Shown piece after piece: positions 1-64,000 of a stretch of DNA of 64,000 bases. The stretch is taken from IMG/VR virus record IMGVR_UViG_3300045988_175328, positions 160,001 through 224,000 of that record; one strand, given 5' to 3'. This DNA is from a virus. Numbering within the stretch: position 1 is the stretch's first letter; every line of letters starts with the position of its first letter. The position numbers were made by a program, and so were the translations under genes. The notes beneath the pieces are model-generated. The model searched no databases, was not told the DNA's origin, and saw nothing but the letters and a program-made list of their open reading frames with translations.

Positions 1-221
1 CAAGCTAACGGTAAAAACCTAAGTCTATTTAGATATGGAAATACCGTGCCAAGCCTCATGTTGAGGAAGGTGTAACGACTATGGATGATGAGTGTAATCC
101 AGTAGAGGAACCAAGGTGAAAGACCAAATTCGAAGCGCACGACAACCATTTTGGTTGAAGAGATAGTCTACTCCCCTAAGAAATATCGGGAAACCGAGGG
201 TATCAAGGAAAAAGAAGCAAG
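1..221 (+). ncRNA. group I intron, 3' part (intron A inside the dnaE-like gene; 5' end is off-window, 3' boundary uncertain by about 20 nt)
   Basis: Shares ordered blocks with the intron at 428-771 (gctaacggta, ataccgtgccaa, gtgtaacgacta, gaagagatagtc). P7-like pairing GACTA 77-81 / TAGTC 164-168. GAAA-capped hairpin at 187-196. Followed by an in-frame DnaE exon. Confidence 0.55.
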
Positions 222-427
222 AACTAATGCCTATGCTTATTCGTTGCCATATCTATGGCAAGAAAAACATAGAAGGCCCTGAAGGGTGGGAGAACGATAG
301 CAAAGCTCCATGGTATGATCCAAAAGGTAAGTACGGACCTGAAATAAAAGGAGCTCTAGCTAACGGATATACCGAGGAAGAGATGATAAATTATTTTGAA
401 TATATCGATGGATTCAGCAGTTACGCT
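222..427 (+). CDS. dnaE: DNA polymerase III alpha (DnaE-type), internal exon (5' boundary approximate)
   Basis: The frame is open from 179. The translation ..LIRCHIYGKKN..PEIKGALANGYTEEEMINYFEYIDGFSSYA joins FNQSHAAAYS at 772 and recreates the conserved PolIII-alpha block (..F-x-x-Y-G/A-F-N-K/Q-S-H-A-A-A-Y..). The ATG at 227 is not a real start. Confidence 0.6.
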
Positions 428-771
428 TAATAATAGGGCGCATTAATAAAGAAATTTATTAATGAAAATGGGATAAACCTTTTTAGGGTGTCGATTTAAT
501 TGTCGGCTAACGGTAGAAGTTAAATAAGCAAACGACGAATACGCTTCCTAAGAGATGCTACGGTCCACATTGTGGATAGCAGCCAATACCGTGCCAATCT
601 AAAATCTTAGCCTTTAGTGATTTTAGCAGGTGTAGAGACTAACAGGTGAGTAGCTAAAACAATAAGCCTGACATGAACATCCCACATCTTAAATAGAGAT
701 GAAGAGATAGTCCGATACTCATGAATAACAGTAATGAGAGTATGAGATAAAGAGCTCATATGTAACGAATG
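428..771 (+). ncRNA. group I intron (intron B in the dnaE-like gene), 344 nt
   Basis: The 5' exon CGCT 424-427 pairs with GGCG 437-440, giving the T.G wobble at the splice site (P1). P7 is GACTA 637-641 / TAGTC 708-712 within GAAGAGATAGTCC. The terminal G is at 771. Removal joins ..SSYA to FNQSHAAAY in frame. Stop codons occur right after 427. Confidence 0.75.
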
Positions 772-1566
772 TTTAATCAGTCACATGCTGCCGCATATTC
801 ATATAATACATTTCTTACAGCATGGTTAAAGTATTATTATCCGGCCGAATTCTTTGCGGCTCATCTTTCTATGCAAGATACAAAAGATCTTTATAAATAT
901 TTACCGATCGTAAGGAAAGCTGGTATCGAAATAAAATGTCCAGATATTAATAAATCTGGAGAGAACTTTTTGCCACAAGGTAAAAGTATTTTATTCGGCT
1001 TAGGCAGTGTCAATACAATTGGAGGGAAGGCGTTAAATGCTATTATGACGAACCGCCCATTCTCTTCGATTGAAGATCTTGATAGTAAGGTATCTGGCCG
1101 TGAATTAAATAAAAGAAGTATTAATTATTTAATTCAGGCTGGTGCTTTTGATTTTGAAGATGCAAACCGAAAGGTAGTTGCTAATAAATTTGCTGATCTT
1201 CGTAAAGATACTAAAATATATCTTGAAGAACCTATGACCGAAAAAGAATACATGGAGATGGAAAGTAACAGTATTGGATTCCCTGTAACATATCTTCCAG
1301 AATGGTATCATCTTGAACTAGGAGACACTCCTTTCTTCAAGATAAAAGTAGCTGCTGTTAATGAACGAAATGATCGTTCTGGTAATTTAATGGCGTTTTT
1401 AGAACTTGATGTTGGAGGCGGCGTACTAATCGATGCCGTAGCATTTAGTTCTATATACACTACTAACTTAAGTTACCTTCGAAAAGATAGCGAGATATTT
1501 GTATCCGGCAAAAAAGATAGTGAATCTAAATTTGTTCTTAAAAAAATAAGTCTTACTGGTGAGTAA
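772..1566 (+). CDS. dnaE: DNA polymerase III alpha (DnaE-type), C-terminal exon
   Basis: FNQSHAAAYSYNTFLTAWLKYYYPAEFFAAHLS matches the conserved DnaE finger/HhH region, followed by a C-terminal OB-like tail. The ATG at 769 belongs to the intron. Confidence 0.85.
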   Translation, partial: FNQSHAAAYSYNTFLTAWLKYYYPAEFFAAHLSMQDTKDLYKYLPIVRKAGIEIKCPDINKSGENFLPQGKSILFGLGSVNTIGGKALNAIMTNRPFSSIEDLDSKVSGRELNKRSINYLIQAGAFDFEDANRKVVANKFADLRKDTKIYLEEPMTEKEYMEMESNSIGFPVTYLPEWYHLELGDTPFFKIKVAAVNERNDRSGNLMAFLELDVGGGVLIDAVAFSSIYTTNLSYLRKDSEIFVSGKKDSESKFVLKKISLTGE

Positions 1567-1570
1567 TAAA

Positions 1571-1620
1571 AGAACCGTGGAAATATATGCTTTTAAGCGT
1601 AGACTTCCACGGTTCTTTCT
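1571..1620 (+). terminator. putative intrinsic terminator
   Basis: 12-bp stem AGAACCGTGGAA 1571-1582 / TTCCACGGTTCT 1605-1616, followed by TTCT. Confidence 0.5.
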
Positions 1621-1671
1621 GTAATATAGAATCGTTATTTTTAAAATTTAATTTTTAAAGGAAATTAATAT

Positions 1672-2409
1672 ATGTCAAATATAAAAGGAAATATTGTTGT
1701 TAACGATCCCGCCTCTGGCAATAATCGGGTCTTCAATCCTAAGACTGAAGCAAGCCAAGTATATTTTGCCGACGGCGAAACGTTAGAACAAAAATTTAAA
1801 AAATGGATTCCAGATCATGCATTACTATCTGATCGTGCAGGTACTGCTGATCGTAGTGATCTAAGCGAAGATACTCGTAAATTTATGGGGCATCCTATCG
1901 AAGATTTTTTAATGCGAGAAGAATTGCTATCTGCTATCTACAAAGCTATCGATATGATGGAATGGAAACCTAGTGTTGAACACCTTGAAGATCTAGCTGT
2001 TACTTATCCCAACGCTAAAGCTGGAGATCTTGCGATGGTTCGCGGTGGAGATCCTGCTGGAAGCATTTATCGATTCGATGGAAACCATTGGGTACTAGCT
2101 GTTCGTGCTGGCGAAACTGTTATTCCAAATAATGTAATCGATAAAATTAATAAAGCCTCTGTAATTCGCAAAAAAGAATTCAGCAACGCTGATTGGATAA
2201 AACAAGGCGACAATGATTACACATTATCGATTCGATTATTCGGCGCTGAAATTTTACAAGTATATGCAAGCGATAACAATATTAATAAAATTAGCACTAT
2301 TACTCCAGAGTATAATGATAATAATGTTGTGATTCGCAGCATCGAGCCAGAGTCTGGATATATTCTTTACTACTTAAAAGATGAGCCTATTACTATCGAA
2401 AGAAATTAA
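1672..2409 (+). CDS. tail-fibre/baseplate-like structural protein
   Basis: ORF with an AGGA SD. The N-terminus (NPKTEASQVYFADGETLEQKF) is typical of Firmicutes phage fibre N-termini. First gene of the fibre module. Confidence 0.5.
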   Translation: MSNIKGNIVVNDPASGNNRVFNPKTEASQVYFADGETLEQKFKKWIPDHALLSDRAGTADRSDLSEDTRKFMGHPIEDFLMREELLSAIYKAIDMMEWKPSVEHLEDLAVTYPNAKAGDLAMVRGGDPAGSIYRFDGNHWVLAVRAGETVIPNNVIDKINKASVIRKKEFSNADWIKQGDNDYTLSIRLFGAEILQVYASDNNINKISTITPEYNDNNVVIRSIEPESGYILYYLKDEPITIERN

Positions 2410-2411
2410 CT

Positions 2412-3224
2412 ATGATTAAATTCTTAAATGGAAAATCTACATCTCACGATATTTCAATAAAGATACTCGAATTATTAAAACAAATCGATGTCGTTAAACT
2501 GTATCCGTCAGACAACATTCTAACAAAAGGTTCTGTTAAGGATTACTTCGATAATTTTAAAGATAGAATAAAAACATTTAAAGATAATGTATCTAATAAT
2601 TTTGACGCTCTTAAAGAATATATTAATTCTAAGTTAGATCTATATCCTACAAAAAAAGAAGCAGATGCAAAGTATGAAAATCTAGCAAATAAAAAAGATT
2701 TCGTTAGAAAAAATGAAATTAATTCTTTTTTTAGTACTTTATTGCTTAATACAAATCAAACATTATCTTTAAATAATACTAGCGGTCCATTAATTAAAAC
2801 TCCAGATTTTTCAATGGAAGTTAGACCTAATTTAATTAAAATAAAAAATAGCGCCGGGAAAGATTTGTTTACTATAGAAAATGGAGTGTTTAAATTAAAC
2901 GGAAAAACAGTTCTTTTAGATAAAGAAAATTTAAGTACTCCTGGCTGGACATTATTGCCAGGATCAGTTAATATTCCTCCTAAAACAAAAATACCATTAA
3001 GCGGAATTAGCTTTAATGATCTGTTAATTATTTATAAATACTGGGACGCGGAAGACAGTAATGATCATCCTTTAGTTGCGCATATTCCATATTATTCTGT
3101 TGCTGGCGATAGGATTTTTAATCAACATTTGCTTTATAAAATTGAAGTAACAAGAGATTATATTATGGAGATAAGCGATATTAAAGCGTCTGGCGCTAAA
3201 TTTTTGGGGGTATATTATCGATGA
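2412..3224 (+). CDS. fibre-like structural protein, paralog array member 1
   Basis: Contains YPTKKEADAKYENL and ends in GVYYR. Its stop overlaps the next start (CGATGA). Confidence 0.55.
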   Translation: MIKFLNGKSTSHDISIKILELLKQIDVVKLYPSDNILTKGSVKDYFDNFKDRIKTFKDNVSNNFDALKEYINSKLDLYPTKKEADAKYENLANKKDFVRKNEINSFFSTLLLNTNQTLSLNNTSGPLIKTPDFSMEVRPNLIKIKNSAGKDLFTIENGVFKLNGKTVLLDKENLSTPGWTLLPGSVNIPPKTKIPLSGISFNDLLIIYKYWDAEDSNDHPLVAHIPYYSVAGDRIFNQHLLYKIEVTRDYIMEISDIKASGAKFLGVYYR

Positions 3225-4081
3225 ATTTAAATAATAAAGACGCTCAAAATAAAGAAATAATTAAGATACATGATTTTGTCGAAGAGAATGTCGTCCCAAA
3301 AATAGAATCTATTTCAAATATCGATCGAATTAATAAATTTAAAAATGAATATGGTTCTGAAATTAAATTATTTAAATCAAAACTGCAACGTAAATTCTAT
3401 GAATTTATCGATAGTTTAAATGTTAAATTAAAAAATATTTATACAAAAATTGAATCTGATAGACTTTTCATTAGAAAAGAAGATAAAGAAAATTTTGTTG
3501 ACCGATCTACAAAGTGGACTACAAATAAAACACAATTATTTAAAGATGGTGCTTTTTTAAATATTTCAGATCGAACAGATACACTCATGCTTTTAAATGG
3601 CGTTAAGTTTGTTTTAGACGGAAACAAAATAAAATTTATTAATCCTGATGGAAGTGAAATATATTCTTACGATCCAGATACTGAAACACAATATGTTCAT
3701 GGCAAAGAAGTTGTTTCTCTTACCGAAAAAGTAGTTTCTGGTGGATTATGGAAAACAATTCCAAATTCTTCGGCTGATCAATTGAATCAGAAGATAATGT
3801 TACCTAGTTATTTTAATGATTTAATGATCGTTTATTATCGAGGTCAAAATAGTTGGTATTGGCCACCAAAAGGTCCTCTTTATGAACAACTTTGTCGACC
3901 AGAATTGCCAATAAAATTCTATACAATTTATGGGAAGTTAGGAATTGAAGTGACAAAAGAACATGTTAAGATAACATCTAAAGGCCCAGGCATGTTTGCT
4001 TCTGCATGGCCAGAAAATATAGATGGAAACAAGTTAAGTAAAAAAGATGAAGTAAAAATCTTAAAGGTGCTTTATCGATGA
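3221..4081 (+). CDS. fibre-like structural protein, paralog array member 2
   Basis: Same architecture as 2412-3224. Ends in KVLYR. CGATGA coupling at both ends. Confidence 0.55.
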   Translation: MNLNNKDAQNKEIIKIHDFVEENVVPKIESISNIDRINKFKNEYGSEIKLFKSKLQRKFYEFIDSLNVKLKNIYTKIESDRLFIRKEDKENFVDRSTKWTTNKTQLFKDGAFLNISDRTDTLMLLNGVKFVLDGNKIKFINPDGSEIYSYDPDTETQYVHGKEVVSLTEKVVSGGLWKTIPNSSADQLNQKIMLPSYFNDLMIVYYRGQNSWYWPPKGPLYEQLCRPELPIKFYTIYGKLGIEVTKEHVKITSKGPGMFASAWPENIDGNKLSKKDEVKILKVLYR

Positions 4082-5157
4082 TTGATTTTTTAAAAACTAC
4101 ATTAGAACAAATAAGAGCCTTACGGCGGCAAATCTTTTTGTTTAACAAACTAGAAAGTATTGTAAATGATCGCGGCTCTTTTAACGTTTTCAATGAAGCT
4201 GCAAAATATTTAGAAAAATTACTTACCGATACTACTTCTGATTTTTCTGATCAAATCCAAAAACTTCGAGATAAGTTTAATAATGATATGCTCAATTATT
4301 ATCAAACTTCTGAAGCTGATGAAAGATATCTTCTCAAATCAGAAGGTGAAAATTATCTTAAATTTTCAAAACCATCGATGAATAATATTATAGAAATTAA
4401 TTCAGGCGACTCTCCCGCTATTGAATTCAAGTCTAGATCTAAACCATATTTTAAAATTAAAGAGATCGAAATTACAGGATTTCCTTTTAAAATTTTAAAA
4501 AATGGTGTGCCGATATTCGAACTTGACAATCTTGGAATTAAATCTAATAAGAAAACTATTGTTACTGAAGAAAATATGTCTTCTTTTATAAAAATGACAG
4601 ATTGGAAAATAGCACAAGTAAAAGATGGTCATTTATTCGAAATTCCTTCTGATCAATTTAATGAATATTGGATGGCTCCAAAGAACAATAACTGGACTAA
4701 CTCATTCTATGTTTATGTGAAAAATACTTTATCTATGGAAATGAATTCAACTGTTTTAGATGAAGATGTTACAAAAGAAGGAAATCTTCCAATGACAGGA
4801 TCTCCATATTATGCATTCTGGTATCCTCAAAATAAAGTTCAATGGGGTTCTGTCTTAGTTAAATATGAAAAAGCATGGGACGAAATGGAATGGAAAACAA
4901 GAACTGGAGTTCCGGCAGATTATGTTTTACAACCTGGCGAGCGATATGGAACCGAATGGAAAAGAAAACATAAATGGAAAGGATATCATCCATATGAACG
5001 AAGAGACTGGGTTGATTATCAAGTATTAAAAGCTCATCATCCTGGAAAAATAACATTTGATATACGAGAGCTTTATTCTCAACGACGAAAACATCGGCAT
5101 TCTAGAAATGAACAATGGGATTATGCTGGCGGATATTATGATGTATATTGGAGATAA
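4078..5157 (+). CDS. fibre-like structural protein, paralog array member 3
   Basis: Contains YQTSEADERYLLK and ends in DVYWR. The C-terminal region is rich in W, H, K and R. Confidence 0.55.
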   Translation: MIDFLKTTLEQIRALRRQIFLFNKLESIVNDRGSFNVFNEAAKYLEKLLTDTTSDFSDQIQKLRDKFNNDMLNYYQTSEADERYLLKSEGENYLKFSKPSMNNIIEINSGDSPAIEFKSRSKPYFKIKEIEITGFPFKILKNGVPIFELDNLGIKSNKKTIVTEENMSSFIKMTDWKIAQVKDGHLFEIPSDQFNEYWMAPKNNNWTNSFYVYVKNTLSMEMNSTVLDEDVTKEGNLPMTGSPYYAFWYPQNKVQWGSVLVKYEKAWDEMEWKTRTGVPADYVLQPGERYGTEWKRKHKWKGYHPYERRDWVDYQVLKAHHPGKITFDIRELYSQRRKHRHSRNEQWDYAGGYYDVYWR

Positions 5158-5160
5158 TAA

Positions 5161-5673
5161 ATGGATTTAAAAACAATAAAAGAATATATCGATGAACTAA
5201 AACAATCGATACAAAAATTAAAAACAGAACAAATTACTTCTCCAACATATATTGCCACCGATACTGTTCGTGAAAAGCTATTTACTAAAAACCAAACTAT
5301 TGAGTTTTTACGTTCCATTAAAGCGAAACTTTCAGAGATCTCAATTAACGATCTTTCGATTGCTGATAATTCTATTCGTAAGAGTAGATTCACTATTACG
5401 TTCGGTAAAGATCTTTTAGTTAATAACAATAAAGTTCTAACCGAGAATATGAGCCGCGTCAATAAATTTAAGTATTATAAGAAAGAAGAGCTTGAAAATG
5501 GTGAATATTATTTGCTATTTAATTTAAGTCCTTTCTATGAGCCATATTTACTGTTCTTTGCTGGCGATAATATCGAAACTAATTTATTTACAATCATTGA
5601 CCGTAAAATAACTTCAAAATATACATTCACTATTCAGAAACGGGAGAATACTACTATCGATGGAAATCAATAA
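5161..5673 (+). CDS. hypothetical structural protein
   Basis: ORF tightly packed within the fibre module. Confidence 0.5.
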   Translation: MDLKTIKEYIDELKQSIQKLKTEQITSPTYIATDTVREKLFTKNQTIEFLRSIKAKLSEISINDLSIADNSIRKSRFTITFGKDLLVNNNKVLTENMSRVNKFKYYKKEELENGEYYLLFNLSPFYEPYLLFFAGDNIETNLFTIIDRKITSKYTFTIQKRENTTIDGNQ

Positions 5674-6172
5674 TCAATTATTCGACCTAGTTTCTCTAGA
5701 CAAGGAAACTCGAGAACTTGAAAAAATATTAATCGATGATATCGATTTCCTTATGAGTGAATTGTCGAATAAATATAAACAAGAACACACATTTGATCAA
5801 GATACACTTCTTAAGCAAGAAGAAGATGCAATTTGTAATATCGATACATTAATGACAAATACGACAGAAGGAAATATCACTATTACTGATGATTCCTTAA
5901 GTATTGGTAGTAATGTATTATCTTCAAAAACATATAATAATAATAAATTAGTGTTTGATACAACACCAATTTTTACGTGGACACAAGTTCCACTTAATAA
6001 AACGATTCCTTTAGGCGAGTATACCGAGATATTAATTAAAAGTGACTTTGGCGACATTTTCTTGTTAAATAAAGCTGGTCACTATAAAAAAGAAACTTTG
6101 TATCTTGAAATTCTTGGCAACTACTTAATAATCGACAACCTATCTTTAATAAAAGGAGTCTATCTACGATAA
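5660..6172 (+). CDS. fibre-like structural protein, paralog array member 4
   Basis: Ends in KGVYLR. Overlaps the upstream gene by 14 nt. Confidence 0.5.
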   Translation: MEINNQLFDLVSLDKETRELEKILIDDIDFLMSELSNKYKQEHTFDQDTLLKQEEDAICNIDTLMTNTTEGNITITDDSLSIGSNVLSSKTYNNNKLVFDTTPIFTWTQVPLNKTIPLGEYTEILIKSDFGDIFLLNKAGHYKKETLYLEILGNYLIIDNLSLIKGVYLR

Positions 6173-6173
6173 T

Positions 6174-6704
6174 ATGAAAAAACTATCGATGGATTCATTA
6201 TTTACTAGACTTCAAAAATTAGCCGCCATCTTAGATGAAATTCCCGATAAAATCATTAGTAATGAAGACATTATTATCGGGAATGACGGCTTAAAGTCAA
6301 GTAATATAAACACGGACTATGTTCCGAAAACAGCTTTCGTCGATATGATTTCGGCGTCAAAATTAAATGCAAAATCACTCGTCGTAAATCACTTCGATTT
6401 CTATGATGGTGATATACATTTCGGTCCACACACATTACATATCGACGACGAACCTGTTATCGATGAAAAAAAAGTTGTCCTTGAGAATACTGTTAAAGAA
6501 ACAACTCATTTACTTCATCAATCGATACTTAATTTAAAAGAAGAACTCATAATTCTTACGAATCATGGGTTTTTTATTTTACCAAAAAATGAAATCGTCG
6601 ACAATGCAATTATCCCGAATCTTGGTATTATCCGTCTCATAGATAATGTGATTTCGATTCGAACCGATCGCGATATCGAAATTAAAGGAGCTTTTACACG
6701 ATGA
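6174..6704 (+). CDS. fibre-like structural protein, paralog array member 5
   Basis: Ends in KGAFTR. CGATGA coupling to the next gene. Confidence 0.5.
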   Translation: MKKLSMDSLFTRLQKLAAILDEIPDKIISNEDIIIGNDGLKSSNINTDYVPKTAFVDMISASKLNAKSLVVNHFDFYDGDIHFGPHTLHIDDEPVIDEKKVVLENTVKETTHLLHQSILNLKEELIILTNHGFFILPKNEIVDNAIIPNLGIIRLIDNVISIRTDRDIEIKGAFTR

Positions 6705-7120
6705 AACATTTTATTGATCAAGCTTCATTGAACGAAACAAGTATTGAATACTTAGTCTATAAGTTAAATGAAGTCATCCGAAATCTTAATAACAAACCCG
6801 ATATTCATGATCTTGAGTACTGGGAAGATTATTTCTCTAAAATAAAAGCCCGCGAAGAAAATCTTACGTATGAAGATATTCTCGAAGGGCTTAAAAATAA
6901 GCCTAGCTTTAGCGAAGTACGCGAAGAAATTCGTGCCGAACTTACTAAGCTTATTGACGAAATTAACCAACGTATCTACCAGCCATCTCTCGAACAATTA
7001 CTTCGAGTTATCGGCGATAGTTTACAGGAACATATTCAACGAATGGCGCAACAATATCTTGATCGTTCAATCAACGATATTAAAGAACAATTAAGCGCTG
7101 AAATTATTTACTGGTCCTAG
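6701..7120 (+). CDS. hypothetical coiled-coil protein (chaperone/connector-like)
   Basis: ORF translationally coupled to the upstream gene, with helical, charged composition. Confidence 0.45.
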   Translation: MKHFIDQASLNETSIEYLVYKLNEVIRNLNNKPDIHDLEYWEDYFSKIKAREENLTYEDILEGLKNKPSFSEVREEIRAELTKLIDEINQRIYQPSLEQLLRVIGDSLQEHIQRMAQQYLDRSINDIKEQLSAEIIYWS

Positions 7121-7128
7121 GAGAACAA

Positions 7129-10100
7129 ATGCTTAAATCTAGAATCCATTTTGGCCTTTACGATCCTCGTAAAGATAGAGGTATTAATTTTAATGGTGGC
7201 AACGGTGGAAGTGTTACGCCATCTGCACCTACAACAGATTTAACTGACTTGTCTAATGCTGTTAAAGCTGCCGATCAAGCTGTTAAAGCTGCTGAACAAA
7301 AATTAGCAGAAACGAAAGCGACTGCTGATTCTAATAAAGAAAAAACGGCTGAAAATAACTCCTTAGCCAAAGCTGCTCAAGCTGCTGCTGATGTAGCAAA
7401 AGCTTCTGCAGAACTTGCGAAAGCTGAAGCAGCTGCGGCCAAGGCGAAAGGTGAAGAAGCTGTTGGTCTTGCAAATGCTGGCACAGCTAAAGCAAACGAA
7501 GTCGAAGCTAAAGCTCAAGAAGCTAAAGTTGCGGCCGATGCTGCTAAAGAAGCTGCTGATGCTGCTAAAGCTGCGATCGAAGAAGTCAAAGCATTAGCTC
7601 AAGAAGCTAAACAAAAAGCAGAACAAGCTGCTGCCGGTAATGCAACTCCAAGTGCTCCTGCATCTGATCCAGCTGCTGCTCGAAAAGCTGAAGAAGCGAA
7701 ACAAGAAGCCGCTGCCGCTAAAGCTGCTGTTGAAGAAGCTAAACCAAAAGTTGAAGCTGCAAAACAAGCTGCCGATGAAGCAAAAGCAAAAGCTGAAGAA
7801 TTAGGCCCTAAAATTGAAGAAGCCAAAACTCTTGCACGTAAAGCTCAAGAAGATGCTAACCTTGCAAAAGCTGGCCTCGAAGAAGTTAAACCTAAAATTG
7901 ATGCAGCGAAACAAACTGCTGAAGATGCTAAAACTAAAGCTGATGAAGCTAAAGCTGCAATCGACGGTCTTAAAGAAAAGAACGACGAATTAAAACAAAA
8001 AGTTAACGAAGCATTAACAGCTGTTCAAGGTCAAAACGACGGCATCTCTGAAGCTAAAACTAAAGCTGCCGATGCTCTTGGAAAAGCTAACGAAACTCTT
8101 CAAAAATTCCCAGTTCTCGATGCTAAAGTCGATACAGCAAAAGAAGTAGCGGAAGCTGCTAAAGCAAAAGCTAACGAAGTAGAAGCTATTGCTAATGCTG
8201 CGAACGAAGCTGCATTGGCAACTAATCGTGCTATCAGTGAATTAACTCCTAAAGTTGAAGAAGCTAAAACTCTTGCAACAGAAGCAAAAGAAAAAGCTAA
8301 CGAAGTCGAAGGTAAGGCTACTGAAGCTAAAACTGCAGCTGGTGAAGCTACAGCTAAAGCCGAAGCTGCCGACACTAAAGCACAAGGAGTTAAAGAAGCT
8401 GTCGACACTTTAAAACAAGAAATTGCAGCCGATAAAGAAAATATCAAAGCTACTTACTTACCTAAAACAGAAGCAGCTGCTATGTATCAACCTAAAGGTG
8501 AATACGTATCCTTAACAGAACTTGCTGAAAAGATTCGTGAAGCTAATGACGGTGATCTAAAAGCAACTGATGCTGACGCTAAATATGCGACTAAAGCTGA
8601 GATCGAAGCTCTTAATAAAGCAATGACTCCTGAAGCAGTCGCTCAAATTAAAAAAGCAATCCAAGTTCTTCAAGACAATCCTGACTTGATGGAACAAATC
8701 GCTAAGAAAGCGAATGCTGATACAGTTTATACTAAAGAACAAATGGATCACGATCTTCAAGAATTACGTAAATTAATTACTGATCTTGAAACTAAAGTTA
8801 AAGAACCAGGCGAAGCTCCTGATTTAACTCAATTCGTTAAACTTTCTGAATTAAGTGAAAAAGTATTAGCCCTTGTCGACTTAACTCCTTACTTAACAAA
8901 AGAAGAAGCTGAGCGTACATATCTTAAAAAAGTTGATCTTCCAGATATCGAAGCTATCAAAACTCAACTTGCAACTAAACTTGACGAAAGTGCATTGCAA
9001 ACAGTTACTCAAACTCTTGAGTTATTAGTGACTGATGTACAAGCTAATAAAGCTGACGTTCTTAAATATAAACAACAAATCACTGAAGCTAACGATAATG
9101 CAGCTGCTGCTAAAGCAAAAGCAGAAGGATTAGAACCTCGCGTAGCTGGTATCGAAGAAAAACAAGAATTTGTTAAACGTACCGTAATGGAAGCTTCTGC
9201 AAAAGCTGATGCCGCTGGAGGACAAATTCAATCTATTCGCGAGTTCATCGATAATTTACATGTTCCTGAAGTTAGCGGTTTCGCAACTAAAAAAGAAGTT
9301 GCAGGCAAGGCCGATAAATCTCAATTAGAAGCTCTTGCTACTAAAGAAGAATTAGGTGCTAAAGCAAATGCAAGCGACTTAACTTCTTTGGCAACTAAAG
9401 AAGAAGTAGCAGCTAAAGCAAACGCTTCTGATTTAACTTCTTTAGCCACTAAAGAAGAAGTAGCGGCTAAAGCAAACGCAAGTGACTTGACTTCTTTGGC
9501 TACTAAAGAAGAATTACAAGCTAAAGCTAATGCAAGTGATTTAACTTCTCTTGCTACAAAAGAAGAGTTAGCTACTAAAGCTAATGCATCTGACTTAACA
9601 CCTTTAGCGACAAAAGAAGAAGTTAATGCTGTCGATACTAAAGCTACTGGATTAACAACTCGCGTTGAAACTTTAGAAAATGCAACTCACTTCACAAAAG
9701 CTGAAGCTGATGAAGCATATCAACCAAAAGGCGAATATGCTCTTAAATCTCAATTAGATGCAATTGCTGGTCTTGACTCTGCAACTGTTGAAAAATTAAA
9801 AGCTATGCTTACCGATTTAGAAGCGAACGGCAACGTTGCTGCTATTGTTGAAAAACTTGGTAAAGTATACACTAAAGAAGAAGCTAATGGCTTACTTGCA
9901 GCTCTTGCTACTAAAGAAGAAATTGCTGATGTTGTTAAATCTCCAGCTCTTGCGGCTTTAAAACAAGAGTTAGAAACAGCTATCGAAGCAAATGCTACGA
10001 AAGAAGAATTAGCAGCTAAGGCAAACGCTAGTGACTTGACTCCTCTTGCTACTAAAGAAGAGCTTACTGCTAAAGCTCAAGAGTTAACAACAGTTATCGA

Positions 10101-12141
10101 AGCTAAAGCTACTAAGGAAGAATTGGCTGCTAAAGCTAATGCAAGCGACTTAACTCCTTTAGCCACTAAAGAAGAAGTTAATACTAAAGCACAAGAATTA
10201 ACGACAGCTATCGAAGCTAAAACAACTCTTGATGCAGTGAAAGCAGTATATGATCCTAAGATCGAAACTATTAATTCTAAAGATGCTGAGCAAGATGCTA
10301 AGATTCAAGCTAATACTACAGCTCTTGAAGGTAAAGCTAATACATCTGCTTTAGAAACATTAGCAACAAAAGAAGAGGTTGCTGGCAAAGCCGACAAATC
10401 TCAATTGTTAGCTCTTGCTACTAAAGAAGAATTAGCTCTTAAAGCAGATGCTGCTACATTATCTTCTTACTTAACTGGCGAACAAGCTACTGGCTTATAT
10501 GCTCCAAAAGAAGCAACAGCTAATGCTATTGAAGAAGTTAAACGAGATGTTACTACAATTCGTGATACCACAATCGATGCAAAAGTAACAGCTAAACTTG
10601 GCGAAGAATTACCAAAATACCAATTAAAAGGTAATTATGTAACTCGTGAAACTGCTGACGCTACATACCAACCTATCGGTCAATATGTAACGACAGAAAA
10701 AGCTAATGAACTTCATCAAGAAGCATTAGGTAAAGCAGCCGAAGCTAAATCTGCAGCCGATACTGTAACAAATACTGTAACGACTACTCTTCCAACTCTT
10801 GCAACTAAAGAAGAAGTTGGCACCGCTAAAACTGAAGTTCTTTCTTCTGTTGAAGCTGGATACGTTAAAAAAACTGCTCTTGCTGATTACGTTACAACTG
10901 CAAAACATACAGAAGACTTAACAACTAAAGAAACTGAGATTAAAGCCTTCGCCGAAGAAACTTATCTTAAAAAATCTGACGCTAAAAAAGTTGGTCTTAC
11001 TGAACAAGATGTTGACAGCATTGTCGATAATAAATTAGTTGATGTTAAAGAAGCTGTAAAAACAGTAACAGAAATCAAAGCTAATGTCGGTAAAAATCAA
11101 TCTAGCGTAGAAGGCATTATTGCTACTTTATCTGAAAAAGCATCGAAAGAAGAAACTAAAGATCTTGCATCTAAAGTTCTTTTAAATCAAACTAAAGAAG
11201 CATTAGAACAATCTATCCAAGCTCAAGTTCAAGCTTTAGCTGAAGCTAAACAAGCATTAGAACAAGCTATTTCTTCTCAACATGATTCTGATATCGCGGC
11301 ATTCCAAACTAAAGCTGATTTCGCGACATGGTTAACTGATACTTATACAGCAGCTATTAATCAAATCAAAACTGATATGATGACAGCTGAAAAAACTGGT
11401 ACAGCTATCGACGAAAAATTAAAAACTTTCCGCACAACATTAGATTCTGTATTCCAACCTATCGGTGATTACATTACTCGTGAAGAGTTTAATCGCAACA
11501 CTCCTGGTTATATCACTAAAACAGAATCTGATCGTTTGTATCAAGGTATTGGTAACTATGCAACAGCTACTGATGTTGAATCTCAAATCAATGCTGTTAA
11601 ACAAACTATTCAAGGTATTCAATCTGCAGCTAATAATGCATTAACTCTTGATGGAGCTAAAGCAGTATTCGCGTTGAAAGGTGATTATTTCACTCGTGCC
11701 GATCTTGAAACTATTGCTAAAGATTCTGCTTTTGCAACAGTTATCAATCAAGCGATTGCTTCTCAAAACTTCTTAGACTCTGCAACAGCAGAATCTCGTT
11801 ACCAACGTAAAGGTAATTTTGCAACAAAAGAAGAAGTTCAACAATTAATCGATGGCGCAGGATTATCCTCTGATCAAAGTGCAGCTCTTGCTAAACTTGA
11901 AGGTTTCGATAAAGCAAACTATGTTCTTAAAGAAACTTACGATACTAAAGTTCAAGCTCTTCAAGCTGAGATCGATGCTCTTAAATCTAAACCAGCAGTA
12001 GCACAATCTGGTGCAGCTGCTACTCGTCCATCTCAAAATCTAGTTGCTGGACAAATGTTCTTCAATACTGACACAAAAGCAATGGAATACTACGATGGCA
12101 CTCAATGGGTATCTCCATTAACAGCTACTCGTATTTCTTAA
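7129..12141 (+). CDS. giant fibrous protein (1670 aa), tail fibre/whisker-like
   Basis: The N-terminal ~450 aa is an A/K/E coiled coil. There are many LATKEE(L/V)xAKANASDLT(S/P) and xAD..YQPKG(E/N)Y repeats. The C-terminus TRPSQNLVAGQMFFNTDTKAMEYYDGTQWVS resembles the RP..G..FxT....W.dG..W motif of phage fibre tips. Confidence 0.7.
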   Translation: MLKSRIHFGLYDPRKDRGINFNGGNGGSVTPSAPTTDLTDLSNAVKAADQAVKAAEQKLAETKATADSNKEKTAENNSLAKAAQAAADVAKASAELAKAEAAAAKAKGEEAVGLANAGTAKANEVEAKAQEAKVAADAAKEAADAAKAAIEEVKALAQEAKQKAEQAAAGNATPSAPASDPAAARKAEEAKQEAAAAKAAVEEAKPKVEAAKQAADEAKAKAEELGPKIEEAKTLARKAQEDANLAKAGLEEVKPKIDAAKQTAEDAKTKADEAKAAIDGLKEKNDELKQKVNEALTAVQGQNDGISEAKTKAADALGKANETLQKFPVLDAKVDTAKEVAEAAKAKANEVEAIANAANEAALATNRAISELTPKVEEAKTLATEAKEKANEVEGKATEAKTAAGEATAKAEAADTKAQGVKEAVDTLKQEIAADKENIKATYLPKTEAAAMYQPKGEYVSLTELAEKIREANDGDLKATDADAKYATKAEIEALNKAMTPEAVAQIKKAIQVLQDNPDLMEQIAKKANADTVYTKEQMDHDLQELRKLITDLETKVKEPGEAPDLTQFVKLSELSEKVLALVDLTPYLTKEEAERTYLKKVDLPDIEAIKTQLATKLDESALQTVTQTLELLVTDVQANKADVLKYKQQITEANDNAAAAKAKAEGLEPRVAGIEEKQEFVKRTVMEASAKADAAGGQIQSIREFIDNLHVPEVSGFATKKEVAGKADKSQLEALATKEELGAKANASDLTSLATKEEVAAKANASDLTSLATKEEVAAKANASDLTSLATKEELQAKANASDLTSLATKEELATKANASDLTPLATKEEVNAVDTKATGLTTRVETLENATHFTKAEADEAYQPKGEYALKSQLDAIAGLDSATVEKLKAMLTDLEANGNVAAIVEKLGKVYTKEEANGLLAALATKEEIADVVKSPALAALKQELETAIEANATKEELAAKANASDLTPLATKEELTAKAQELTTVIEAKATKEELAAKANASDLTPLATKEEVNTKAQELTTAIEAKTTLDAVKAVYDPKIETINSKDAEQDAKIQANTTALEGKANTSALETLATKEEVAGKADKSQLLALATKEELALKADAATLSSYLTGEQATGLYAPKEATANAIEEVKRDVTTIRDTTIDAKVTAKLGEELPKYQLKGNYVTRETADATYQPIGQYVTTEKANELHQEALGKAAEAKSAADTVTNTVTTTLPTLATKEEVGTAKTEVLSSVEAGYVKKTALADYVTTAKHTEDLTTKETEIKAFAEETYLKKSDAKKVGLTEQDVDSIVDNKLVDVKEAVKTVTEIKANVGKNQSSVEGIIATLSEKASKEETKDLASKVLLNQTKEALEQSIQAQVQALAEAKQALEQAISSQHDSDIAAFQTKADFATWLTDTYTAAINQIKTDMMTAEKTGTAIDEKLKTFRTTLDSVFQPIGDYITREEFNRNTPGYITKTESDRLYQGIGNYATATDVESQINAVKQTIQGIQSAANNALTLDGAKAVFALKGDYFTRADLETIAKDSAFATVINQAIASQNFLDSATAESRYQRKGNFATKEEVQQLIDGAGLSSDQSAALAKLEGFDKANYVLKETYDTKVQALQAEIDALKSKPAVAQSGAAATRPSQNLVAGQMFFNTDTKAMEYYDGTQWVSPLTATRIS
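9331..9630 (+). repeat. 54-nt (18-aa) tandem repeat, about 5.5 copies, inside the 1670-aa gene
   Basis: LATKEE(V/L)xAKANASDLTS is repeated head-to-tail. Looser copies occur at about 10000-10200 and 10340-10440. Confidence 0.8.
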
Positions 12142-12156
12142 TCTAATTATTAATTA

Positions 12157-12186
12157 AGAGGCGGTTTAACTGCCGCCTCTTTTTTA
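12157..12186 (+). terminator. intrinsic terminator
   Basis: AGAGGCGG / CCGCCTCT stem followed by TTTTT. Confidence 0.75.
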
Positions 12187-12204
12187 CTTAAGAAAGGAAA
12201 TTTT

Positions 12205-13125
12205 ATGTCAGAAAAAGACGTTAAAAAAATTGCGTTCTGTTCTTTAGATGAATATAAAACAATTCAAAAAGAAGAAGGAACGGAATATATTATCGACGCT
12301 GCCGATATTTCTGAAGCGATTACAAATAGTGACGCAATTGATCCTGGGCATTCATCAGAAAGCCATACGTCTAAAGAAGAGGTATGTAAATTTCCAGTTT
12401 TTGTTAGAAGATTTTTTGTCCGAAAAGAATCTGATGAAGAAGGCGCTAGTTATTTTTGTGTAGATGTTCATAAAACTTTTGGCGGGTATAAACAAGAATT
12501 AAAAAGTGATAATTATTTTTATTTATCAAAAAGTCATTTTTCTAATATTGATTTTTCTACTAATTCTCATTTTGAACATACTGTAAAAACAATTACATCT
12601 TATGGAAAAAAATATTATATTCATTATTTTAAGATGATCCCACATTCTGGAGCAGAAAGCTCAGCCTTTACTATGGGAAGCTATAAGAGTAAATATAATA
12701 TTTATTTGTCTACTTCTTTAAATGTTCCATCTGATTATATTAAAATTTATGAATCATATAATTTAGATAACATCAGTATTTATAATGAAGAACTTGATCT
12801 TGAGCCATATATTTATCTTGATGATATGAAGTATGGTTATACTCAACCGTTTATTATAGAAGCTACCTCTGAAGAAATTCCAGAACAGTATCGAGAAAAA
12901 TTTGAAGAATATAAACATAAATTCATAGATCATTTCAATCAATCTAAAATGAAATTTTATGTTATACCAAAAGAATATGGTAAGTACATTAATATCGACG
13001 AGCGAGATTTTCAAGATTCAAAGTTATTCGAAAAAGATATTTTTTTTGATAATTACAATAACATTCCTGAAGATCAAGAGTATTTATTTTTAATGATGTA
13101 TTTTCAAGAATTTAAATTAAATTAA
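12205..13125 (+). CDS. putative receptor-binding/fibre protein with shared N-terminal cassette
   Basis: The first ~50 aa (KIAFCSLDEYKTIQKEEGTEYIIDAADISEAITNSDAI) are near-identical in pattern to 13135-14079, while the C-termini are unrelated. Confidence 0.5.
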   Translation: MSEKDVKKIAFCSLDEYKTIQKEEGTEYIIDAADISEAITNSDAIDPGHSSESHTSKEEVCKFPVFVRRFFVRKESDEEGASYFCVDVHKTFGGYKQELKSDNYFYLSKSHFSNIDFSTNSHFEHTVKTITSYGKKYYIHYFKMIPHSGAESSAFTMGSYKSKYNIYLSTSLNVPSDYIKIYESYNLDNISIYNEELDLEPYIYLDDMKYGYTQPFIIEATSEEIPEQYREKFEEYKHKFIDHFNQSKMKFYVIPKEYGKYINIDERDFQDSKLFEKDIFFDNYNNIPEDQEYLFLMMYFQEFKLN

Positions 13126-13134
13126 TAGGTAAAG

Positions 13135-14079
13135 ATGTCTCAAGATAAAGTAAATAAAATTGTATTTTGTTCTTTAGATGAGTATAAAACTCTAAGTAAG
13201 GAAGAAAATACAGGATATATAATCGATGCTAAAGATGTCTCTGAGGCTATTACAAACAGTGATACTATAGAATCTGGTGGACATAGTTCTGAAGGTCATT
13301 CTGTCGATCCGAATCAAGAACCTGATTTTATCTGGCTGCCACATCTTTATAAAAAGTTTGATTTACAAAATGTAAAAGAGCCAGCATCTTTAGAATATGA
13401 AACGAATAATCCAAGTAGAATTGGGTATGCGAAACCAGTTATTTTTCAAGGGACATTAAAAAATAAGCAAATACAATTACTCGATAATGTAATTAATTAC
13501 GATGCTTTAACTGAAGTTAATATCGGCAATATTTCAATCGACAAATTTAATAATTTGTCTCTTTTGAGGATTCCACTAAATAAAGAGAAGTTGCCCTTTT
13601 TCTTTAAAGGCAATACTCAAGAGAAAATTTTTCCTGTGTTATCTACACTTTCTGAGTCTACTTCTTCTTCTGAATTTCCAATTCCTTTTGTTTATTATTC
13701 TGTAGGAGAATCTAGTTCATTTTCCTTTTCTGCTAATGATCGGGACTATTATTTTAGCAATCCTATATATAATTCTACCGATAAAACATCTGAATGGAGT
13801 TTTTATCTTGATGAAGAAAGAAATTATTACATTCAAAGTTCTTTTATCGAAACAAAAGAAATAAAAGAAATGCAAGATGGACCAGAAAAAGAAGCAGCTA
13901 AAAAAGAAAGAAAAACAAAGCTAGTTGAAAAGCTAAAGAATCAGAATAATTTATTTTACTTCTGTGGAGTCGATTATTTCCAATTTAGTAATATTCAAGA
14001 GCCTCCTGATGCTGAAAATTTTAATTGGTTTAACATTGGAGATTTAAAAGTACGATTCAAAAAACTTCACCGTTCCTAA
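13135..14079 (+). CDS. putative receptor-binding/fibre protein with shared N-terminal cassette
   Basis: KIVFCSLDEYKTLSKEENTGYIIDAKDVSEAITNSDTI at the N-terminus, with a divergent C-terminus. Confidence 0.5.
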   Translation: MSQDKVNKIVFCSLDEYKTLSKEENTGYIIDAKDVSEAITNSDTIESGGHSSEGHSVDPNQEPDFIWLPHLYKKFDLQNVKEPASLEYETNNPSRIGYAKPVIFQGTLKNKQIQLLDNVINYDALTEVNIGNISIDKFNNLSLLRIPLNKEKLPFFFKGNTQEKIFPVLSTLSESTSSSEFPIPFVYYSVGESSSFSFSANDRDYYFSNPIYNSTDKTSEWSFYLDEERNYYIQSSFIETKEIKEMQDGPEKEAAKKERKTKLVEKLKNQNNLFYFCGVDYFQFSNIQEPPDAENFNWFNIGDLKVRFKKLHRS

Positions 14080-14098
14080 TTAATAGAAAGAGATACCG

Positions 14099-14452
14099 TT
14101 GAGCTTACTTAGTTTTACCTTCGCAGAGATTCTATCCCTCGTCATTGGTTGTATCACTATTTGCGGTACAATCATTGGGGCCTACGACAAACGGATCTCT
14201 GTCTTACGAGACAATGAAATACTTAAACTTCGTCTCGAATTAGAATCAGTTTATAAAGACAATCGACATACCGTCGAAATGAATACTGACGCTATCAATA
14301 CATTAGCTCTCAGTATTAATAAGCTTAATGAAGCCGTTGACTTAATGCAAGAAAAAATGGTTAATTTAACGGCTGAGCAAAGCGCAGTCAAAGAGTCTCT
14401 TAAAATTGCGCATAAACGTATCACAGAGCTCCACGACTATCACCATCAATAA
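14099..14452 (+). CDS. small membrane-anchored coiled-coil protein
   Basis: TTG start. N-terminal TM helix (LSLVIGCITICGTIIGAY) followed by a coiled coil. Confidence 0.4.
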   Translation: MSLLSFTFAEILSLVIGCITICGTIIGAYDKRISVLRDNEILKLRLELESVYKDNRHTVEMNTDAINTLALSINKLNEAVDLMQEKMVNLTAEQSAVKESLKIAHKRITELHDYHHQ

Positions 14453-14458
14453 TATTTC

Positions 14459-14492
14459 GGGCGGGATATTATCATATATCTCGCCCCTTTTT
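14459..14492 (+). terminator. intrinsic terminator
   Basis: GGGCGGGATAT / ATATCTCGCCC stem followed by CTTTTT. Confidence 0.65.
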
Positions 14493-14512
14493 ACTAACAA
14501 AAAGGATTGTTA

Positions 14513-16885
14513 ATGTCAGAAAATATTAAAGATATTCGATTAGTTACTGCCGAAAAATATAAAGAGTTTACGACAGATAATATATCTGACGATAACATTG
14601 CATATCTTATCAATTCTGGTGAACTTCTTCTTAAAACAGAATTTGATACGTTCAAAGAAACAGTTCCGACAAAAGAACAAGTTTCTTCGACATATGCAGA
14701 AAAAACATCTTTAGCTCCTTACGAAACTAAAGAGAATGCCGAAGCTCTTTATTTAAAAAAGAGTGACGCAGAAACTACGTATTTGCAACCAAAAGATTTA
14801 GAAAATATTCCTAAAAAATCTGACTTAAATCTATATCTTACAAAAGAATCGGCTTCTTCTGCTTACGCGACAAAAGAAGAAATAGGTACTTTTATTACGA
14901 CAGAAACTGCAGAGAGAGCTTTTCTAAAAAAAGAAACTGCCGATTCTACGTATGCAGCAAAATCTGAAATTCCAGATGTAAGCTCTTTTCTTACAAGTAA
15001 AACGGCAGAAGAAACATACGCTAAAAAAGATCAGCTCAATAATTTATTAACGACAGATGTCGCTGACTCTACGTATTTAAAACAAGACACTGCGTCTTCT
15101 ACATATGCATTAAAATCAGAGATTCCGGCTTTAGATCCGTATGTAACAAAAGATTCAGCGAACTCTACATATGCCTTAAAAACAGATCTTAACAATATAC
15201 CGACAGAAGCATCTATTTCTGAAACATACGTAAAGAAAACAGATCTTAACCTCGATACATATGTAACGAAAGATACAGCGTCTTCTACTTACGCGACAAA
15301 AGAAGAGTTAACTCCTCTTTTAAGATCTGCTTCTGCCGAAGAAACGTACCTTAAAAAAGCTGACCTTAATCTTGATCCATACTTAACTAAAGATACGGCT
15401 TCTTCCTCTTATGCGACTAAAAATGAAATCGCTAATTTCTTAACGGAAACATCTGCCGATTCTTCTTATGCTAAGAAAGAAGAGTTAACTCCTCTTTTAA
15501 CAACAGCCGCTGCCGAAGAAACATATCTTAAGAAGAATGATGTTCATCTCGATACATATCTTACAAAAGATACAGCATCTTCAACTTATGCATTAAAAAC
15601 AGATCTTACTCCATTTGTGACAACTGAATCTATTGAAGCTACTTATTTAAAGAAATCTGATAGCGAAAATTTCTTAACTAAGAATATTGCTTCTTCTACA
15701 TACTTAAGTAAAACTGATGCTGAGTCTCTTTACATTCCTAAAACAGAAGAACAATCTTTCTTAAAAACAGAAACTGCAGATTCTGTATATTTAACTAAAA
15801 ATGATGCAGAGTCTACTTATATGAAAAAAGGATCGGCGCTAACTGAAGAAGAAGCGAATTCTCTTTTCGCCAAAAAATCAGAAATCCCGACTGGTTATGC
15901 TGCGCAATCAGAAGTAGAATCGACATACTTAAAAAAATCTGATGCAGAGTCCACGTATTTAAAGACAGCAACGGCTGCTTCTACGTACGCATTAAAATCT
16001 CAGATTCCTTCTGCCGATACGTTCGTAACGAAAGAATCGGCTGAAAAAACATATTTAAAATCTGCTGATGCTGATACTAAGTATGCTTTAAAATCTGAGG
16101 TTGGTTCTTCTACAGCAAGCGGTTCTTTTACAAAAGAAATAGCCGATAACACATATTTATCGAAAGAGACTGCAGAATCTACATACTTAAAAACAGCAAC
16201 AGCTGCTTCTACGTATGCGTTAAAATCTAGTATCCCTTCCTTATCTGATTATTTAACAAAAGATTCGGCGGCATCTACATATTTAACGACCGCAAAGGCC
16301 GATGAAGTTTATCAAAAAAAATCAGAATTAATTACTGCTCTTGATAACTATGTTACAAAAAAACTTGCGAACGAAACTTTTGTTACACAAGATTCTTTAA
16401 ATAAACAAAAAGTTCTACTTCATTCTATAAAAGAAATTACTCCGCAAGGCGTTAAAGGTACTGCTAAGATTTCTTTTAATCGTACTGATAATATTGTTCA
16501 AGTAACATTTGGCGGTCTTTCTTGGGGCATGTTCAATGTTCTTCCATTTGATCAACTCAAGAAAACTCGTGAAGTAAATGGATATAAATGGTTCATGTTC
16601 ACGAAAACAAGCAACAACCGAGATTACACTCATACTCATGTTGTTCCTGAAGGATATCGATCTGAAGGTTCCGTCATTACAACAATCTGTCTCGATAGCG
16701 GCGAACCGATCGGAACTATGTATCTCGGCGGCAAAGATGATATGAATATTATTGTACTTCGTATTGCTAACGATAAAGTACAAAGTGCTCTTGACAAAGG
16801 ATTCCGAGTATCCCCAGCATTCTATCTTACTACCGATGCTCTTCCTCAAGAAACACGCGGTAATAAAATTCAGGTACCACAATAA
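14513..16885 (+). CDS. repeat-rich tail fibre (about 790 aa)
   Basis: The ATG at 14513 is preferred over the track start (SD AAAGGA). The N-terminus has the V-T-x-E-K-Y-K fibre motif. About 25 degenerate repeats of the form TK(D/E)(T/S)A(S/D)STYAxK(S/T)(D/E)(I/L) precede a globular C-terminal domain. Confidence 0.7.
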   Translation: MSENIKDIRLVTAEKYKEFTTDNISDDNIAYLINSGELLLKTEFDTFKETVPTKEQVSSTYAEKTSLAPYETKENAEALYLKKSDAETTYLQPKDLENIPKKSDLNLYLTKESASSAYATKEEIGTFITTETAERAFLKKETADSTYAAKSEIPDVSSFLTSKTAEETYAKKDQLNNLLTTDVADSTYLKQDTASSTYALKSEIPALDPYVTKDSANSTYALKTDLNNIPTEASISETYVKKTDLNLDTYVTKDTASSTYATKEELTPLLRSASAEETYLKKADLNLDPYLTKDTASSSYATKNEIANFLTETSADSSYAKKEELTPLLTTAAAEETYLKKNDVHLDTYLTKDTASSTYALKTDLTPFVTTESIEATYLKKSDSENFLTKNIASSTYLSKTDAESLYIPKTEEQSFLKTETADSVYLTKNDAESTYMKKGSALTEEEANSLFAKKSEIPTGYAAQSEVESTYLKKSDAESTYLKTATAASTYALKSQIPSADTFVTKESAEKTYLKSADADTKYALKSEVGSSTASGSFTKEIADNTYLSKETAESTYLKTATAASTYALKSSIPSLSDYLTKDSAASTYLTTAKADEVYQKKSELITALDNYVTKKLANETFVTQDSLNKQKVLLHSIKEITPQGVKGTAKISFNRTDNIVQVTFGGLSWGMFNVLPFDQLKKTREVNGYKWFMFTKTSNNRDYTHTHVVPEGYRSEGSVITTICLDSGEPIGTMYLGGKDDMNIIVLRIANDKVQSALDKGFRVSPAFYLTTDALPQETRGNKIQVPQ

Positions 16886-17145
16886 TGAAAAATCTTTTTA
16901 AAATGATGCTCTATGAAAACGATCAGTTAAGCTACACACGAATCATTTCGTTCACTTTACTTTTACTGCTTGTATTCGTAACACTTTATCTTGTAATTTC
17001 TGATACGGCTTGGCAGCATTATGAGACACTTGCCGGCATTGCTGGCGGCGGATCAACAGCTACACAAGTCGCGAATAAATTAATTAACAGTAAATACAAT
17101 TCGGCAGTTGGATCTTACGAACAAAAAAGCGATCGAGAAATATGA
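16885..17145 (+). CDS. small membrane protein, holin-like
   Basis: 86 aa with a TM segment (IISFTLLLLLVFVTLYLVI), located next to fibre and amidase genes. Confidence 0.35.
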   Translation: MKNLFKMMLYENDQLSYTRIISFTLLLLLVFVTLYLVISDTAWQHYETLAGIAGGGSTATQVANKLINSKYNSAVGSYEQKSDREI

Positions 17146-18350
17146 GAAAAATAAAAGCACCAAAATTAAAAATTAATGTGCTTTCCTCTGAAGACTTTAA
17201 GAGAGCGTCGACAAACGCTCTCTTTAAAGATAGCGAAGTATATATCCTCTCGAAGGACTCCATACTGGATCTTTACCGAGATTTAACTTCGCTCTCTCAA
17301 GGAAAGCAAACTAAATTACATCCGAAAAATACTTCGATTCTTTTATCGCCGAACGGCGAGATCGAAGCTAATATAGATTTATCTCCGTACTACACACGAT
17401 CCGAAGCGTTAAAACAATTCGTATCACGTAGCGAACAGCCCGATAATAGCTACTATTCTAATTTAGTACGGGATTTCTTTAAAGCCGATAAGATTAAAGG
17501 CGCCGGTCTTATTAATGTGACTCGGAATGAAGATGTTTACACCGTATCGTCTTCAATGCCGTTCTCGTTTGATAATAACCGCATCCATATTGGCGACGGT
17601 ACTGGCGGTAATGCCGGTACAACAATTGGCCATAACTCTTCGGCACAGCATTCTAATTCTGTAGCTCTTGGCTCCGATTCGGTTGCTACGCTTCCGAATG
17701 AAGTATCGGTTGGCAACTCTCAAACTAAACGTAAAATTACGAATGTCGATAAAGGTGTTGAACCAACTGATGTCGTAACGGTAGCTCAATTACAAGAAGC
17801 AATTAATACTGTTAAAAATAATCTTACGAATATTGCTTCTCAGCTTTATCCGATCGGGGCTGTTTACATTACAGTACTTACTCATAACCCGACCGATCTT
17901 TTCGGTGGTCAGTGGGTTAAGCTTCCGGCCGGCAAAATGCTTATTAATGAAGGCGACGGATTTAATCTTAATGAAATCGGCGGCGAGAAAGAGCATGTAT
18001 TAACTGAAGCCGAGATGCCAGGGCATGCACATGTATTAGATGGCAAAGGAAGAATTCAAACAAATACTGTTGAACTAAAGGGGAATATCTCTTATTCTCA
18101 ATCTGGTGACAATGGAGGTGGCTTAGCTAAATATAGATCATCTAATGGTATTGTTAAAGTTGAATCTTATTACGGAGAACAGACAAGAAAAGGTGATAGT
18201 GGAGATTCTGCTATTAATCTTAATATTGATGCTTCTCACTCTCATATATTAGATTTGTCTTCTCTATCAATGCAACGAGCCGGCTCCTCTGTGGCTCATA
18301 ACAATATGCCACCATATCTTGTCGTTAATATGTGGAAACGTGTCGGTTAA
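17142..18350 (+). CDS. tail fibre with YadA-like neck motif and phage tail-collar domain
   Basis: SVALGSDSVATLPNEVSVGNSQTKRKITNVDKGVEPTDVVTVAQL resembles the YadA/Hia neck. YPIGAVYITV..NPTDLFGGQWVKLPAG..GGEKEHVLTEAEMPGHAH and NMPPYLVVNMWKR match the tail-collar pattern. Confidence 0.7.
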   Translation: MRKIKAPKLKINVLSSEDFKRASTNALFKDSEVYILSKDSILDLYRDLTSLSQGKQTKLHPKNTSILLSPNGEIEANIDLSPYYTRSEALKQFVSRSEQPDNSYYSNLVRDFFKADKIKGAGLINVTRNEDVYTVSSSMPFSFDNNRIHIGDGTGGNAGTTIGHNSSAQHSNSVALGSDSVATLPNEVSVGNSQTKRKITNVDKGVEPTDVVTVAQLQEAINTVKNNLTNIASQLYPIGAVYITVLTHNPTDLFGGQWVKLPAGKMLINEGDGFNLNEIGGEKEHVLTEAEMPGHAHVLDGKGRIQTNTVELKGNISYSQSGDNGGGLAKYRSSNGIVKVESYYGEQTRKGDSGDSAINLNIDASHSHILDLSSLSMQRAGSSVAHNNMPPYLVVNMWKRVG

Positions 18351-18367
18351 TACGAAAGGATTTCTTA

Positions 18368-18925
18368 ATGCAATTAACTAAAGATCAATTACTTAATACA
18401 TGCGAAGAACAAGGCTATAATAATACAAAGATTACTCTTCATTGGTCAGCCGGCCATTATGATCAGTTATTCGATGACTATCATCTTTGTATCGATGGTA
18501 ATGGTAACTTCCATCAGATGAAAGATTTTAGTGAAGTCGGCGCCCATTGCTATCGTGAGAATACGAATAACTTCGGCATCTCGGTATGCTCGAACTACAA
18601 TTCCGGCCTCTACGAAAACTCTCCGGGATATTTTACGTACGAACCAGGACCAGAACCTGTTAATTATAATCAACTCGAATCGCTTGCACATGCTGTAGCC
18701 GTATGCTGCGTTACTTGGGGATTACCGTTATCGCAAGTATTTACTCACGGCGAACGTTGTTTAATTCGTCAAGACCTCTACGACTACGAAACAGAACGTT
18801 GGGATCTCGATATCCTCGTTCCAGAATGTCACGTACGCAAGACATCGCCAACGACAACATCTGGTGGCGACTGGATTCGTAACCGAGCACGAGAACTTGC
18901 TAAGAGCTGGGGGACGGAGCTCTAA
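18368..18925 (+). CDS. N-acetylmuramoyl-L-alanine amidase-like (amidase_2/PGRP-type), possibly virion-associated
   Basis: ITLHWSAGHY..YHLCIDGNGNFHQ..GAHCYRENTNNFGISV..THGE matches the amidase_2 pattern. The ATG at 18368 has an AAAGGA SD. The gene lies between two fibre genes. Confidence 0.55.
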   Translation: MQLTKDQLLNTCEEQGYNNTKITLHWSAGHYDQLFDDYHLCIDGNGNFHQMKDFSEVGAHCYRENTNNFGISVCSNYNSGLYENSPGYFTYEPGPEPVNYNQLESLAHAVAVCCVTWGLPLSQVFTHGERCLIRQDLYDYETERWDLDILVPECHVRKTSPTTTSGGDWIRNRARELAKSWGTEL

Positions 18926-19890
18926 TGGCTCTTAACGATTACGAGTTCTCGGTACGAGAAACCGAGCCAAAACGTGCCGAGATGCTCAATCGTCTTAAAA
19001 ACGAAATCGGAGAATTAACAAAAGATACAATTATTAATACTAATGAAGATACTCCCGATACTCAGTTTAATGACGATAAGGCATTATCGGCGGCGCTGGC
19101 CTTCTCGAAATTCCCGACAAAAGAAAAATTAAACAATGAATACTATAATAAGCCGGCGGTCGATAATTTAATTAATCAGATCCTTGCAAATAAACTCCCA
19201 GAATTAAAGGCTCTTTTTATGGAGGAGCTAAATAAGCATCGACATGCCGACCCGATCGATCATCCCGATATCCCGGGATCGAAGATCATCGATCATTCGA
19301 TCACGCGTGATAAGCTTGCATTCCAAATCTCGTTCGAGAATTCATGGCCTATCGGATCGATCTATATGACGACGGTCGATACTAACCCAGCAACTCTCTT
19401 CGGATTCGGTACGTGGACGAAAATCCCAGCCGGCAAAGTTCTCCTTTCCGAAGGTAATGATATGGGTACGATTTACACTAACGGTGAAACCGGCGGATCT
19501 AAAGAGATCTCGATCGACAAATCTTTCGTTCCGTATCACACGCACACAATGCAAGATGGAAGTGGAGCTCATACGCACACCGGTAAGGTATCGAATAACG
19601 GCGATCATTTCCACGGATTCCAAGGCGAACATTGGGAATCATATGCGCGTTTTGGAACATATGATAATAGTGAACGTGGCTATGGGTCTGCCGGAGGTAT
19701 TGATAACGACAATCTTGTCTACAAAACAACAACAGATGGCGCCCATACTCATACCCTTCAAATCGACCCGTCGACAGGATCTCATATCCACACAATTAAT
19801 CCGGCCGGAACTCAAACACAAGACGTAGTCGAAAAACACTCAATAATACAACCATATATCGTTTGCTATATGTGGAAACGCACTGCATAG
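18925..19890 (+). CDS. tail fibre with tail-collar domain and HxH repeats
   Basis: WPIGSIYMTTVDTNPATLFGFGTWTKIPAG.., several HTH/HxH motifs (YHTHT, AHTHTG, DHFHG, AHTHT, SHIHT), and an IIQPYIVCYMWKR ending. Confidence 0.7.
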   Translation: MALNDYEFSVRETEPKRAEMLNRLKNEIGELTKDTIINTNEDTPDTQFNDDKALSAALAFSKFPTKEKLNNEYYNKPAVDNLINQILANKLPELKALFMEELNKHRHADPIDHPDIPGSKIIDHSITRDKLAFQISFENSWPIGSIYMTTVDTNPATLFGFGTWTKIPAGKVLLSEGNDMGTIYTNGETGGSKEISIDKSFVPYHTHTMQDGSGAHTHTGKVSNNGDHFHGFQGEHWESYARFGTYDNSERGYGSAGGIDNDNLVYKTTTDGAHTHTLQIDPSTGSHIHTINPAGTQTQDVVEKHSIIQPYIVCYMWKRTA

Positions 19891-19901
19891 TATATCTTAA
19901 T

Positions 19902-19944
19902 CCTCCCTTACTTCTTAACTGGAGTAAGGGAGGTATTTTTTTTA
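19902..19944 (+). terminator. intrinsic terminator
   Basis: 11-bp stem CCTCCCTTACT 19902-19912 / AGTAAGGGAGG 19923-19933 followed by a T-run. Confidence 0.8.
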
Positions 19945-20202
19945 TTAGTGTTAGGTGGGGTCTAGTGACGGTTCTTTTAATAAGGAAAGAAAATGAGTAT
20001 AAATATATATAAGATGGAGAGTACAGGCTGGCCGACATTTATGTCGATCAGTTAAGTGGAAGTGTAGTTAGAATGGGGGTTGTTGGGTCTTAAAATGGAA
20101 ATAATAAAATAAAGAGAAAAATAGCAAAACATATTCTGACTGAAATTTAGGAATAGTAATAAGAGTAATTTGTTTTGGTCGAAGTATTGTTTGCGAGACG
20201 GA

Positions 20203-20403
20203 AATAAATAAATGAATTTTGATGACATAGGTCGAGTTAGCTGTGTAGGTCGATAGACGTGTTTTATACGTAAGCCAGATTTTGTGAAAAATTTAAAAAT
20301 AAATAAGAAAATAAATAAATGCTGATTTGTTGTGGTAGGTCAAGTTAGATGCGTAGGTTGACAGGCGTGTTCTGTAAGTGAACTAGAATTTTGTAGAGAA
20401 TTT
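20203..20403 (+). repeat. two direct ~95-nt units (period about 108 nt), each with two TAGGTYRA boxes
   Basis: AATAAATAAATG..TAGGTCGAGTTAGCTGTGTAGGTCGATAGACGTGTT.. versus AATAAATAAATG..TAGGTCAAGTTAGATGCGTAGGTTGACAGGCGTGTT.., located upstream of the RNAP-like gene. Confidence 0.7.
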
Positions 20404-20594
20404 GGAGGGGGAAGTGTTTTATGAAGATATTAGAGTGCTGAGAAATCATGCCCCCGGGTGCTTGATTCTCGGAACTCTCACTACTTTTGCGCCATATAGT
20501 AGCCAGGCGCATTTCTAAATGTGGTTACGACGAGCCTTTCTGACTGGAGCTCGTTTCAATCCAGTCGAATTTGTTCAGAAAAGGAGAAATTATC

Positions 20595-23500
20595 ATGAAC
20601 AAACAAAACATTCAAAACAACAAAAATTTAAAAGCTGTCGTATTGGCAGCAGTAGATGCAGCAGTAGCTGCTGATGTGCGCGTGGTTAATACCACTGCGG
20701 CGGTAACAACCGCAGAAGCAGTAGTTACTGAAACTGCAGAAACACTTGCGCGCGCAGCGGTACAGTTTCAAACATTTATCAACAATTTTGTAGTAGAAGG
20801 AGGCGAGTATCGTAGCTTCATGGGCATTCTATCTGATGTAGGATTTACACATCCAGATCTTGTTAAATGGGTGCGTAAACAAAAATGGACAGAAGCAATG
20901 TCTATTTGGAGAGAGGGTCAAGGATACACACGTAATTCTTTCCTTTGTGATGAAGACTGGAATACATTCCTCGAATTACGGGAAGCCCTCCTTCAAGCGC
21001 GCAATGCGTACAAAAACGCAAAACGTAAATTAGCTAGAAAAGAAGTCGCATTAAAAGCAGCAAAAAAAGAGGCAGCAAAAGCCTTATTAGCAGAGAAATC
21101 TGCAAACAAACAATGGAAAAAGGCGAGAAAGGATGCGAAAGAAGCAAGAGCTACTGAAGCAGCAGTAGCAGTCGAAGAGGCTCGATTAGAAAAAGCACGA
21201 AAACGTGCTGAAAAAGTGGGTCCGAAGGAACCGCCAAAACAAAGAGTGGCCGTAGCTGTTGCTGGTCTTGAGTCCATGTTAGAATGGATCGAATCTAGAA
21301 AGGTAGCTGTTACTAAAACAGTTGTATTAGAAAATACAGCTAAATTAGTAACAGAAGCTAACGCAGCTGTTGAGTACGGTTATATGGATGCTAGAACTGG
21401 AGAATTTGTTTCTACAGAAGGAACAAAAGAGTTCTCTGGTGCTAGATTCAAAACTGGTGCTATCAACATTGCCGATAAAAATACTGCTAAAGCAACAGCA
21501 AAAGCCAACGCTACTGCTAATGGTAAAGATTTAGATGGAGACGTCATAAATCGCTTCGTTAAACCTAGAAATATCCTTGATGGATTCAAACTTAAATTGC
21601 AAATGTTTGGATCTAAAGTACGTGTGCGTAACGTACTTAAAGGTAATCGTAAAGGTTTTAAAGCTGTAATGGGACCAAAAGCACAAGTTGCTATTAAGTC
21701 CATTATCGTTGACGGTAGCGACGTAATGGCTAATGGTGAAGGTGTAAAAGCTATGGCAGTAGCAACTACATCCTCCATTAGCTATATTGTACGTACAGCA
21801 ATTCGTCTTGGCGAAGAAAAAGGATGGGCTGAAGAGCTTGTTCTTAGAAATTCTTCTATTAAGACTGGCTATATGGATGGCAACATCGGTATCAACTCTC
21901 ATAGAGAGATGACATCGATGGAAGCCGATTTAACATATATGACTGCAGAAGTATCTGCTAATTATGTGTTGAATGGCTTAATCTCCATTCATATCGATAA
22001 AGAGGATGAGGAAGGCGTATCCTTCACAAAGGGCATTCGTCAAGCAGAATTCATTATCGTTGATGGAATTAAATACATTCCGTTAATGGTTGAGTCTGTT
22101 GCGAAGACTCGTCTATACGATACAGTATGGACAGCTGAGCATCTGGCTAACCAATGGCGCGAAGTGCTTCGTGTAGCGACAGGAGGAATCTCTGACAGTA
22201 TTACTCTAATGAAAGAGTTAACTAAAGCTCTTAAATTGAGAAGCCGTTTGGGAATGGGGTTCTCTCCTAGCTATGAGTTCGAAATCGATCTTGCACGTTG
22301 GGGCGTTGTGTATCTTGACGCTTCTATCGATGCAATCGACGGACAAGCTTACGGAAGCAGAGCTATGATGGAAGAGCTTCTTGAACTAGCTGGCGTGAAC
22401 TCATGGCAAGTTCGCACGAATACAGGTAAAGGACAACTCGTTCCAATGAAAAGAATGAAACGTCTACTTGCTGTATTGTGCGAACAATACGGTCTTGAAC
22501 TCGTTTACGTTTCTGACGTTGACGAAGTTCAAGCAGCTATTGATGCAGCAAGAGCTGAAGGTAAAAGAGTAGCCGTTGTTGTTGGTAACGCCGAACATAT
22601 TGGCATGATCGGCGATATGAATTTCTTTAAAGGAATTCCGACTATCAATGATGGTGGCATTGTTCGTCTAAGCGTCTTGAGAAATCTTGCACCAACAGGC
22701 AACGGCTCTCACTTCGCTTACCAGGCAGCAGTGGGTGCTTTATGCTCTTACGAATGGGATAATAAAGACCGTTTCGTAAAAGCATTGGCTATGCAAGCCG
22801 TTGAAAAATTCACAGAAGCTTTCAATGGCTGTGCTGTTAATAAATCTGTAACTGATTTGTTTGCAGCATTAGTTGGAGTAAAAGGATTGGCTGGCGAAGC
22901 TGATATCATCAGCGAATTAGCCAACGGTGCATTTACTCCAGCTATGTATGGCATTAAAGAGCTTTCCTATGCGTTAAGAAACGAGCAACAAGTTGTTCGT
23001 GGTAGTGCATGGAAAGTTTCTTGCCCAGGCATGAAGGACGAGCTATTTAACGAAGCTATTCTTGAAGGAGCTGGCCTACTTGTTGTAGAAGGAATTGTTT
23101 CTAATAACAATCCTTTACTAAAACAAGGCGATTGGGTGATGGCATTGAGATACCCACATTCCAATGGGTTCTCTTTCGTTAAAATCAGACTTGTAACAGT
23201 ATCTGAAGCTATCGAAAGAGTGAACAACTCTTCCGCGTTTGCGGCTCAAAAAGCTGTCATGATCGATGAGCTATTATCCCTTGGTGATAATAACATCATG
23301 GTAGACAGCAGCCGTGAGGTATTGGAAGCATTAGCTGGTATGGATTTTGATGGAGACGTGATCTCTGTCTTAAATCCAGAAGAAGCAGAGTTGCTTTTGC
23401 CAATGGATGAGCTACGTACAGTCATTGCTCCGATCGTAACGAAAGCTCAAGAAAAAGAGCTTGTTGTTACAGGAAACTTTGAAGATACAATGCAACATCT

Positions 23501-25397
23501 TCAAAGCGAGATGGCAGCTAATGAAACTAAGTACGTTGGCGAAATCTCCAATGGAGTAATGAAAGCAACTGAGTTCTTGGGTCTTCCTAAAGATGAACAA
23601 AGAAAAATTGTGGCAGAAATTGTCCGCAATGGAAATCTAAGCCACAATGGCTTATTGCCTACGTTCAACTGGGAGGAACAAGTAACTTGGGTTGAAGGAA
23701 AAGAAGGATTCGTACTTAGCGATGAGTCTACAACTCCTCAAGCTTTAGTTGCTATGAAAAATGCGTTCTTCGATAAAGTTGATGAACGAAACTACTCTGT
23801 AGAAAGTTTCATCAACTTCGCAGAATACGTTGTCATCATGTCTGGTCCAACGCAAGGATTCGTAATTGATGCGGCGAAAAAATTCTGTCCAATCGTAGAC
23901 TTAGCAGAAGATATCTTCTCCAACTTAAGTCTTGGATGGAAAAGATTCGCTCCAACAATGGTGCTTACATGCAATGAGTATGGAGAGTTCTCCAAAGGTA
24001 TGTCTTATAACTTTGGCGAAGAGAACTCTAGCATTACTCTTACAGTAGGCGCATGTATTCAGGTAGAAGCTTTCAAAGCGTTTGCGGTGGAAGCTTCTAA
24101 AGCTATCTTAAATGCATTTGCTGGAGAGGATGCATCTAAAGCTAACTGGAAAGCATTTGAAGACGCATTGAAAAAAGAGTCTTTAATGTCTTTGGTTGGT
24201 GGTAAGATGAACTCTGCTAGAAAGAACTGCAGAAACATTGCTGCTGGAGCTGCAGCTGCGATTAAAGTTATCGACAACCAAATCGCAGAAGCTTGCGGCG
24301 AAGAAAACATTCCTAGTAAAACAATGAAGGAATGGAGCGACGCTATCGGCTGCATGTTTGCTGCATCTGGTACAATCAATCCTCTTGGATTACGTGCTTA
24401 TGCATCCAGCAAAACATTACGTCCAGCAATCTTGAAAGCAATGCTTGACGCTGCTGAAGTAAAATCCATTCCTGTAGAAATTGGATTTACTTCTATGGCA
24501 AGAGTTGCTTTTGCGAAAGCGAATGTTGGAGAAAAAGTATTCTTCGAAAACTCTAAAGCTGCTGATGCTAACGGAGTAATTCTTCTACACTCTGGTTTAA
24601 CAGGTTACTACAAAGTATCTGTTAAAACAGAAGAAGTAGAAGAAAACGGAGAAACAATCTCTGTAGAGACATACTTCGTAGAAGTGCCTGTGTCCGAAGT
24701 ATTAGGCATCGAACCGATGAAAACAAATCGTTTCGTTGCTCACTTAGGATACGAAGGTGCCGATGCTGAAGTCGCTAGAAAGTTTAATGCTGAATTAACT
24801 AAGTTCGACTTCTGCGCGGAAGGTACGTTCGCTTTCTATGGCACGATGAAAGAACTAAACAATCTTATGATTGAAAAGTTTGGCGAAGGTGTCTTAAGAG
24901 ACGTATTGGTATCAACAATAACTGGGCTAAAAAACGGTGAAGACGTTTATAGCCAACAGTTTGTTGATTTCATCGCTCTTGCTAATGGTCACGCTACTGA
25001 TCCGAAGTATGCAGCTGATGACAAACATGACCGCGTATTCTTTGTTCGCAAAGATGAGAATGGTCGGGTTGTGGTTATGAGATCATTGCCTAACCAAGCA
25101 ATGGCTTATGGCCATGAAGCGTTTAAGCTAAGAGGCATGTTCGCTGGAGAACTAAGATTAGTTAGTTACATCTTAGAAGGAAAAGCTAAGTCTGACAAAA
25201 AGGGCTATGTTAATAGCTACTTATTGTTAGAGCACAAAACTTTAGCTCCTAAGCAAGAAATCAGTGCGTATATCAATGGTTTAATTACTAAATATGCGGC
25301 TGATTTCAAAGCAGCTGTCTTAAATAAAAAGTTCGAATTAGGTTGCCTTGGTAGCCTAGTTCAAACTGTATTATCTGATGAAGAAATCATTGGATAA
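20595..25397 (+). CDS. giant single-chain two-barrel RNA polymerase candidate (YonO / cellular-RdRP / crAss-vRNAP lineage)
   Basis: The ATG at 20595 has an AAAGGAG SD. The ordered motifs are QVRTNTGKG (22407-22433), RYPH (23148-23159) and MDFDGDVISV (DFDGD 23343-23357). The N-terminal region is A/V-rich and contains a KAE coiled coil. GC content is visibly higher than in the flanks. Confidence 0.7.
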   Translation: MNKQNIQNNKNLKAVVLAAVDAAVAADVRVVNTTAAVTTAEAVVTETAETLARAAVQFQTFINNFVVEGGEYRSFMGILSDVGFTHPDLVKWVRKQKWTEAMSIWREGQGYTRNSFLCDEDWNTFLELREALLQARNAYKNAKRKLARKEVALKAAKKEAAKALLAEKSANKQWKKARKDAKEARATEAAVAVEEARLEKARKRAEKVGPKEPPKQRVAVAVAGLESMLEWIESRKVAVTKTVVLENTAKLVTEANAAVEYGYMDARTGEFVSTEGTKEFSGARFKTGAINIADKNTAKATAKANATANGKDLDGDVINRFVKPRNILDGFKLKLQMFGSKVRVRNVLKGNRKGFKAVMGPKAQVAIKSIIVDGSDVMANGEGVKAMAVATTSSISYIVRTAIRLGEEKGWAEELVLRNSSIKTGYMDGNIGINSHREMTSMEADLTYMTAEVSANYVLNGLISIHIDKEDEEGVSFTKGIRQAEFIIVDGIKYIPLMVESVAKTRLYDTVWTAEHLANQWREVLRVATGGISDSITLMKELTKALKLRSRLGMGFSPSYEFEIDLARWGVVYLDASIDAIDGQAYGSRAMMEELLELAGVNSWQVRTNTGKGQLVPMKRMKRLLAVLCEQYGLELVYVSDVDEVQAAIDAARAEGKRVAVVVGNAEHIGMIGDMNFFKGIPTINDGGIVRLSVLRNLAPTGNGSHFAYQAAVGALCSYEWDNKDRFVKALAMQAVEKFTEAFNGCAVNKSVTDLFAALVGVKGLAGEADIISELANGAFTPAMYGIKELSYALRNEQQVVRGSAWKVSCPGMKDELFNEAILEGAGLLVVEGIVSNNNPLLKQGDWVMALRYPHSNGFSFVKIRLVTVSEAIERVNNSSAFAAQKAVMIDELLSLGDNNIMVDSSREVLEALAGMDFDGDVISVLNPEEAELLLPMDELRTVIAPIVTKAQEKELVVTGNFEDTMQHLQSEMAANETKYVGEISNGVMKATEFLGLPKDEQRKIVAEIVRNGNLSHNGLLPTFNWEEQVTWVEGKEGFVLSDESTTPQALVAMKNAFFDKVDERNYSVESFINFAEYVVIMSGPTQGFVIDAAKKFCPIVDLAEDIFSNLSLGWKRFAPTMVLTCNEYGEFSKGMSYNFGEENSSITLTVGACIQVEAFKAFAVEASKAILNAFAGEDASKANWKAFEDALKKESLMSLVGGKMNSARKNCRNIAAGAAAAIKVIDNQIAEACGEENIPSKTMKEWSDAIGCMFAASGTINPLGLRAYASSKTLRPAILKAMLDAAEVKSIPVEIGFTSMARVAFAKANVGEKVFFENSKAADANGVILLHSGLTGYYKVSVKTEEVEENGETISVETYFVEVPVSEVLGIEPMKTNRFVAHLGYEGADAEVARKFNAELTKFDFCAEGTFAFYGTMKELNNLMIEKFGEGVLRDVLVSTITGLKNGEDVYSQQFVDFIALANGHATDPKYAADDKHDRVFFVRKDENGRVVVMRSLPNQAMAYGHEAFKLRGMFAGELRLVSYILEGKAKSDKKGYVNSYLLLEHKTLAPKQEISAYINGLITKYAADFKAAVLNKKFELGCLGSLVQTVLSDEEIIG

Positions 25398-25410
25398 CAA
25401 ATAATAATAA

Positions 25411-25447
25411 AGAGAGACCTCTATATGGGGTCTCCTCTTTTTTTTTA
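25411..25447 (+). terminator. intrinsic terminator
   Basis: GAGACC 25414-25419 / GGTCTC 25429-25434 stem followed by a 10-nt T-run. Confidence 0.65.
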
Positions 25448-25576
25448 TTTTCTGGGATCCCCTCCGGGATCAGGATTCCTCCGCTACGGCTCAGCCTGCG
25501 CTCCGGAATAGGCCAGCCTATGGCTGTCCGTTAGGAGCGTTATCATTAGGTAGAGGTATAACGATAGAGGAAATAA

Positions 25577-25992
25577 AAATCCTCATTTATGAGGGTTTAT
25601 CCTTAGTAAGGAGGAAGATAGAAAGTAAAAATGTTTTTCTTCTTAAGGGGCAAGCCCCTTAACAACCCCGCCACCCCTGCGGGATGGACCGAACTGGCGG
25701 TGGATGAGGTCGTCCGAAACGACGTCAAACTAAAGGAAAAATCCTCACTTGTGAGGAAACTTGCTCCTGAGTACGAGCTAAAACTGCTTGCGAGGAAAAA
25801 TCCTCGTTGTTGAGAGCACTTGCTCTTCGAAGGCCCTGGCGGTGTCGGAGAGAGGAGTAGGTGCTGTGGTCCTGAATAAGACATTAAACTGTTTCAGAGG
25901 AGAAAATCCTCTGTTGTGAGAGAGCTCATTTAACTCTCTGTTTTAATTAAGCCAGTGTAGAAATATTTGCTGGTGTTTTCGGGCGCATGCCC
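25577..25992 (+). promoter_or_regulatory. gene-free cluster of repeated motifs (4 AAATCCTC hairpins, 2 CCTGA..TAAACTG boxes, 1 TTAAGGGGC palindrome, GCCAG..CTGG hairpin, GC clamp)
   Basis: AAATCCTC at 25577, 25739, 25798 and 25904. Boxes at 25766-25786 and 25871-25891. Hairpin at 25951-25973. GGGCGCATGCCC at 25981-25992, abutting the SD. Confidence 0.6.
25643..25669 (+). repeat. TTAAGGGGCAAGCCCCTTAACAACCCC element, copy 1
   Basis: Exact 27-mer, also found at 34215, 35218 and 38170, with a variant at 41909. Confidence 0.85.
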
Positions 25993-26004
25993 AAGGAGGT
26001 TATC

Positions 26005-26469
26005 ATGTTAACTTTAGAATTAAATCGAAAAATGGCCTATGGTTTTTTCCCAGAATTAATTCGCGATGAAGAGAAAATTGCGAATTTGAATGACTTATTT
26101 CAAGAAGTTATTATGAAAAATAATCCTAACGGAGTTAAGCTCCAATTGGATTTTAAGCACAATGTAATTGTGCATAAAACCAATGTAGGCGAAGTAACTC
26201 TAGTAGAAGAGTACTTCCCTAATGGTACTGAAAAACTTTGGGTAAATCGTTTCCGTAACAGGAAACAACTATTACCTAAAGTTCCTGCAGAATTAATTCC
26301 TGTCGCAAAAGAATGCGACGAAAGAAATTTATACAAATTTAATTATTTAAGAGAAGGAAACATTACGTTTTATCTCGCAAATAATAGAAAGGTTCTCGTA
26401 AGAGAAACTAAAATGGAGGATGGAAGTCTTTCAATCGATTTATTCTACCTAGCTGATTTGTTGGCCTAA
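26005..26469 (+). CDS. hypothetical protein
   Basis: The ATG at 26005 lies 5 nt after AAGGAGG. The track start at 25987 lies inside the GC-clamp hairpin. Confidence 0.6.
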   Translation: MLTLELNRKMAYGFFPELIRDEEKIANLNDLFQEVIMKNNPNGVKLQLDFKHNVIVHKTNVGEVTLVEEYFPNGTEKLWVNRFRNRKQLLPKVPAELIPVAKECDERNLYKFNYLREGNITFYLANNRKVLVRETKMEDGSLSIDLFYLADLLA

Positions 26470-26481
26470 GTAGAATAATCT

Positions 26482-26624
26482 CCTAAGCATGAGAATAAAC
26501 TGCTTATTTGTAACGGCTCCTGAATATGAGCATTAAACTGTTCTAGAAGAAAATCCTCTATTATGAGTTTTGTCCGTAATGACGATAAACTAATTATTAT
26601 AATTTAATTTGGCGGCAAATCGCC
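26482..26624 (+). promoter_or_regulatory. intergenic motif cluster
   Basis: Boxes at 26482-26502, 26519-26540 and 26573-26592. AAATCCTC at 26551. GGCGGCAAATCGCC at 26611-26624, before the SD. Confidence 0.6.
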
Positions 26625-26640
26625 AGAAAGGAGGCATATT

Positions 26641-26796
26641 ATGTCTCAATTAGAATTAACAAACCACTTAGCGTGGGTAGAAGAAATGGTTGCATTCGCG
26701 GAGACTGAAGAGTCCAACTACCGTGACTTCGAAGGATATCTTGCGGAGTCATTTATCGGAGGCCTGGACCTCTGGCTAGGAGACGATGAATTTTAG
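26641..26796 (+). CDS. small acidic protein (51 aa), not in the ORF track
   Basis: ATG lies 7 nt after AAAGGAGG. Sequence MSQLELTNHLAWVEEMVAFAETEESNYRDFEGYLAESFIGGLDLWLGDDEF. It has the same leader architecture as its neighbours. Confidence 0.55.
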   Translation: MSQLELTNHLAWVEEMVAFAETEESNYRDFEGYLAESFIGGLDLWLGDDEF

Positions 26797-26817
26797 ACTC
26801 TAGTTTCCTGACCAAGA

Positions 26818-26919
26818 CCTAGGTATGTCTTTAAACTGCCTAAATCCTCCCCATTGCGGGGACTGAATTGTCTGAGATGACGTTAAACTATTTAATTTAA
26901 TTCATGGCGGCAAATCGCC
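26818..26919 (+). promoter_or_regulatory. intergenic motif cluster
   Basis: Boxes at 26818-26838 and 26872-26890. AAATCCTC at 26842 with an alternative stem TCCCC/GGGGA. GGCGGCAAATCGCC at 26906-26919. Confidence 0.6.
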
Positions 26920-26934
26920 AGAAAGGAGATAAGT

Positions 26935-27225
26935 ATGCATACTTATACTCTTGAAAACACTGAGGCACTAGTTGCCTTAGTGCGTGACCTTTGTTTTAGC
27001 AATGGTCATTGTCCCAAAGAAATCTTCTCTTGGGATGAAAAACATTACATTGTAGCCGGCAACCTAGCTAGTTACGATGGACCATGGGACGGTCCTGAAG
27101 ATGTCGCTCATATCTACGTTGATGGTGTAGGCGTGGGAGAAATAGATATCTTCGGCGCCGACCAAATTGCATTCGCCGTTGCTAACTGGAACGGCGAAGA
27201 ATTGAACAGAAAGGTGGTGGCTTAA
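26935..27225 (+). CDS. hypothetical protein
   Basis: ORF with SD AAAGGAG. Confidence 0.6.
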   Translation: MHTYTLENTEALVALVRDLCFSNGHCPKEIFSWDEKHYIVAGNLASYDGPWDGPEDVAHIYVDGVGVGEIDIFGADQIAFAVANWNGEELNRKVVA

Positions 27226-27255
27226 CTGCTTTTCTGTAATCTCGTCGACCACTCG

Positions 27256-27639
27256 GTGGATGTTTACGATTTAGTAGGAAATCTAATCGTGAGCATCCCT
27301 AAGAGTGGTCGTGTAGCTCGTGTTCGGACAAGTAGCGAAAGAGTGGGCGCTATTTGTTCTAAGGATTTTAGCTATCGAAAATACAATGAAGACGGTAGCT
27401 ATGAAGATACACCACTTAAAGGGAACCCACAATCTGGGCACCTGAATATATTCAAATCTGAGTATTCAGATGTCGAAGGGTTCCCTGAAACTATAGAACA
27501 GGGTGTGTATTATATTGTCAGTTCTATGGTGGCGTCTCGTATACAGAGTCATCAGGTTATTGCGCCTGGTCAGATTATGCGGGACGCCTCCGGCAAAGCC
27601 GTAGGATGCTGCGGTCTTAGTTATACTGCCGGAAGATAA
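27256..27639 (+). CDS. hypothetical protein
   Basis: ORF with a GTG start and a weak SD. Confidence 0.45.
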   Translation: MDVYDLVGNLIVSIPKSGRVARVRTSSERVGAICSKDFSYRKYNEDGSYEDTPLKGNPQSGHLNIFKSEYSDVEGFPETIEQGVYYIVSSMVASRIQSHQVIAPGQIMRDASGKAVGCCGLSYTAGR

Positions 27640-27682
27640 ATTAATTAATTTAAATAGGGCCCGGATGCTCGAGGAGGTAATG

Positions 27683-27856
27683 ATGAAGAATATAATTATC
27701 GTATGCATGCTATCACTAATCTGCACTATAGCAATAGTGGAATTTTCAGTAGGCTTGTTCCCAGCATTAGCTGGGTATCCAGAAGCATTGGCTACAGCAG
27801 GAGCTATTTCTGTTGCAACTATTTCCTTCATGTTGTTTGACATGATAGGAGACTGA
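27683..27856 (+). CDS. small membrane protein
   Basis: The ATG at 27683 lies 5 nt after GAGGAGG. Two hydrophobic helices. Paralog-like to 27952-28122. Confidence 0.5.
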   Translation: MKNIIIVCMLSLICTIAIVEFSVGLFPALAGYPEALATAGAISVATISFMLFDMIGD

Positions 27857-27857
27857 A

Positions 27858-27938
27858 AAATCCTCGTTTATGAGGAGAAGTCCGTAATGACTGTAAACTA
27901 TTCTAATATATTTAATTAATTAAAGGGCGCAAATGCCC
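27858..27938 (+). promoter_or_regulatory. intergenic motif cluster
   Basis: AAATCCTCGTTTATGAGG at 27858-27875. Box at 27881-27900. GGGCGCAAATGCCC at 27925-27938. Confidence 0.6.
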
Positions 27939-27951
27939 GGAGGAGGTTTCT

Positions 27952-28122
27952 ATGAGAGACGAAATCATTTTATTAATTTCCAGCATTGCAGTAGGAGTGG
28001 GAATTTCTACTCTTATTAATGAGGTTTTCCCTATATTAGTGGATTATCCATTAGTAATGTCTATCTTCGGAGGAATCATCTCAGGAGCGATATATTATTT
28101 TATTCACTTGTTATCATACTAG
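27952..28122 (+). CDS. small membrane protein (56 aa), not in the ORF track
   Basis: SD GGAGGAGG. Sequence MRDEIILLISSIAVGVGISTLINEVFPILVDYPLVMSIFGGIISGAIYYFIHLLSY. Confidence 0.5.
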   Translation: MRDEIILLISSIAVGVGISTLINEVFPILVDYPLVMSIFGGIISGAIYYFIHLLSY

Positions 28123-28129
28123 TAGAATA

Positions 28130-28278
28130 AAATCCTCAGACCTCAGCAAGTCTTTAAACTACTCTTTCCTGACAGTTCCTAAGTATGAACATAAAACTGC
28201 TTATCTTTTAAAAATCCTCGCTTGTGAGGTGCTTGCGTAGAAATAGCAAGCTATATTATTTTAATTAGGCCTTAGGCC
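28130..28278 (+). promoter_or_regulatory. intergenic motif cluster
   Basis: AAATCCTC at 28130 and 28212. Boxes at 28141-28161 and 28178-28199. GCTTGCGTAGAAATAGCAAGC at 28231-28251. GGCCTTAGGCC at 28268-28278. Confidence 0.6.
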
Positions 28279-28295
28279 AGAAATGGAGTTTTATC

Positions 28296-28766
28296 ATGAA
28301 AACACAAAAATCTACAGAACGCAAATTAGTTAATTTTTCTAGCTACTTTAAACAAAAAGACGACAAAGTCTTTGGTGCTGCTGTATTGCACTGCGGCAAG
28401 GAAGTGCAAGTTGCTGCTTACAATGGCGGCAAAGCCCTTCATTCTATTGAAGGAGCTGTGTGTGCAGCAGCATGCGCAGCTACAGTAAATATGAAGAAGG
28501 GAGACCTCTTCACCATGATTGTTGACTTGAAGACATTACGCCAATTATGGTCTGCTATTAAAACTGGCAATGTAACTGATGACTTCGCAGGCAATGAGGC
28601 GGAACGCAATGCCGTTATCAAAATGGCCGAACGCGTTCCAGCCCTTCGGGCTCGCGGCATTATTGTGAACATTCGTGCTCATAAAGATGTCTATGCAAGT
28701 GGAGGATACTTAGCAGGGCAACTCCCAATTTGGAGCCGTATGGCTACCAAAGCTATGAACATCTAA
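28296..28766 (+). CDS. hypothetical protein
   Basis: ORF with an SD. Possibly a distant paralog of 52009-52662. Confidence 0.55.
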   Translation: MKTQKSTERKLVNFSSYFKQKDDKVFGAAVLHCGKEVQVAAYNGGKALHSIEGAVCAAACAATVNMKKGDLFTMIVDLKTLRQLWSAIKTGNVTDDFAGNEAERNAVIKMAERVPALRARGIIVNIRAHKDVYASGGYLAGQLPIWSRMATKAMNI

Positions 28767-28839
28767 ATCCTCTGACCTGAGCATGTCGGTAAACTGCTCA
28801 ATTATTTAATTTAATTTAATTAAGGGCGGCAAATCGCCC
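28765..28839 (+). promoter_or_regulatory. intergenic motif cluster
   Basis: AAATCCTC at 28765, fused to the box at 28776-28796. GGGCGGCAAATCGCCC at 28824-28839. Confidence 0.6.
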
Positions 28840-28851
28840 GAGGAGGTTTAT

Positions 28852-29337
28852 ATGCAAACTTTGAAAATTAACAATCCTACAAGAAACTTAATTGAGATGA
28901 CTTTAGAGGTCACAAAATTAAACGGCACTATTGAACAAGACGGCAATGCTGTTATCATTAATTTGCCAGAAGAACAGGTGTCTGCCTTTGTAGAATGGTA
29001 CGGTGGTACTGGACTTAAGGAGACTGCCCTTGCCATCGCAAAGAAAGCAGGAGCATTAACTGCCAAAGCAGGAGACCTTACGAAAGTAGGGACTGTTGCT
29101 TTAGGAAAATTATCTTTCAAGACAGCCTTCGGTATGACTCGCAGAGCCATTGAGGCGACCGCGGGGATCACAGCTGCGGCCGTTAATGGCGCCAAAGAAG
29201 CTTATAGCGAAATGGTAAGTTCTGACGAGTTCAGAGCTGTTAAAGAATCTTTTAGTTCTGGACGCGGCAACGGCATTGAATTTGTCGAAATGACACCGGT
29301 TGTTCAAGCTGAAGTAGCAGAAGTTGTAGAAGGATAG
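28852..29337 (+). CDS. hypothetical protein, GC-rich paralog of 50581-51096
   Basis: Shared pattern A.L..K..DL.K..G.L.FKT.FG..RR..E..AG..KE.Y..M..S.EF..F...NG. Confidence 0.65.
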   Translation: MQTLKINNPTRNLIEMTLEVTKLNGTIEQDGNAVIINLPEEQVSAFVEWYGGTGLKETALAIAKKAGALTAKAGDLTKVGTVALGKLSFKTAFGMTRRAIEATAGITAAAVNGAKEAYSEMVSSDEFRAVKESFSSGRGNGIEFVEMTPVVQAEVAEVVEG

Positions 29338-29369
29338 AAATCCTCAGACCTGAGCAAGTCGTTAAACTG
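29338..29369 (+). promoter_or_regulatory. AAATCCTC hairpin fused to a TAAACTG box
   Basis: AAATCCTCAGACCTGAGCAAGTCGTTAAACTG, near-identical to the copies at 28765 and 28130. Confidence 0.6.
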
Positions 29370-29409
29370 CTTAATTTAAATTGAATTATATTTTATGGAG
29401 GGAACTGTC

Positions 29410-29523
29410 ATGAATAAAGAAGTTAAACAAATTATTGCATCTATCGGAGTATTAGGATTGTGTTACGCAGTCGGATACGCTATTGGCTATTTCGGATTTA
29501 ATCTTGTTAAGAAAATTAAATAA
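29410..29523 (+). CDS. small membrane peptide (37 aa), not in the ORF track
   Basis: SD GGAGGG. Sequence MNKEVKQIIASIGVLGLCYAVGYAIGYFGFNLVKKIK. Confidence 0.45.
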   Translation: MNKEVKQIIASIGVLGLCYAVGYAIGYFGFNLVKKIK

Positions 29524-29533
29524 AGGAGGCTAC

Positions 29534-29794
29534 ATGACTATTTCTGAACTTGAGGGCGCCATTAAAATGATGTTCATCATTTACGGCGAGCCGACCGCAA
29601 CGAATATTGGCTACGGTGTTTTCAGAGTCACCGCTAGTGATGCTGAAATCCTTATTGAGAGGATTGATACTACTGGTGGATCTAGTATTAAACTGACTGG
29701 TCCGTCTGGTTCTATTGAAAAAGACGAGCCGTCTTTAGAATTTAGATTGTTGGTTGACCGTCTAGAGCGAGTTGTAGACGGTTATAATTATTAG
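29534..29794 (+). CDS. small acidic protein
   Basis: The ATG at 29534 follows AAAGGAGG. The track start at 29483 overlaps the upstream peptide. Confidence 0.55.
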   Translation: MTISELEGAIKMMFIIYGEPTATNIGYGVFRVTASDAEILIERIDTTGGSSIKLTGPSGSIEKDEPSLEFRLLVDRLERVVDGYNY

Positions 29795-29816
29795 TTTATC
29801 TGTAAGGAGAAACATT

Positions 29817-30302
29817 ATGGAATTACAAGTAATTAAAGGTATGGTTATTGCGGCAAAATTAGCAAACAAATTTATGGGCGGCGCCTTGGAAAACAATCGT
29901 GCCGAGCTCCAAATCGGTGACGTGAATTTAGTTATTTACAGCGCTGGCGGAAACGAGGTAGTAATTGCTCCAACTTCTATGGAGATGTGGTATGACCCAA
30001 TCCATGTTGAAGGAACTTTGGAAACTGTCTTCGATACCATCGGAGAGATGCTAAAAGAAGCTGTCGAAGATGACGAAGACTCTCCATATCGTTACGAGTT
30101 TCCTAACTTAGAGCGCCTTGTCGAGTATATCGAGAAAGAAACAGGTGTCGTAGCTAACGAACATCCTAAATGCTATACTAAAGAATGGGACGGTATTATG
30201 GAATTCGACGAGTTCAAAATCGTTTTCTTTGGGCCATACCATGGTACTGTATATGTGCCGGAAGATTACAAACTTAACTTTGTGTTGAAAGAGTTACCAT
30301 AA
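29817..30302 (+). CDS. small acidic protein, paralog of 30582-31061
   Basis: Shared IKG(M/L)(V/I)(I/M)AAKLANK.. and FGPYHGTVY(V/A)PEDY(K/Q)LNFVL(K/D)ELP. Confidence 0.65.
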   Translation: MELQVIKGMVIAAKLANKFMGGALENNRAELQIGDVNLVIYSAGGNEVVIAPTSMEMWYDPIHVEGTLETVFDTIGEMLKEAVEDDEDSPYRYEFPNLERLVEYIEKETGVVANEHPKCYTKEWDGIMEFDEFKIVFFGPYHGTVYVPEDYKLNFVLKELP

Positions 30303-30313
30303 GGAGAAATATT

Positions 30314-30568
30314 ATGGAATTAATTAAAGGATTATTCATTGGCGCCGCCTTACTAGGCAAACCAGTTCTCGTTAAGAAAGAACGGAAGGGCGTATACAAT
30401 TTTATTATCGGGCCGATCACAGTTTTTATCTATGATTGGGATGACAGTCGCACTATCGTCGGTATTGATGGACCAGAAGGTTCATACGAATCTTACAAAA
30501 TCGACGGGGATGTGAGAACAGTATTACACTACCTTGTAGATGTCAACAATAATATCGAGATTAAATAG
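30314..30568 (+). CDS. small protein related to the N-terminal half of 29817-30302
   Basis: MELIKGLFIGAALLGK.. aligns with MELQVIKGMVIAAKLANK.. Confidence 0.55.
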   Translation: MELIKGLFIGAALLGKPVLVKKERKGVYNFIIGPITVFIYDWDDSRTIVGIDGPEGSYESYKIDGDVRTVLHYLVDVNNNIEIK

Positions 30569-30581
30569 GAGTATTATTGCT

Positions 30582-31061
30582 ATGAAAATTATTGAAGGTT
30601 TAATTATGGCTGCAAGATTAGCAAATAAAGATATAACATATCGACTAGAAATTAATTATGCCGAATTTAAGATTGGAGATATTACTTTAGATATCTACAT
30701 AAAAGATAAAAATATAGTTATGATTACTCCGACTTGTGAGAACATGTGGGGACAGCCACTCTATATCGAAGGAACAGTCGGGTCTGTTTTCTCTGATATC
30801 TTAGACATGGTAAACGAATCAGATGTCGATTCTGAGAATTCTCCGTATCGTCAGCGCTTTTCAAATTTAAAATCTTTGGTTGAGTACATCGTAAAAGAAA
30901 CGGGAGCTATTGCAGGAGAACATCCCAAACGTTATATCGAAGAGTGCGCTGACGTTATCGAATTCATTGAATTTAAAGTTGTATTATTCGGGCCATATCA
31001 TGGAACAGTGTATGCTCCCGAAGATTACCAACTGAACTTTGTTTTAGACGAATTACCGTAA
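30582..31061 (+). CDS. small acidic protein, paralog of 29817-30302
   Basis: The ATG at 30582 is preferred (SD TAGGAG). Confidence 0.65.
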   Translation: MKIIEGLIMAARLANKDITYRLEINYAEFKIGDITLDIYIKDKNIVMITPTCENMWGQPLYIEGTVGSVFSDILDMVNESDVDSENSPYRQRFSNLKSLVEYIVKETGAIAGEHPKRYIEECADVIEFIEFKVVLFGPYHGTVYAPEDYQLNFVLDELP

Positions 31062-31070
31062 GGAGAATTT

Positions 31071-31295
31071 ATGATGGTATTATATTTCGATACAGTTGAG
31101 GAGCTTATCGAATATTTTAAAAAGAAATCTGGATTCGAGCCGGGGCCTGTGAAAATTATTCGTTATTCTGATGGCGCATTCGATATTGTATATGGAGATA
31201 TCGAGCTAGAATTCGAGAATAAGATTAAAGGTTCCGTCTTGTTCTGTGGCGACTTTATGGTTCGCTTCGAACTTGGCACTCCCGTCGTAATCTAA
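31071..31295 (+). CDS. small acidic protein
   Basis: ORF with SD AAGGAG. Confidence 0.55.
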   Translation: MMVLYFDTVEELIEYFKKKSGFEPGPVKIIRYSDGAFDIVYGDIELEFENKIKGSVLFCGDFMVRFELGTPVVI

Positions 31296-31296
31296 A

Positions 31297-31314
31297 AAAT
31301 CCTCGTTGGCGAGG
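31297..31314 (+). promoter_or_regulatory. AAATCCTC hairpin copy
   Basis: AAATCCTCGTTGGCGAGG, with a perfect CCTCG/CGAGG stem (compensatory change relative to CCTCA/TGAGG). Confidence 0.6.
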
Positions 31315-31347
31315 TCGTATTTAAAATTTAATTAAGGAGGAATTATT

Positions 31348-31611
31348 ATGAACATGTCTTATTACGGAAGCTTATTTGATTTGGTAGAAGATATTAAAAA
31401 AGACTGCGGCGGATGGGAAACGTACAGTTATAAAGCCAAAGGCAATCAGTTAGACATTGAATTCTTTTTGGGCGACGATATCGTATGTAAGGCTGTCTTC
31501 GTGTTCGAGAAAAACTTAATCGAAGGATCTTATGTTGTCGACGAAGATATTTATGACTTCTCGGTTAAAACGGATGAAGTATTACACCATTTGTTTGCAC
31601 GTTTAGGTTAG
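31348..31611 (+). CDS. small acidic protein
   Basis: ORF with SD AAGGAGG. Confidence 0.55.
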   Translation: MNMSYYGSLFDLVEDIKKDCGGWETYSYKAKGNQLDIEFFLGDDIVCKAVFVFEKNLIEGSYVVDEDIYDFSVKTDEVLHHLFARLG

Positions 31612-31657
31612 TTGCTTGGGTCCTTCGGGACCCTTATTCTTTTATCTGGAGGTTACT

Positions 31658-31891
31658 ATGTCTATTGAATGGATTAAAGATATGTTTATTAAATTAAAAG
31701 ATGAGGCCGGAGCTATTGTCGGCATTGGTAATATGCATGACTATGATTTCGGGAAGATGTCTTTTAATTTTATCGACATGGACTTTGGAGTTGTCGGCGT
31801 CTCTTTCTGGGAAGGAGATGACGTATTTAATTTTGACGTATGCGCCGACTATGAAGAATTAATTAATGAACTTAATAGTATTCTAGGATAA
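31658..31891 (+). CDS. small acidic protein
   Basis: The ATG at 31658 follows GGAGG. The track start lies inside the GGGTCC-TTCG-GGACCC hairpin at 31617-31634. Confidence 0.55.
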   Translation: MSIEWIKDMFIKLKDEAGAIVGIGNMHDYDFGKMSFNFIDMDFGVVGVSFWEGDDVFNFDVCADYEELINELNSILG

Positions 31892-31901
31892 GGAGAACTA
31901 T

Positions 31902-32135
31902 ATGGAAAACTTGTGCGAATTATTAATGGAAGAAAAAGAAATAGGATTAGTTCAGTCTGTCGAGATTGAAGACGACTTATATCTATATGAATATCCAAGC
32001 GGCCGAGCACTCGTTAAAGAAATAGACGGGTACGCTACTTGTGACGTAGAGGTGGACGGAAGAAGATTCTTTTCAGATATCCATCTGCCATATAAAGATG
32101 TGGTGCGAGAATTAAACAGAGTCGTAGAATTATAA
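31902..32135 (+). CDS. small acidic protein
   Basis: ORF with SD AAGGAG. Confidence 0.55.
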   Translation: MENLCELLMEEKEIGLVQSVEIEDDLYLYEYPSGRALVKEIDGYATCDVEVDGRRFFSDIHLPYKDVVRELNRVVEL

Positions 32136-32140
32136 TAATA

Positions 32141-32700
32141 AGGGGTGCCCGAGCGAAGCGAGGGGTTAACGCCCCTTTTATTTTTTTCTAATAACCGTCT
32201 CCAACGGATCTAGCGAGCGAAGCGAGCGATTAACGAACCTACTATGTTTAAAGGGCGAGCGAATGCGAGCCCTTGTTAATGGACTTGTTTATATGAGGCG
32301 AGCGAAGCGAGCCGTTAATGTACCTATCTTAAGTTTAGTAAGGGCGAGCGAAGCGAGCCCATTAAAGAACTAACTTAAAGATAGTAGCGATGCGAACGAA
32401 GTGAGCCGAGCTGTTGGTCCTTACTATAGTATAGTCGGCGAGTGAAACGAGCCGTTATAGTATAGTACTTATATATAGTATTAATAGAAAGAACCCGAAG
32501 GGTTATTATGTATAATAGTATATATAAGCGAAAAAGGGAGCGTGAGCGACAGAAGGAGAGGCGGCGAACGAAGTGAGCCGTTGTTTGTTTCTTTGTTCCT
32601 GTATATATAAGAAAAGACAAGACAATTTGTTTTCGTCTTTTTGTTATATATAGTATAAAGAAAAAGAATAAATGGGCGCGAGCGGCAGCGAGCGATTGTT
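32141..32700 (+). repeat. array of at least 9 GCGAGCGAAGCGAGC-type hairpin repeats
   Basis: Perfect GCGAAGC cores at 32153, 32217, 32302 and 32348. Degenerate copies near 32253, 32386, 32437, 32560 and 32674. Spacing is irregular at about 45-115 nt. The first copy is embedded in the terminator of the upstream gene (GGGG..CCCC plus a T-run, 32162-32187). Confidence 0.8.
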
Positions 32701-32827
32701 TGTTCTTGTATACTATATAATAGTATAAGAAAGACAAGAATTTTTTTGTTTGTCTTATAGTACTATATAGTATTAATAGTAAAAGAAATAAAAAAAAGAA
32801 TGCCGGAAGTGGTCTTGAAGAGATTTA

Positions 32828-33481
32828 TGGTAATATAAGTCATGGTACATGACTTAACCCGTGGGAATTGTGGACGACCCTTCCTTCCGGTGCATGTACC
32901 TTTTTTATTTTTTGTCGCTGGCTCTTATTTAATTTTTGTTCTTGTTATATACTATATATATAATAATAAAAGAAATTAAAATAAGAATCGGCGCCGAGAA
33001 AATTTTGAGTAATATAAGTCTCGAAGAGACTTAACCGTGAGGTAGAATGGCCGGATGAATTGCTATTGTCTTATACTATATATATAGTAAGACACATAAC
33101 ATATCGCCGCCCGAACCCTTTAAAAAATTTTATTATTAAATTAATTTATATTTTTTAATTTTTTCGCCCCTGGTATTTTATTATAGTACTATATAGTAAT
33201 AATATATAAACATAACAACATAATAATAATCGCCCGGGCTTCCTGAAAAAATTTTTGGTAATATAAGTCTCGAAGAGACTTAACTCCTTACCCCCGGTAT
33301 CTTGATCCCGTAGGGGTCTTATTGTACTGTATCTACACTATAGTACTTACCGAACAAAATGTTTCTTATCTTACTTTTTATTCGGTTGTACATAGGGTTA
33401 GACACTTCGGTACATTAAAAAATTTTTTTTCTAAAAAAATGACTAACGTAACTTTTATGAGTAATATAACTAACGTTAGTT
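32828..33481 (+). repeat. four tandem ~200-nt units, each with a TG(G/AG)TAATAT extended -10-like box directly followed by a perfect hairpin
   Basis: Units at 32828-32855 (AAGTCATG-GTA-CATGACTT), 33006-33032 and 33256-33281 (AAGTCTC-GAA-GAGACTT), and 33458-33481 (AACTAAC/GTTAGTT). Each is preceded by an A/T run, a GC palindrome (CGGCGCCG, GCCCGGGC) and TATAGTACTATA-type palindromes. Confidence 0.7.
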
Positions 33482-33540
33482 TTCTTCGAAGAGAAGTAAG
33501 CTGAAACTGCAAGGCTGCCTGCTCTACGACTGCCCGTACG

Positions 33541-34200
33541 GTTTTTTATAGAAGAATGGTAGTGTATTAATACTGTACTGTTAGTACTACTAGTACTGTA
33601 CTACTCGACCCACACCTTTTGTGGCTGTGCCCTAAAAGGACGGGCCACTCTAATAGTTTTTTTACAGAAATTGTAGTTAATTTGTACTATTTCTAATGCA
33701 ATATTAATAGTAAAACTGCATTGGTTTTTCTGTACTTATAGATATACTAATTGCATTAGTTTTACAGATACAATTGTATTGGTTTTACAGTACCAACAGT
33801 TAACTAACACTACAGTACTTACAGTACTAATAAGACCGTACCAATGGTTTTAATGGTACTATAGTAAGATTGTACCATTGCCAATACAGCACTGCAAATA
33901 AAACCGTACTGTTTTGCAGTACTAAATGGTAATTAAATTGGTATGTTAATACAGTACTAACAAAACTGAACCAATGCTATTAATAGTACTACAGTTAAAC
34001 TGTATCAACAAGACAGTACCTATAGTACTATCAGAACTATAGTTAGATTGTATCAATAAGACAGAACCAATAGAACTATTGAAGCTATAGAAAGACTGTA
34101 CTAATTAAACTGTACTAATAGTATTAACAGTACATATAGTAAAGTAGTATTATATTAATAATTGTAATAGTAGTATTAATAATAAGAAGAATAAAGAAAA
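33541..34200. repeat. GTAC-rich iteron-like array
   Basis: I count 21 GTAC (8 of them AGTACT) between 33575 and 34133. A degenerate ~13-nt unit A(A/G)A(C/T)TGTA(C/T)(C/T)AAT recurs every 20-35 nt. There is no ORF. Confidence 0.7.
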
Positions 34201-34214
34201 GAAAAATTTTTTTC

Positions 34215-34241
34215 TTAAGGGGCAAGCCCCTTAACAACCCC
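34215..34241 (+). repeat. TTAAGGGGCAAGCCCCTTAACAACCCC element, copy 2
   Basis: Exact 27-mer preceded by GAAAAATTTTTTTC. Confidence 0.85.
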
Positions 34242-34462
34242 AAGTTGGTGAAGTTTAAAACAGCAGTAATATAAAGACTGTGTTTTTTGTATCACCTCCA
34301 ATACCGAAACACACATCATAATGTTTCCTCCTTTCTAAAATGATGAGAACTGAGAGCTCGGTTGAAACTTAGACCGAGCCTTGGTCTTATCGCGTTTACG
34401 CGTAATATACGAGTCCTGTAAGGACTCGATAACTGGAAACGATGTTAATTTATAGGAATATA

Positions 34463-34487
34463 GCCGCCCGTTTGGGCGGCTTTTTTT
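34463..34487 (+). terminator. intrinsic terminator
   Basis: GCCGCCC-GTTT-GGGCGGC followed by TTTTTTT. It closes a ~250-nt hairpin-rich ORF-free stretch (34242-34487). Confidence 0.8.
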
Positions 34488-34508
34488 GTTTTATTTGAGG
34501 TGTTATTT

Positions 34509-35237
34509 ATGGGATTTGATGGAAACTATAAAGACGAAAAATGGATTGTTTCGATAAACCGAGAGAAGAATCTTATTATCGAAGAACGAGGTGAGTTGTA
34601 TGAAGTTCAATGTATCGGAATGAATGGCAATGTGTTAGTCGACAGAGTATTCTTTATGGGCCCGATTAGCGAAGAAGAAGTTTGGGAACTTATCTGGAGA
34701 CTGAGATTGGAAGGTATAGACGGAGAACTAACGATAGAAGAAAGTGGTTTGAACTATAAGGATTGGTTTGACGGGTTCGGTTTATACGAAAGCGATTTGT
34801 TATTTGGAGGATCCTGTTTATGGAGAAGAACTGTCGGAGATGTTATTATCGATATCGGTATATCAGGTAACGGTAGAAATATTATGTACGAGAGAAAAGA
34901 AGATAGTTTCTTTGAAGTTTTAGTATATAGTGGTAACAGTAAAATTAGAAGTGAAATTAGTCAAAGTAAGAGCTTTGGTATTGGTAGTCCTTATAATAAT
35001 AGTGATATTCTTAGTAATAGTATAGATAGTGTTATTATTGATAATAGTAATAGTAGTAATAATAGTGGAGATGGTAATAATGGTATATATAGTTATAACT
35101 ATAGTGGATTACCTTGTTATTATAGAGGATATATTAGTTACTATATAGTATTAGAGATTATAGATATGTTTATTAGAGAGTATGGAGGAGTTAAAGAGAA
35201 AAGAAAAATTTTTTTTCTTAAGGGGCAAGCCCCTTAA
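34509..35237 (+). CDS. two-module paralog (N-terminal module plus WF/YYIVLEII module)
   Basis: The ATG at 34509 follows GAGGTG. It aligns with 37057-37665 and 37655-38173 (LYDV/LYEV, EEE(V/M)(L/W)ELIW.LR.E, YKDWF.GF, YYIVLEII). It contains an N/S-rich low-complexity insert. Confidence 0.6.
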   Translation: MGFDGNYKDEKWIVSINREKNLIIEERGELYEVQCIGMNGNVLVDRVFFMGPISEEEVWELIWRLRLEGIDGELTIEESGLNYKDWFDGFGLYESDLLFGGSCLWRRTVGDVIIDIGISGNGRNIMYERKEDSFFEVLVYSGNSKIRSEISQSKSFGIGSPYNNSDILSNSIDSVIIDNSNSSNNSGDGNNGIYSYNYSGLPCYYRGYISYYIVLEIIDMFIREYGGVKEKRKIFFLKGQAP

Positions 35238-35244
35238 CAACCCC
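35218..35244 (+). repeat. TTAAGGGGCAAGCCCCTTAACAACCCC element, copy 3
   Basis: Exact 27-mer overlapping the stop of 34509-35237. Confidence 0.85.
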
Positions 35245-35281
35245 AAGTTGACGTAGGTTTAAAGTGCTACGTTAGCAAATA

Positions 35282-35299
35282 AAATCCTCATTAGTGAGG
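35282..35299 (+). promoter_or_regulatory. AAATCCTC hairpin copy
   Basis: AAATCCTCATTAGTGAGG. Confidence 0.6.
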
Positions 35300-35353
35300 C
35301 ACATTTAATGCTATCTATAGAACATACGTTCTTATTAATAAGGAGGTGATCTT

Positions 35354-35665
35354 ATAAGATATCAAAGCTGTGAAGAATTTGAAAGCTACTTCGACGGTCG
35401 ATTTTATCTATTAAAAGATCTTATTCGTGGAAATAAATTATTATGGGAAGTTGAAATAGATAAGTATACTGTTATAAATATATTAACTGAAGGAGACAGG
35501 TATGGAATAATATATCCCGAGAAAGAACGGAACTATTTTGAAGTAGGTATAATGTATGAGTCAGAAGGAAGCAATGATATTACACATCAAACTATATTAA
35601 ATGTTCCTTATTATGTGGCGCTTGAAATAATAAAGAGCTTAAAAGAAGATACTTTAAAGGAGTAG
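35354..35665 (+). CDS. WF/VPYY-family paralog with a probable non-canonical (ATA) start, not in the ORF track
   Basis: Frame open from 35342. AAGGAGG lies 7 nt upstream of the ATA at 35354. The product ..FESYFDGRFYLLKDLIRGNKLLWEVEIDKYTVINILTEGDRYG..NYFEV..VPYYVALEIIKSL aligns along its length with 40432-40734. Confidence 0.55.
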   Translation: MRYQSCEEFESYFDGRFYLLKDLIRGNKLLWEVEIDKYTVINILTEGDRYGIIYPEKERNYFEVGIMYESEGSNDITHQTILNVPYYVALEIIKSLKEDTLKE

Positions 35666-35669
35666 TTTA

Positions 35670-36005
35670 ATGAATGCAGAAGAGATATTTGATAAATATT
35701 CAAAATGGTTCGACGGAGATTTCTCTATACGTTCAAATGTTATCGAAGGACATTTTATTATAGAAGGATATAATTATATATGGAACGTCAGAATCGGCAA
35801 GGACCTTATTATGGAAATCATGACTAATGGTAAAAGTTTAGGAAGAATTTATTCTAAAAAAGAAGATAGCAGCTTTGAACTAAAGATTATTAATATTCAA
35901 AAGAAAGAAGATGAAGAATATCCATCTCAAACAATTGAAGATTTTTATAGCTATGTTCCTTACCATGTAGTGCTTGAATTAATTTATGCCTACCGTAATA
36001 ATTAA
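35670..36005 (+). CDS. WF/VPYY-family paralog
   Basis: YSKWFDGDF..W.V.I....MEI.T.G..KKEDSSFEL..VPYHVVLELIYAY. Confidence 0.6.
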   Translation: MNAEEIFDKYSKWFDGDFSIRSNVIEGHFIIEGYNYIWNVRIGKDLIMEIMTNGKSLGRIYSKKEDSSFELKIINIQKKEDEEYPSQTIEDFYSYVPYHVVLELIYAYRNN

Positions 36006-36038
36006 TATTCATTAATTTGCGTATTTATGTATCGGCAA

Positions 36039-36094
36039 AAATCCTCATTTGTGAGTTATTTTTATGTTCTGCCAGTGTAGAAATATTTGCTGGC
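36039..36094 (+). promoter_or_regulatory. AAATCCTC hairpin plus GCCAG-TGTAGAAATATTTG-CTGGC leader hairpin
   Basis: The same pair is found at 25904/25951. A related hairpin lies at 38538-38563. Confidence 0.55.
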
Positions 36095-36116
36095 TGTGTT
36101 ATTATAGGAGGTACTT

Positions 36117-36374
36117 ATGTATTATCGTGATTGGTTTAAAGATTCTTATTTTGAAGAACCATTTGATGGTGGTTTGCGCTGGCATATTGAAGGTAAAAAG
36201 TATACTATTAGTATCGTTACCGGCGCATTCGTAATGGGTAAGAAGTCTTTTTGTCGTGAAACAAGTACTTATGAAGTTGCTCTATTACGAAAAGATGGTA
36301 CTGTTATTTATGACAGTATTGAAGGTTATTTAGATTATAATGAAGTATTAGGATTTATTGAAAAATATGTATAA
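36117..36374 (+). CDS. WF-family paralog (short)
   Basis: YRDWFKDSYF..RWHIEG..YTISIVTG..YEVALL..YNEVLGFIEKYV. Confidence 0.55.
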   Translation: MYYRDWFKDSYFEEPFDGGLRWHIEGKKYTISIVTGAFVMGKKSFCRETSTYEVALLRKDGTVIYDSIEGYLDYNEVLGFIEKYV

Positions 36375-36687
36375 TACTGAATTTTTTAATATAAATGATT
36401 ATGAAGATTGGTTTTTCGGCGCCGATATTTATTTCGATAATTTTATCGGCGGCGACAAACTAAGATGGATTGTCTTTTACAGAAAAGGCTTTTATTTAAA
36501 TATTAGTATTCTTATTGAAGATATTTTAAAGAATAAAGAATCTAATATATTTGATCTTAGTATGAACAAATTAAATGAATACAAGGGCGAATTATTATTT
36601 GATAGTATTGATGATGTTCCTTATTATTTAGTCCTCGAAATAATAAAAGCTTTAGAGAATTTTAATGAAAGAATGCGATTGGGTTGA
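36367..36687 (+). CDS. WF/VPYY-family paralog
   Basis: YEDWFFGADIYF..LRWIV..VPYYLVLEIIKAL. The ATG at 36367 overlaps the upstream stop. Confidence 0.55.
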   Translation: MYNTEFFNINDYEDWFFGADIYFDNFIGGDKLRWIVFYRKGFYLNISILIEDILKNKESNIFDLSMNKLNEYKGELLFDSIDDVPYYLVLEIIKALENFNERMRLG

Positions 36688-36698
36688 AGAAGGTTTTT

Positions 36699-37034
36699 AT
36701 GGATAAGAAAGATTGGTTTGATAATTGTTATTTCTATAGCTGGGAAAAAATAATGTGTTGTGAAGACGAACATATATGGAGAATCAGAATGGGTGATGGA
36801 ACATATATTGAAATACAAGTCGGCGGCTATTCTGAGAGATCTTATTTAGGCGATAGCCGAGAAGAGAGTTGTTTCGACATGAGTCTTTATAATGATGATC
36901 AATATGATTTTGTGAATAGAGTAAGAAGCTTTATTCCTAAGGGTATTTTTGATAATGGCCCATTAGAGGATGTTCCTTATGATGATTGTATTAAAATCAT
37001 AGAAAAACAAAAAAAAGAATGCGGCTTTATTTAA
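36699..37034 (+). CDS. WF-family paralog
   Basis: KKDWFDNCYF..IWRIRMGDGTYIEIQVGG..VPYDDCIKIIEK. Confidence 0.55.
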   Translation: MDKKDWFDNCYFYSWEKIMCCEDEHIWRIRMGDGTYIEIQVGGYSERSYLGDSREESCFDMSLYNDDQYDFVNRVRSFIPKGIFDNGPLEDVPYDDCIKIIEKQKKECGFI

Positions 37035-37056
37035 TTTCTTTTTTTGTGGAGGCACT

Positions 37057-37665
37057 ATGATATTTAATGGAACTGAATATGAAGGAGAAGCTAAGATTAG
37101 GATATCCGATGATCATTATCTTTTAGTTCGAGAAGAAGATGGTCTATATGATGTCTCATCTACTTCTGAAAATAACAGAATAATTGCAGATAAAACATAT
37201 AATCTTGGTCTGATTGAAGAAGACGAAGTACTTGAATTAATATGGACATTGCGGCAAGAAAAGATCCGTAGTGATATTTGTCTCAAAGAAAGATTTAAAA
37301 TATATTCTAAATGGTTCCCTGGCTTTGAAATGTATAAAGAAGATTATATTTACGAAGGATATTATACATGGATGAAATTAATTAGTGGCCCCGAAGGATT
37401 AAATATTGTTATTAATATGTGCGGCAAAACTGGCAGCTTAATATATGAACGTAAAGAAGATAGTTTCTTTCAAGTTAGTCTATGTTGTCATAATGACAAA
37501 ATGAAAGAACCTATTTATAAATTATTTAATATCGATAATAATAAAAAAAATAGTATTGGTGGCAATAATTTTTATGAAACCTATGGCATTTATTCTTGTA
37601 ATTATGTCAATTACTATATAGTTCTAGAAATAATAAAAGTAATAAAGAGGTTATATGATATTTAA
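37057..37665 (+). CDS. two-module paralog
   Basis: MIFNGTEYEGEAKIRISDDHYL..DGLYDV..YSKWFPGFE..YYIVLEIIKV. Confidence 0.6.
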   Translation: MIFNGTEYEGEAKIRISDDHYLLVREEDGLYDVSSTSENNRIIADKTYNLGLIEEDEVLELIWTLRQEKIRSDICLKERFKIYSKWFPGFEMYKEDYIYEGYYTWMKLISGPEGLNIVINMCGKTGSLIYERKEDSFFQVSLCCHNDKMKEPIYKLFNIDNNKKNSIGGNNFYETYGIYSCNYVNYYIVLEIIKVIKRLYDI

Positions 37666-38173
37666 CGGAGTTTTATATAAAAGAAATAAAATTAAAAAAA
37701 GAATATCTGATGACAAATATCTTTCGATTCAAGAAAAAGACGGTCTATATGATGTAACTTGTATTTCTGATACAGGAAATGTATTTGTAAATAGATCCAA
37801 ATACTTTAATTTATTGGAAGAAGATGAAATGCTCGATTTATTATGGGACTTGCGGATTGAAGAAGCTCGTAACAGTATTCGCATTAAAAAAAGATTTAAA
37901 ATATACTCTAAATGGTTTTCTGGTTTTAAGTTAGATGTTGATGACTATATATATGAAGGTTTCTATATGTGGCAAAAAACTATTGGAGATTATTCTATTC
38001 TTATTAATACTTTAAGAGATACTAGTAGTATTATGTATGAAGATAAAGAGATTAGTTTCTTTGATGTTGATATACATTATTGTAGTAAAGATAATAGTAT
38101 TTCTTATTATTATAGAGGTGTTAATTATTATATAGTAAGAGAAATAATAAGAGAAATAAAAAAGTTTTCTTAA
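37655..38173 (+). CDS. two-module paralog
   Basis: MIFNGVLYKRNKIKKRISDDKYL..DGLYDV..YSKWFSGFK..YYIVREIIRE. Confidence 0.6.
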   Translation: MIFNGVLYKRNKIKKRISDDKYLSIQEKDGLYDVTCISDTGNVFVNRSKYFNLLEEDEMLDLLWDLRIEEARNSIRIKKRFKIYSKWFSGFKLDVDDYIYEGFYMWQKTIGDYSILINTLRDTSSIMYEDKEISFFDVDIHYCSKDNSISYYYRGVNYYIVREIIREIKKFS

Positions 38174-38196
38174 GGGGCAAGCCCCTTAACAACCCC
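38170..38196 (+). repeat. TTAAGGGGCAAGCCCCTTAACAACCCC element, copy 4
   Basis: Exact 27-mer. Its TTAA supplies the stop codon of 37655-38173. Confidence 0.85.
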
Positions 38197-38214
38197 TTGG
38201 AGAGGAATGATTGA

Positions 38215-38526
38215 ATGGACGTGCTAGGCGTGTTCAAAGAATATGCAGAATGGTTTGGAGGCGATTTTACTTATAACACTAACAGTATGAAAGGAGACAG
38301 GTATATATGGCGGATTAGAGTTCGTATGAGTACTTTCGTCGAAGTCATAACATATGGCAATCGATTTAAAGACAGGTATCCTGAGAAAAAAACTTGTACC
38401 TTTGAAATAAAAGTTATTAATATTATGAAAGATGGCGAACGTACTGGTAAAATAATTGAAAAAGAATATACTGGTGTCCCTTATTATTTAGTGCTTGAAC
38501 TTATTCGTGCTTATCATAATAGTTAG
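38215..38526 (+). CDS. WF/VPYY-family paralog
   Basis: YAEWFGGDFTY..YIWRIRV..FVEVITYG..VPYYLVLELIRAY. Confidence 0.6.
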   Translation: MDVLGVFKEYAEWFGGDFTYNTNSMKGDRYIWRIRVRMSTFVEVITYGNRFKDRYPEKKTCTFEIKVINIMKDGERTGKIIEKEYTGVPYYLVLELIRAYHNS

Positions 38527-38579
38527 TTTTTAAGTGCAGCCGGTATAGAAATATTTGCCGGCTATAAAGAGGTGAAGGT

Positions 38580-39152
38580 GTGATTAGTAGTATAACCGCC
38601 ACTAGACTCGTTAGTATGATGAGTCGTGGTGACGTTTTTTATTTTGTCAGATACATGAATGGCGAATATGAGATTATAGCTCAAATTGTTAAAGGTGTCG
38701 CTAACTCTTTATATACACGCACTGAACATTTTTATTTTAAAGGCGCCAAAATATATTATTGGGAGTTTATGTCTTGGACAAAAGAAAATAAAAGAAGAGT
38801 CGGCAATTTGTATGAGATAAACATAGATGATGATATTATTACAGATATATTTTATCAAATGCACGATGAATTAAAGGACAAAGTTGGCGCCAAATATTCT
38901 AATGCATTTATGACAAGAGCTGATACTTTACTTGGTAAATTTATTAATCAGGATGATGATTATGATTACTCTTATAATAAAAAAGATTTTTATGGTTTAG
39001 AATATATTGATGAAGTAAAATCAGATACTATACCTAATAGTATTAAAAGAACTAAAATTAAAACTATTAGTAGTATGTTCTTAGATGTTTTATGCGGCGA
39101 ATGGTACTATAATATAGATCCTAAATTAATAGATATTAAGAAAGTAAAGTAA
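38580..39152 (+). CDS. YMNG/YYWE-family paralog (~190 aa)
   Basis: GTG start after GAGGTGAAG. RLVSMMSRGDVFYFVRYMNGEYEII..HFYFKGAKIYYWE..LYEINID..IKRTKIKTI. Confidence 0.6.
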   Translation: MISSITATRLVSMMSRGDVFYFVRYMNGEYEIIAQIVKGVANSLYTRTEHFYFKGAKIYYWEFMSWTKENKRRVGNLYEINIDDDIITDIFYQMHDELKDKVGAKYSNAFMTRADTLLGKFINQDDDYDYSYNKKDFYGLEYIDEVKSDTIPNSIKRTKIKTISSMFLDVLCGEWYYNIDPKLIDIKKVK

Positions 39153-39166
39153 GAAAGGAGTAATCG

Positions 39167-39766
39167 ATGGAAGATATTAATAGATTCTATAAACATTTTG
39201 ACGGCACTTTAAAGAACGGCCTTAAATTTGTCGATCTTGCTTTATTCGTATCTTTAATTAACAATAAAGATTATACTACAATATATTTCTATGAGAATAG
39301 CGATATTGAAATTAAAACTTTTAGATACGTTGTTTCAGGAGAGCGGTTATATTCTTATGAAGACATGTATATTGTTAAAGATAACTTATATTGTATAGAA
39401 AGAGTAAGAAGCAGCAATCATTCTAATGATGATACTGTTCTTATTTCGAAACGTGTGTTTAAATATAATATATCTAATAATGATATTATTAGCGCCTATT
39501 TAGAATATAGTAGAGAATATGACCCTAAATTAATTAAAGAATCGGCTCGAAATATAGCAAGAGCTCTTAGCTTAAAAGGAAGTATCTTTGCTTTTGAAGA
39601 AGACACATTGTCTATTGAAATATGTCCTGGAATTGAAAGATGCAAGAAAATTGTACGAAGTACTCCATCTATTATTTCAGATATTCCGGATGTATTAATA
39701 AATAAAGAATACTTTAAGCCTGAACTTATATGGAGCGACGAAAGAGCATCAACGTTTGGCAAATAA
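39167..39766 (+). CDS. distant YYWE-family paralog
   Basis: Similar length and architecture (..IYFYENSDIEI..MYIVKDNLYCIE..). Confidence 0.5.
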   Translation: MEDINRFYKHFDGTLKNGLKFVDLALFVSLINNKDYTTIYFYENSDIEIKTFRYVVSGERLYSYEDMYIVKDNLYCIERVRSSNHSNDDTVLISKRVFKYNISNNDIISAYLEYSREYDPKLIKESARNIARALSLKGSIFAFEEDTLSIEICPGIERCKKIVRSTPSIISDIPDVLINKEYFKPELIWSDERASTFGK

Positions 39767-39805
39767 AAATCCTCATTTGTGAGGCGTATTTAAAGAGCAT
39801 ATATT
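39767..39805 (+). promoter_or_regulatory. AAATCCTC hairpin doubling as a sigma-A-like promoter
   Basis: -35 TTGTGA at 39777-39782, a 17-nt spacer, and -10 TATATT at 39800-39805. The gene start is at 39833. Confidence 0.55.
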
Positions 39806-39832
39806 TGTATTAATTCATAAGGAGAAATAATT

Positions 39833-40417
39833 ATGAGAACAGAAGAAGCGTTAGCTATGTTAATTGCTATGGTTAGTCATATGTATAGTGCTAAACGTTA
39901 TGATTATGAATTTAGCAAAGAAATTGTATTAAATAAAAGAGTCGGCGATACTATTATTGAAGATCACTTTTTAATTGAAGGCGAAAGTGATGTATATTAT
40001 TGGCGCGAAAGTAAAGATATTGTTGACGTAGAGAACGGCTTCTTTATTTATGGAAATATTGAATATAGTAAGATCACTTCCTTTGGAAAAGATATTAATG
40101 TATTTATTTCTGAATTTAATGAATTATGCTTAGGTGGCGATAAAGAATTATTAATGGTGCGTTACAATGCAATTAAAGAATTATTATCTGAACGCCGCAG
40201 CTCTAGAATTTATTATTTATCTGGCGATCCGTTCGAAGATTTAGGCGGACGCAATCTCCCAAATGGTATTTCTAGATATGGATGCCGATATGGTGTTTTA
40301 GAGAAATATGCATATTTCGAAACTAAAGGCAATTCTATCGATAAAGTATATGATTTTAAATATATTGTACCTAAAGTTGTCAATAAAAATACTAATTATG
40401 TATTTATTCTTAAGTAA
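39833..40417 (+). CDS. distant YYWE-family paralog
   Basis: ..HFLIEGESDVYYWRESK.. Confidence 0.5.
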   Translation: MRTEEALAMLIAMVSHMYSAKRYDYEFSKEIVLNKRVGDTIIEDHFLIEGESDVYYWRESKDIVDVENGFFIYGNIEYSKITSFGKDINVFISEFNELCLGGDKELLMVRYNAIKELLSERRSSRIYYLSGDPFEDLGGRNLPNGISRYGCRYGVLEKYAYFETKGNSIDKVYDFKYIVPKVVNKNTNYVFILK

Positions 40418-40431
40418 AAAGAAGGTTTTAT

Positions 40432-40734
40432 ATGATCAGCAAAGCTTGGCAGAAATATATATATTGGTTTGATGGTCGATTTTATGTATTAGAAGACCCT
40501 ATTCGTGGAAATAAAGGATTCTGGGAAATTGAAATCGATGAAGATACTTTTGTAAATATATTAACTGATGGATATAGATGTCAAAAATTATATTCCAAAA
40601 AAGAACATAATTATTTTGAAGTTAGCGTCTCTTATGAAACAGAAGATAGCGATAATTTTGTAACTCATACCTTATTATATGTTCCTTACTACGTAGTTTT
40701 AGAGATAATAGAAGGATTGAAGGAATCATTATGA
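40432..40734 (+). CDS. WF/VPYY-family paralog
   Basis: YIYWFDGRFYVLEDPIRGNKGFWEIEID..VPYYVVLEIIEGL. Confidence 0.6.
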   Translation: MISKAWQKYIYWFDGRFYVLEDPIRGNKGFWEIEIDEDTFVNILTDGYRCQKLYSKKEHNYFEVSVSYETEDSDNFVTHTLLYVPYYVVLEIIEGLKESL

Positions 40735-41291
40735 TTAATATAATGCCCGCAATGAATCTTGTTAGTATGATGACAGATGCTGAATATTATATTTTAGTTA
40801 AATATATGAATAGTGATTTTGAAATCATATCTGGAATAAATAAATATATATCTGATTCAATGTATGGTTATGATAAACATTTTTACTTTAAAGATAATAC
40901 TATATACTATTGGGAAACTAATATTTTTACATCTAAAGCAAAAACCAATATAAATGTCAGTGATTTATATGAAATAGATATCGATGAAAAACAAATTAAT
41001 AAATTGTTTAAAAATATGTATCATGAATTATCAGATAAATTAGGCTCTAAATATTCAGATGCTTTTGTTGAAAGAAGAAATAGATTGTATAATAAATTTA
41101 CTTCTAAGGAATCAGTTCCTATTTCTTGTCCAGAAAATAGATTAGAAATTCTTGAGATTGGAGAGAGAACTATTCCTAATAAAATAAAAAGAACTGAAAT
41201 AGAAACTGTTTATAGTATTGTCTTAGAAATATTAGATACTAGATGGAATTATACTATTGATTATAATTTAATAGATATGATTAAAGCCTAA
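40731..41291 (+). CDS. YMNG/YYWE-family paralog
   Basis: NLVSMMTDAEYYILVKYMNSDFEII..HFYFKDNTIYYWE..IKRTEIETV. Confidence 0.6.
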   Translation: MINIMPAMNLVSMMTDAEYYILVKYMNSDFEIISGINKYISDSMYGYDKHFYFKDNTIYYWETNIFTSKAKTNINVSDLYEIDIDEKQINKLFKNMYHELSDKLGSKYSDAFVERRNRLYNKFTSKESVPISCPENRLEILEIGERTIPNKIKRTEIETVYSIVLEILDTRWNYTIDYNLIDMIKA

Positions 41292-41320
41292 TAATTATTT
41301 CGTATAAAAGGAGGTTTTTT

Positions 41321-41902
41321 ATGCTAAGAGAAATGGAACTTATTAGACTTGTAAGTCTTATGAGTAATGCTAATTTTTATATCTTTATTAAATATATGAA
41401 TGGCAATTATGAGATTGTGGCAGAAACTTCTATTACTATGTCTGCTCATATTTATTTACATAATAAACATTTTTATTTAAAAAATGGGCAATTATATTAT
41501 TGGGAAACTAAAATTAATTCAAATACTGAAACAGGAGTAGAATATAAAGAGGTTTACAATCTATATGAAATAAATATAAATAAAGATCGAATTAATCAAT
41601 TATATGAGATGATGCATAACAATTTATTAGAAAAACTTGGTTCTGATTATTCACATCAATTTGTTAAAAGAACTGATCGTTTATTCGACAGATTTACTTC
41701 TAATGAATTATATGGTCTTTATATTTATAATCATAAAAATGGAGACATGGGAAAAATGCCTTTAGAAATTAGTAATGGAACTATTCCCAGTAAACTAAAA
41801 AGAACTAAGATTAAAATTATTAACAGTATATTATTATCTTATTCTAGTAACATATGGAAGTATTGTATAGATTACAAGTTAATTAATATGAATAAAATAT
41901 AA
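41321..41902 (+). CDS. YMNG/YYWE-family paralog
   Basis: RLVSLMSNANFYIFIKYMNGNYEIV..HFYLKNGQLYYWE..LKRTKIKII. Confidence 0.6.
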   Translation: MLREMELIRLVSLMSNANFYIFIKYMNGNYEIVAETSITMSAHIYLHNKHFYLKNGQLYYWETKINSNTETGVEYKEVYNLYEININKDRINQLYEMMHNNLLEKLGSDYSHQFVKRTDRLFDRFTSNELYGLYIYNHKNGDMGKMPLEISNGTIPSKLKRTKIKIINSILLSYSSNIWKYCIDYKLINMNKI

Positions 41903-41908
41903 GTTTTT

Positions 41909-41933
41909 TTAAGGGGCTCCGCCCCTTAACAAC
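41909..41933 (+). repeat. TTAAGGGGC..GCCCCTTAACAAC element, variant copy 5
   Basis: TTAAGGGGCTCCGCCCCTTAACAAC. The stem is conserved and the loop differs. Confidence 0.75.
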
Positions 41934-41967
41934 TTCGATATTTGTATTTGATATAAGGAGAAATATT

Positions 41968-42381
41968 ATGGACATCAAACAAATCTCACGATTAATTTGT
42001 ATGACAAGTCAAGGAAATAGTGTTAAAACATCTTTTTTTGAAAATGCTATTTTCATGACAGTAGTTAAAAATAAAATTCTTTGTGGCACTGAATGTATTC
42101 ATCAATATCATTATAAAATTAAAGATAATGAACTTGAGTTTTTTGAAAATTTTATAGGGCCAAATGAATTTGAATTAAAATCTCCATCTTTAAAACTAAA
42201 ATATAGTTTAAACGATTGGATGGAATACTCTGAAATTATTGGTGAAGGATATGCTGAATATCGATCTGAAGAGATTGAATCAATTCTTCTAGAATATAAG
42301 AATGATCAAGAGATATTTAATCGATCTGATTCTATTGCAGATACTGATTTCTCAATGAACATTCCTTACCATAAAAAGTAA
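41968..42381 (+). CDS. distant family member / hypothetical protein
   Basis: ORF with SD AAGGAG. Confidence 0.5.
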   Translation: MDIKQISRLICMTSQGNSVKTSFFENAIFMTVVKNKILCGTECIHQYHYKIKDNELEFFENFIGPNEFELKSPSLKLKYSLNDWMEYSEIIGEGYAEYRSEEIESILLEYKNDQEIFNRSDSIADTDFSMNIPYHKK

Positions 42382-42382
42382 C

Positions 42383-42411
42383 TTGACAGAGAATATAGTA
42401 TTTGTTACAAT
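42383..42411 (+). promoter_or_regulatory. sigma-A-type promoter
   Basis: TTGACA at 42383-42388, a 17-nt spacer, and TACAAT at 42406-42411. Confidence 0.7.
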
Positions 42412-42461
42412 TTAATTGTCCAATACAATAACACATTGTTTTTCTCCTGTAATTTTGCGTA

Positions 42462-42490
42462 AGCTGGCTTTATGCCAGCTTTTATGTTTT
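42462..42490 (+). terminator. leader hairpin plus T-run between promoter and SD (attenuator or 5' stabiliser)
   Basis: AGCTGGC-TTTAT-GCCAGCT followed by TTTATGTTTT, directly before the SD AGAAGGTGAG. Confidence 0.5.
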
Positions 42491-42502
42491 AGAAGGTGAG
42501 TT

Positions 42503-43006
42503 ATGTTACATGAACATTGGAAGCGATTGCAAGAACCTGTTGATGAGTTAATGCAAGAAGAATTATTGAAACACATAAAAGAATATTGTAAAGAAAATAA
42601 ATCTTTAGAAGCTCAATGTTTAAATGACATACTTAATAATACTTCTAAAGAAAATATATTAGATTATTATACTTCTTTTGCTGGAGAAGACTTTAAAGAA
42701 ACGAATTTAATATTTAAATCAGTTAATGGCGCGATAGCTGCTATGATTCGATATAAAATAACTAATAACACACTAGTAACAGTTGGTATTATTGTTGCTG
42801 ATAAATATAATAATAGTTCTTTCATTTATAATCTAATTAAATCTTTAAATATTCTTTTAATTAATAGATATAAATTAGATTTTACTTATGTTTTAAAAAT
42901 AATCAAACAAGATCTTATCAAAGAATTTGAAAATATCAAAGATTTTAGAAATGCGTCGATTAATAAAAAAGAATTTGCTTTGTTTTTATGTTATCTTGAC
43001 ATGTAA
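42503..43006 (+). CDS. hypothetical protein
   Basis: ORF with an SD. Confidence 0.55.
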   Translation: MLHEHWKRLQEPVDELMQEELLKHIKEYCKENKSLEAQCLNDILNNTSKENILDYYTSFAGEDFKETNLIFKSVNGAIAAMIRYKITNNTLVTVGIIVADKYNNSSFIYNLIKSLNILLINRYKLDFTYVLKIIKQDLIKEFENIKDFRNASINKKEFALFLCYLDM

Positions 43007-43058
43007 AATATTATATGTTATTATAATAGTGTAAGCACGCAACACTCTATTCAAAAGA

Positions 43059-43103
43059 AACAGCCCCATGCAGTATAATTCTGTATGGGGCTGTTTCTTA
43101 TTT
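43059..43103 (+). terminator. intrinsic terminator
   Basis: AACAGCCCCAT 43059-43069 / ATGGGGCTGTT 43085-43095, followed by TCTTATTT. Confidence 0.7.
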
Positions 43104-43121
43104 ATGAAAGAAGGTGAGATT

Positions 43122-43688
43122 ATGATTGATTTCATGTATATAGCTAAACTTATTAGTATTATGACTTCTAGTGATTTTTATTATGTCATTAAATATGTAA
43201 ATAAAGATTATGAAGTTATATCTCAAACAGGAAATGAAGTAGGAGATTCAGTCTATACATATAATAAACATTTTTATTTTAAAAAGAATAAAATATACTA
43301 TTGGGAATCTAAAATATTTCATTTAAATAAAGCGACAGAAACAAAAATAGAAGTTAATGATTTATATGAGATTAAAAATAATGCTCATGGAATTAATAAA
43401 CGATATGAAATGATGTATGATGATTTATTAGAAGAACTAGGTCCTGAATATTCAGAGCTCTTAGAAAAAAGAACGGATAAATTATTTGAACATCTTGTTT
43501 CTAAAGAGCCTATAGGGCTTTATTGTTATTATATCGAATCTGCTCCTGAAATTGAAAATAATATGATTCCTCCTAAATTAAAAAGAACTAAAATTAAAAC
43601 TATTAATAGTTTGTTCTTAGGATTTTCTGATATTAAATATGATTATTGTATTACTTATGGATTATTAGATATAATTAAAGTTAACTAA
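43122..43688 (+). CDS. YMNG/YYWE-family paralog
   Basis: The ATG at 43122 follows GAAGGTGAG. The track start at 43068 lies inside the terminator hairpin. KLISIMTSSDFYYVIKYVNKDYEVI..HFYFKKNKIYYWE..LKRTKIKTI. Confidence 0.6.
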   Translation: MIDFMYIAKLISIMTSSDFYYVIKYVNKDYEVISQTGNEVGDSVYTYNKHFYFKKNKIYYWESKIFHLNKATETKIEVNDLYEIKNNAHGINKRYEMMYDDLLEELGPEYSELLEKRTDKLFEHLVSKEPIGLYCYYIESAPEIENNMIPPKLKRTKIKTINSLFLGFSDIKYDYCITYGLLDIIKVN

Positions 43689-43714
43689 TAATTATACATT
43701 AAGGGGGTGCGACT

Positions 43715-44179
43715 ATGCTTAGTAATCATTATATTTCAATGCTTGTTGCATTATTATCAATAGGCGATAAAATTAATGTTCAAGAACATGAAGATTGTCT
43801 TCTTGTTTCAGTCGTAAAGACTGAAAAAGTTCAAGATAAAACATGGAAAGACATATATACTTTTGAATTTAGAGACGATATTATTTTTTTAGCAACTCAT
43901 AGTACGTATAATGATAAAGATACGTCTTTAAAAATAACTAAAGATAAAGTAATTCATTCTATTAAAATAGAGCCAAAAGAAATAGAAAACTTATATGATG
44001 AAATGTTCGATAAGTTATTTCATTTTAATAAGAAAGAGGCTCAAAAATTCATGGCGAGACGAATACAAATATGCAATTTCTTGCGACGCAAAGACTATTT
44101 AGATGGGTCTATCCAATTAAAATATCCTGAATTTAATTATGTTATGTTAAGAGAAATGTTTAACATGGAAAGATTATAG
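43715..44179 (+). CDS. distant family member / hypothetical protein
   Basis: ORF with SD AAGGGGG. Confidence 0.5.
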   Translation: MLSNHYISMLVALLSIGDKINVQEHEDCLLVSVVKTEKVQDKTWKDIYTFEFRDDIIFLATHSTYNDKDTSLKITKDKVIHSIKIEPKEIENLYDEMFDKLFHFNKKEAQKFMARRIQICNFLRRKDYLDGSIQLKYPEFNYVMLREMFNMERL

Positions 44180-44187
44180 GCAATTAA

Positions 44188-44826
44188 ATGAGCAAAGAAC
44201 CAAAAAAACTAAAAATAAATACAGAGCGCGCTTTTGATAATATGTTTAAAAATAATTTTAATAATACCATGTTAAATAATGGCATGGAATTATCGTATGC
44301 CATGGCTTTGTTTACTATTGTGAATACTACGAATATAATCAATATCTATACTTATAATAACGGAGATATTGAATTAATTGGTGAGAATAAGCATATTTTT
44401 AATTCTAGAACAAGAATATTTAAAATTCATTTATATTTTGGCGATAAAATTTATTACTGGAAGGATTCTAGTTTAAAAGAATCTAAAGATGAAAATACTG
44501 TTCAAAAATATGCCGATGAATACTATGAAATCTGTTTAGATAAAGAAGGAATACTTAAATTATTTAAAGAAGTTCTTAATGAATATAGCAAAGCAGAGCT
44601 CATTGAAGAAAGTATTTCATTCTTGTATCGTTTTCAAGAAGGATTAAATAAAATAACTTATGCTAATAAATATGGCGAAGTCAGAAAACATAATGTCGAT
44701 CCAAATTCCAAGATTAAAATTAGACGAGGTTCCACATATACTTCTGTCCGAGCATTTTTTAATGATCCAAATAGACGAGAAACATCTTCTATTAATGAAT
44801 CGTTTTTAAATCTACGAATTGTTTAA
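44188..44826 (+). CDS. distant YYWE-family paralog
   Basis: ..IHLYFGDKIYYWKDSS..YYEICLDKEGI.. Confidence 0.5.
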   Translation: MSKEPKKLKINTERAFDNMFKNNFNNTMLNNGMELSYAMALFTIVNTTNIINIYTYNNGDIELIGENKHIFNSRTRIFKIHLYFGDKIYYWKDSSLKESKDENTVQKYADEYYEICLDKEGILKLFKEVLNEYSKAELIEESISFLYRFQEGLNKITYANKYGEVRKHNVDPNSKIKIRRGSTYTSVRAFFNDPNRRETSSINESFLNLRIV

Positions 44827-44897
44827 TTTTATATTTCCATTAATATCTCATGTAATGATATAATAAAGTGATAAATACTTTTTTAAAGGAGACATAA

Positions 44898-45338
44898 ATG
44901 GAAACATATTATTCTACACGCGATTTTTGTGAAGAAGTATTGCGAAGCTTACCATTAGAAGAATCCACTAAAATTAATTTTGGAAAAGGCAAGGGAAATT
45001 TTGGTGGATTTGAATTTAGAAATAAAGACAATCGAATTGGATATTTAACGATTGAAAATTTAGAAAATCGTACTTATTTCTATTGTCTTTTTTTCTTTAT
45101 GTTTGAAGATCAATATGTGTATAGAAAAATAAAAGTCGATAAAAAGCCAAATGAAATTCTTAAAACTAAAAATCCTCCAATGCATGAAGATCCATTAGAT
45201 AGAATTTTGTATGTAATGGAGAAAACTCTTTTAGATTTTAAAAGAAAGAAAACAATCATGTATACTTTAGAAGAATTAAATGGTTTATTATTCGACGCGA
45301 GTAATTATCCAAATGGGGGGGGATTTTATGAAAATTAA
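44898..45338 (+). CDS. hypothetical protein (small paralog group with 45328-45675)
   Basis: INFGKGKGNFGGFEF aligns with INVSKGKNKFKFNFE. Confidence 0.5.
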   Translation: METYYSTRDFCEEVLRSLPLEESTKINFGKGKGNFGGFEFRNKDNRIGYLTIENLENRTYFYCLFFFMFEDQYVYRKIKVDKKPNEILKTKNPPMHEDPLDRILYVMEKTLLDFKRKKTIMYTLEELNGLLFDASNYPNGGGFYEN

Positions 45339-45675
45339 ATACGAAACAATAGATGAGTTAAGTCTATCTTTAAATATATTGCTTAAATATCACTATTTAG
45401 AACCTGATAATATTAATGTTTCTAAAGGAAAAAATAAGTTTAAATTTAATTTTGAAAAAGACAAACTTAGCTTAATGCAACTTGAAATGAAGATTTTAAA
45501 TAAGAAAGCATCAGGCGAATTTTTCTTTCAAGGATGCAAAGGAACTTATTATTTTACTGTGGATCAAGAAATAGATTCATTCTATCCATTCATTGAGTAT
45601 TTTGCTAAATACTATAAATTAAATGGTCATGATAAATTATCTTTAAAATTGGAGCCAGAAAATGCAAGATTTTGA
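45328..45675 (+). CDS. hypothetical protein
   Basis: The ATG at 45328 follows a G-run SD. Confidence 0.5.
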   Translation: MKIKYETIDELSLSLNILLKYHYLEPDNINVSKGKNKFKFNFEKDKLSLMQLEMKILNKKASGEFFFQGCKGTYYFTVDQEIDSFYPFIEYFAKYYKLNGHDKLSLKLEPENARF

Positions 45676-45976
45676 TTTTTTAGAAATCGATTATGCTGTC
45701 GATGAAGAAGATCCTAGATGGATAAATATTAAAAAATTAAATTTCAATAAGAATTTAAGTTGGCATAAATTTCCTGAAGATTGCCGATACAATAGTTATA
45801 TTCATTTTTATAATAACGAAATAGCTATTGCTATGTACACCGAAGATGACGCTCATACTTGTATGTATATAGAAGAAGGAAAGGACGTTAACATCGTTTT
45901 GTTCGATGAGTTTAAAAAGGTTTTAAATCAACAATCTGAAGAAATAAGAAAGGTGGCATTTAATTCAAATGATTGA
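45662..45976 (+). CDS. hypothetical protein
   Basis: ORF overlapping and coupled to its neighbours. Confidence 0.5.
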   Translation: MQDFDFLEIDYAVDEEDPRWINIKKLNFNKNLSWHKFPEDCRYNSYIHFYNNEIAIAMYTEDDAHTCMYIEEGKDVNIVLFDEFKKVLNQQSEEIRKVAFNSND

Positions 45977-46325
45977 CGATGAAATATTCCAAAAGATGCT
46001 TGTTCGATATAGAAATTACACTGACTTAAGTCAAGATTTCATCGAAAAAATTGAAGAATCTAACAAACAAAAAGTAATTGAACTAGAAGTTGTTGGTGTT
46101 CAAGAACCTGGAGTTTTTCATTTACAGTTCTTCGGAGAAAGAAGTAATGTAATTGGCGAAGCCAGTATCGTATATCATCAAGGATTAATTACCGGAATTT
46201 TAGATTTCGGAAGAAAAAACGAAGAAGTGTTTCCTTTCGAAGTATCTAATAAAAGTTTAAAGATTAATAATTTAATCCAAGAATTTGAAAAATACATTCA
46301 AGTTGATTTTATTAATGAAATTTAG
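45969..46325 (+). CDS. hypothetical protein
   Basis: ORF overlapping and coupled to its neighbours. Confidence 0.5.
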   Translation: MIDDEIFQKMLVRYRNYTDLSQDFIEKIEESNKQKVIELEVVGVQEPGVFHLQFFGERSNVIGEASIVYHQGLITGILDFGRKNEEVFPFEVSNKSLKINNLIQEFEKYIQVDFINEI

Positions 46326-46326
46326 C

Positions 46327-46353
46327 AGCCGCCCTTCGGGGCGGCTTATTTTT
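46327..46353 (+). terminator. intrinsic terminator
   Basis: AGCCGCCC-TTCG-GGGCGGCT followed by TATTTTT. Confidence 0.8.
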
Positions 46354-46387
46354 ATTTTCAACCGTCTCCAACGGAACAAGATGAATT

Positions 46388-46834
46388 ATGCAGAACGAAA
46401 AAAGAGCGTATCTGATCTTAGAGATGTTCTATCAAACAGGGAATGAAATTGTTTTCAGTGCCTTCAATAGAACCAATCAAGTGTCTTCCAGATATACAAA
46501 TTGCTATTATCGAAATGGTTTTTGTCAAAGACAAATTTTATTTGACGGAGGCAAGGTTTATCGATACGAAGTAGTCGAAGATTTAGATACAAAAATTAAT
46601 CATGTGGCTCATCAATCTTGTATTAGATATAAAGACTATGACCACATTAAACCTATTATGGAAAAAGAATTGATCGCTCGATATGGTATAACTAAATATG
46701 AGCGATATCTTAATTTAATTGACAGAGCCTGCAATGAAACATACGGCTCATTTACAACAGAATTTTATTCCTTTTCAATTCCTCCAATTGGAGAATATGA
46801 CGATACATTAGAAGACATAGAGGTGATATTTTGA
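46388..46834 (+). CDS. hypothetical protein (possibly a distant YYWE-family member)
   Basis: ..RQILFDGGKVYRYEVVED.. Confidence 0.5.
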   Translation: MQNEKRAYLILEMFYQTGNEIVFSAFNRTNQVSSRYTNCYYRNGFCQRQILFDGGKVYRYEVVEDLDTKINHVAHQSCIRYKDYDHIKPIMEKELIARYGITKYERYLNLIDRACNETYGSFTTEFYSFSIPPIGEYDDTLEDIEVIF

Positions 46835-46926
46835 GTCCGGCATTTGTTGTTTTTGGATATATTTTAGTATTATTATTAATTGCGGCCATTTTATGGGCGC
46901 TAGAAATACTATTATTTAACAAGTAA
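46831..46926 (+). CDS. small membrane peptide (31 aa, TTG start), not in the ORF track
   Basis: The TTG overlaps the upstream TGA, with SD AGAGGTGA 4 nt upstream. Sequence MSPAFVVFGYILVLLLIAAILWALEILLFNK. Confidence 0.35.
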   Translation: MSPAFVVFGYILVLLLIAAILWALEILLFNK

Positions 46927-46952
46927 TTTATTCTTTAAAAAGGAGAACTCTC

Positions 46953-47408
46953 ATGAACTTAGTAACTAAAGAAATAATCTTAACTCGACTCGATAAAAAA
47001 GGTGCACTAAGTGCACTTGAATCAACTATTGAAAAATTTCATGAAGAATATCATAATAATAAATATAATTTTAAAGATGTCGATAATCATATTGAAGAAT
47101 TTAAATTATATAATGGAGAGTTATTCTATCGCTCTACTAACGATATTAATATTGACTTAAATACATTAAAAAATAGTAACGATGAGTATGTAATTAATGA
47201 TTTAATGCGATTAAAATCTTCAGTAAATCTAGCTCTTCTATTAAAAGAAAAGAATTTTAATATGATTCCAGTACCAGAAGATCTTTTAGATAATCTATAT
47301 CTTAATATAAAACTATTCTTAAAAACAATTGAACGAATCGAGTTAGCATTAGAAGCTCTCAATCGAGCCGATACTATTCTTAATGGAGAGGATGGCTTCC
47401 GAGTCTAA
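46953..47408 (+). CDS. hypothetical protein
   Basis: ORF with SD AAAGGAG. Confidence 0.55.
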   Translation: MNLVTKEIILTRLDKKGALSALESTIEKFHEEYHNNKYNFKDVDNHIEEFKLYNGELFYRSTNDINIDLNTLKNSNDEYVINDLMRLKSSVNLALLLKEKNFNMIPVPEDLLDNLYLNIKLFLKTIERIELALEALNRADTILNGEDGFRV

Positions 47409-47630
47409 TGAAATACCGTCAAATTGTTAAAACGGTAGCACATGCTTGTATTAACTATAAATTAAGTCTTCCTATAGACTTTAAATTAATTTTAACAAGA
47501 ACTTCGTGCATGTTGTATGCTAAAGGAGAGAATGATGCTACATTTAAAGGTCGACTAATTTTATTGAAATTCAGAACTAACACTCGTGATTTTAATCATG
47601 AGATACAGTTTTGGAAATTAGTAAGCCTGT
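47408..47630 (+). CDS. hypothetical protein, exon 1 (interrupted by the IStron)
   Basis: The ORF runs into the intron, and the apparent TAG stop at 47630-47632 spans the predicted 5' splice site. Confidence 0.5.
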
Positions 47631-48127
47631 AGGGAAACTTGCAGGTAGAAATAGCTTTTAGCTATTCAACGAAGAAACTGAATTGCTGGGAACCCCTAAA
47701 GCTCAATTAACTACAATATAGATTTGAAATATAATCAAGTATGAATGTGGCGAAAGCAGAAAAAATAATTGAGATAAGATATGGTTAAACCCTAAGTCTT
47801 AAGATAATGGGCAATCAGCAGCGAAGCTCCGAATAGGAGAACGTTCAACGACTATTCCTCGTGAGGGAAGTACACCGTAAGCGATTGACGGTGGAAGTGG
47901 TGTCGCCTAAGTCGCAATAGCGATATGGATAAGATATAGTCTGTGCTTATGCGAAAGTATAAGATGCGCGTAATGGCGCTGGTTAGGAATAGCGATCCTG
48001 ATTGAACGAGACCTCACAAAACATGGTTCTAAAATGTCCTGTAAAAGTTTTACTGAAAAGTTGTTTTTTAGTAAAAGTATGTTATAATAATCTCGTAATA
48101 TAGTAATTAGAAAGCGAGGTGATAATA

Positions 48128-49378
48128 ATGTATGTAAATATGAAGCAACAGGTAAAACATCTAACAAAAGAAAAATACAATATCCTAAGAGAATTATGTA
48201 GGACTGCTAAGAATTTAAAAAATGAAGCAATTTATAATATTCGACAACATTATTTTCAAGAAAAACAATACTTGAGATATGAGTCGAATTATCATGAACT
48301 AAAGTATTCTGAAAATTATAAGCTTTTAAATTCTAATATGGCACAACAAACTCTCAAGGAAGTTGATACAATGTTTAAATCATTCTTTGCTTTGATTAAA
48401 ATGGCAAAGCAAGGAAAGTACAGTTTTAAGCATATACGATTACCTAAGTATCTGCCTAAAAATGGATATTCAAATTTAATCATTGCACAATTTAAAATTA
48501 AAGATGGTATTTTAACTATTCCAGTTTCTAATGCTTTTAAGGAAAAGCATGATATGAAAATTCAGATCAAAATTCCCAAAGCATTAGAAGGTAAAAAGAT
48601 TAAACAGATTCAAATTATACCTAAATTTAATGCTAGGTTCTTCGAGATTCAATATATATATGAAGTTCAAGAAGAAGATTTAAAATTAGATACCAACAAT
48701 GCACTGGCTATTGATTTGGGAGTTAATAATTTGTGTACTTGCGTTACAAACGCTGGTAGATCTTTTATTATCGACGGAAGGAAGTTAAAATCTGTTAATC
48801 AATTCTTTAACAAGAATTATGCTAAACTACAATCTATTAAAGACAAACAGCGTATCAAAAGACAGACGAAACAACAATATTTAATTTCTCTTAAGAGAAA
48901 GAATAGGGTTAACGATTATATCAATAAAACATGTCGATATATCATAAACTATTGCTTATCTAATAATATCGGAACTTTAGTTATTGGTTATAATCAGTCA
49001 TTTCAATGTAAAACTAATTTAGGTAGGAGAAACAATCAAATTTTTACTCAATTGCCATTTGGTAAGATTCGAGAAAAATTAGAATATTCGTGCAAACGAT
49101 ATGGTATTAATTATATCTTACAAGAAGAATCTTACACTTCTAAAGCTAGTTTTTTTGATAATGATGAGTTACCTATTTATAATGCTGACAATCCACAGGA
49201 ATATGAGTTCAGTGGAAAGCGTGTTAAAAGAGGATTATACCAGACTAAAGATGGTTATCTTTTTAATGCAGATTGTAACGGCGCATTAAATATTCTTCGT
49301 AAAAGTAGCGTTGTAGACCTTAGTGTCTTATACAGTAGGGGCGATCTGGACACGCCTAAAAGAATAAGGATCTTTTAA
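48128..49378 (+). CDS. tnpB: TnpB-like RNA-guided endonuclease (IS200/IS605 OrfB family)
   Basis: The RuvC triad contexts are ALAIDLGVNN, LQEESYTSKASF and FNADCNGALNILRK. The KRVKRGLY variant lacks the CxxC zinc finger. The ATG at 48128 follows GAGGTGA. The gene has its own extended -10 promoter, TGTTATAAT, at about 48081-48089. Confidence 0.85.
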   Translation: MYVNMKQQVKHLTKEKYNILRELCRTAKNLKNEAIYNIRQHYFQEKQYLRYESNYHELKYSENYKLLNSNMAQQTLKEVDTMFKSFFALIKMAKQGKYSFKHIRLPKYLPKNGYSNLIIAQFKIKDGILTIPVSNAFKEKHDMKIQIKIPKALEGKKIKQIQIIPKFNARFFEIQYIYEVQEEDLKLDTNNALAIDLGVNNLCTCVTNAGRSFIIDGRKLKSVNQFFNKNYAKLQSIKDKQRIKRQTKQQYLISLKRKNRVNDYINKTCRYIINYCLSNNIGTLVIGYNQSFQCKTNLGRRNNQIFTQLPFGKIREKLEYSCKRYGINYILQEESYTSKASFFDNDELPIYNADNPQEYEFSGKRVKRGLYQTKDGYLFNADCNGALNILRKSSVVDLSVLYSRGDLDTPKRIRIF

Positions 49379-49449
49379 GATCAAACTTCTTAATAAAATA
49401 ACTTTAAGTTATTTTTAGAACCATGTGATTTTAATCATGTGAGGTTCAG
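49290..49449 (+). ncRNA. candidate omega RNA (reRNA) scaffold overlapping the tnpB 3' end and the intron 3' end
   Basis: The position is inferred by analogy with characterised TnpB systems. Hairpin TGATT-TT-AATCA lies at 49426-49437. The boundaries are not determined. Confidence 0.35.
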
Positions 49450-49592
49450 TGAATCGAGATATTGATCTTAATGAATATAGCGCTTACGACCAAATTGTGT
49501 ATAAAACAGTAGAATCATATTTAATTAAAAATCAGGAGGCATTCTCTAAGTTTAATACATTAGTCGGCACTATTGAATCTGAAGTAGAATAA
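49450..49592 (+). CDS. hypothetical protein, exon 2
   Basis: Joining T at 47630 to TG at 49450-49451 gives a Leu codon and the continuous frame ..KLVSL-L-NRDIDLNEYSAYDQIVYKTVESYLIKNQEAFSKFNTLVGTIESEVE*. Confidence 0.5.
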
Positions 49593-49635
49593 AAAAGATG
49601 ACCCTGTATTTTTAAATTACAGAGTCATCTTTTTA
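49593..49635. terminator. bidirectional intrinsic terminator
   Basis: An A-run, then GATGACCCTGTA 49597-49608 / TACAGAGTCATC 49618-49629, then a T-run. It serves the converging plus-strand gene and the minus-strand HU gene. Confidence 0.75.
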
Positions 49636-49670
49636 GTCTATAGTAACGAGCTGATATTTGTATGTCAGGA

Positions 49671-49949
49671 TTATTTATTTAAAGCTTCTTTTAAAGCTTT
49701 AGCTGGTTTGAAAGCTACAGCTTTTTTTGCAGCGACTTTCATTTTTTCGCCAGTTTGTGGATTACGGCATTCGCGAGCTTTACGTTCACGAGATTCGAAA
49801 ATGCCGAAACCATGTAAGCTAACTTTATCTCCTTTTACAAGAGATGTAGTTACTGTTGCTAATACATCTTCAACTAAAGCTGTAATAGCTTTTAAAGTTA
49901 ATTCAGGATGTTTAGCAGCAACTGCTTTAATTAATTCTTGTTTATTCAT
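49671..49949 (-). CDS. hup: HU-type DNA-binding protein
   Basis: MNKQELIKAVA...GFGIFESRERKARECRNPQTGEKMKVAAKKAVAFKPAKALKEALN is the full HU/IHF signature (GFG.F..R.R.AR.GRNP.TGE). SD AAAGGAG. Confidence 0.9.
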   Translation of the reverse strand: MNKQELIKAVAAKHPELTLKAITALVEDVLATVTTSLVKGDKVSLHGFGIFESRERKARECRNPQTGEKMKVAAKKAVAFKPAKALKEALNK

Positions 49950-50124
49950 TTGTATCTCCTTTCTTATAAGTCAATAAGTAGCATGAGAAATACCTATTAT
50001 AGATTAAAATGTTTCTTGCAAGAAGAGTAGCACATAGGCACTAAACATACTACTTATTGCTTATATATTGTATTACAACGCTATTATATATCATTTAATT
50101 AGCTTTGTAAATAGCTAAATTTAA

Positions 50125-50195
50125 AAATCCTCTTTTTTGAGGCTATCATTTGCTATTCATTTAATATGTTAGCAAAATAAATCCTCATTTATGAC
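50125..50195 (+). promoter_or_regulatory. two AAATCCTC copies upstream of 50243
   Basis: AAATCCTCTTTTTTGAGG at 50125-50142 and AAATCCTCATTTATGAC at 50179-50195. Confidence 0.5.
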
Positions 50196-50242
50196 GTATT
50201 CGTCAATGTACGGCTTAGTATTATTTATCATGGAGGTTTTAT

Positions 50243-50581
50243 ATGATTGAAAAGGAAATATTAGTCCCAAGACTTGCAGCACTCACTTTCGACAATAAAA
50301 ATGATTTCGAAATTGAAGTAACTCAATGGGATGAAGTGCTTGTCAAAATTGAAGGCAAGACGGGAAATAAAGATGAATTCGCCCAGACTATTTTTAATTT
50401 AGAAACTGGTATAGTTATTTATGAAGTAGATGGTGAAGAAATAGATTCACAACTTATTGAGCCACAGTCTTTTGAAGAATGGGACTACGAGAATTGGCAA
50501 TGTGCCCATGACGATTATTCTAAATGGGTAGATTATATTAAAGAACAAGTTAATTATTTGTATACAGAAAGGGAATTTTAA
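50243..50581 (+). CDS. hypothetical acidic protein
   Basis: ORF with SD GGAGG. Confidence 0.55.
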   Translation: MIEKEILVPRLAALTFDNKNDFEIEVTQWDEVLVKIEGKTGNKDEFAQTIFNLETGIVIYEVDGEEIDSQLIEPQSFEEWDYENWQCAHDDYSKWVDYIKEQVNYLYTEREF

Positions 50582-51096
50582 TGTTAAACGTAACAGTAAA
50601 TAAAGAAATTTTAGGACAAGAAAATTTAATGAATATTATGGCTCAAACAGGAGCCACTATCGTTTCTCAAGAAGGAGACGATATTGTATTAGGCGTTAAT
50701 CCTGAACAAAAAGAAAATTTTGTAAAATTGTATGATGACGCCACTAAATTTAGTGGCGTTTATAAAGCTTCTAAGTTTGCAGGCTCTCTTATCGGGAAGA
50801 CAGCTGACTTAGGAAAGAAAGCTTTAGTTGGTACCGGCCAACTAGCCTTTAAAACTACTTTTGGTGTAGGTCGTCGCTGTGTTGAAACAGTGGCTGGTCT
50901 TGGTGCTAAAATGGTTAAAGAAGGGAAAGAAAGCTATGGTCAAATGATGGACTCTGAAGAGTTTAATGATTTACGAAATCAATTTGGTGGCTCTTCTGAT
51001 AATGGATTATCATGGAATTCTGTAGAACAGAAAGAAACTCCTACTCAAGAAGAAATTTTAGAAGAAGCCACAAGACTCAATGAGGAGCAAGGTTAA
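50581..51096 (+). CDS. hypothetical protein, AT-rich paralog of 28852-29337
   Basis: See 28852-29337. Start and stop are overlap-coupled. Confidence 0.65.
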   Translation: MLNVTVNKEILGQENLMNIMAQTGATIVSQEGDDIVLGVNPEQKENFVKLYDDATKFSGVYKASKFAGSLIGKTADLGKKALVGTGQLAFKTTFGVGRRCVETVAGLGAKMVKEGKESYGQMMDSEEFNDLRNQFGGSSDNGLSWNSVEQKETPTQEEILEEATRLNEEQG

Positions 51097-51716
51097 TGAA
51101 ATACCTATTAACTATTCTCGAAAATGAGTCTAATGAAGGAGAAGTAGCACTCCATTGTCTTAATGACAATGGAGTCTATCTTCCATTTCTTAGAAGAGAA
51201 AAATATCAATCTCTCGATCATTTAAATATATTAGTTGGCAATTTTCTTAAAAATGTAACTTCTATAGAAAATTATGTCGGCATTTTTCTGAGCGAGAATT
51301 TAATTCGATTAGATTTCAATGAAAAAATCTATAAAAAAGAAATTGAAAAATTTCTTAAATTAAATCCTCAATATGTTAATGAGCACTATACTGTCCAAAC
51401 TGGACAACATGGTAGCGTTATTACCAATGTATTCATTGACAAAAGAAGATTTCTAAAATTAGCAAAAAGCAAAGTAGGCAAAACATGGGCTTCTAAAGAT
51501 TTTAAGGTCAAAAATATAGTTAGCTACAATTTGCTTTTGGCCAGCGAAGCTGAAAAAGAAATCATTAAAATAAACCCTCTATTGTCTAGAAATGATATCA
51601 ATCATTTAATTCTTTGCCATGCAATAGTAAAGACTGAATTTGGCGATAAGGCATTTGAAGAGCTTGTAAGAAATTCTTCTCTTAATAATCACTCTTCATC
51701 ATCATTAATGCACTAA
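51096..51716 (+). CDS. hypothetical protein
   Basis: Translationally coupled ORF. Confidence 0.55.
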   Translation: MKYLLTILENESNEGEVALHCLNDNGVYLPFLRREKYQSLDHLNILVGNFLKNVTSIENYVGIFLSENLIRLDFNEKIYKKEIEKFLKLNPQYVNEHYTVQTGQHGSVITNVFIDKRRFLKLAKSKVGKTWASKDFKVKNIVSYNLLLASEAEKEIIKINPLLSRNDINHLILCHAIVKTEFGDKAFEELVRNSSLNNHSSSSLMH

Positions 51717-51733
51717 GTATATTTAGCAAATTA

Positions 51734-51774
51734 AAATCCTCACATTTGACATTTTCATAATATTAGCATATAAT
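51734..51774 (+). promoter_or_regulatory. consensus sigma-A-type promoter preceded by AAATCCTCA
   Basis: TTGACA at 51746-51751, a 17-nt spacer, and TATAAT at 51769-51774. Confidence 0.8.
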
Positions 51775-51780
51775 ATATTT

Positions 51781-51960
51781 ATTAAATGTTGGCATTAGTA
51801 ATACGGTTTGGTTAATTTCCCCTTTAACCTTACCGTATTATTAATTTTACAGGATGCTCCTGTAGTGAGTCTATCAAATTACGCACCCCTCGGTTTACAT
51901 GTTCTCTCTCATGTGTAATTTTACAGATAGGCTTACTAGAGGAGCATCCTCTTTTTTTTT
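51781..51960 (+). ncRNA. ~180-nt structured RNA or leader ending in an intrinsic terminator
   Basis: TAATACGGT/ACCGTATTA stem. A long helix AGGATGCTCCT 51851-51861 / AGGAGCATCCT 51940-51950 is followed by a 9-nt T-run. There is no ORF. The unit sits between the promoter and gene 52009. Confidence 0.55.
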
Positions 51961-52008
51961 ATTATTTTTTTATTTTAATGAGGCGAGGCCTCAGAAAAGG
52001 AGACTACT

Positions 52009-52662
52009 ATGTTAGTACAAGTAAATTATGTAACAAAAGAATTAGAAGGTAAAACACAATTCGCACGTGCCGTACAAATCGGTGACAAAGTGAAAGCAAC
52101 CGCTCTCGATGTTCACAACAATAAGTTTGAAGGCATTATGACTGAATGTGCAAATATGTTAAAAGCAGTTGATTCTTTAAAAATGAATCCATCTGCTAAA
52201 AACATTTTGTCGGTAACATTACCTGATTTCTATATGGCAAAAGTATTACGCGGCTATTCTTTAGCTAAAAATGGTACTGCCATTAATAAAGAAACGGCTA
52301 TGTTTAAAGGCGAAATTGATTTAGCACCGACTGTAGCTTTTGTACAAGAATTAACAGCTATTCTTAAAAAAGGATGGAGCGTACGCTTCCAATCTTATAG
52401 CTCTTTACAATATTTTGTAGTAGATGCTCAAGGATATGCTGGTCAAACAGAAGCTACTTTTGAAAACGGTGTTTCTAAAGAAGGTTTCGCATTAGCTGGC
52501 GGCAATAAAGCATCTGGTACTTATGTATTGAAAGAAGAAAAAGGACAAGTATTAGCTGTTCGCCCAGATAGTAAAACACAAAAAGAAAGCCGTGCTCGCT
52601 TTGCAGCAGCAATGGGAACACTTAATAAATTTGATGCGAATATTTTACTTAATGCATTCTAA
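52009..52662 (+). CDS. hypothetical protein
   Basis: ORF with SD AAAGGAG, preceded by the hairpin TGAGGC-GA-GCCTCA at 51979-51993. Confidence 0.6.
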   Translation: MLVQVNYVTKELEGKTQFARAVQIGDKVKATALDVHNNKFEGIMTECANMLKAVDSLKMNPSAKNILSVTLPDFYMAKVLRGYSLAKNGTAINKETAMFKGEIDLAPTVAFVQELTAILKKGWSVRFQSYSSLQYFVVDAQGYAGQTEATFENGVSKEGFALAGGNKASGTYVLKEEKGQVLAVRPDSKTQKESRARFAAAMGTLNKFDANILLNAF

Positions 52663-52683
52663 TTTAGTTTAATTGGTATAAAG

Positions 52684-52717
52684 CCTGCTGACATTAGTCA
52701 GCAGGTATTTATTTTTT
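52684..52717 (+). terminator. intrinsic terminator
   Basis: CCTGCTGAC-ATTA-GTCAGCAGG followed by TATTTATTTTTT. Confidence 0.8.
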
Positions 52718-52734
52718 AAGAAAGGATTATTTAA

Positions 52735-53142
52735 ATGGGAAACAGAGCTGTAATTACCTGGAGCGACACGAAACAACCTAAAGTTAGTAATGATTTAGGA
52801 ATCTATTTACATTGGAATGGAGGTATTGAATCTGTTCAAGCATTTTTAGAATATGCAAAAGAGAATGGATTACCTAATCCTAGTGATGATGAACAATATG
52901 GACTTGCTCGCATGGTTCAAATGATTGGTAACTTTTTAGGTGATTATTCCGGTATTGGAATTGGCCCATTAAAAGAGTTAGATCTCGACAATTGGGACAA
53001 TGGTACATATTTCTGTAAAGATTTTAATATTGTTCGTCGAATGTATTGCGATGATCGCGAACATGTTTTGTCGACTGATAAAGATCTTGAAGATATGAAA
53101 GATCAAATCTATCGCAAACAACCTGAATCTTACAAAAAATAG
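52735..53142 (+). CDS. hypothetical protein
   Basis: ORF with SD AAAGGA. Confidence 0.55.
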   Translation: MGNRAVITWSDTKQPKVSNDLGIYLHWNGGIESVQAFLEYAKENGLPNPSDDEQYGLARMVQMIGNFLGDYSGIGIGPLKELDLDNWDNGTYFCKDFNIVRRMYCDDREHVLSTDKDLEDMKDQIYRKQPESYKK

Positions 53143-53150
53143 GTGAGATT

Positions 53151-53393
53151 ATGAGCCCGTTATTCGGACTCGATTATTTGATGGATACTCTCGACGACCG
53201 TTCTTTAATTCTTTTATATAATGAATGGCGCCGAGAGTATAATCTATCTAATCGAGGATTCTTTAGACAATGTGAAGGTATAATTGTACATAGAAATAAT
53301 ACATATTATACAAGCTTAAACAAAAAATTAATTCCATTAAAAGATTTAAGAAAGTATATTAAAGATAATGTACTCCAAGTACATTCTTGGTAG
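53151..53393 (+). CDS. hypothetical protein
   Basis: ORF with SD AGGTGAG. Confidence 0.5.
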   Translation: MSPLFGLDYLMDTLDDRSLILLYNEWRREYNLSNRGFFRQCEGIIVHRNNTYYTSLNKKLIPLKDLRKYIKDNVLQVHSW

Positions 53394-53401
53394 GTGATAC
53401 A

Positions 53402-53872
53402 ATGATCAGATACTGTGATAAGTGCAAGAAAGAAATTGAAACAGAAGTAATTTTTAGAAAAGAAATATACGAAGTTCTTGGAGAAGACATTGAAGTTGAT
53501 TCTCAAATACTTGTTTGTTCTAAATGCGGCAATAATTTTTACTACGAAGATTTTGATAAAGTTACACTAATAGTTGCCTATAATAAATATAGAAAAAAAC
53601 ATAATTTACTTTTTCCTATAGAAATAGAGTCAATTAGAAGAATGTATTGTCTTAGTCAAATAAACTTCGCTAAACTTCTTAATTGGAGCGATAAAGCTAT
53701 TCGAAAATATGAAAGCGGTACAATTCAAAGCAAAGAGCACAATGATTTATTAGTATATTTAAAAGATCCAAGAAATATGAAATCTTATCTATCAAAAAAT
53801 AAAGTTAATTTAGATGAAAAAACTTTAGATAAATTAACATATTTAGTAGATAGATTAATTTTAAAACTATGA
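53402..53872 (+). CDS. MqsA/YgiT-type zinc-ribbon plus XRE-HTH protein (antitoxin-like regulator)
   Basis: CDKC..(26 aa)..CSKCG zinc ribbon, followed by IESIRRMYCLSQINFAKLLNWSDKAIRKYESG, an HTH pattern. Confidence 0.6.
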   Translation: MIRYCDKCKKEIETEVIFRKEIYEVLGEDIEVDSQILVCSKCGNNFYYEDFDKVTLIVAYNKYRKKHNLLFPIEIESIRRMYCLSQINFAKLLNWSDKAIRKYESGTIQSKEHNDLLVYLKDPRNMKSYLSKNKVNLDEKTLDKLTYLVDRLILKL

Positions 53873-53901
53873 GTAGTAGTTTAAAATGAAAGGCCAAAAA
53901 T

Positions 53902-54225
53902 ATGCCAGATATATATGTTCCTGATTTAACAATATTTGATATTATTAAAGAAAAAGATAAAATTAAAACAAGAGATGAATTTATTGAATCTTTGTCAACA
54001 GCTCAATCTGCTTATATTCTAGGATTAAAAATTCAAGCAGTTGATTCCGCTAGTTATTGGCTTGATAAATATAAAGAAACAAAAGATAAGAAATATTTAA
54101 CGAAAGTAAATAAATATTTAATTCAAGCCAACACTGTAGAATTTTTCACAAATTTAGATGTACTTTCAGAAGAATATGAAGACATAAAAAAAGAATATAA
54201 TAAAGTAATTAAGGATGTGATTTAA
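53902..54225 (+). CDS. hypothetical protein
   Basis: ORF. Confidence 0.5.
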   Translation: MPDIYVPDLTIFDIIKEKDKIKTRDEFIESLSTAQSAYILGLKIQAVDSASYWLDKYKETKDKKYLTKVNKYLIQANTVEFFTNLDVLSEEYEDIKKEYNKVIKDVI

Positions 54226-54518
54226 TGCCGAATAATTATAATGATTGGGGCGAGTTCGCCGCAAGTTTAGGATTAAGACAAGAAGGATTTCTTGAAGACT
54301 TAATTAAAGGACACATTGAAGAATGTAATTGTTTTCTTAAAGAATATAGCGAAAGTAATGATGTTTATTTATTTTATTTAGTGCAAGACTCTTTAGTTCA
54401 AATGCGATTATTATATTGTTTGTTGAATAAAAATGCTGATGAGGAATATAAAAGAATCTATTTATCATACAAAAATATTAAAGAACACCTTATAGAAGGA
54501 GGAAGATTAAATGGCTAA
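54225..54518 (+). CDS. hypothetical protein
   Basis: Translationally coupled ORF. Confidence 0.5.
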   Translation: MPNNYNDWGEFAASLGLRQEGFLEDLIKGHIEECNCFLKEYSESNDVYLFYLVQDSLVQMRLLYCLLNKNADEEYKRIYLSYKNIKEHLIEGGRLNG

Positions 54519-55200
54519 CTGTTGTATGAATACATTAATCTTCTATTGTAATAAAGAAGATGATAAATCAAAAAGATCTTTAAAAAAATTGTTTAATTCT
54601 TTTGTTAAATTAAGAGAAAAATATAATTCTAATTTACATAAAATGATGTGTGACCAATTTAATAAACAATATGTAATTCCATCCTTTAAAAGAGCTGAAC
54701 TCGATTATATTTCAGAAAACATTTCTGTATTAGAAGAAAGTGATAATGCTTCTTTTATTATGGAAGTTGTTTCAGCATGGATTCCTATTATTAGAAATAT
54801 GGAACATATTGTAAATATGTGGAATCAGAATAATACTAATTCTTTGATCAAAGTTGTAGGCATGGCCGAAGAAACTGGCTGTGATGTTTATGTAAACACA
54901 GATAAAGAAGGAGATTTTTTCATTGATCGATACAAATTTGTATTTGTAAAAGAAAATGAAGATGAAGATATTTATTCTGACAGCTTTGCTGCATCTAAAA
55001 GAGTTATTTCTAAAAAACTAAGAGAGTATGGTTATCATTTTTCAGAAGAAATTATTTTTAATACAGACAATGAAGAAAAGCTACAGACTATTGTAAATAG
55101 TATTATTGAAAAAGAAGATTTAGAATTAATTAGATTCTTTTGTTTTAAATATGAAGAAGAAGATGACTGTCCAGTTACATGGATAAGTCCAAAGGAATAA
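54511..55200 (+). CDS. hypothetical protein (the N-terminus MANCCMNTLIFY is reminiscent of DUF1281/YubB-like MPNWC starts; weak)
   Basis: ORF. The N-terminal motif is recalled from memory only. Confidence 0.45.
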   Translation: MANCCMNTLIFYCNKEDDKSKRSLKKLFNSFVKLREKYNSNLHKMMCDQFNKQYVIPSFKRAELDYISENISVLEESDNASFIMEVVSAWIPIIRNMEHIVNMWNQNNTNSLIKVVGMAEETGCDVYVNTDKEGDFFIDRYKFVFVKENEDEDIYSDSFAASKRVISKKLREYGYHFSEEIIFNTDNEEKLQTIVNSIIEKEDLELIRFFCFKYEEEDDCPVTWISPKE

Positions 55201-55202
55201 TC

Positions 55203-56075
55203 ATGAATGTAGGATTTTTTATATTTGCAGATAATCATAATCGCAAAGAACGAGTTCCTGTCTATAAAGTCTGGAACTTATTAAATAAAGCATATTCTGA
55301 GGCTTCCAATAACTGTCAAGATTTAACATTAAAAGATGCATATCGTGCCATGTTTCCTATTGATAACTGGCACGATATTCTTGTATCCCAAGGAGTCATT
55401 GAAACAATTGGAAATGTAAATGAAGATTTAGTCGGTTTCGAAATTGTAGTTGAAAGCGACAGTACTGATATTCTAAAAGAATTTGAATTGGCTATGAATC
55501 GATATTTTAATATGGCCGGACTTAATTTAGAAATTGTTGGTCGAGCTGTTGATTACGATAAAAGAATATCGATGAGTACAGATTACCATCATGTTTATTA
55601 CAAAGAAGCTTTAATTATTTCTGGCGAAATAGAAGGAAGTGACTTTTATTGTGACTATGATAATTTGGAACAGGTTCAAAGACTTTTAGTCGATTTTTTA
55701 GAATCGGATACTAGATTAAATGAAGAAGAAATAGTTACTCATGTAGAAGCTACTGGGTATGATTTAAATGATATGGAAGGTTTAGAAAAAGCCTTCAAAG
55801 TTGCTATGAAACATTTTAATGTTAATGGTGATTTTAAAATTGAAAAAATTAAAATTGATGAAAGGAAAAAATATACAATGAATTATAAAGCGAAATTTTT
55901 AATTGACACTTTAAGTCAATCTATCAAAACACTAGAAATGCACGAAGAAAGAAACGGACGAGATTATCTTATTGGTTCCGTTCTTGCAAATTTATATTTG
56001 GTACGAAACGATTTTGAAGACTATCTTCATGAGGAACATGAAGTTAATCTAATATCTGAAGAAATTCCATTTTAA
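55203..56075 (+). CDS. hypothetical protein
   Basis: The ATG at 55203 is preferred. Similar overall pattern to 54511-55200. Confidence 0.5.
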   Translation: MNVGFFIFADNHNRKERVPVYKVWNLLNKAYSEASNNCQDLTLKDAYRAMFPIDNWHDILVSQGVIETIGNVNEDLVGFEIVVESDSTDILKEFELAMNRYFNMAGLNLEIVGRAVDYDKRISMSTDYHHVYYKEALIISGEIEGSDFYCDYDNLEQVQRLLVDFLESDTRLNEEEIVTHVEATGYDLNDMEGLEKAFKVAMKHFNVNGDFKIEKIKIDERKKYTMNYKAKFLIDTLSQSIKTLEMHEERNGRDYLIGSVLANLYLVRNDFEDYLHEEHEVNLISEEIPF

Positions 56076-56087
56076 GGGAAATTTATT

Positions 56088-56528
56088 ATGGCTACAGCAT
56101 CAAGAATTGCAAAATATATAGTTAAAGAGGCATTAAAAAGAAAAATGCCAGTTACTAATTTAAAATTACAAAAATTATTATATTTTGTTCAAGGCGTCCA
56201 TTTGTTTATGCATGAAAAAGTCGCATTCCTAGATGAAATTATTGCTTGGCAATATGGACCTGTAGTAAAAGATGTTTACTATGAATATTCTATTTATGGA
56301 GCAAATGACATTATTCCAATCGATAAGAATGAAAAAATAATTTTATCTATGCGATTAAAGAAACTTGTAAGTTTCGTATTAGATGATTTGTTAAGATATT
56401 CAGATATTGCATTAGTCAAAGAAACAAAAAAGGAAGGCTCTCCATGGAGCCAAGTATCTTTAAATGAAGTAATCGACGAAAAAGATATATATGAATATTT
56501 CTTAAAGAACTATATACATTTTAAATAA
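56088..56528 (+). CDS. Panacea/DUF4065 (SocA/GepA-like) antitoxin-domain protein
   Basis: TNLKLQKLLYFVQGVHL....FLDEIIAWQYGPVVKDVYYEY matches the DUF4065 pattern K-L-x-K-L-L-Y-x-x-Q...W..GPV. Confidence 0.65.
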   Translation: MATASRIAKYIVKEALKRKMPVTNLKLQKLLYFVQGVHLFMHEKVAFLDEIIAWQYGPVVKDVYYEYSIYGANDIIPIDKNEKIILSMRLKKLVSFVLDDLLRYSDIALVKETKKEGSPWSQVSLNEVIDEKDIYEYFLKNYIHFK

Positions 56529-56553
56529 TAATTAATTAAATGAGGGAACAACT

Positions 56554-56877
56554 ATGAGAATGATTAAAATGAAAAAAGAAGTTTTTGAAGCTAAAAAAAG
56601 ATGTCTTATCACTAAAACTATTATCCTAACAAGCGTTTTCTGGCTTTTAATTACACTTACATTTGAATTTTTAAATACTCCAAAATATCATGAGGCATAT
56701 AAGATTCATACCATTCAAAACAATGAAACTGTTTGGGATGTCGCCGATAAATATAGTCATAATTTAGTCGACAAACGAATCTTAGTTAACGAAATCATTC
56801 AAGATAATGATCTCGGAAAAGATGCGATTACGTATAATGGTATGAAACTAATTGTTCGTGAACGTATCTCTAAATAG
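56554..56877 (+). CDS. small membrane protein with a LysM-like C-terminal domain
   Basis: TM helix IILTSVFWLLITLTF, followed by YKIHTIQNNETVWDVADKY..NDL..I..G.KLIV, a LysM-like pattern. Confidence 0.45.
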   Translation: MRMIKMKKEVFEAKKRCLITKTIILTSVFWLLITLTFEFLNTPKYHEAYKIHTIQNNETVWDVADKYSHNLVDKRILVNEIIQDNDLGKDAITYNGMKLIVRERISK

Positions 56878-56887
56878 AGGTGATATT

Positions 56888-57163
56888 ATGATTATCGAAA
56901 CAGAAACTAATTTAATTGTGCCGCCAGGCGAAACAATTAAAGAACAAATGAAGCAAAAGAATATTTCTTTAAAAGAATTAGCTAAAGCTATTGATGAAGA
57001 TGAAGAACGAACTCAAGAATTACTTGAAGGTGATATTCGCATGCAGCGAAAACATATGGAAGGACTAGAGCAAATTCTAGGAATACCATTTAGATTTTGG
57101 CGCAATCTTGAAGACAACTATCGTAACGAACTAGATGAATGGGAAGATGAGGCCTGGTCATGA
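56888..57163 (+). CDS. HigA/VapI-like XRE-HTH antitoxin-type protein
   Basis: PPGETIKEQMKQKNISLKELAKAI..GD..M....EGLEQILGIPFRFWRNLEDNY. The ATG at 56888 follows AGAGGTGA. Confidence 0.55.
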   Translation: MIIETETNLIVPPGETIKEQMKQKNISLKELAKAIDEDEERTQELLEGDIRMQRKHMEGLEQILGIPFRFWRNLEDNYRNELDEWEDEAWS

Positions 57164-57615
57164 GTCTTGAAGAAGAATTAAATGCATACAAACTAGATCT
57201 TTTAGAGAATACTAAATACTTCACGATAGAAGAATTAGCTGATTTGTATGAGAATGGTCAGCTAGATGTCCACTACAATGCAGACAAAACTGAACATTGG
57301 ACTAATAAAAAACAAGATAAATTAATTAAAAATATTCTCTTAGGATTTCCGATTCCTACAATCTTCTTACAAGAGAAAGATGGAGAATATCTTGTTATAG
57401 ATGGGTATAATAGACTTTTTACTATTTTAAGATTTTTGAATGTAATCGTAGCATGGAATGCACATGTATATAGATTCCCATACAAAGTTGAAATGTATCA
57501 TCCAAAATTGCCATCTTTTAAAGAGACAACTTGGGATAATGGCGGCAAAAGACTTTCGAAAAAATTAAAAGAAAAGTTTTTAAATTATCGAATACCAGTA
57601 TATTTTATAAAATAA
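57160..57615 (+). CDS. short DUF262 (ParB/Srx-like) domain protein
   Basis: KLIKNILLGFPIPTIFLQEKDGEYLVIDGYNRLFTILRFL matches the DUF262 core (LI.SIL.G.PIP.I.L....Y.VIDGQQR) with YNR in place of QQR. ATGA-coupled to the HTH gene. Confidence 0.55.
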   Translation: MSLEEELNAYKLDLLENTKYFTIEELADLYENGQLDVHYNADKTEHWTNKKQDKLIKNILLGFPIPTIFLQEKDGEYLVIDGYNRLFTILRFLNVIVAWNAHVYRFPYKVEMYHPKLPSFKETTWDNGGKRLSKKLKEKFLNYRIPVYFIK

Positions 57616-57642
57616 TTTTTGTTATTTTTCATTTATTTACTC

Positions 57643-57671
57643 TTGTATTTTTTGTAATATAGGAGTATAAT
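57643..57671 (+). promoter_or_regulatory. sigma-A-type promoter
   Basis: TTGTAT at 57643-57648, a 17-nt spacer, and TATAAT at 57666-57671. Confidence 0.6.
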
Positions 57672-57677
57672 ATTTGT

Positions 57678-58952
57678 TGAATAAATATTGTTTGTAGTTT
57701 TATATTATTTTTTTAATTTTTAGATGTCCCATACGTCTTAAAATCATATTTTATATAATAAAAGACAGTAGTTTAACTATTGTTTCTGTGATTTACAATG
57801 AAGAAATACCCCTATGTTTCTTCTCAATGCAAAACTACAATCCCATCTAAGTTAGGTTAGGATAACGTGACCTAACAGTTCGCTCCAAAATCCTTACACC
57901 AGGATGGCTTAGTCTCTACAAGAGCTTGCGACTCTTGAATAGTGGACAGGCATGGGAGGGTGTCCTTGTACTTTAATTTTAATTTGTTTTTAGTATTTTA
58001 ATACTGATTATGTAACAAAAACGATTTTTATAACAAAAAAACGAATCATTAACACTTTAAAGTACATGTAGGCTATATGTAAGACCTAAAGGGAATACCT
58101 GGCTACCTTCTGTAACCGTATCTGAAAGCCGGAGAAAGCATTGCTACGGATTCGTCATGTAGTAGCGTTTGCAGTCCTTACCTGGACTTTAAATAGCGGG
58201 TGTTGCGAGCCCATGTAAGCGAAATCAGCAAAGGTACCCGTACTTAGTCTTCCTGAGTACGGATCCTACAAACGGGATGAAGGAACTACTGAATCCCTTA
58301 TAGTATTACACTGTAATGGTAATTAGTAAGGTAAACATAAGAAATAGTGTCTCGCAAGCATGAGTTACCGAACGTTGCATTAATATAGCTATATTAGCTG
58401 TGAATTGGATCTTTCGCCACAGTTTACACTGTAAATGTAGATCTGGAGCTAATATATAGGCGGCCTGTGTTAATGAGTAGTAGCTATGATTAAATGAGTT
58501 CGGGGGTATCAACTGGACGAGCTAATGAAGACGTAAGTCTTTGTTAGTATGTTGAGGTTGGCTTCCGTATGGACGATATCGGAGCCGGATTCCGTTCGAT
58601 AGGCAAGGTGCGAGAGATCGTGAACCCTACCTAGCATGTAGAAGTAGAACCTAGACGCATGGTAAGAACGGTTATTATTTTTCTAGCTGTTGTATCTGAA
58701 TATGTCGTAAGACATTGGAAGGATATATGCAAAAGCAGTACAGTTGTTAAATAAAACTGGAAGTAGAGATCTAATAAAGTATAGGAAGACGCCTTAGGGC
58801 AAAACTTAATTTTTTAATCCAGTAGGATTAGTCTGCCCAAAAGGAGTTAACTTACCCCCGTACGAAGAATATAAGCTGTTATCTTAAGATAGCTGGCGTA
58901 AACTGATTAGATCGGTTTGTCAGAACTGTCTTAGGATAACAGCTATTTTTTT
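57678..58952 (+). ncRNA. ~1.27-kb ORF-free, GC-richer, hairpin-dense transcription unit (large structured RNA candidate, class unknown)
   Basis: No plus-strand ORF of 60 aa or more. Many perfect 7-10-bp hairpins (57791-57814, 57850-57875, 58238-58262 and others). It ends in a 15-bp stem at 58874-58888/58930-58944 followed by a T-run. Confidence 0.5.
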
Positions 58953-59198
58953 ATACTGAAATTGATACTGTAGAACTGATACTTATTATCTGACTTAACT
59001 CTAATGGTAACTGCGTCCTATTTATATTTAATAAGGCTTTAGATAGGGGGCGTGAAAATAGAGCTGAATCTTTATCAAAAGCAGAGTAATCTCTGCGCGT
59101 TGATAATCAGTTAGTATCGGTAATACAGAATTAAGATAGAATTAGTGCTATGTTTGTAGCTTCGGTAATTTGCAGATACAGAAAGGACAGGACGAGAA

Positions 59199-59633
59199 TT
59201 GAGTAAGGCTAAAGAACAAGAATTAGAACGAGTAATTACAGAGTTATTAGAATGTTATGATTTCGAGGCTAATACCGATCTATTGATTCGAGCCATGAAT
59301 ACAGAATTAGTAGGATTATATGATGATAATGGTGACTCTTTTACTATCGGCAATCTTACAAGAGGTGCTATGCGAGTACTGTTATCTAACTGGGACAAAT
59401 GGAGAATTACAGAAGAACAGCCTGAAATTGTAGGGATGTTTGTCATATCAGTTATTAAGAACTATATCGGAATGAGAGCATATGATCCTAGAGCGGCCGA
59501 ACGAATCAACTTATACATGCAAATGTTTCTAGCAGAAGATGAAGCAGATGTTTATCAATTACACTTAGATTTCATACTAGGAGTAGACGATTGCGACTGT
59601 GAGGAACTAGACGAAGTAGAGGTGTTACATTAA
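59199..59633 (+). CDS. hypothetical protein, paralog of 59711-60163
   Basis: TTG start. Shared pattern ..G(D/E)S(F/L)T(I/L)GNL..GA...L......GM(F/Y)....(I/L)......DP...ER...Y......F(I/I)LG. Confidence 0.5.
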   Translation: MSKAKEQELERVITELLECYDFEANTDLLIRAMNTELVGLYDDNGDSFTIGNLTRGAMRVLLSNWDKWRITEEQPEIVGMFVISVIKNYIGMRAYDPRAAERINLYMQMFLAEDEADVYQLHLDFILGVDDCDCEELDEVEVLH

Positions 59634-59710
59634 GATATCATGGCTGCCTCTAGTTCTGAAAGGGAGGAGTCTGCCCAAAATTAAGTATTATTAAAATAGG
59701 AGTATTTAAA

Positions 59711-60163
59711 ATGAGTGCCGATAAAGAGTTAAATATACTCAAGCTAATAAAAGATATCAGTAAAAATGATTTTAGTATTTTACAAGATAAAGATAAAATG
59801 GCTCGTTATATGAAAATAAAATTGCTTGATACAGATGAAGGTGAATCACTTACGCTTGGCAATTTAATAGAAGGAGCCTTAAAACTTGCAAAACGAGATC
59901 ATAATATCCATCGTCTTATGAAACAAGATATGAAAACAGCTGGAATGTATTTTTTAGGTGTCCTTAGCGTTCATGCTAAATTGTATGTTAAAAGAGATCC
60001 AGAAACAGATGAAAGATTCTTCTCTTATATTCATGCATATAAAGCTAAGACTAATGAAGAAATTGATTTCATGAGAGATAATTTTATATTAGGACAAATT
60101 AGTGATATTAGTGATGATGAAATTTTAAATAGAGATGAAATTTTTAATTTAATCAATAGCTAA
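59711..60163 (+). CDS. hypothetical protein, paralog of 59199-59633
   Basis: ORF with SD TAGGAG. Confidence 0.55.
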   Translation: MSADKELNILKLIKDISKNDFSILQDKDKMARYMKIKLLDTDEGESLTLGNLIEGALKLAKRDHNIHRLMKQDMKTAGMYFLGVLSVHAKLYVKRDPETDERFFSYIHAYKAKTNEEIDFMRDNFILGQISDISDDEILNRDEIFNLINS

Positions 60164-60239
60164 TATTAAATCTTAGTTCTCGATAATTAAAGCTAATTGT
60201 GATATAATAGGATCAGATTCTTAAAGAAAGGAGGTCAGT

Positions 60240-60836
60240 ATGAATAGGAAATTTAGAGTGCCATTTAACCCTAAGAAGTTATTACGGGAGCTTCAACAAG
60301 AGCGACAACGAACTATTGAAGCAGCGCGGATTAAGATTACGATTCCTGAAGAAAAACCGAAGGTCGTCGATATTGAGCCTAAGGTTACTGTCTTTGATGA
60401 AGAAATGAAACAGACTTCTCAAGTAGCTGATGACAAGCTTAAGAAGATTAGCTGTCCAGAGCATAACGAGAAATACACTAAAGAAGAGCTTATCGAAATG
60501 TTAGTTCGCGGCAAGGAAGCTTTAGTATATATTCACAACAATTATAATAATTGGGGCGAAATCGTTAACGAATCTGATCAAGCCATTGGCGATATTAGAC
60601 ATTATGTCGAGCTTAATTATCCAGAAGATGCTGAGTCGCAACAATTAGTCTGTGAGTTAATACGAGATTATTCAAAGCGCCGCCGCATGTATAAAGACAT
60701 GCAATGCATCTTTGAATCAGTTCTCGATATCAACAAGGATATCTATGAGAAGATTAACAAAGTTAAAACAGTATCTTTTAGACAAGAATCTGGACGAGTC
60801 TATCGTCCACGAGTATTAAGCGAGCTCTTTGAATGA
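60240..60836 (+). CDS. hypothetical protein
   Basis: ORF with SD AAAGGAGG. Confidence 0.6.
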   Translation: MNRKFRVPFNPKKLLRELQQERQRTIEAARIKITIPEEKPKVVDIEPKVTVFDEEMKQTSQVADDKLKKISCPEHNEKYTKEELIEMLVRGKEALVYIHNNYNNWGEIVNESDQAIGDIRHYVELNYPEDAESQQLVCELIRDYSKRRRMYKDMQCIFESVLDINKDIYEKINKVKTVSFRQESGRVYRPRVLSELFE

Positions 60837-60840
60837 GGTG

Positions 60841-61044
60841 ATGGTTGTGAGCTTACTAAAAAGAAATGATTCTGATACTGTCGTCGATTATGTAAAAGAA
60901 GATAATCAGCGGCGCATGTGTCAGAAAGCCGGAGTTGTCTTCGGATCGGTACTTAATGTGTCGATTATCACAGGGAAAGCGTTTCTTAAGGCTGCCGGAG
61001 AAGAGCTTAAGAAACTTCCTTATGAACTATCCAAGATCCGGTAA
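60841..61044 (+). CDS. hypothetical small protein (start uncertain: TTG 60829, ATG 60841 or GTG 60847)
   Basis: ORF with the SD GAGGTG overlapping the upstream stop. Confidence 0.4.
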   Translation: MVVSLLKRNDSDTVVDYVKEDNQRRMCQKAGVVFGSVLNVSIITGKAFLKAAGEELKKLPYELSKIR

Positions 61045-61086
61045 TATTAGAGCAGTAAATTTGTTCTAATAAAGGAAATTAGTATT

Positions 61087-61416
61087 ATGTTTGAACATGC
61101 TACGATTATAAAACTCGATGGCGCGATTCAAATACGTCCGAATGATAAGACAGAAGAACTTAATCTGTATATCGAGACGCTATTTAATTTAGTTCGCCGA
61201 AAGAAAGGCGCTGCACAAGGCCCGTTCTTACAGAATAATTTAATTAAACTATTCTGGCACGGCAATGCGATTGAAGCTTATATCGGCGAAACTCATATCG
61301 AAGTTTTTAAAAATCTAATCAAACTCTATGTCGACGTCGAATCGAAAGACCATCGCCATATTGTTAACACATTTAAATCAGTGTTTGTATTCTTAAAGAA
61401 CGCACTGATTAGTTAA
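61087..61416 (+). CDS. hypothetical protein
   Basis: ORF with SD AAAGGA. Confidence 0.55.
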   Translation: MFEHATIIKLDGAIQIRPNDKTEELNLYIETLFNLVRRKKGAAQGPFLQNNLIKLFWHGNAIEAYIGETHIEVFKNLIKLYVDVESKDHRHIVNTFKSVFVFLKNALIS

Positions 61417-61421
61417 AGGTA

Positions 61422-61447
61422 AGCTCCGGGTAATACCGGGGCTTTTT
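61422..61447 (+). terminator. intrinsic terminator
   Basis: AGCTCCGG-GTAATA-CCGGGGCT followed by TTTTC. Confidence 0.65.
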
Positions 61448-61465
61448 CTATTTCTGGAGGTCTGA

Positions 61466-61579
61466 ATGCGAGAAATAAAAATTCGTTTAAATCCCACTAG
61501 AATGATTCTTTTAGACATTCTGATTGCGGTCGGATGGTTTGTCGTAGGATATTATACTGCTAAAGCGGGGTTATTATAA
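61466..61579 (+). CDS. small membrane peptide (37 aa), not in the ORF track
   Basis: SD GGAGG. Sequence MREIKIRLNPTRMILLDILIAVGWFVVGYYTAKAGLL. The stop overlaps the next ATG. Confidence 0.45.
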   Translation: MREIKIRLNPTRMILLDILIAVGWFVVGYYTAKAGLL

Positions 61580-62031
61580 TGGAACTTGTGTATCAAATAA
61601 CTACATCAGGATTATTGTTTGCCTTAGTGTTTGTTGTAGCTTATTCTATTAAAACTTTTTACGAGCTATTCCAAGAGAATACTAAATTACGCAAAATTAT
61701 TGATCGTCAGAACGCTGCCGTTAATGCTTTTTCACTCGTTAAAGCTAGAGAACGATATGAATCAATTTATGGTCCGACTAATTATACTAATATTATCCAT
61801 CTAGCATCAGAATACAAACATGGTTTTAAAATCCCAGAAGAAATGCAAGCTTTAGCTTGGCAAATTAAAACAGGATTTTTATATACGACATATGTATTTG
61901 AAGACGATGAATATAAAATTAAGATGTATTTTTTAACAGATGTCGAAGACTATAAAAATACAGATTTCTATCGTGAATATGAAGCATTAACAGCTTCTGT
62001 TGTTATCGGTAAGAACATTGAAAAAGATTAA
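61579..62031 (+). CDS. membrane-anchored hypothetical protein
   Basis: N-terminal TM helix LLFALVFVVAYSI. Confidence 0.55.
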   Translation: MELVYQITTSGLLFALVFVVAYSIKTFYELFQENTKLRKIIDRQNAAVNAFSLVKARERYESIYGPTNYTNIIHLASEYKHGFKIPEEMQALAWQIKTGFLYTTYVFEDDEYKIKMYFLTDVEDYKNTDFYREYEALTASVVIGKNIEKD

Positions 62032-62491
62032 TCTTTACTGGGTCGGTAATATTACAGTATTAAAATTCCTCGGGGAATTTGATTCGAGCAAGAAAGCACT
62101 TGCTAGTATTGATGATTATCTCGATAATTGTTTAAATAGCCGCTTTCATGCGAACAGATTGTATCGATTTATCGGTGATGAATCAGATGGAGAAATTACG
62201 ATAGATTACGGTCCATATACTTGTTTCTATCATATGTTCTTCAACGAAGATAGACCGAAACGATACTGGATCCAAGCATCTCATAATCCTCATACCGATA
62301 CATTTATTTTACGATGTATTTATCTCGATGATCAATTCAAGTATTTTTACGACGGAAATAAAAATTGTATCACTATCGAAGGTTTTAAGATATACTATGA
62401 TCGAGAGTATTCAATTAAATTTTATAATAAATTAATTAATCATCTCGAAAGGTATTATCAAAAATACTGGCCTGAATTTGCTAAAAAGTAG
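62000..62491 (+). CDS. hypothetical protein (start uncertain, no early ATG)
   Basis: Long ORF. TTG at 62000 or 62018. Confidence 0.45.
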   Translation: MLSVRTLKKINLYWVGNITVLKFLGEFDSSKKALASIDDYLDNCLNSRFHANRLYRFIGDESDGEITIDYGPYTCFYHMFFNEDRPKRYWIQASHNPHTDTFILRCIYLDDQFKYFYDGNKNCITIEGFKIYYDREYSIKFYNKLINHLERYYQKYWPEFAKK

Positions 62492-62506
62492 ATTTTAAGG
62501 TATAAT
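62478..62506 (+). promoter_or_regulatory. sigma-A-type promoter
   Basis: TTGCTA at 62478-62483, a 17-nt spacer, and TATAAT at 62501-62506. A second GTATAATCTAAT copy lies at about 62563. Confidence 0.55.
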
Positions 62507-62595
62507 CTAATTGTAACGAAATATTTAGTTTAAAGAGTATAGGCAAGCTTTTGAACTAACAGAGTATAATCTAATCCCGAAAGGAGTATTCTACT

Positions 62596-62922
62596 ATGTT
62601 TACTAAAATTGTTTCTGCATTAAGTCTTTCTGTCCTGTGCCTTCTTGGCACAGTTACTACAGCACACGCATCACAAATCATGAATGTAAGTGCTTATGTT
62701 GCGACTGGTAATCCAATGGCTAACGGCGAATATCCTTATGAAGGCGCTGTAGCCAGTGATGATTTGCCATTCGGAACGCGGCTACTTATCGCTGGACGAG
62801 AATATGTCGTTAAGGACCGTTTTGGCGGCGGTTACACCGATAGAATTGATATCTTCATGGATTCCTATGATGATGCAATTAATTTCGGACGCCAATATTT
62901 ACCTGTCGAAATTATTAGTTAG
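62596..62922 (+). CDS. secreted 3D-domain protein (cell-wall active, MltA/RlpA-like barrel)
   Basis: Signal peptide ..LLGTVTTAHA. Then VSAYVATGNPMANGEYPYEGAVASDDLPFGTRLLIAGREYVVKDRFGGGYTDRIDIFMDS, which fits the 3D-domain pattern with its conserved Asp residues. Confidence 0.65.
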   Translation: MFTKIVSALSLSVLCLLGTVTTAHASQIMNVSAYVATGNPMANGEYPYEGAVASDDLPFGTRLLIAGREYVVKDRFGGGYTDRIDIFMDSYDDAINFGRQYLPVEIIS

Positions 62923-62945
62923 AATAAAGGAGGCCTGAGATCCAA

Positions 62946-63365
62946 TTGGATCACCTCGAGGATTTTAAAACAAAATTATCATTTGGCTCGCTAATATTAG
63001 CAGTCATATCTCCATTAACAGTATTCGGACATATCGATTACTTAATTGGATTTGCAATTGTGGCTTCATTAATGCTACCATTGTTTTTAATAGTAGCTTT
63101 TATGCTAACACTATTAATCTATATCGTTCTTCGGAAACAAGATATTGATCCTGAGAAGAAACGATATGTGCTTTACAAGCCAGTTATCCTGGCTATTGTT
63201 TCAGGAATAGGTTTAATCGTTAATTTTATAATGGCACTACGAATTTACGAGCCAGCAATCGATATTTATATCATGATGGCGATTGTCGTATATTCTATCT
63301 GCTTTAATATTGTTAATAGTATTAGCCTATTTCGATCTATTGTTAAAGTCTCGTTTAGAGAATAA
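62946..63365 (+). CDS. integral membrane protein (about 4 TM helices)
   Basis: TTG start with several hydrophobic segments. Confidence 0.5.
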   Translation: MDHLEDFKTKLSFGSLILAVISPLTVFGHIDYLIGFAIVASLMLPLFLIVAFMLTLLIYIVLRKQDIDPEKKRYVLYKPVILAIVSGIGLIVNFIMALRIYEPAIDIYIMMAIVVYSICFNIVNSISLFRSIVKVSFRE

Positions 63366-63370
63366 TTAAA

Positions 63371-63745
63371 ATGGATTACGACATATACTTTAAGAGGCCG
63401 ACTTCATCTAAAAAAGAGATGAGAGTTTCAGTGCCTCATACGTTACAGGAACCAAAGTTTTCCGATAAATGGAAAGCTTTTTGTGAGGGCCGCAAACTAG
63501 AATTTTTAAATTATCTTGAACTCGAAGAATTGTATCGTTACGTTACATTCCATGGAGTAAGAATTACACTTATCGGGCTCGATATACTACTTCTTGATCA
63601 CAAGAAATTTACGTTAATCGATGCCTACAAATTCCTATCAGAATATTTTAAGATTGATGAGTATCAGCCCGGTAAGATTTACGAAGATGATTACATTAAA
63701 AACGATAGTTGCGGAAAGGGGTGCAATCGATGCAAACCGATGTGA
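63371..63745 (+). CDS. hypothetical protein with a C-terminal Cys cluster (CGKGCNRC)
   Basis: ORF. Confidence 0.5.
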   Translation: MDYDIYFKRPTSSKKEMRVSVPHTLQEPKFSDKWKAFCEGRKLEFLNYLELEELYRYVTFHGVRITLIGLDILLLDHKKFTLIDAYKFLSEYFKIDEYQPGKIYEDDYIKNDSCGKGCNRCKPM

Positions 63746-64000
63746 TGTACAACAACATACTCACAACTCACAACATCATCGTTAAGCTGAATAATTCAGG
63801 TTATGATTACGATGAAAAAACAATCGATCTCTTAAAAGAGATTATCCTTCTTCATGTGATGAGTTATACTAGTTATAGTATTATTAACAGAGATAGCCCA
63901 CTTGAAGAAGAATCGAGTAGTTTGATTGCTACGATGAAACAGATTATCGATAAGGAGTATAATAAACCCGTGTTCGATAAAGATATGTTAGATCGTATTA
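63730..64000 (+). CDS. hypothetical protein, 5' part (runs off the window)
   Basis: The frame is open from the ATG at 63730 to the window end (MQTDVMYNNILTTHNIIVKLNNSGYDYDEK..) and overlaps the upstream gene end. Confidence 0.45.
   Translation, partial: MQTDVMYNNILTTHNIIVKLNNSGYDYDEKTIDLLKEIILLHVMSYTSYSIINRDSPLEEESSSLIATMKQIIDKEYNKPVFDKDMLDRI

Follow-up and report, generated by a model that had tools for sequence, protein, structure and literature searches.

A probable single-chain two-barrel RNA polymerase of a new and divergent family encoded by a ~225-kb phage

Introduction

Single-chain two-barrel RNA polymerases (RNAPs) connect cellular transcription enzymes with the RNA-dependent RNA polymerases (RdRPs) of eukaryotic RNA interference (RNAi). 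To our knowledge, only a handful of such enzymes have been studied, namely YonO, crAss-like gp66, gp64 and gp96 of phage P23-45, and QDE-1; YonO-like proteins are also present in jumbo phages 0305phi8-36 and c-st. The clade in question would comprise the eukaryotic RNAi polymerases (QDE-1, RDR2) together with single-subunit enzymes of phages and plasmids (YonO-like, crAss-like gp66 and P23-45 gp64/gp96). YonO, encoded by the Bacillus prophage SPbeta, has been placed in this clade (PMC2919709, PMC7824862), and a separate branch holds the P23-45 and P32 phage RNAPs, which are minimal in size at ~600-700 aa (PMC10770324). YonO (PMC5467207), gp66 (bioRxiv 2020.03.07.982082) and P23-45 gp96/gp64 (PMC10770324) are DNA-templated transcriptases of phage genes.

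Here we analyze a gene located in a 64-kb stretch of DNA (the window) of an uncultivated ~225-kb phage. All copies of its family that we found are labelled hypothetical or are nameless. Sequence comparison and structure modelling indicate that this 1600-residue 'hypothetical' gene very probably encodes a single-chain two-barrel RNA polymerase, and that the proteins related to it very probably constitute a new, very divergent family of the RdRP/YonO-like clade. The family is very probably a rare new addition to a known class of phage enzymes.

Candidate polymerase gene and its catalytic motifs

The gene, which like the other locus parts delimited below lies on the plus strand, occupies nt 20595..25397 of the window and consists of 1600 codons and a stop codon, as verified by an ORF check. 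Its ATG start is found 8 bases past an AGGAG sequence (20582-20586); an alternative, longer TTG start at 20571 accounts for the residue numbering in the initial annotation. That annotation had reported three ordered motifs characteristic of two-barrel polymerases, and both the ORF and the order of the motifs were reproduced when the coordinates were recomputed. SWQVRTNTGKGQLVP corresponds to aa 603-617 (nt 22401-22445, with the previously listed 22407-22433 as its core), ALRYPHSNGFSFVKIRLV to aa 850-867 (nt 23142-23195, R852 at nt 23148) and DFDGD to aa 917-921 (nt 23343-23357), the spacings being 247 and 63 aa. The D.DGD pattern has just two copies in all six frames of the window, both inside this ORF. 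By our estimate ~0.02 copies are expected by chance per 1600-aa protein, and rarity in the window alone is weak evidence; the motifs rise above chance because they are conserved among homologues. The same consideration disposes of the upstream DLDGD (aa 312-316, nt 21528-21542), previously highlighted as a notable feature. As a second active site it was rejected, since relatives have DLDQ or SLDK at this place, and it is best regarded as a chance copy because it is unconserved.

Homologs were collected by an exhaustive HMM search of 1.84 billion proteins, which retrieved three close clusters and 27 weak relatives, the latter being distant phage-type proteins matched by the family profile at E-values of 2e-10 to 8e-4. 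A word-indexed homology search returned the same eight proteins with the family profile and one new protein with the superfamily profile. No family members turned up when IMG/VR, the metagenome contigs of JGI and the genomes of GTDB were scanned, and IMG/VR gave only four distant relatives.

In all homologs down to 34% identity, Q605, V606, R607, T608, K612, G613 and Q614 are invariant, as are R852, Y853, P854, H855, D917, F918, D919 and D921. In the 19-sequence alignment assembled for this analysis (A3; the family and 18 distant relatives), invariant positions include D582, Q605, R607, K612, D674, K679 and Q710 and, in the catalytic barrel, P854, G915, D917, D919 and D921, with position 852 always occupied by R or K. 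All eight universal residues of two-barrel enzymes, as defined in PMC2919709, have counterparts in the window protein. The D-x-D-x-D metal-A loop (D917, D919, D921) is invariant in all homologs and in the distant relatives, 27 of 27 of which carry xGxDFDxD. R852 and P854 are invariant in the family, and distant relatives keep the proline with either R or K at 852. The basic pair R607/K612 is invariant and has a spacing of 5, the same as R738/K743 of QDE-1, while D582 (IDGQ), which supplies the acidic side chain in the beta-type barrel, does not vary in A3 and is matched to the 'DGVG' block of QDE-1. In Rpb1 and QDE-1, the metal-A loop corresponds to DFDGD and D1007/1009/1011, and the catalytic-barrel basic residue and proline to R446/P448 and R962/P964, respectively. 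In the other barrel, the basic pair corresponds to Rpb2 K979/K987 and QDE-1 R738/K743, and the acidic metal-B residue to Rpb2 D837 and QDE-1 D709. By homology, D917, D919 and D921 of the second barrel would bind the catalytic Mg2+, and D582 of the first barrel would assist in binding of the second metal. R607 and K612 would touch the RNA 3′ end and the phosphates of the incoming NTP, whose ribose would be contacted by R852, positioned by P854.

Domain organization and predicted fold

The protein begins with an optional N-terminal module (aa 1-344, 20595..21626), which is absent from close relatives. Residues ~14-56 of the module are rich in A, V and T, aa 57-135 are conserved, and a K/A/E-rich region that is probably a coiled coil (aa ~136-215) is followed by a variable linker containing the unconserved DLDGD; the module has no match in Pfam. 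The module is missing in P0002-P0004 and in 1264-aa members of the same 90% cluster, and in locus L001 its place is taken by three unrelated ORFs. A 433-aa ORF of L001 was considered as a detached form of the module and was rejected, as the two have no similarity. Residues 1-230 are 64-71% identical to those of lineages B and C, compared with 23-42% for the core. The N-terminal portion of the conserved core (aa 345-456, 21627..21962), where short homologs begin (MNKTITKNILKGNRKGF), was modelled with low confidence. Thus, the 550-aa N-terminal extension proposed initially does not hold as a single unit, and comprises the 344-aa optional module and ~200 aa of conserved core.

The first barrel, of the beta-subunit type (aa ~560-697, 22272..22685), contains IDGQ (D582, nt 22338-22340), QVRTNTGKGQ (R607 at nt 22413-22415, K612 at nt 22428-22430) and GDMNFFK (D674, K679). 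The second, catalytic barrel of the beta'-subunit type (aa ~799-926, 22989..23372) contains LRYPH (R852 at nt 23148-23150, P854 at nt 23154-23156) and GMDFDGD with the three aspartates. Both barrels align to QDE-1, the catalytic one to its SGGDYDGD. The remaining C-terminal ~620 aa (23523..25394) have family-conserved columns, including motifs such as ERNY, MSGPxQG, IDxxKK and NxYLLLE, yielded a low-confidence model and matched nothing in any library searched. Judged by position, this region could contain bridge-helix and clamp-like elements. The possibility that the C-terminal half exists elsewhere as a separate subunit was examined by running hhalign against ORFs that follow ~700-aa distant relatives; only VIDAAKK was found (E = 0.1, non-significant) and the idea was rejected.

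Searches of Pfam, PHROGs and NCBIfam, and of PDB sequences with phmmer and the family profile, returned nothing meaningful, and neither tblastn against 50,697 GenBank phage records (SPbeta included) nor megablast against GenBank phages gave a match. The window protein itself does not match the RdRP family PF05183 even at E ≤ 10 and does not reach its gathering threshold (23.8 bits). On the sequence level the connection to PF05183 is transitive only: 5 of the 19 aligned segments match this family (best E = 1.2e-7), with P0010 scoring 23.6 bits. A joint profile searched against 177,635 PDB sequences placed QDE-1 entries at ranks 1-3 (E-values of 0.0018-0.01), with both catalytic blocks aligned in the same order and the first-barrel blocks aligned to DGVG...QGRFGSAKG of QDE-1.

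Confident modelling with AlphaFold2, based on the self-assembled 19-sequence alignment, was limited to aa 457-976. The first run, for aa 345-1400 with seq­uences of 7 proteins, was unusably poor (pLDDT 41.5). The model of aa 457-976 has a mean pLDDT of 72.6 and pTM of 0.69, with values of about 85-96 in the first barrel and about 85-97 in the catalytic one. Foldseek comparison with the PDB gave QDE-1 or RDR2 at every one of ranks 1-18 (E-values of 1.6e-7 to 1e-4, probability 1.0), with ~500 aligned columns, a modest TMq of ~0.40 and rmsd of ~13 Å, and the RdRP-like overall fold around the barrels is present in the model. These are followed by the RNAPs of phages P23-45 and P32 (8h2n and 8f72) and then by beta' chains of cellular RNAPs. 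In BFVD, the best matches include viral entries named 'RNA dependent RNA polymerase' (E = 5e-11) along with numerous giant crAss-like phage proteins. Two double-psi β-barrels facing one active site are predicted by the model and by the Foldseek matches, which are exclusively RdRPs or RNAPs. Taken together, the expectations of the initial annotation of a double-psi β-barrel around residues 600-930 and of profile similarity to RdRP families are supported by these results, while the resemblance it had drawn to YonO specifically (hhalign E = 0.024, probability 2%) is not significant, and that to phi14:2 gp66 has no counterpart at the sequence level in hhalign comparison of A3.

Genomic context

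Upstream of the polymerase gene are genes for a fibre (Gp10_C), Amidase_2 and a second fibre, in agreement with the position assigned to the gene originally, and directly after it, ~38 kb are taken up by small unknown ORFs that share its strand. This order (fibre-amidase-fibre, RNAP, small ORFs) is kept in relatives. The upstream fibre gene ends in an intrinsic-terminator-like hairpin (19902..19943) with a 13-bp stem and a T-rich tail, which separates it from the RNAP unit and is conserved in L001, L006 and L007. A second such hairpin with a T-rich tail (25414..25444) lies 17 nt past the RNAP stop codon. Contig ends located just 5′ of the RNAP gene in L006 and L008 were considered as a genome terminus and rejected: they lie inside a fibre gene having a paralogue, which suggests an assembly break.

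The leader (19944..20594) includes two tandem units of ~105 nt (20198-20302 and 20303-20408), each with two copies of TAGGTYGA, a ~165-nt segment (about 20410-20580) and the ribosome-binding site AGGAG. Phages with RNAP cores only ~35% identical at the amino acid level share 94% identity in the ~165-nt segment. Of the earlier description of the leader as repeat-containing and hairpin-rich, the repeats stand, while richness in hairpins lacks statistical support: the RNA fold is not unusually stable (z-score = -0.9). With no informative covariation, Rfam family or tRNA found either, interpretation of the leader as a structured RNA is not supported.

The field of promoter-like repeats noted after the gene could also be recovered, as AAATCCTC-N6-GAG(G) hairpin motifs (25577..36056) situated 63-102 nt upstream of small ORFs. 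This field holds 14 of the 21 copies in the window, 20 of the 21 being on the plus strand. In L001, L006, L007 and L008, 10-12 copies per locus are found downstream of the RNAP gene with any core lineage, and the motif is also present in phages without the N-terminal module. It could not be assigned as a promoter for this RNAP: being kept equally beside cores that are 35% identical, it is not evidently recognized by this enzyme.

Among related phage contigs of ~214-229 kb, the fibre genes, leader, terminator and downstream genes share 82-93% nucleotide identity; on the same contigs, the RNAP cores belong to three lineages with ~35% protein identity and the 344-aa N-terminal module is optional. 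It is conceivable, though we would sooner doubt it, that two exchangeable cassettes make the polymerase locus a hot spot and that this RNAP lineage is among the closest prokaryotic-virus relatives of the RNAi RdRPs. If so, an essential transcription enzyme would be under the diversifying or replacement selection usual for receptor-binding and anti-defence genes, possibly driven by evasion of host factors aimed at phage RNAP, and targeting or packaging would be the role of the optional N-terminal module, as a domain that can be swapped.

Possible function of the polymerase

We propose that the protein is a catalytically competent two-double-psi-β-barrel polymerase, most likely the phage's own DNA-templated transcriptase, with a probability of roughly 0.7. 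By analogy, transcription of phage DNA is its most likely activity; we infer the activity, the DNA template and the target genes. The enzyme would most likely be insensitive to rifampicin and would transcribe a single class of phage genes with no need for the host RNAP. Its own gene forms a monocistronic unit between two terminator-like hairpins, after a conserved ~650-nt leader. The opposite view, that of a structural or ejected protein with a degenerate, non-catalytic polymerase fold or of a fortuitous motif match, might appeal to the fact that no library recognizes the protein and to the poor model quality beyond the barrels. We consider it very unlikely, because the eight catalytic positions are kept (852 as R or K) across ~35%-identical lineages and distant relatives, which indicates selection on catalysis, and the fold matches RdRPs and RNAPs specifically. 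Improbable as well is a polymerase that copies RNA or makes primers instead of transcribing, and that would serve to amplify phage or host RNAs, to convert them into double-stranded RNA or to prime replication, as the RNAi enzymes nearest to it in resemblance can do. We know of no need for RNA replication in a dsDNA phage. The characterized phage members of the clade are all DNA-templated transcriptases (PMC5467207, PMC10770324, bioRxiv 2020.03.07.982082), and QDE-1 and gp66 favour single-stranded DNA templates (bioRxiv 2020.03.07.982082). Still, among solved folds the nearest are those of RdRPs that accept both RNA and DNA templates (PMC9508822), QDE-1-type enzymes are able to copy RNA too, and the 'funnel' and 'switch 2' elements that mark enzymes reading double-stranded DNA (PMC2919709) could not be identified in the window protein.

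As to when a DNA-templated transcriptase would act, we lean slightly towards a virion-delivered enzyme for early genes over a non-virion enzyme of the YonO/T7 kind. By analogy with the packaged crAss-like gp66, N4 vRNAP and P23-45 gp96, the protein may be produced late, together with the tail module, enter the cell along with the injected DNA and transcribe the adjacent small early ORFs, a scenario that we find plausible at somewhat less than even odds. It is consistent with location of the gene at the distal end of the fibre/amidase module and directly before the small ORFs, the first of which (25.4-31 kb) have no strong sigma-70-like promoters upstream, and with similarity of the predicted fold to crAss-like virion proteins. 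In addition, the protein is very large and has extra N- and C-terminal regions, and fusion to large domains is also a feature of known virion RNAPs (PMC10770324). However, a strong terminator and its own long leader set the gene apart from the structural genes, and the N-terminal module, a possible packaging aid, is dispensable in close relatives. The motif field provides no argument for packaging, since gp66 early promoters have no common motif (bioRxiv 2020.03.07.982082). Alternatively, host RNAP may express the enzyme from its own leader after infection, whereupon it would take over a class of genes in the manner of YonO, T7 and P23-45 gp64; this reading, also by analogy, is tentative. It is consistent with the monocistronic arrangement between two intrinsic-terminator-like hairpins and the strongly conserved, regulatory-looking leader, although no sigma-70-type promoter is recognizable in the latter. 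YonO, the characterized Firmicute-phage relative, acts in this way and transcribes genes downstream of itself (PMC5467207), and distant ~700-aa relatives in IMG/VR contigs adjoin a Dda-like helicase and not structural genes. Yet in the window phage the downstream genes look early rather than late, and the structural genes are upstream.

The gene indicates that some ~225-kb phages lacking multisubunit RNAPs of the phiKZ type may nevertheless be autonomous in transcription. Searches of Pfam, PHROGs, NCBIfam and PDB sequences all miss the family, which therefore adds a further deep branch. Its natural variants (three core lineages, with or without the N-terminal module) offer material for studies of domain function and promoter specificity.

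Comparison with known polymerases

The eukaryotic RNAi RdRPs, represented by Neurospora crassa QDE-1 (PDB 2J7N/7Y7P), plant RDR2 (PDB 7EU1/7W82) and PF05183, are the top Foldseek and top PDB-profile matches. As in the window protein, the beta-type barrel precedes the catalytic one in a single chain, the set and order of motifs are the same (DG.G ... Q.R....KG ... R.P ... G.D.DGD), and R-x-P is separated from the Asp triad by a similar helical segment. In contrast to these enzymes, with which identity in structural alignments is ~13%, the window protein has 1600 aa with an optional 344-aa N-terminal module, its ~620-aa C-terminal region is unrelated in sequence, and it is encoded by a phage of bacteria. 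The predicted fold resembles fungal and plant RdRPs more than it does any solved phage enzyme, which is relevant to the proposal that RNAi polymerases originated in phages.

YonO is likewise a single-chain two-barrel enzyme of a low-GC phage, and the nearest relatives of the DnaE-type polymerase of the window phage are found in Bacillus phages. When A3 was compared by hhalign with YonO as a single-sequence template, the 389 aligned columns ran co-linearly, with RYPH opposite RSPH and GMDFDGD opposite QFDNDGD. YonO has only 839 aa, whereas members of the window RNAP family have 1254-1788 aa. The gp66 protein of crAss-like phi14:2 (PDB 6VR4) is a giant single-chain enzyme of the same clade whose gene also adjoins tail genes, and it has the DFDID variant of the Asp triad, found here in lineage C (P0008, P0009). 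Many predicted structures of crAss-like gp66 orthologs match the model with E-values of 1e-5 to 1e-3, but the phi14:2 protein itself ranks 47 in BFVD (E = 0.44) and gives no relevant hhalign alignment, and the window phage, with its ~225-kb genome and DnaE-type polymerase, is not crAss-like. The tape-measure-fused virion RNAP gp96 of P23-45 and the non-virion gp64 proteins of P23-45 and P32 are phage single-subunit two-barrel RNAPs too; their Foldseek matches (PDB 8H2N and 8F72, E = 1.3e-3 and 6e-3, TMq 0.26) are much weaker than those of the RdRPs. Finally, the multisubunit RNAPs found in cells and in phiKZ/AR9-type jumbo phages belong to the same superfamily and have the same eight catalytic residues, and the window phage is also a jumbo phage. 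Beta' chains are only marginal Foldseek matches (E-values of 0.04-0.4, ~100-200 columns), and neither barrel-profile nor Pfam scans revealed split beta or beta' genes in the window, where this ORF is the sole match to the barrel profile. Unlike in those enzymes, where the two barrels reside in separate beta and beta' polypeptides, both are encoded here by one ORF.

Sequence relationships and predicted fold

The ORF at 20595-25397 of the window (+ strand, 1600 codons and a stop) begins with an ATG located 8 bases past AGGAG (20582-20586); the ORF list carries it back to a TTG at 20571, hence the 'track numbering' of the initial annotation, which had described the product as a single-chain RNA polymerase (RNAP) of the RdRP/YonO type. 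The motifs on which that description was based fall at the same positions in our analysis, namely, SWQVRTNTGKGQLVP at aa 603-617, ALRYPHSNGFSFVKIRLV at aa 850-867 (R852 at nt 23148), DFDGD at aa 917-921 (nt 23343-23357) and an additional DLDGD at aa 312-316 (nt 21528-21542), all on the + strand. Translated in all six frames, the window contains D.DGD only at these two Asp motifs; its G+C content is 33.8%, and nearly all substantial ORFs are on the + strand. All three motif blocks are invariant in the family alignment. Unlike them, the second DLDGD varies, with relatives having DLDQ or SLDK.

No meaningful match to the protein was obtained in Pfam, PHROGs or NCBIfam, among PDB sequences (searched with the single sequence and the family profile) or in 50,697 GenBank phage records (tblastn and megablast). 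A search of 5.8 billion clusters returned eight with 91-34% identity, their contigs reaching about 225 kb. The cluster listing holds ~30 distinct family sequences on 214-229-kb contigs, all 'hypothetical' or without a name; one of them is NCBI entry DAV06272.1, titled 'MAG TPA: hypothetical protein [Caudoviricetes sp.]'. Scans of IMG/VR, JGI metagenome contigs and GTDB genomes revealed no member. The family is tiny, very rare and very divergent.

An exhaustive HMM search with the core profile (aa 345-1400) against 1.84 billion representatives retrieved three close clusters and 27 weak matches (E-values 2e-10 to 8e-4). In the weak matches, similarity to the profile is confined to the neighborhood of the first-barrel block or of RYPH...DFDGD, and all 27 contain (A/G)G(M/S/L)DFDxD. 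When the two-barrel segments of these matches were aligned to the window protein, 13 columns proved invariant (R551, D582, Q605, R607, K612, D674, K679, Q710, P854, G915, D917, D919 and D921), and position 852 is R or K in every aligned relative. Each of the eight residues reported by Ruprich-Robert and Thuriaux as universal to two-barrel polymerases (D709, R738, K743, R962, P964 and D1007/1009/1011 in QDE-1; PMC2919709) has a counterpart among these positions, and the R607/K612 basic pair has the same 5-residue spacing as in QDE-1.

Profile similarity to known families, anticipated by the initial annotation, was found for RdRPs. Five of the 19 aligned segments match Pfam RdRP (best E-value = 1.2e-7), and a joint profile run against 177,635 PDB sequences placed QDE-1 of three fungi on top (E-values 0.0018-0.01), with two aligned stretches, DG.G...Q.R....KG and a segment ending in G.D.DGD, in the same order. 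With YonO, hhalign gave a co-linear alignment pairing the catalytic motifs, which was not significant (E-value = 0.024, probability 2%), and with phi14:2 gp66 it found nothing. By sequence, the RNAP itself falls outside both Pfam RdRP and the gp66 family. It nevertheless shows all defining features of the two-barrel superfamily that sequence and model can reveal.

A first structural model, of aa 345-1400 from 7 sequences, was unusable (pLDDT 41.5). The second, covering aa 457-976 and based on a 19-sequence alignment that we put together from weak HMM matches, had a mean pLDDT of 72.6 and pTM of 0.69, with both barrel regions at about 85-97; the barrel fold expected around residues 600-930 is therefore predicted. 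In a Foldseek search against the PDB, QDE-1 or RDR2 occupied all ranks 1-18 at E-values from 1.6e-7 to 1e-4 and a probability of 1.0, with alignments spanning some 500 columns (TMq about 0.40), followed by two-barrel RNAPs of phages P23-45 (8h2n, E-value = 1.3e-3) and P32 (8f72, E-value = 6e-3) and then by beta' chains of cellular RNAPs. In BFVD, the best hits were viral entries titled 'RNA dependent RNA polymerase' (E-value = 5e-11), with many giant crAss-like phage proteins further down (1e-5 to 1e-3). Because the model was built without templates, the fold match does not depend on the argument from sequence, although the alignment behind it came from the weak matches.

Domain architecture and mosaicism

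Instead of the ~550-aa N-terminal extension proposed initially, the optional part comprises aa 1-344, and the conserved core starts already at aa ~345. This N-terminal module contains a conserved segment as well as an A/V/T-rich stretch and a region rich in K, A and E that probably forms a coiled coil. It is missing in homologs P0002-P0004 and in the 1264-aa members of the 90%-identity cluster holding the window protein. In L001, a locus of a close, 225-kb relative, 3.3 kb stands in for window 20214-21629 and harbors three ORFs (433, 146 and 199 aa; L001 6856-9499) that are unrelated and have no Pfam domains, the first having a hydrophobic N-terminus. The core includes the beta-type barrel (aa ~560-697), the catalytic barrel (aa ~799-926) and about 620 further residues, which are conserved within the family and have no detectable relatives beyond it. 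Two IMG/VR contigs (L010 6408-12432 and L011 6729-13774) encode distant ~700-aa relatives with the Asp triad near the C-terminus. In both, a ~650-aa ORF comes next and then a Dda-like helicase. This ORF might represent the C-terminal half in detached form, but the hint that hhalign provided was non-significant.

The unexpected part is the cassette-like polymorphism of the core and N-terminal module. The flanks (19737-20293 and 25405-25816) share 82-91% DNA identity with the related locus L006, whereas nucleotide similarity in the core (21470-25404) is undetectable. Compared with the divergent lineages, protein identity is 64-71% for aa 1-230 and 23-42% for core segments. Three core lineages, the window protein with P0001-P0004, P0005-P0007 and P0008/P0009, are about 35% identical to each other, and among phages with such cores the final 165 nt of the leader (20410-20580) are 94% identical. 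The leader had been described as hairpin-rich, but its predicted RNA fold is of ordinary stability (z = -0.9); covariation analysis gave nothing informative. Its part at 20198-20408 consists of two ~105-nt tandem units, each with two TAGGTYGA copies, and the unit is also repeated in L007. The first ~40 nt of the 165-nt segment also occur in L001, 5' of the 433-aa ORF.

Gene neighborhood and downstream motifs

Upstream of the RNAP gene are a DnaE-type polymerase fragment (nearest in Bacillus phages, 35% identity), a gene for a 1670-aa structural-type protein and the fibre-Amidase_2-fibre genes. Terminator-like hairpins are located 3' of the second fibre gene (13-bp stem) and 17 nt past the RNAP stop. 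Relatives keep the order fibre-amidase-fibre, RNAP, small ORFs. In the window (17142-19890), the Amidase_2 gene is flanked by paralogous fibre genes with Gp10_C ends. Two independent ~99-222-kb assemblies stop within the fibre gene just 5' of the leader (L006 1-313, L008 2-361), probably due to the fibre-paralogue repeat. In L007 (15409-17385) and L008 (6593-8569), the RNAP gene, of the P0008/P0009 lineage, is directly followed by a gene whose 658-aa product combines AAA_33, PolyA_pol (nucleotidyltransferase) and HD domains; this gene is missing at the matching position in the window.

Nearly all scanned ORFs downstream of the RNAP lack known domains, the exception being a TnpB-like ORF (48119-49378, +, 419 aa; OrfB_IS605 E-value = 3.5e-30, Cas12f1-like TNB domain) embedded in a block of small phage ORFs. 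Profile searches found no second enzyme of the RNAP kind in the window. A ~3-kb stretch (31400-34500) has few ORFs and dense repeats, including six copies of GCGAGCGAAGCGAGC (32213-32580), ~48-nt tandem units (33950-34103) and repeats of the TATAGTACTATATAGTA type; it may serve as a replication origin or encode non-coding RNAs.

As for the promoter-like motifs noted downstream of the gene, (A)AAATCCTC-N6-GAG(G) has 21 copies in the window, all but one on the + strand; 14 are found between 25577 and 36039 (field 25577-36056) and others at 39767, 45170, 50125, 50179, 51362 and 51734. The motif forms a hairpin of 5 bp behind an A-run and is located 63-102 nt 5' of start codons; on the - strand, it resembles a weak hairpin and T-run terminator. 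It is conserved in four related loci (L001, L006, L007 and L008), where it is just as common downstream of the RNAP gene, whichever the core lineage and with or without the N-terminal module. It may be a phage-specific signal, and neither the window nor the four related loci provide evidence linking it to the RNAP. Several small ORFs have a three-part upstream region in which this hairpin is combined with two elements repeated in 25700-29400, GTCYG-N4-GACG-N-TAAACTR and, immediately before the RBS, TTTAATTTAATT-N-GGCGGCAAATCGCC. Sigma-70-like sites in 25.4-40 kb are slightly above the shuffled expectation (77 versus 58 +/- 8), with no strong ones upstream of the first small ORFs.

Possible role and relation to known polymerases

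By homology, the RNAP is expected to use two-metal catalysis. With roles as in PMC2919709, the Asp triad (D917/D919/D921) would hold metal A and D582 would assist metal B; R607 and K612 would interact with the NTP phosphates and the 3' end of the RNA, and R852, with P854, would contact the ribose. Since all characterized phage relatives are DNA-templated transcriptases (PMC5467207, bioRxiv 2020.03.07.982082, PMC10770324), the RNAP appears to be best explained as an enzyme that transcribes one class of phage genes from DNA, a reading to which we assign a probability of about 0.72. As for timing, the relatives cover different classes: YonO transcribes late genes (PMC5467207), gp66 early genes (bioRxiv 2020.03.07.982082), and gp96 and gp64 of P23-45 pre-early and early genes (PMC10770324). 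The position and size of the gene favor delivery of the RNAP in the virion, while its organization as an insulated unit with a conserved leader favors expression after infection.

Two-barrel RNAPs have been divided into 23 families (PMC10770324), and YonO-like enzymes are also present in jumbo phages 0305phi8-36 and c-st (PMC7824862). The RNAP is a further family of this known kind; what is new is not the kind of enzyme but one more family of it, set apart by its divergence and rarity.

Follow-up and report, generated by a model that had tools for sequence, protein, structure and literature searches.

A fixed 17-base signal on the coding strand lies ahead of 18 small genes of an uncultured jumbo phage

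The window analysed here is a 64-kb stretch of the genome of an uncultured jumbo phage of ~220 kb. It contains a block of structural genes (1–25 kb), a 1,600-aa open reading frame (ORF) at the end of that block, a strong intrinsic terminator and a block of small genes (25.5–52 kb). A fixed 17-base signal, AAATCCTC-N5-TGAG (motif A), lies on the coding strand ahead of 18 small genes, in part interleaved with RNA-structure elements, as listed below.

20595–25397, plus: 1,600-aa ORF, candidate single-chain two-barrel RNA polymerase with an invariant LRYPH...GMDFDGD; suggested reader of motif A
25414–25444, plus: strong intrinsic terminator that follows the polymerase-like ORF, 133 nt upstream of the first motif A
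25577–25593, plus: motif A copy 1, opens a tandem series of four in the 607-nt leader after the terminator
25739–25755, plus: copy 2, followed by the pseudoknot at 25763
25798–25814, plus: copy 3; an upstream CGAGG allows the alternative pairing CGAGG-aaaaat-CCTCG
25904–25920, plus: copy 4, last ahead of the gene at 26005–26469
26551–26567, plus: copy 5; intergenic order B, B, A, b, C1, Shine–Dalgarno
26842–26858, plus: copy 6, TGCG variant; alternative TCCCC/GGGGA hairpin possible
27858–27874, plus: copy 7, 2 nt past a stop codon
28130–28146, plus: copy 8, TCAG variant; overlaps a pseudoknot B
28212–28228, plus: copy 9, followed by hairpin C2
28765–28781, plus: copy 10, overlaps the upstream stop codon and a pseudoknot B
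29338–29354, plus: copy 11, overlaps a pseudoknot B
31297–31313, plus: copy 12, CGAG variant; sole conserved element of a 52-nt intergenic region
35282–35298, plus: copy 13, class 2, TTAGCAAA upstream
36039–36055, plus: copy 14, class 2
39767–39783, plus: copy 15, class 2; TTGTGA-17-TATATT also here
50125–50141, plus: copy 16, downstream of a divergent HU-like gene
50179–50195, plus: copy 17, TGAC variant, 64 nt ahead of the gene at 50243
51734–51750, plus: copy 18, TGAC variant; overlaps the −35 element of a 12/12 consensus sigma-A promoter (TTGACA 51746, TATAAT 51769)
25763, 25869, 26479, 26516, 26814, 28138, 28175, 28772 and 29347 (span 25763–29373), plus: nine H-type pseudoknots (element B)
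25711, 26570, 26869 and 27879, plus: four b hairpins, each followed by TAAACTA and, like B, interleaved with motif A
26609, 26905, 27925 and 28824, plus: C1 leader hairpins (variable stem, loop GCAAAT), just upstream of the Shine–Dalgarno sequence
28231, plus: C2 leader hairpin (loop GTAGAAATA), likewise placed; C1 and C2 together span 26609–28839

The 8-mer AAATCCTC occurs 21 times in the window, as compared with 2.9 ± 2.1 by chance, and none of 100 shuffles reached 21. It tops the 8-mers of the window for intergenic specificity, with 17 copies in 12 intergenic regions and 3 elsewhere. In 18 of the 21 copies it continues as (A)AAATCCTC-N5-TGAG(G), and all 18 are intergenic and on the plus strand; the start coordinates given for them in a preliminary description match exactly. 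That description had noticed no copies in the long structural genes or on the minus strand. Motif A is indeed missing from the structural-gene block, as it is from 52–64 kb, but the 8-mer has one minus-strand copy within an ORF (62958), and two plus-strand copies in small ORFs (45170 and 51362) had been overlooked. These three lack the TGAG continuation and look like chance copies, fitting the ~1.5 expected per strand.

Motif A has a rigid layout, comprising eight invariant bases, exactly five free positions and then T, G, A and G in 60, 66, 63 and 64 of 68 copies, respectively. G17 is enriched (51%), and neither flank shows conservation at any fixed distance, nor does anything beyond position 17. 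The distance to the next start codon is usually 51–101 nt, and 6 of the 18 copies start 0–8 nt past the upstream stop codon. Motif A is invariant in five groups of related metagenomic phages of ~222–225 kb, at densities of 10–12 plus-strand and 0–2 minus-strand copies per 10 kb.

Between 25.4 and 31.4 kb, each intergenic region has exactly one copy of motif A nearest the gene, and the elements follow the order B (any number), A, b or an overlapping B, an AT-rich stretch, C1 or C2, and the Shine–Dalgarno sequence. Element B is a new, strongly covarying family of H-type pseudoknots, with 84.6% of cells paired (66.1% in shuffles) and a covariation score of 0.525 (0.208 in shuffles), and the cassettes hold B together with motif A. 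In three copies of the window and their orthologues, motif A overlaps a pseudoknot B whose stems covary; in these copies, TGAG doubles as strand S2a of B. The CCTCA of motif A includes the S2b sequence CUCA.

The preliminary description had read motif A as a hairpin with compensatory stem changes and had taken the structure itself to be under selection. Its hairpins CCTCGTTGGCGAGG at 31301–31314, TCCCC/GGGGA at 26848–26862 and CTCA-GACC-TGAG at 29338 are present, whereas the copy at 28765 pairs only CTC with GAG. We set 68 distinct copies, drawn from the window and from five relatives, against column shuffles. Pairing in the 7-pair helix reaches 70.4% of cells, as compared with 70.0% in the shuffles, and the covariation score is 0.080, as compared with 0.073, so that neither compensatory change nor selection on the structure is supported. 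At the sole variable inner pair (positions 8 and 13), we counted A-T in 21 copies, G.T in 15, G-C in 5 and no pairing in 27, and T13 is retained whatever its opposite base. The mean minimum free energy (MFE) is −5.1 kcal/mol, as compared with −4.5 ± 0.18 kcal/mol in the shuffles (z = −3.6), a modest extra stabilisation. Two conserved blocks of sequence, CTC and GAG, account for the pairing potential, and motif A is a sequence signal with a short inverted repeat inside.

Motif A, unlike element B, shows no covariation, and it is thus the sequence that is conserved, as expected of a DNA site read by a protein. The reading we favour, tentatively and at somewhat short of an even chance, is that motif A may be a promoter complete in itself, serving phage-directed transcription of early or middle genes. 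Its main rival, which we consider less likely, places motif A at the RNA level, as a cis-acting element within long polycistronic early transcripts. In one variant, an RNA-binding protein or an endoribonuclease, of the phage or of the host, would recognise AAAUCCUC, cutting, for example, within the single-stranded AAAU; the downstream cistron would then have a protected 5′ end formed by the CCUC...GAGG hairpin or by the overlapping pseudoknot. In another, CCUCA and the CUCA strand of the pseudoknot would compete for UGAG as a switch. An RNA role would suit the structured neighbours on the plus strand (the covarying B, and C1 and C2 with their variable stems and fixed loops), the strands shared with B, the six copies adjoining a stop codon, the slightly lowered MFE, and the occurrence opposite T13 of G.T in 15 copies and of A.C in none. 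Several copies have GAGG on both sides of CCTC, and where TGAG is lost in two relatives (L006 9152 and L007 17782) a 5–6-bp hairpin remains with a longer loop; both features count against the promoter and hint at a structural role as RNA or single strand. Moreover, a transcript starting at TGAG would cut the overlapping B, which would then exist only in read-through transcripts. However, an RNA element fits poorly with a helix that does not covary, and a simple hairpin demands neither an exact N5 nor a T13 independent of its partner. Eight invariant bases are also unusual for an arm of a structural RNA. The RNA reading further leaves no identified promoter after the terminator at 25414 or after the divergent gene at 49.9 kb, and RNA processing would hardly account for four copies in tandem without an intervening gene.

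A host-type promoter had also been proposed, with the 3′ arm serving as a −35 hexamer. Both quoted pairs are exact (TTGTGA at 39777 with TATATT at 39800, and TTGACA at 51746 with TATAAT at 51769, each with a 17-nt spacer), but a sigma-70 −35 module holds for only 2–4 of the 18 copies. A −10 hexamer lies 16–18 nt from the TTGTGA-like hexamer in ~5 of 69 copies, and other offsets are no poorer. Because the −10 hexamer is rare and unenriched and nothing is fixed past position 17, motif A is not generally a −35 module of the sigma-70 type. Apart from the host-type overlaps at 39767 and 51734, the intergenic regions with motif A contain no other conserved DNA signal and no sigma-A promoter. Those two overlaps, placed as class II activator or repressor sites typically are, would suit an operator, in which a dimeric DNA-binding regulator on the partial palindrome (T)CCTC-N6-GAGG(A) switches off or activates early transcription units. 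The inverted CTC and GAG blocks at fixed spacing, and the enriched G17, point the same way. We nevertheless regard an operator as improbable, given that conservation is strongly asymmetric (the left AAAT is invariant, whereas its right-hand mirror positions, A18 at 41% and T19 at 26%, are at background), that all copies share one orientation to the genes, needless for a symmetric operator, and that most have no recognisable host-type promoter to regulate. A pattern scan flagged at least seven copies as minus-strand terminator-like, including those at 25594, 25757, 27876, 31314, 35299 and 39784, and they could be conceived as weak intrinsic terminators (CCTCAnnnnTGAGG followed by ATTTTT) stopping antisense transcription through the early region. 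We give this idea very little credence: the stems are only 3–6 bp, with MFEs mostly of −2 to −7 kcal/mol, what terminators conserve is a shape and not an invariant 8-mer, minus-strand genes or promoters that would feed them are lacking, and the placement relative to plus-strand start codons is left unexplained.

Returning to the promoter, the rigid block is built like the promoter of a phage-specific polymerase and unlike a sigma-70 −35/−10 pair, and its copies sit where a new transcript must begin. Four tandem copies lie 133–490 nt past the terminator at 25414, where there is no sigma-A-like promoter; those at 50125 and 50179 both follow the divergently oriented HU-like gene, so that the former heads a plus-strand unit; and the copy at 31297 has no other conserved element beside it in its short intergenic region. 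We propose that motif A would be read as DNA sequence, not as a hairpin, most probably by the phage's own single-chain two-barrel RNA polymerase, the putative product of the ORF immediately upstream. The invariant 8-mer would act as a −10-like recognition block and TGAG, 5 nt further, as the initiation region, with transcripts starting at about G14–G16. The resulting 5′ leaders of 37–90 nt would carry the Shine–Dalgarno sequence and hairpins of type b, C1 or C2, pseudoknots B upstream of motif A would form part of the 3′ ends of preceding transcripts, and each small gene or short operon of the 25.5–52-kb block would have its own motif A copy. The earlier proposal of a promoter module or factor-read hairpin thus survives as a strand-specific, gene-proximal signal tied to phage-specific expression, shorn of its −35 and structural arguments; position, strand bias, invariance in the relatives and the candidate RNA polymerase gene immediately upstream support a regulatory signal.

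The 1,600-aa ORF shows weak similarity to two-barrel RNA polymerases of the QDE-1/RdRP type, as suggested by its motif and by faint matches. A search of PDB sequences gave no match. Its AlphaFold model is poor (pLDDT 42), and the best Foldseek match to that model was the QDE-1 RNA polymerase, at E = 2.5e-3, with all others at 0.4 or worse. Of two distant homologues, one reads GMDTDFD, and in the other the same stretch gives a weak match to a Pfam RdRP family. Two alleles of the ORF, only ~34% identical to each other, occur in genomes that are 80–98% identical in the genes flanking it. Polymerases this divergent usually read different promoters, and the presence of an identical motif A alongside both alleles counts against the favoured reading.

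Comparable phage-specific signals have been described. Like motif A, the promoters of the non-virion RNA polymerases of AR9 and phiKZ and those of the P23-45 two-barrel RNA polymerases gp96/gp64 are short coding-strand motifs upstream of a temporal gene class, unrelated to the sigma-70 −35/−10 pair, in phages with their own two-barrel-type polymerase. The mapped starts of the virion and non-virion enzymes of P23-45 are directly preceded by two distinct motifs, an AT-rich and a GC-rich one (bioRxiv 10.1101/2022.12.01.518664). Motif A differs in its unrelated sequence, its inverted repeat, its interleaving with RNA pseudoknots, its inferred rather than mapped start sites and its candidate polymerase, a single 1,600-aa chain weakly closest to QDE-1/RdRP-like enzymes. 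The virion RNA polymerase gp66 of the crAss-like phage phi14:2, structurally akin to QDE-1 (bioRxiv 10.1101/2020.03.07.982082), resembles the 1,600-aa ORF in being a large single chain, in its DFDxD-type catalytic motif and in the position of its gene, where the structural block ends and beside the early genes; homology between the two is not demonstrated by sequence. No common motif was found upstream of the phi14:2 early transcripts, and gp66 prefers single-stranded DNA (bioRxiv 10.1101/2020.03.07.982082). The sharply defined motif here contrasts with this only studied relative of the polymerase class, which counts against the promoter reading.

The N4 virion RNA polymerase reads a DNA hairpin, an early signal with an inverted repeat (PMC13492108). 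The preliminary analogy with N4 fails on the defining features that can be tested, namely stem and loop geometry, hairpin strand and polymerase family: N4 promoters are mainly a hairpin shape on the template strand, with a critical −11G in the loop and a T7-like enzyme, whereas motif A is an invariant sequence with a stem core of only 3–5 bp, loops of 4–8 nt and a non-covarying helix. In 15 of 68 copies the plus-strand G.T would be A.C on the template strand, and the candidate polymerase belongs to a different superfamily.

In T4-type phages, promoter-early stem-loop (PeSL) elements are small composite cassettes that are repeated between small variable early genes and bound gene indels between relatives (PMC2839356, PMC4122927). 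Similarly, an insertion in the relative L003, comprising one extra gene and one A/B cassette, separates the orthologues of the 156-aa and 161-aa genes. A PeSL cassette pairs a terminator stem-loop with an early promoter of the sigma-70 type; the cassettes here lack a sigma-70 promoter and have a pseudoknot as their structured part and AAATCCTC-N5-TGAG as their conserved block. Phages of the T7 group have ~17 near-identical promoters of 17–23 nt, in one orientation and often directly past an upstream stop codon, which adjoin conserved RNA structures, the intergenic RNA processing hairpins. The polymerase family, the sequence and the associated RNA structures all differ from those here, and unlike in T7-like phages, in which the promoter shifts as the polymerase diverges, motif A is unchanged between the two polymerase-like alleles.

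The octamer AAATCCTC occurs 21 times in the window against 2.9 copies expected, with 20 of these on the plus strand, and is its most intergenic-specific 8-mer. The preliminary description had placed 18 copies, all at the correct positions, and had overlooked three more (45170, 51362 and, on the minus strand, 62958), each of which lies within an ORF. An alignment of 68 distinct copies from the window and five related contigs revealed a longer and rigid unit, here called motif A, consisting of (A)AAATCCTC, exactly five free bases and then TGAG, in which T, G, A and G are conserved in 60, 66, 63 and 64 of the 68 copies, respectively, and the following G in about half. A scan with the 17-mer at one mismatch or fewer returned exactly the 18 sites, all intergenic and on the plus strand, and excluded the three copies within ORFs. 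On either side of the 68 copies we found no conservation at a fixed distance, and the information content is about zero past position 17. An upstream stop codon lies within 8 nt of the motif start in six copies, and the next start codon mostly follows 51–101 nt downstream. Each relative has 10–12 plus-strand and 0–2 minus-strand copies in the 10 kb that follow the large ORF (20595–25397 in the window). Motif A is real, non-random and conserved, and has the general form of a phage RNA polymerase promoter, being a conserved coding-strand intergenic motif within the 15–25-nt range that precedes one gene class and is absent elsewhere. A full-text literature search for the 8-mer matched unrelated primers only.

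The plus strand holds all sizeable ORFs of the window, with strong AGGAGG ribosome sites, and the host of the phage appears to have strong Shine–Dalgarno sites. In the left third lie genes for large virion-type proteins, for tail-fibre proteins carrying Gp10_C domains and for a fragment of DNA polymerase III alpha; beyond 25.4 kb follow dozens of small ORFs without a family match. Among about 40 window proteins searched with Pfam and PHROG, the sole matches were tail-fibre domains, TnpB and the DNA polymerase III alpha fragment, and no sigma factor, regulator or RNase was identified. Neither megablast of 25.4–32 kb nor tblastn of the large ORF found a close relative in 50,697 phage records, and IMG/VR scans with this ORF and with AAAATCCTCATTTGTGAGG gave no match. 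A protein search of ENA and Logan metagenomes recovered a small family of uncultured phages with contigs of 222–225 kb, and the window therefore derives from a jumbo phage. A tRNA scan of the window found none, and Rfam at the gathering score gave no match over its whole length. Two neighbouring genes in the right half are as follows.

47633–49378: TnpB gene (IS605 OrfB / Cas12f-like TNB), with a 495-nt structured region upstream
49671–49949, minus strand: HU-like gene adjoining the TnpB gene; no other clear gene lies on this strand, and a consensus promoter of its own is at 50111–50083

The preliminary description had read motif A as a hairpin under selection, on the strength of compensatory stem changes. 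Each example that it quoted is present in the sequence; across the alignment, the seven-pair helix is paired in 70.4% of cells versus 70.0% in column shuffles, with a covariation score of 0.080 versus 0.073, which does not bear out such selection. The pairing potential stems from the conserved CTC and GAG blocks. The only variable inner pair is A–T in 21 copies, G·T in 15, G–C in 5 and unpaired in 27, and T13 is conserved irrespective of the opposite base. A residual signal is seen in the enrichment of G17, in longer stems of another register in a few copies (CCTCCTC/GAGGAGG and CCTCTCC/GGAGAGG), in two orthologous copies that lack TGAG and retain a 5–6-bp stem with an 8-nt loop, and in a mean minimum free energy of −5.1 versus −4.5 ± 0.18 kcal/mol in column shuffles. 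Given no covariation and this small residual signal, motif A may form a hairpin, albeit a weak one, but is not defined by it.

Two copies had also been paired with −10 hexamers, and both −35/−10 pairs are exact, with 51746–51774 forming a 12/12 consensus promoter. The broader suggestion that the motif generally serves as a −35 or UP module does not hold: with a TAnnnT −10 hexamer sought 16–18 bp downstream of a −35-like hexamer, about 5 of 69 copies have one at the right distance, without enrichment over other offsets. Only the copies at 39767 and 51734 overlap a sigma-70/sigma-A promoter convincingly within the window, and the near-consensus host-type promoters at 42383 and 42996 lack motif A. 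Four other identities were rejected. The motif as −35 with TAAACT as −10 has the 17-nt spacing only in copies that overlap the pseudoknot described below, the distance elsewhere being 27, 28 or 34 nt; an SD-like GAGG driving a small ORF has no suitably placed start codon; a minus-strand sigma-H −35 (AGGATTT) lacks a conserved −10; and a nick or restriction site leaves the gene-relative position unexplained. About 165 nt beyond the perfect TTGACA-17-TATAAT at 51746, a terminator-like hairpin and T-run (51938–51960) precede the gene at 52009. The stretch 51746–51960, for which Rfam gave no match, may represent a small RNA or a leader of the attenuator/riboswitch type.

In eight intergenic regions between 25.4 and 31.4 kb, motif A is part of cassettes with a common grammar: a stop codon, zero or more copies of an element B and one motif A; next come either a b hairpin or a B that overlaps the motif, then AT-rich sequence (TTTAATTA), one hairpin of type C1 or C2, a Shine–Dalgarno sequence and ATG. 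Element B, first read as a hairpin followed by TAAACTG, is an H-type pseudoknot of about 30 nt. Its stem 1 comprises 3–5 bp of variable sequence and is followed by a one-base loop (C), and four loop bases (TGAG, TAAG, TGGG, TGGA, TAGG or TGAA) find their partners directly after TAAACTG (CTCA, CTTA, CCCA, TCCA, CCTA or TTCA, respectively); the block conserved across copies is [T/A]AAACT[G/A]. Among 60 distinct copies (nine in the window, 25763–29373, and 51 from the related contigs L001, L003, L006, L007 and L009), 84.6% of cells are paired versus 66.1% in shuffles, and covariation is 0.525 versus 0.208 in shuffles and at most 0.16 with the partners slid. Double changes occur at 4 of 5 pairs of S1 and 3 of 4 pairs of S2 (7 of 9 in total), and a partner-shuffle test gave 3.62 versus 3.09 ± 0.05 pairs. 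The two helices thus cross, with covariation in each, as defines an H-type pseudoknot, and G·U pairs in both place the fold of element B on the plus strand, with sense RNA as the simplest interpretation. A type I-E handle-like reading of the hairpin plus AUAAACUG, as a CRISPR-repeat mimic, explains B less well than the pseudoknot covariation. Rfam at E ≤ 10 over 25.3–32.2 kb returned noise only, with no match on motif A or element B and no preQ1-like match for B; the architecture recalls preQ1-I aptamers and luteovirus frameshift knots. Element B is a new small pseudoknot family with textbook covariation and without an Rfam counterpart. Motif A overlaps B at 28130, 28765 and 29338 and in their orthologues, where TGAG of the motif is the loop strand of B, and CCTCA of the motif contains the same CUCA as the closing strand of B. 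The smaller elements are the following.

Elements accompanying motif A and element B in the window
25711, 26570, 26869 and 27879: b hairpins, just downstream of motif A; variable stems of 3–5 bp, loops of 5–6 nt
26609, 26905, 27925 and 28824: C1 hairpins, directly upstream of the Shine–Dalgarno sequence; variable stem, fixed loop GCAAAT
25949, 28231, 36071 and 38540: C2 hairpins, directly upstream of the Shine–Dalgarno sequence; variable stem, fixed loop GTAGAAATA
25640, 34212, 35216, 38180 and 41915 (a variant): element D, a T-run, then TTAAGGGGCAAGCCCCTTAA, then CAACCCC, at gene ends or before motif A

The b loops are CCGAA at 25711 and CGTAAT or TGAGAT at the other three sites, followed by CAAACTA at 25711 and TAAACTA at the others, and no pseudoknot partner is evident for them. 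C1 and C2 are probably 5′-leader RNA structures. A second subclass of motif A (35282, 36039, 39767, 50179 and 51734) lies outside the 25–31-kb cassettes and lacks B, b and C1; its copies carry an extra block, TT[A/G]GCAAA, 2–6 nt upstream of AAATCCTC, which is TCGGCAAA at 36039.

The large ORF follows tail-fibre genes and ends at the strong terminator at 25414, and four tandem copies of motif A begin 133 nt past this terminator; no sigma-A-like promoter was found ahead of the ORF. It had no Pfam or PHROG match and no PDB sequence match, with either a single sequence or a profile, and a profile search with the family alignment yielded no new members. The catalytic double-psi barrel of multisubunit-type polymerases has the signature RxPxxH...NADFDGD. 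The ORF contains LRYPHSNGFSF and, 64 residues further, AGMDFDGDVISV, so that its RYPH...GMDFDGD resembles this signature; R852, P854, H855 and G915-M-D-F-D-x-D921 are invariant in nine family members, and an invariant upstream VRTNTGKGQ may represent the second barrel. An exhaustive single-sequence HMMER scan of 1.84 billion representatives found two further, distant proteins that match exactly the motif stretch, one with GMDTDFD and the other with a weak Pfam RdRP (PF05183) match. An AlphaFold2 model of residues 330–1320 from a 9-row alignment reached a pLDDT of 42, and its only Foldseek match below E = 0.4, the Neurospora QDE-1 RNA polymerase (E 2.5e-3, probability 0.80), is a weak pointer only. 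The ORF is, with good likelihood, a single-chain two-barrel RNA polymerase.

Comparison of the window with L006, L007 and L009 shows two alleles of the polymerase-like ORF, only about 34% identical, flanked by tail-fibre and early genes that are 80–98% identical, and some relatives carry shorter forms of 1,254–1,262 residues. The ORF is a hypervariable or exchanged cassette within genomes that are alike in other respects. In the 704-nt intergenic region before it (19891–20594), a direct repeat of about 45 nt (TAGGTCRAGTTAG...) is present in two copies. Four independent assemblies (L004, L006, L010 and L011) end 0.9–1.8 kb upstream of the ORF; these ends may reflect a terminus of the genome or a point where strain variation broke the assembly. 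In one relative group, a gene of 658 residues, absent from the window, directly follows the ORF (L009 15409–17385, L010 6593–8569 and L011 6542–8518); with kinase (AAA_33), polyA/CCA-adding polymerase and HD domains, its product looks like an RNA repair or tRNA-end enzyme.

We infer that motif A is a candidate promoter for phage-directed transcription, a tentative assignment that stays somewhat short of probable; its reader would probably be a QDE-1-like polymerase. As the best reading, motif A would be a new promoter consensus in modular cassettes with a new pseudoknot family. This reading is favoured because the motif is rigid and without covariation, in sharp contrast to the surrounding RNA elements, and no intergenic region has another conserved signal that is non-structural. 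Copies are also found at points from which transcription has to begin: past the terminator at 25414, past the divergent HU-like gene (49.7–49.9 kb) and, without other elements, in the 52-nt gap before the gene at 31348; 25.4–32 kb lacks host-type promoters, and the candidate polymerase gene is next door. The 8-mer would serve as a −10-like block and TGAG as the initiation region, a geometry resembling other bipartite promoters of phage two-barrel enzymes, and leaders would be 37–90 nt in length, including b, C1 or C2 hairpins.

Three observations argue against a promoter. A start at TGAG would truncate an overlapping pseudoknot, so that B could form only in read-through RNA. Secondly, GAGG lies on both sides of CCTC in several copies. 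Thirdly, motif A is unchanged between genomes with either polymerase allele although the alleles are only about 34% identical; either both alleles kept the same specificity or the motif has a different reader. The main rival is an RNA-level role that we regard as possible but doubtful: AAAUCCUC would be recognized in the transcript, either as the site of a regulator or as a signal for processing or stability, with the hairpin or pseudoknot as a protected 5′ end. At least seven copies show the pattern of a minus-strand intrinsic terminator, with a T-run after a stem rich in G+C and no shorter than 5 bp, but no minus-strand unit exists there, the stems are weak and the invariant sequence is left unexplained; this reading is highly improbable. 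That motif A is the asymmetric operator of a DNA-binding regulator is an improbable further explanation; like the minus-strand terminator, it is less likely than the RNA-level role, and other explanations take up the remainder.

The hairpin promoters of phage N4 had been offered as an analogy. Such promoters depend on negative supercoiling and SSB. Of their defining features, three can be tested, namely recognition driven by shape, a hairpin on the template strand with −11G, and an enzyme of the T7-like type (PMC13492108), and on these the analogy fails. N4 P2 has a 5-bp stem and a 3-nt loop with −11G, whereas motif A has a stem core of 3–5 bp and loops of 4–8 nt; the hairpin governs recognition in N4, whereas motif A has an invariant 8-mer and no helix covariation. 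In contrast to the template-strand hairpin of N4, the plus-strand G·T in 15 of 68 copies of motif A would become A·C on the template strand. The N4 reader is a T7-like single-subunit virion RNA polymerase, whereas the candidate enzyme shows the two-barrel motif DFDGD and a fold match to QDE-1, without T7-like features. The candidate enzyme class has its closest relatives in crAss-like gp66, with no motif found upstream of the early transcripts (bioRxiv 10.1101/2020.03.07.982082), and in the P23-45 enzymes, with one AT-rich and one GC-rich motif (bioRxiv 10.1101/2022.12.01.518664); for YonO, the promoter was left undetermined (PMC5467207).

The cassettes also invite comparison with the PeSL of T4-type phages, which combine a terminator stem-loop with a sigma-70 early promoter (PMC2839356, PMC4122927). 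Like PeSL, they are repeated between small variable genes, and a gene insertion in L003 is bounded by one, an extra YpsA-like gene with an A/B cassette between orthologous genes in the one indel examined. Unlike PeSL, they lack a sigma-70 promoter, and their structured part is a pseudoknot without a U-tract rather than a terminator hairpin.

Hardly any promoters of single-chain two-barrel phage polymerases are known (bioRxiv 10.1101/2020.03.07.982082; PMC5467207). The present system unites a candidate polymerase gene, a rigid 17-nt motif in about 18 copies per genome and five natural sequence variants of the system as a whole. Together these would allow a direct test, by means of a synthetic gene and reporters, of how enzymes of this class recognize promoters, although the phage is uncultured. 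A bolder proposal, which we consider rather unlikely, is that AAATCCTC-N5-TGAG is the first promoter to be sharply defined for any single-chain two-barrel RNA polymerase of the QDE-1/gp66-like kind, in pseudoknot cassettes of a gut-type jumbo-phage family. Transcripts begun at the motif would then be missing the 5′ half of an overlapping pseudoknot, which read-through transcripts would form, and a single short cassette would serve both to end the upstream message and to start the next. Should motif A instead act as a signal for RNA processing or stability, it would define a system in the early expression of jumbo phages that recognizes RNA by sequence. Whatever its role, the cassettes reveal a new H-type pseudoknot family in a PeSL-like modular architecture.

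Other repeated elements occur in the window. A small hairpin, AACCGTCTCCAACGGA, follows two strong intrinsic terminators (32190 and 46365). The 2.4-kb repeat-rich non-coding region at 32136–34508 contains GCGAGCGAAGCGAGCC-type repeats and AT-rich 'tatatagta' repeats, and a block of ACAGTACT/AAACTGTA repeats spans 33.6–34.15 kb. In the same region, GTAATATAAG followed by a hairpin occurs in 5–6 copies, which may be genes for small RNAs and resemble promoters with a 5′ hairpin.

Follow-up and report, generated by a model that had tools for sequence, protein, structure and literature searches.

Strain-variable arrays of small paralogous proteins in the accessory region of an uncultivated large tailed phage

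The interval from 29,534 to 46,834 in the 64,000-nucleotide stretch of viral DNA analysed here (the window) carries three families of small proteins, A, B and C, whose copies are shown by sequence comparison to be true and old paralogs, and whose arrays differ from strain to strain because whole-gene cassettes have been replaced, lost, pseudogenised or re-ordered. The interval lies within ~40 kb of accessory small genes in the genome of an uncultivated tailed phage of ~225 kb, the host of which is probably a low-GC Gram-positive. The original prediction, made by eye, had counted about 30 paralogous genes; only 20 firm and 2 probable members were found among the 33 ORFs of the interval, since six of the proposed genes (29534, 31071, 31348, 31658, 31902 and 46388, named by their first position) were unsupported. 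Regarding the three families as candidate host-interference or anti-defence proteins is reasonable but unproven.

Membership of the three families

Homology was assessed by BLASTP, iterated HMM and hhalign comparisons with decoy controls. Of 9,669 decoy sequences, shuffled or reversed, none reached an HMM E-value better than 0.26, and no match with E < 0.1 fell on the minus strand or outside 29.8–44.9 kb. The array genes all lie on the plus strand, as do the singletons described below. Paralogs share 19–45% identity, apart from one pair near 60%, and most family members are strongly acidic (pI 4.4–5.1, net charge -3 to -13).

Family A consists of exactly the ten genes originally listed, all confirmed with HMM E-values of 1e-21 to 1e-38 against 879 six-frame window segments, and the computed consensus agrees with the motif proposed by eye. 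Its core is a module of ~100 aa with invariant W, F, Y, I and E columns, to which three of the ten copies add an N-terminal module: 34509..35237 (242 aa, with a low-complexity insert; BLASTP, HMM), 37057..37665 (202 aa; BLASTP, HMM) and 37655..38173 (172 aa; BLASTP, AlphaFold2 model). The suspected relationship of these three N-terminal modules was borne out by BLASTP (4e-25 to 3e-44); the module occurs exclusively fused to an A module, and no homology between the two modules was detectable. Single-module copies were recognized by both BLASTP and HMM at 35670..36005 (111 aa), 36367..36687 (106 aa) and 38215..38526 (103 aa), and by HMM at 36699..37034 (111 aa), the type of which is one of the two A types common to all four sister genomes. 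A divergent copy of 85 aa at 36117..36374 improved from an HMM E-value of 0.0026 in the first round to 7e-23 after iteration, with an hhalign value of 1e-17. The copy at 35354..35665 (HMM) has no canonical start codon; it begins with an ATA preceded by a strong Shine-Dalgarno site, AAGGAGGTGA, and its orthologue on the related contig L006 has the ATG but also an in-frame TAG at codon 12, both of which suggest that this gene is probably decaying. Its closest paralog (~60% identity) is 40432..40734 (BLASTP), which is interleaved among the B genes and ends in an ATGA at which its stop codon and the start codon of 40731 overlap.

Family B, with proteins of ~190 aa and invariant I, R and P columns, had been put at about ten genes and comprises seven firm and two probable distant members. 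Five are clear by BLASTP, namely 38580..39152 (190 aa, GTG start; also HMM), 40731..41291 (186 aa; also modelled with AlphaFold2), 41321..41902 (193 aa), 43122..43688 (188 aa) and 44188..44826 (212 aa, with an N-terminal extension; also HMM). Two divergent genes join in the first profile round: 39167..39766 (199 aa; HMM E 4e-8, hhalign 1.7e-23), with a resemblance covering the N-terminal ~135 aa, and 43715..44179 (154 aa; HMM E 1.2e-5, hhalign 1.2e-27). A weak PADLOC match of 43715 to CARF_HEPN_mCpol (7e-4) was judged spurious. The probable members are 39833..40417 (HMM E 0.0095, N-terminal ~60 aa only), the orthologue group of which aligns to family B in register at the LxxMxS, HFxxx and YYW motifs (hhalign P 2.4e-4, probability 44%), and 41968..42381 (137 aa; HMM E 0.0046), which is confined to the window strain and absent from L006 and a second related contig, L008. 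An unrelated singleton of 167 aa (42503..43006) sits inside the B array, and the array is followed by five singleton ORFs (44898, 45328, 45662, 45969 and 46388; 44898..46834) for which profiles detected no paralogy; the last of these had been proposed as a B member.

The GC-richer, acidic character ascribed to the C block was confirmed (GC 0.35–0.42 versus 0.23–0.34 in the A and B arrays; pI 4.1–5.2), and three of the eight genes proposed for it form family C. The long forms are 29817..30302 (161 aa, pI 4.4; BLASTP 2e-61 to 30582, HMM), in which an N-terminal module of ~85 aa is followed by a C-terminal module of ~75 aa, and 30582..31061 (159 aa; BLASTP, HMM). The short form, 30314..30568 (84 aa; HMM, hhalign), consists of the N-terminal module only and belongs to the family through these ~85 aa (first-round HMM E 7.5e-6; hhalign E 5e-6 against 29817). 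For the other five genes, paralogy was not demonstrable by profile comparison. One is an acidic small singleton, 29534..29794, the orthologous slot of which is occupied in L006 and L014 by a third family C type (L006:1812-2081). The remaining four (31071, 31348, 31658 and 31902; 31071..32135) are acidic ORFs of 74–87 aa that are conserved between strains (dN/dS 0.02–0.18), and a 20-residue helix hints at family C in 31071 (P 0.0017) and 31348 (P 0.018) alone.

Strain turnover and intergenic elements

The window carries 10, 7 and 3 copies of A, B and C, compared with 7, 6 and 3 in L006 and 8, 7 and 3 in L008. At 60% identity, 12 A and 12 B types were distinguished across five genomes; the four sister genomes hold 11 of each and vary in how many copies they carry, of which types and in what order, with only 2 of the 11 A types and 3 of the 11 B types common to all four. 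Gene order in the array is rearranged in L006, while L008 lacks 34509 and has a different A type in its place. In the window, this gene has a 64-nt direct repeat at both ends (34197–34260 and 35200–35263, 88% identical).

At the level of sequence, the array genes are shown to be translated and kept by purifying selection: GGAGG-type Shine-Dalgarno sites lie 5–10 nt 5' of nearly all starts, and gene-wide dN/dS between orthologues ranges from 0.05 to 0.66, being below 1 everywhere, with no gene-wide positive selection. Values of dS differ among neighbouring genes, from 0.02 to 1.5, which indicates mosaic recombination. The arrays had been read as the outcome of an arms race. The strain-variable copy number, type and order, the copy being lost, the Crn4b- and Panacea-like genes in the surrounding region and the RnlB-like gene close to a B gene in a distant relative support this suggestion indirectly; dN/dS below 1 and the age of the paralogs speak against a simple arms race, and a recent burst or rapid escalation is unsupported because the duplications are ancient. 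Multigene families of large eukaryotic DNA viruses, for example ASFV MGF360/505 and the poxvirus "gene accordions", likewise consist of tandem paralogs whose number varies among strains, and are read there as repertoires for host range and immune evasion. Accordion expansions, however, are recent, near-identical copies, and neither the host domain nor the proteins are those described here.

Repeated intergenic hairpins and direct repeats are located at the borders of the gene cassettes. The hairpin motif AAGGGGCAAGCCCCTTAACAAC, with one plus-strand copy at 38172..38193, has four exact copies (38172, 25645, 34217 and 35220; none expected by chance) and a variant at ~41911. A second motif, AATCCTC-N-GAGG, found for example at 39768..39784, occurs eight times (25578, 25740, 27859, 28213, 31298, 35283, 39768 and 50126; 0.07 expected), or 8–10 times counting variants at 26552 and 36040; its copies lie directly 3' of stop codons and exclusively on the plus strand. 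The hyperplastic regions of T4-type phages reportedly contain mobile "PeSL" promoter-stem-loop cassettes, and they resemble the present region as plastic blocks of small ORFans between conserved modules, with whole-gene cassettes swapped among relatives and repeated intergenic stem-loops at cassette borders. However, the motif sequences differ here, none of the hairpins has a demonstrable promoter attached, and the T4 regions consist mostly of singletons rather than families of 10 and 7 copies.

The original prediction had also called the region early-type. The evidence bearing on this putative character is two good promoters of the sigma70-like, extended -10 kind together with several terminators, although the total of sigma70-like matches does not exceed that in shuffled sequence (126 versus 110.6 +/- 11.9). 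A sigma70-like promoter (42383–42411) and a terminator-like hairpin (42461–42481) precede 42503, a sigma70-like extended -10 promoter (42996–43024) precedes 43122, and a further terminator lies at 46327–46346. A repeat-rich, ORF-free stretch of 2.37 kb (32136..34508), absent from the original prediction, holds GCGAGCGAAGCGAGC repeats and three units of ~190–240 nt, each with TATAGTACTATATAGTA plus a TAATATAAGTC...GACTTAAC hairpin; its positions 33520–34150 form an iteron-like array rich in GTAC. The stretch is closed by a strong terminator (34462–34481), is ~86% conserved with L008 and matched no Rfam family.

Distribution and possible functions

The families gave 14, 6 and 17 matches among 5.8 billion proteins, most of them on contigs of ~215–229 kb and the rest on shorter fragments, and an exhaustive HMMER search of 1.84 billion representatives with family B returned only 12. 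Across both sets, relatives are limited to sister contigs of ~215–229 kb and to a single phage contig that is more distant (L011), and no family matches were found among INPHARED phages or in IMG/VR. Judged from these searches, the three families are clade-restricted and private to this phage group. The earlier statement that they belong to no nameable family held in Pfam, PHROGs, PADLOC, a PDB sequence search and Foldseek searches of PDB and BFVD, none of which gave a significant match. Foldseek likewise placed neither of two confident AlphaFold2 models significantly in a known family, including that of the B protein 40731 (pLDDT 87, pTM 0.86).

The reading that we tentatively favour is that the families evolve by birth and death as a repertoire of binding proteins, not enzymes, directed against host targets. 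Pfam, PHROG and PADLOC gave no enzyme signature, and conservation falls on aromatic and hydrophobic residues of the core rather than on catalytic motifs, which suggests that the A, B and C proteins may be soluble, mostly acidic binding modules. Each type would bind its own host protein or protein variant, with defence components or host machinery as candidate targets; each phage would then carry a strain-specific repertoire, presumably reshuffled through homologous recombination between co-circulating relatives. In Sulfolobus rudiviruses, AcrID1 paralogs are clustered near the genome termini (26 of the 35 known homologues in four viruses), form strain-variable sets that are mostly functionally uncharacterised, one having proven anti-CRISPR activity, and have a defined early regulatory motif in common (PMC11065993). 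As in the present arrays, small and divergent members of a single ORFan family are encoded in large number next to one another in accessory viral DNA, and AcrID1 thereby provides a precedent for the reading that we favour; the AcrID1 proteins of these archaeal viruses have no sequence or structural relation to ours, and the early motif and proven activity have been established for theirs only. The host-takeover modules of large Gram-positive phages, for example SPO1 gp37–gp60 and, in Staphylococcus phage K, the Tre genes, are also dense runs of small genes, mostly of unknown function, which are read from promoters of the host type in large phages of low-GC hosts. Those modules are proven to be early and lie in terminal repeats, whereas the contigs here are arbitrarily permuted, and there is no homology to their genes.

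A candidate counter-defence neighbourhood would fit the favoured reading. It contains a partial Crn4b/Unk_01 homologue at 27256–27639 (PADLOC Unk_01 1.4e-7; PDB 9r7b Crn4b 6e-4), matched over its C-terminal half only and with no evident catalytic His; Crn4 enzymes are ring nucleases acting on cOA and occur in phages too (PMC12830947). A SocA/Panacea-domain protein lies at 56088–56528. On L011, A and B members occur alongside Panacea-domain and RnlB-antitoxin-domain genes, and in this distant relative a family B gene is found one gene downstream of the RnlB-antitoxin-domain gene. Guilt by association is weak here, since ~95% of the region consists of ORFans.

Family A, and perhaps B, could instead be PUR/Whirly/PC4-like beta4-alpha nucleic-acid-binding factors for phage transcription, replication or RNA metabolism, with the repeat motifs of the ORF-free region directly upstream of the arrays as possible sites of action. 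The model of 37655 (pLDDT 80, pTM 0.60) has the order b4-a then a-b5-a, and its top Foldseek matches in PDB are 2it9 (E 0.014, probability 0.94) and PUR-alpha repeats I-II and MRP1/MRP2 (E 0.09–0.12), which we take to be of the same beta4-alpha fold class. This resemblance is a weak hint from a predicted model: no match reached E <= 0.001, TM-scores were at most 0.26 with an rmsd of 15–20 A, and no sequence-profile link was found. Most members have an acidic composition opposite to that of nucleic-acid binders, the N and A modules show no detectable homology to each other, and a core replication or transcription role fits poorly with ten strain-variable copies, all of which makes this explanation unlikely.

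The proteins might also be virion-associated, or be internal proteins that are packaged along with the DNA and ejected with it into the host. They are small, acidic and paralogous, like the strain-variable internal proteins of T4 and inner-body proteins of phiKZ in large myoviruses, and their arrays start 4.4 kb downstream of, and on the same strand as, baseplate/tail-fibre-like genes (Gp10_C domains at 17142 and 18925, with tail PHROGs). We nevertheless consider this improbable, because ~4 kb of other small ORFs, several terminator-like hairpins and the ORF-free region separate the arrays from the structural block, the arrays carry sigma70-like promoters of their own, no A, B or C protein matches a structural PHROG, and no head-protease or scaffold context is seen within the window.

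We give little credence to the idea that these are immunity-type proteins (orphan arrays against polymorphic toxins) or superinfection-exclusion proteins directed at competitors. Immunity-gene clusters are typically tandem arrays of small, divergent, cytosolic paralogs, an architecture seen here too, and the wider region has antitoxin-like domains (SocA/Panacea at 56088–56528, 6e-13; a weak MqsA-like match at 53387). Against this, two large upstream proteins (1608 and 1670 aa) have no toxin domain in Pfam and no PDB match, and the A, B and C members, having no Pfam match at all, match none of its immunity families. Exclusion proteins are usually membrane-spanning, and inspection of the translations and of the two AlphaFold models revealed no obvious membrane-spanning stretch.

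It is very unlikely that the arrays are largely dispensable duplication remnants drifting to loss, without a specific current function: the state of 35354 in the window and L006, the many types lacking from individual strains and a GC content falling to 0.23–0.27 across the B array would suit such decay, but nearly all orthologue pairs, with dS reaching 1.6, have dN/dS well below 1, the reading frames are intact, as are their Shine-Dalgarno sites, and A and B are kept together in the distant L011 lineage.

Membership and relatives of three small-protein families

All-against-all BLASTP on the non-overlapping plus-strand ORFs of the window revealed three multi-member clusters within the interval 29534-46834, and elsewhere only a few, unrelated pairs. 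These are a dispersed pair 21 kb apart (28852-29337 and 50581-51096, 1e-22), two Gp10_C-domain fibre/baseplate proteins (17142-18350 and 18925-19890, 5e-18), and the pairs 12205-13125/13135-14079 (2e-19), 59199-59633/59711-60163 (1e-9) and 2412-3224/3221-4081 (1e-6). Profile HMMs iterated to convergence against all 879 six-frame segments of the window assigned ten genes, named here by their start positions, to family A (a module of about 100 aa; 34509, 35354, 35670, 36117, 36367, 36699, 37057, 37655, 38215 and 40432), seven to family B (about 190 aa; 38580, 39167, 40731, 41321, 43122, 43715 and 44188) and three to the acidic, GC-richer family C (29817, 30314 and 30582). No match with E < 0.1 fell on the minus strand or outside 29.8-44.9 kb among these segments, and of 9,669 decoys, shuffled or reversed, none scored better than E = 0.26.

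The finding is thus a real but somewhat over-counted observation. The original prediction had listed the same ten family A genes, all of which are significant homologues, and its consensus strings, read by eye, are nearly letter-for-letter those of the profiles. It was also right about the additional N-terminal module of 34509, 37057 and 37655, which occurs only fused to the A module and has no detectable kinship to it. The proposed family B held for seven of ten genes, with 39833 and 41968 borderline and 46388 unsupported, and the proposed family C for three of eight. The count of about 30 genes was too high, since the 33 ORFs of the interval include 20 firm and two probable paralogs. The two probable members, 41968 (HMM E 0.0046) and 39833 (E 0.0095), are borderline but plausible on profile evidence. 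In hhalign, the orthologue group of 39833, to which two other phages contribute homologues, could be aligned to the N-terminal ~60 residues of family B (P 2.4e-4, probability 44%), with the LxxMxS, HFxx and YYW motifs in register. Profile comparison gives no link between 46388 and family B, nor between any family and 29534, 31071, 31348, 31658 or 31902; the sole trace is a 20-residue helix likeness of the C-terminal module of family C to 31071 (P 0.0017) and 31348 (P 0.018). Family C is itself modular: its short forms (84-90 aa) have an ~85-aa module that recurs in the long forms (159-161 aa), where a further module of ~75 aa is added. Links among the three families, and between the N and A modules, did not exceed 1.3% probability in hhalign.

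As predicted, none of the members matched a family that can be named. Scans of the full set of 40 proteins encoded between 25.9 and 47.6 kb against Pfam-A, PHROGs v4 and PADLOC 2.0 yielded nothing significant for the members of the three families, nor did PDB sequence profiles. A CARF_HEPN_mCpol assignment of 43715 (PADLOC E 7e-4, 16.9 bits) was rejected, being confined to one member and in conflict with the predicted beta-meander. Profile searches of 5.8 billion clustered proteins returned 14 (A), 6 (B) and 17 (C) matches, all unnamed and mostly on contigs of ~215-229 kb, the rest on shorter fragments. An exhaustive HMMER search of 1.84 billion representatives with the family B profile yielded 12 proteins in total. 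One of the two remotest lies in the fourth sister genome (L014), the other on L011, a contig of 48 kb from a phage that is clearly more distant. L011 also encodes a family A protein (E 7e-11), a second B-like and a 39833-like protein, a Panacea-domain protein that shares 82% identity with the one at 56088-56528 in the window, and, one gene upstream of its family B gene, a protein with an RnlB-antitoxin domain. Families A and B therefore travel together in two lineages.

No near DNA relative of the window was found among 50,697 deposited phages, and the isolated phages of INPHARED, searched with DNA and protein for near and distant relatives, contained no match for the arrays or the 5-kb tail gene. 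The closest relatives of a DnaE-like fragment in that set are Bacillus phages, at only 36% identity. A single-protein scan of IMG/VR also gave no match. Metagenome contigs of 221-229 kb carry identical or sister sequences, as does a GenBank record, "MAG TPA: Caudoviricetes sp.", with the hypothetical proteins DAV06307.1 and DAV06309.1; these identify the source, as judged from sequence, as an uncultivated phage of ~225 kb. GGAGG-type ribosome-binding sites, low GC and an IS element closest to that of a Gemella MAG weakly suggest a Firmicutes host.

Strain variation and turnover of the arrays

Four sister genomes were compared, namely the window (identical here to contig L001), L006, L008 and L014. 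The A/B/C copy numbers are 10/7/3 in the window, 7/6/3 in L006 and 8/7/3 in L008. Clustering at 60% identity across these four and the more distant L011 gave 12 A, 12 B and 3 C types; one A and one B type are confined to L011, leaving 11 of each in the sisters, of which no more than two A and three B types are shared by all four. Blocks are swapped for others instead of merely dropping out, as in L008, which has a different 107-aa A type in place of the 34509 cassette. Gene 41968 was found in this strain only, and in L006 the orthologue of 41321 lies upstream of that of 37655. Synonymous divergence jumps from gene to gene between 0.02 and 1.5, which indicates mosaic recombination. Paralogs within a genome share 19-45% identity, whereas orthologues between genomes mostly share 89-99% (some 48-77%), so the duplications predate the clade. 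The present-day process is sorting, exchange and loss of old copies.

Several repeated elements may have served as recombination substrates. A 64-nt direct repeat (88% identical) brackets 34509, whose cassette is the one replaced in L008. Two hairpin motifs, found on the plus strand only, are intergenic and lie at gene borders between 25578 and 50142: AAGGGGCAAGCCCCTTAACAAC, with four exact copies and one variant (none expected by chance), and AATCCTC-N(3-9)-GAGG, with eight copies and two variants (0.07 expected). They could affect how RNA is processed or how stable it is, or they could be sites of recombination. They might correspond to the stem-loops of the PeSL-like cassettes of T4-type phages, in which such repeated intergenic elements mark the borders of exchangeable cassettes, with a promoter component and coincidence with breakpoints evident here for a minority of events at most. 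The AAGGGGCAAGCCCCTTAACAAC copy at 35220 encodes the last residues (FFLKGQAP) of gene 34509.

A further strain difference is a 1.88-kb IS element at 47569-49449, present in this strain and missing from the same site in L006, L008 and L014. Its only gene is TnpB-like (48119-49378, PHROG transposase 6e-43), and its insertion shortens a 99-aa gene to 74 aa (47408-47632). At the DNA level the element shares 82% identity with one from a Gemella sp. MAG; its protein is 83% identical to that of the Gemella element and ~60% to others in Lachnospiraceae and Filifactor.

Taken together, the three families are clade-restricted sets of real genes, kept by selection, whose arrays are reshuffled between strains. 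They add a new case, built from entirely new protein families, to a phenomenon already known from large viruses: multigene families and plastic accessory regions. Such regions of large phages are the source of most new anti-defence and host-takeover proteins, usually as unrelated singletons; here ~12 kb is held by three families without relatives beyond one phage clade among billions of sequences. The arrays also offer a setting in which the birth-and-death evolution of phage multigene families can be studied. A literature search on tandem paralog families in jumbo phages returned eukaryotic papers only.

Selection, predicted folds and possible roles

A strong Shine-Dalgarno site stands at the proper distance before nearly every start, and there are overlaps of 4-14 nt between several adjacent genes. 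Most of the products are acidic (pI 4.1-5.6), and inspection by eye of the A, B and C translations and of two AlphaFold models revealed no obvious long hydrophobic stretches. From the family alignments, AlphaFold2 modelled the family B protein 40731 with confidence (pLDDT 87, pTM 0.86); an N-terminal helix is followed by a meander of six strands, two long helices and, at the C-terminus, a small element. The model of the two-module family A protein 37655 is usable (pLDDT 80), in the order b-b-b-b-a followed by a-b5-a, with the orientation between modules uncertain (pTM 0.60). Foldseek found nothing at E ≤ 0.001 against the PDB for either model, nor against BFVD for family B, so that one family has a high-confidence predicted fold without a match in either collection. 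A CapZ-alpha-like assignment of family B (E of at least 7e-3, TM 0.24, rmsd 22 Å) was not meaningful. The invariant positions of families A and B are aromatic and aliphatic core residues, to which family A adds the KE..FE motif and family B one Arg; together they resemble no catalytic constellation.

We infer that these proteins are binders rather than enzymes and that they act on host targets. A host-directed binder repertoire, serving anti-defence or takeover, is the reading that we tentatively favour, at a level of confidence that falls somewhat short of probable; each of the alternatives is given less weight.

Among these, a phage-internal role in nucleic-acid binding has a small chance of being correct. 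The top Foldseek matches of 37655, all non-significant, were 2it9, PUR-alpha repeats I-II and MRP1/MRP2, which we take to share the beta4-alpha "Whirly/PC4/PUR" architecture. The order of secondary-structure elements in 37655 fits such a fold, but the three-dimensional match stays weak (best E 0.014, TM at most 0.26). Eight of the ten family A proteins have a pI of 4.4-5.1 and a whole-protein net charge of -3 to -13, unlike the basic nucleic-acid surface of PUR/Whirly proteins. Given the low TM values and the acidic proteins, the predicted likeness is a lead only. Slightly less probable again is that the products are virion components or are ejected with the DNA; the part of the window with large tail, baseplate and fibre genes, recognized by PHROG tail families and Gp10_C domains, is 1-25.4 kb, which also holds the DnaE-like fragment. 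Immunity or exclusion proteins are improbable as well, because the upstream 1608-aa, 1670-aa and 792-aa proteins, which could have supplied a polymorphic-toxin context, have tail/baseplate features or nothing in Pfam and PDB searches, and no toxin domain.

Drifting remnants are the least probable explanation, as orthologue dN/dS indicates that the arrays are under purifying selection, somewhat relaxed and without gene-wide positive selection. The values (Nei-Gojobori, this phage against two sister genomes) are 0.12-0.43 for family A, 0.05-0.66 for B and 0.05-0.25 for C, compared with 0.05-0.08 for two conserved upstream genes; orthologues were used in place of paralogs, in which, at 20-45% amino-acid identity, synonymous sites are saturated. 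One family A gene, 35354 (35354-35665), does look like a redundant copy being lost, given a second, ~60% identical copy at 40432. It begins with ATA both in the window and in L014, whereas the L006 orthologue (~6988-7297) has an ATG start but an in-frame TAG at codon 12. The lesions within this one type are independent, and in L001, L006 and L014 the gene was passed over by gene callers.

For the favoured host-directed repertoire, the arms-race function of the original prediction has a circumstantial neighbourhood and a precedent on its side. A 127-aa protein encoded on the plus strand at 27256-27639, 2.2 kb upstream of family C, resembles in its C-terminal half PADLOC Unk_01 (1.4e-7), described as a "small protein sometimes fused to CARF", and the Crn4b structure PDB 9r7b (6e-4). 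Its RDAxGxxxGC arginine motif is conserved, and an N-terminal catalytic His is not evident. The Crn4 ring nuclease has been described (PMC12830947), and the phage protein may be a cOA ring nuclease or binder, which would make it an anti-type III CRISPR or anti-CBASS candidate. A SocA/Panacea antitoxin-domain protein lies 9 kb downstream of the arrays (56088-56528, E 6e-13). The window also encodes a short GmrSD_N/DUF262-domain protein (57160-57615, 4e-12) and a zinc-ribbon protein with a weak, MqsA-antitoxin-like match that does not reach the Pfam cut-off (53387-53872, 8.6e-5). The array itself showed no HTH regulator of the Aca-like kind. Counter-defence-type genes are over-represented in the variable regions of large phages (PMC12028318), and rudiviruses carry clustered, functionally diversifying AcrID1 paralogs (PMC11065993). 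The Crn4b-like neighbour, the Panacea and RnlB-like domains, this enrichment and the AcrID1 precedent give the arrays a counter-defence flavour that is circumstantial, and it is weakened by how old the paralogs are and by the finding of no positive selection.

A more elaborate and rather unlikely proposal is that the arrays are to phages what multigene families are to giant eukaryotic viruses. The proteins would then be inhibitors built on two folds without detectable relatives, forming a strain-specific repertoire shuffled by recombination. Family A modules, as hinted by the fused N+A forms, would pair as homo- or heterodimers, and the combinations would give rise to different binding specificities for targets in host defence or takeover. 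Family A and B members might act together, in view of their co-occurrence in two phage lineages and of predicted translational coupling at 40432/40731. Adjacency with stop/start overlap occurs there (40432-40734/40731-41291) and in a second arrangement (L006:10001-10534/10528-11091).

Nothing so far contradicts expectation or opens a long-standing question, and if these genes are ordinary dispensable ORFans their value is limited to annotation. They are nevertheless a good target list for functional screening, as some 12 A and 12 B types form a compact set to be tested against defence systems or for host binding partners, and the sister genomes already offer natural "knock-out and replacement" variants.

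Transcription signals and the ORF-free region

From ~25.5 kb to its end the window is a run of small genes, nearly all without database annotation. Every ORF of note is on the plus strand, with the sole exception of an HU-like gene at 49671-49949, and no tRNAs were found in the window. Terminator-like sites are enriched (20 against 6.4 +/- 2.6 in shuffles), with strong hairpins at 32160, 34462, 42461 and 46327, whereas promoter-like sites overall are not enriched relative to shuffles; good sigma70-like promoters with an extended -10 occur at 42383 and 42996.

A 2.37-kb region free of ORFs (32136-34508) lies inside the interval and is ~86% conserved with a sister genome. Rfam searches of this region and of the whole window gave nothing credible. 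It contains at least six GCGAGCGAAGCGAGC repeats and three units of ~190-240 nt, each with a palindromic TATAGTACTATATAGTA and a TGGTAATATAAGTC...GACTTAAC hairpin, possibly an extended -10 promoter plus a 5' stem-loop. A 630-bp array within it, iteron-like in appearance, holds 22 of the window's 133 GTAC sites. Candidate roles for the region are those of an origin, a promoter hub and a cluster of small RNAs. Along 29-46 kb, GC skew is strongly positive throughout (0.16-0.34), and GC content falls steadily from the C block (0.35-0.42) through the A array (0.24-0.34) to the B array (0.23-0.29).
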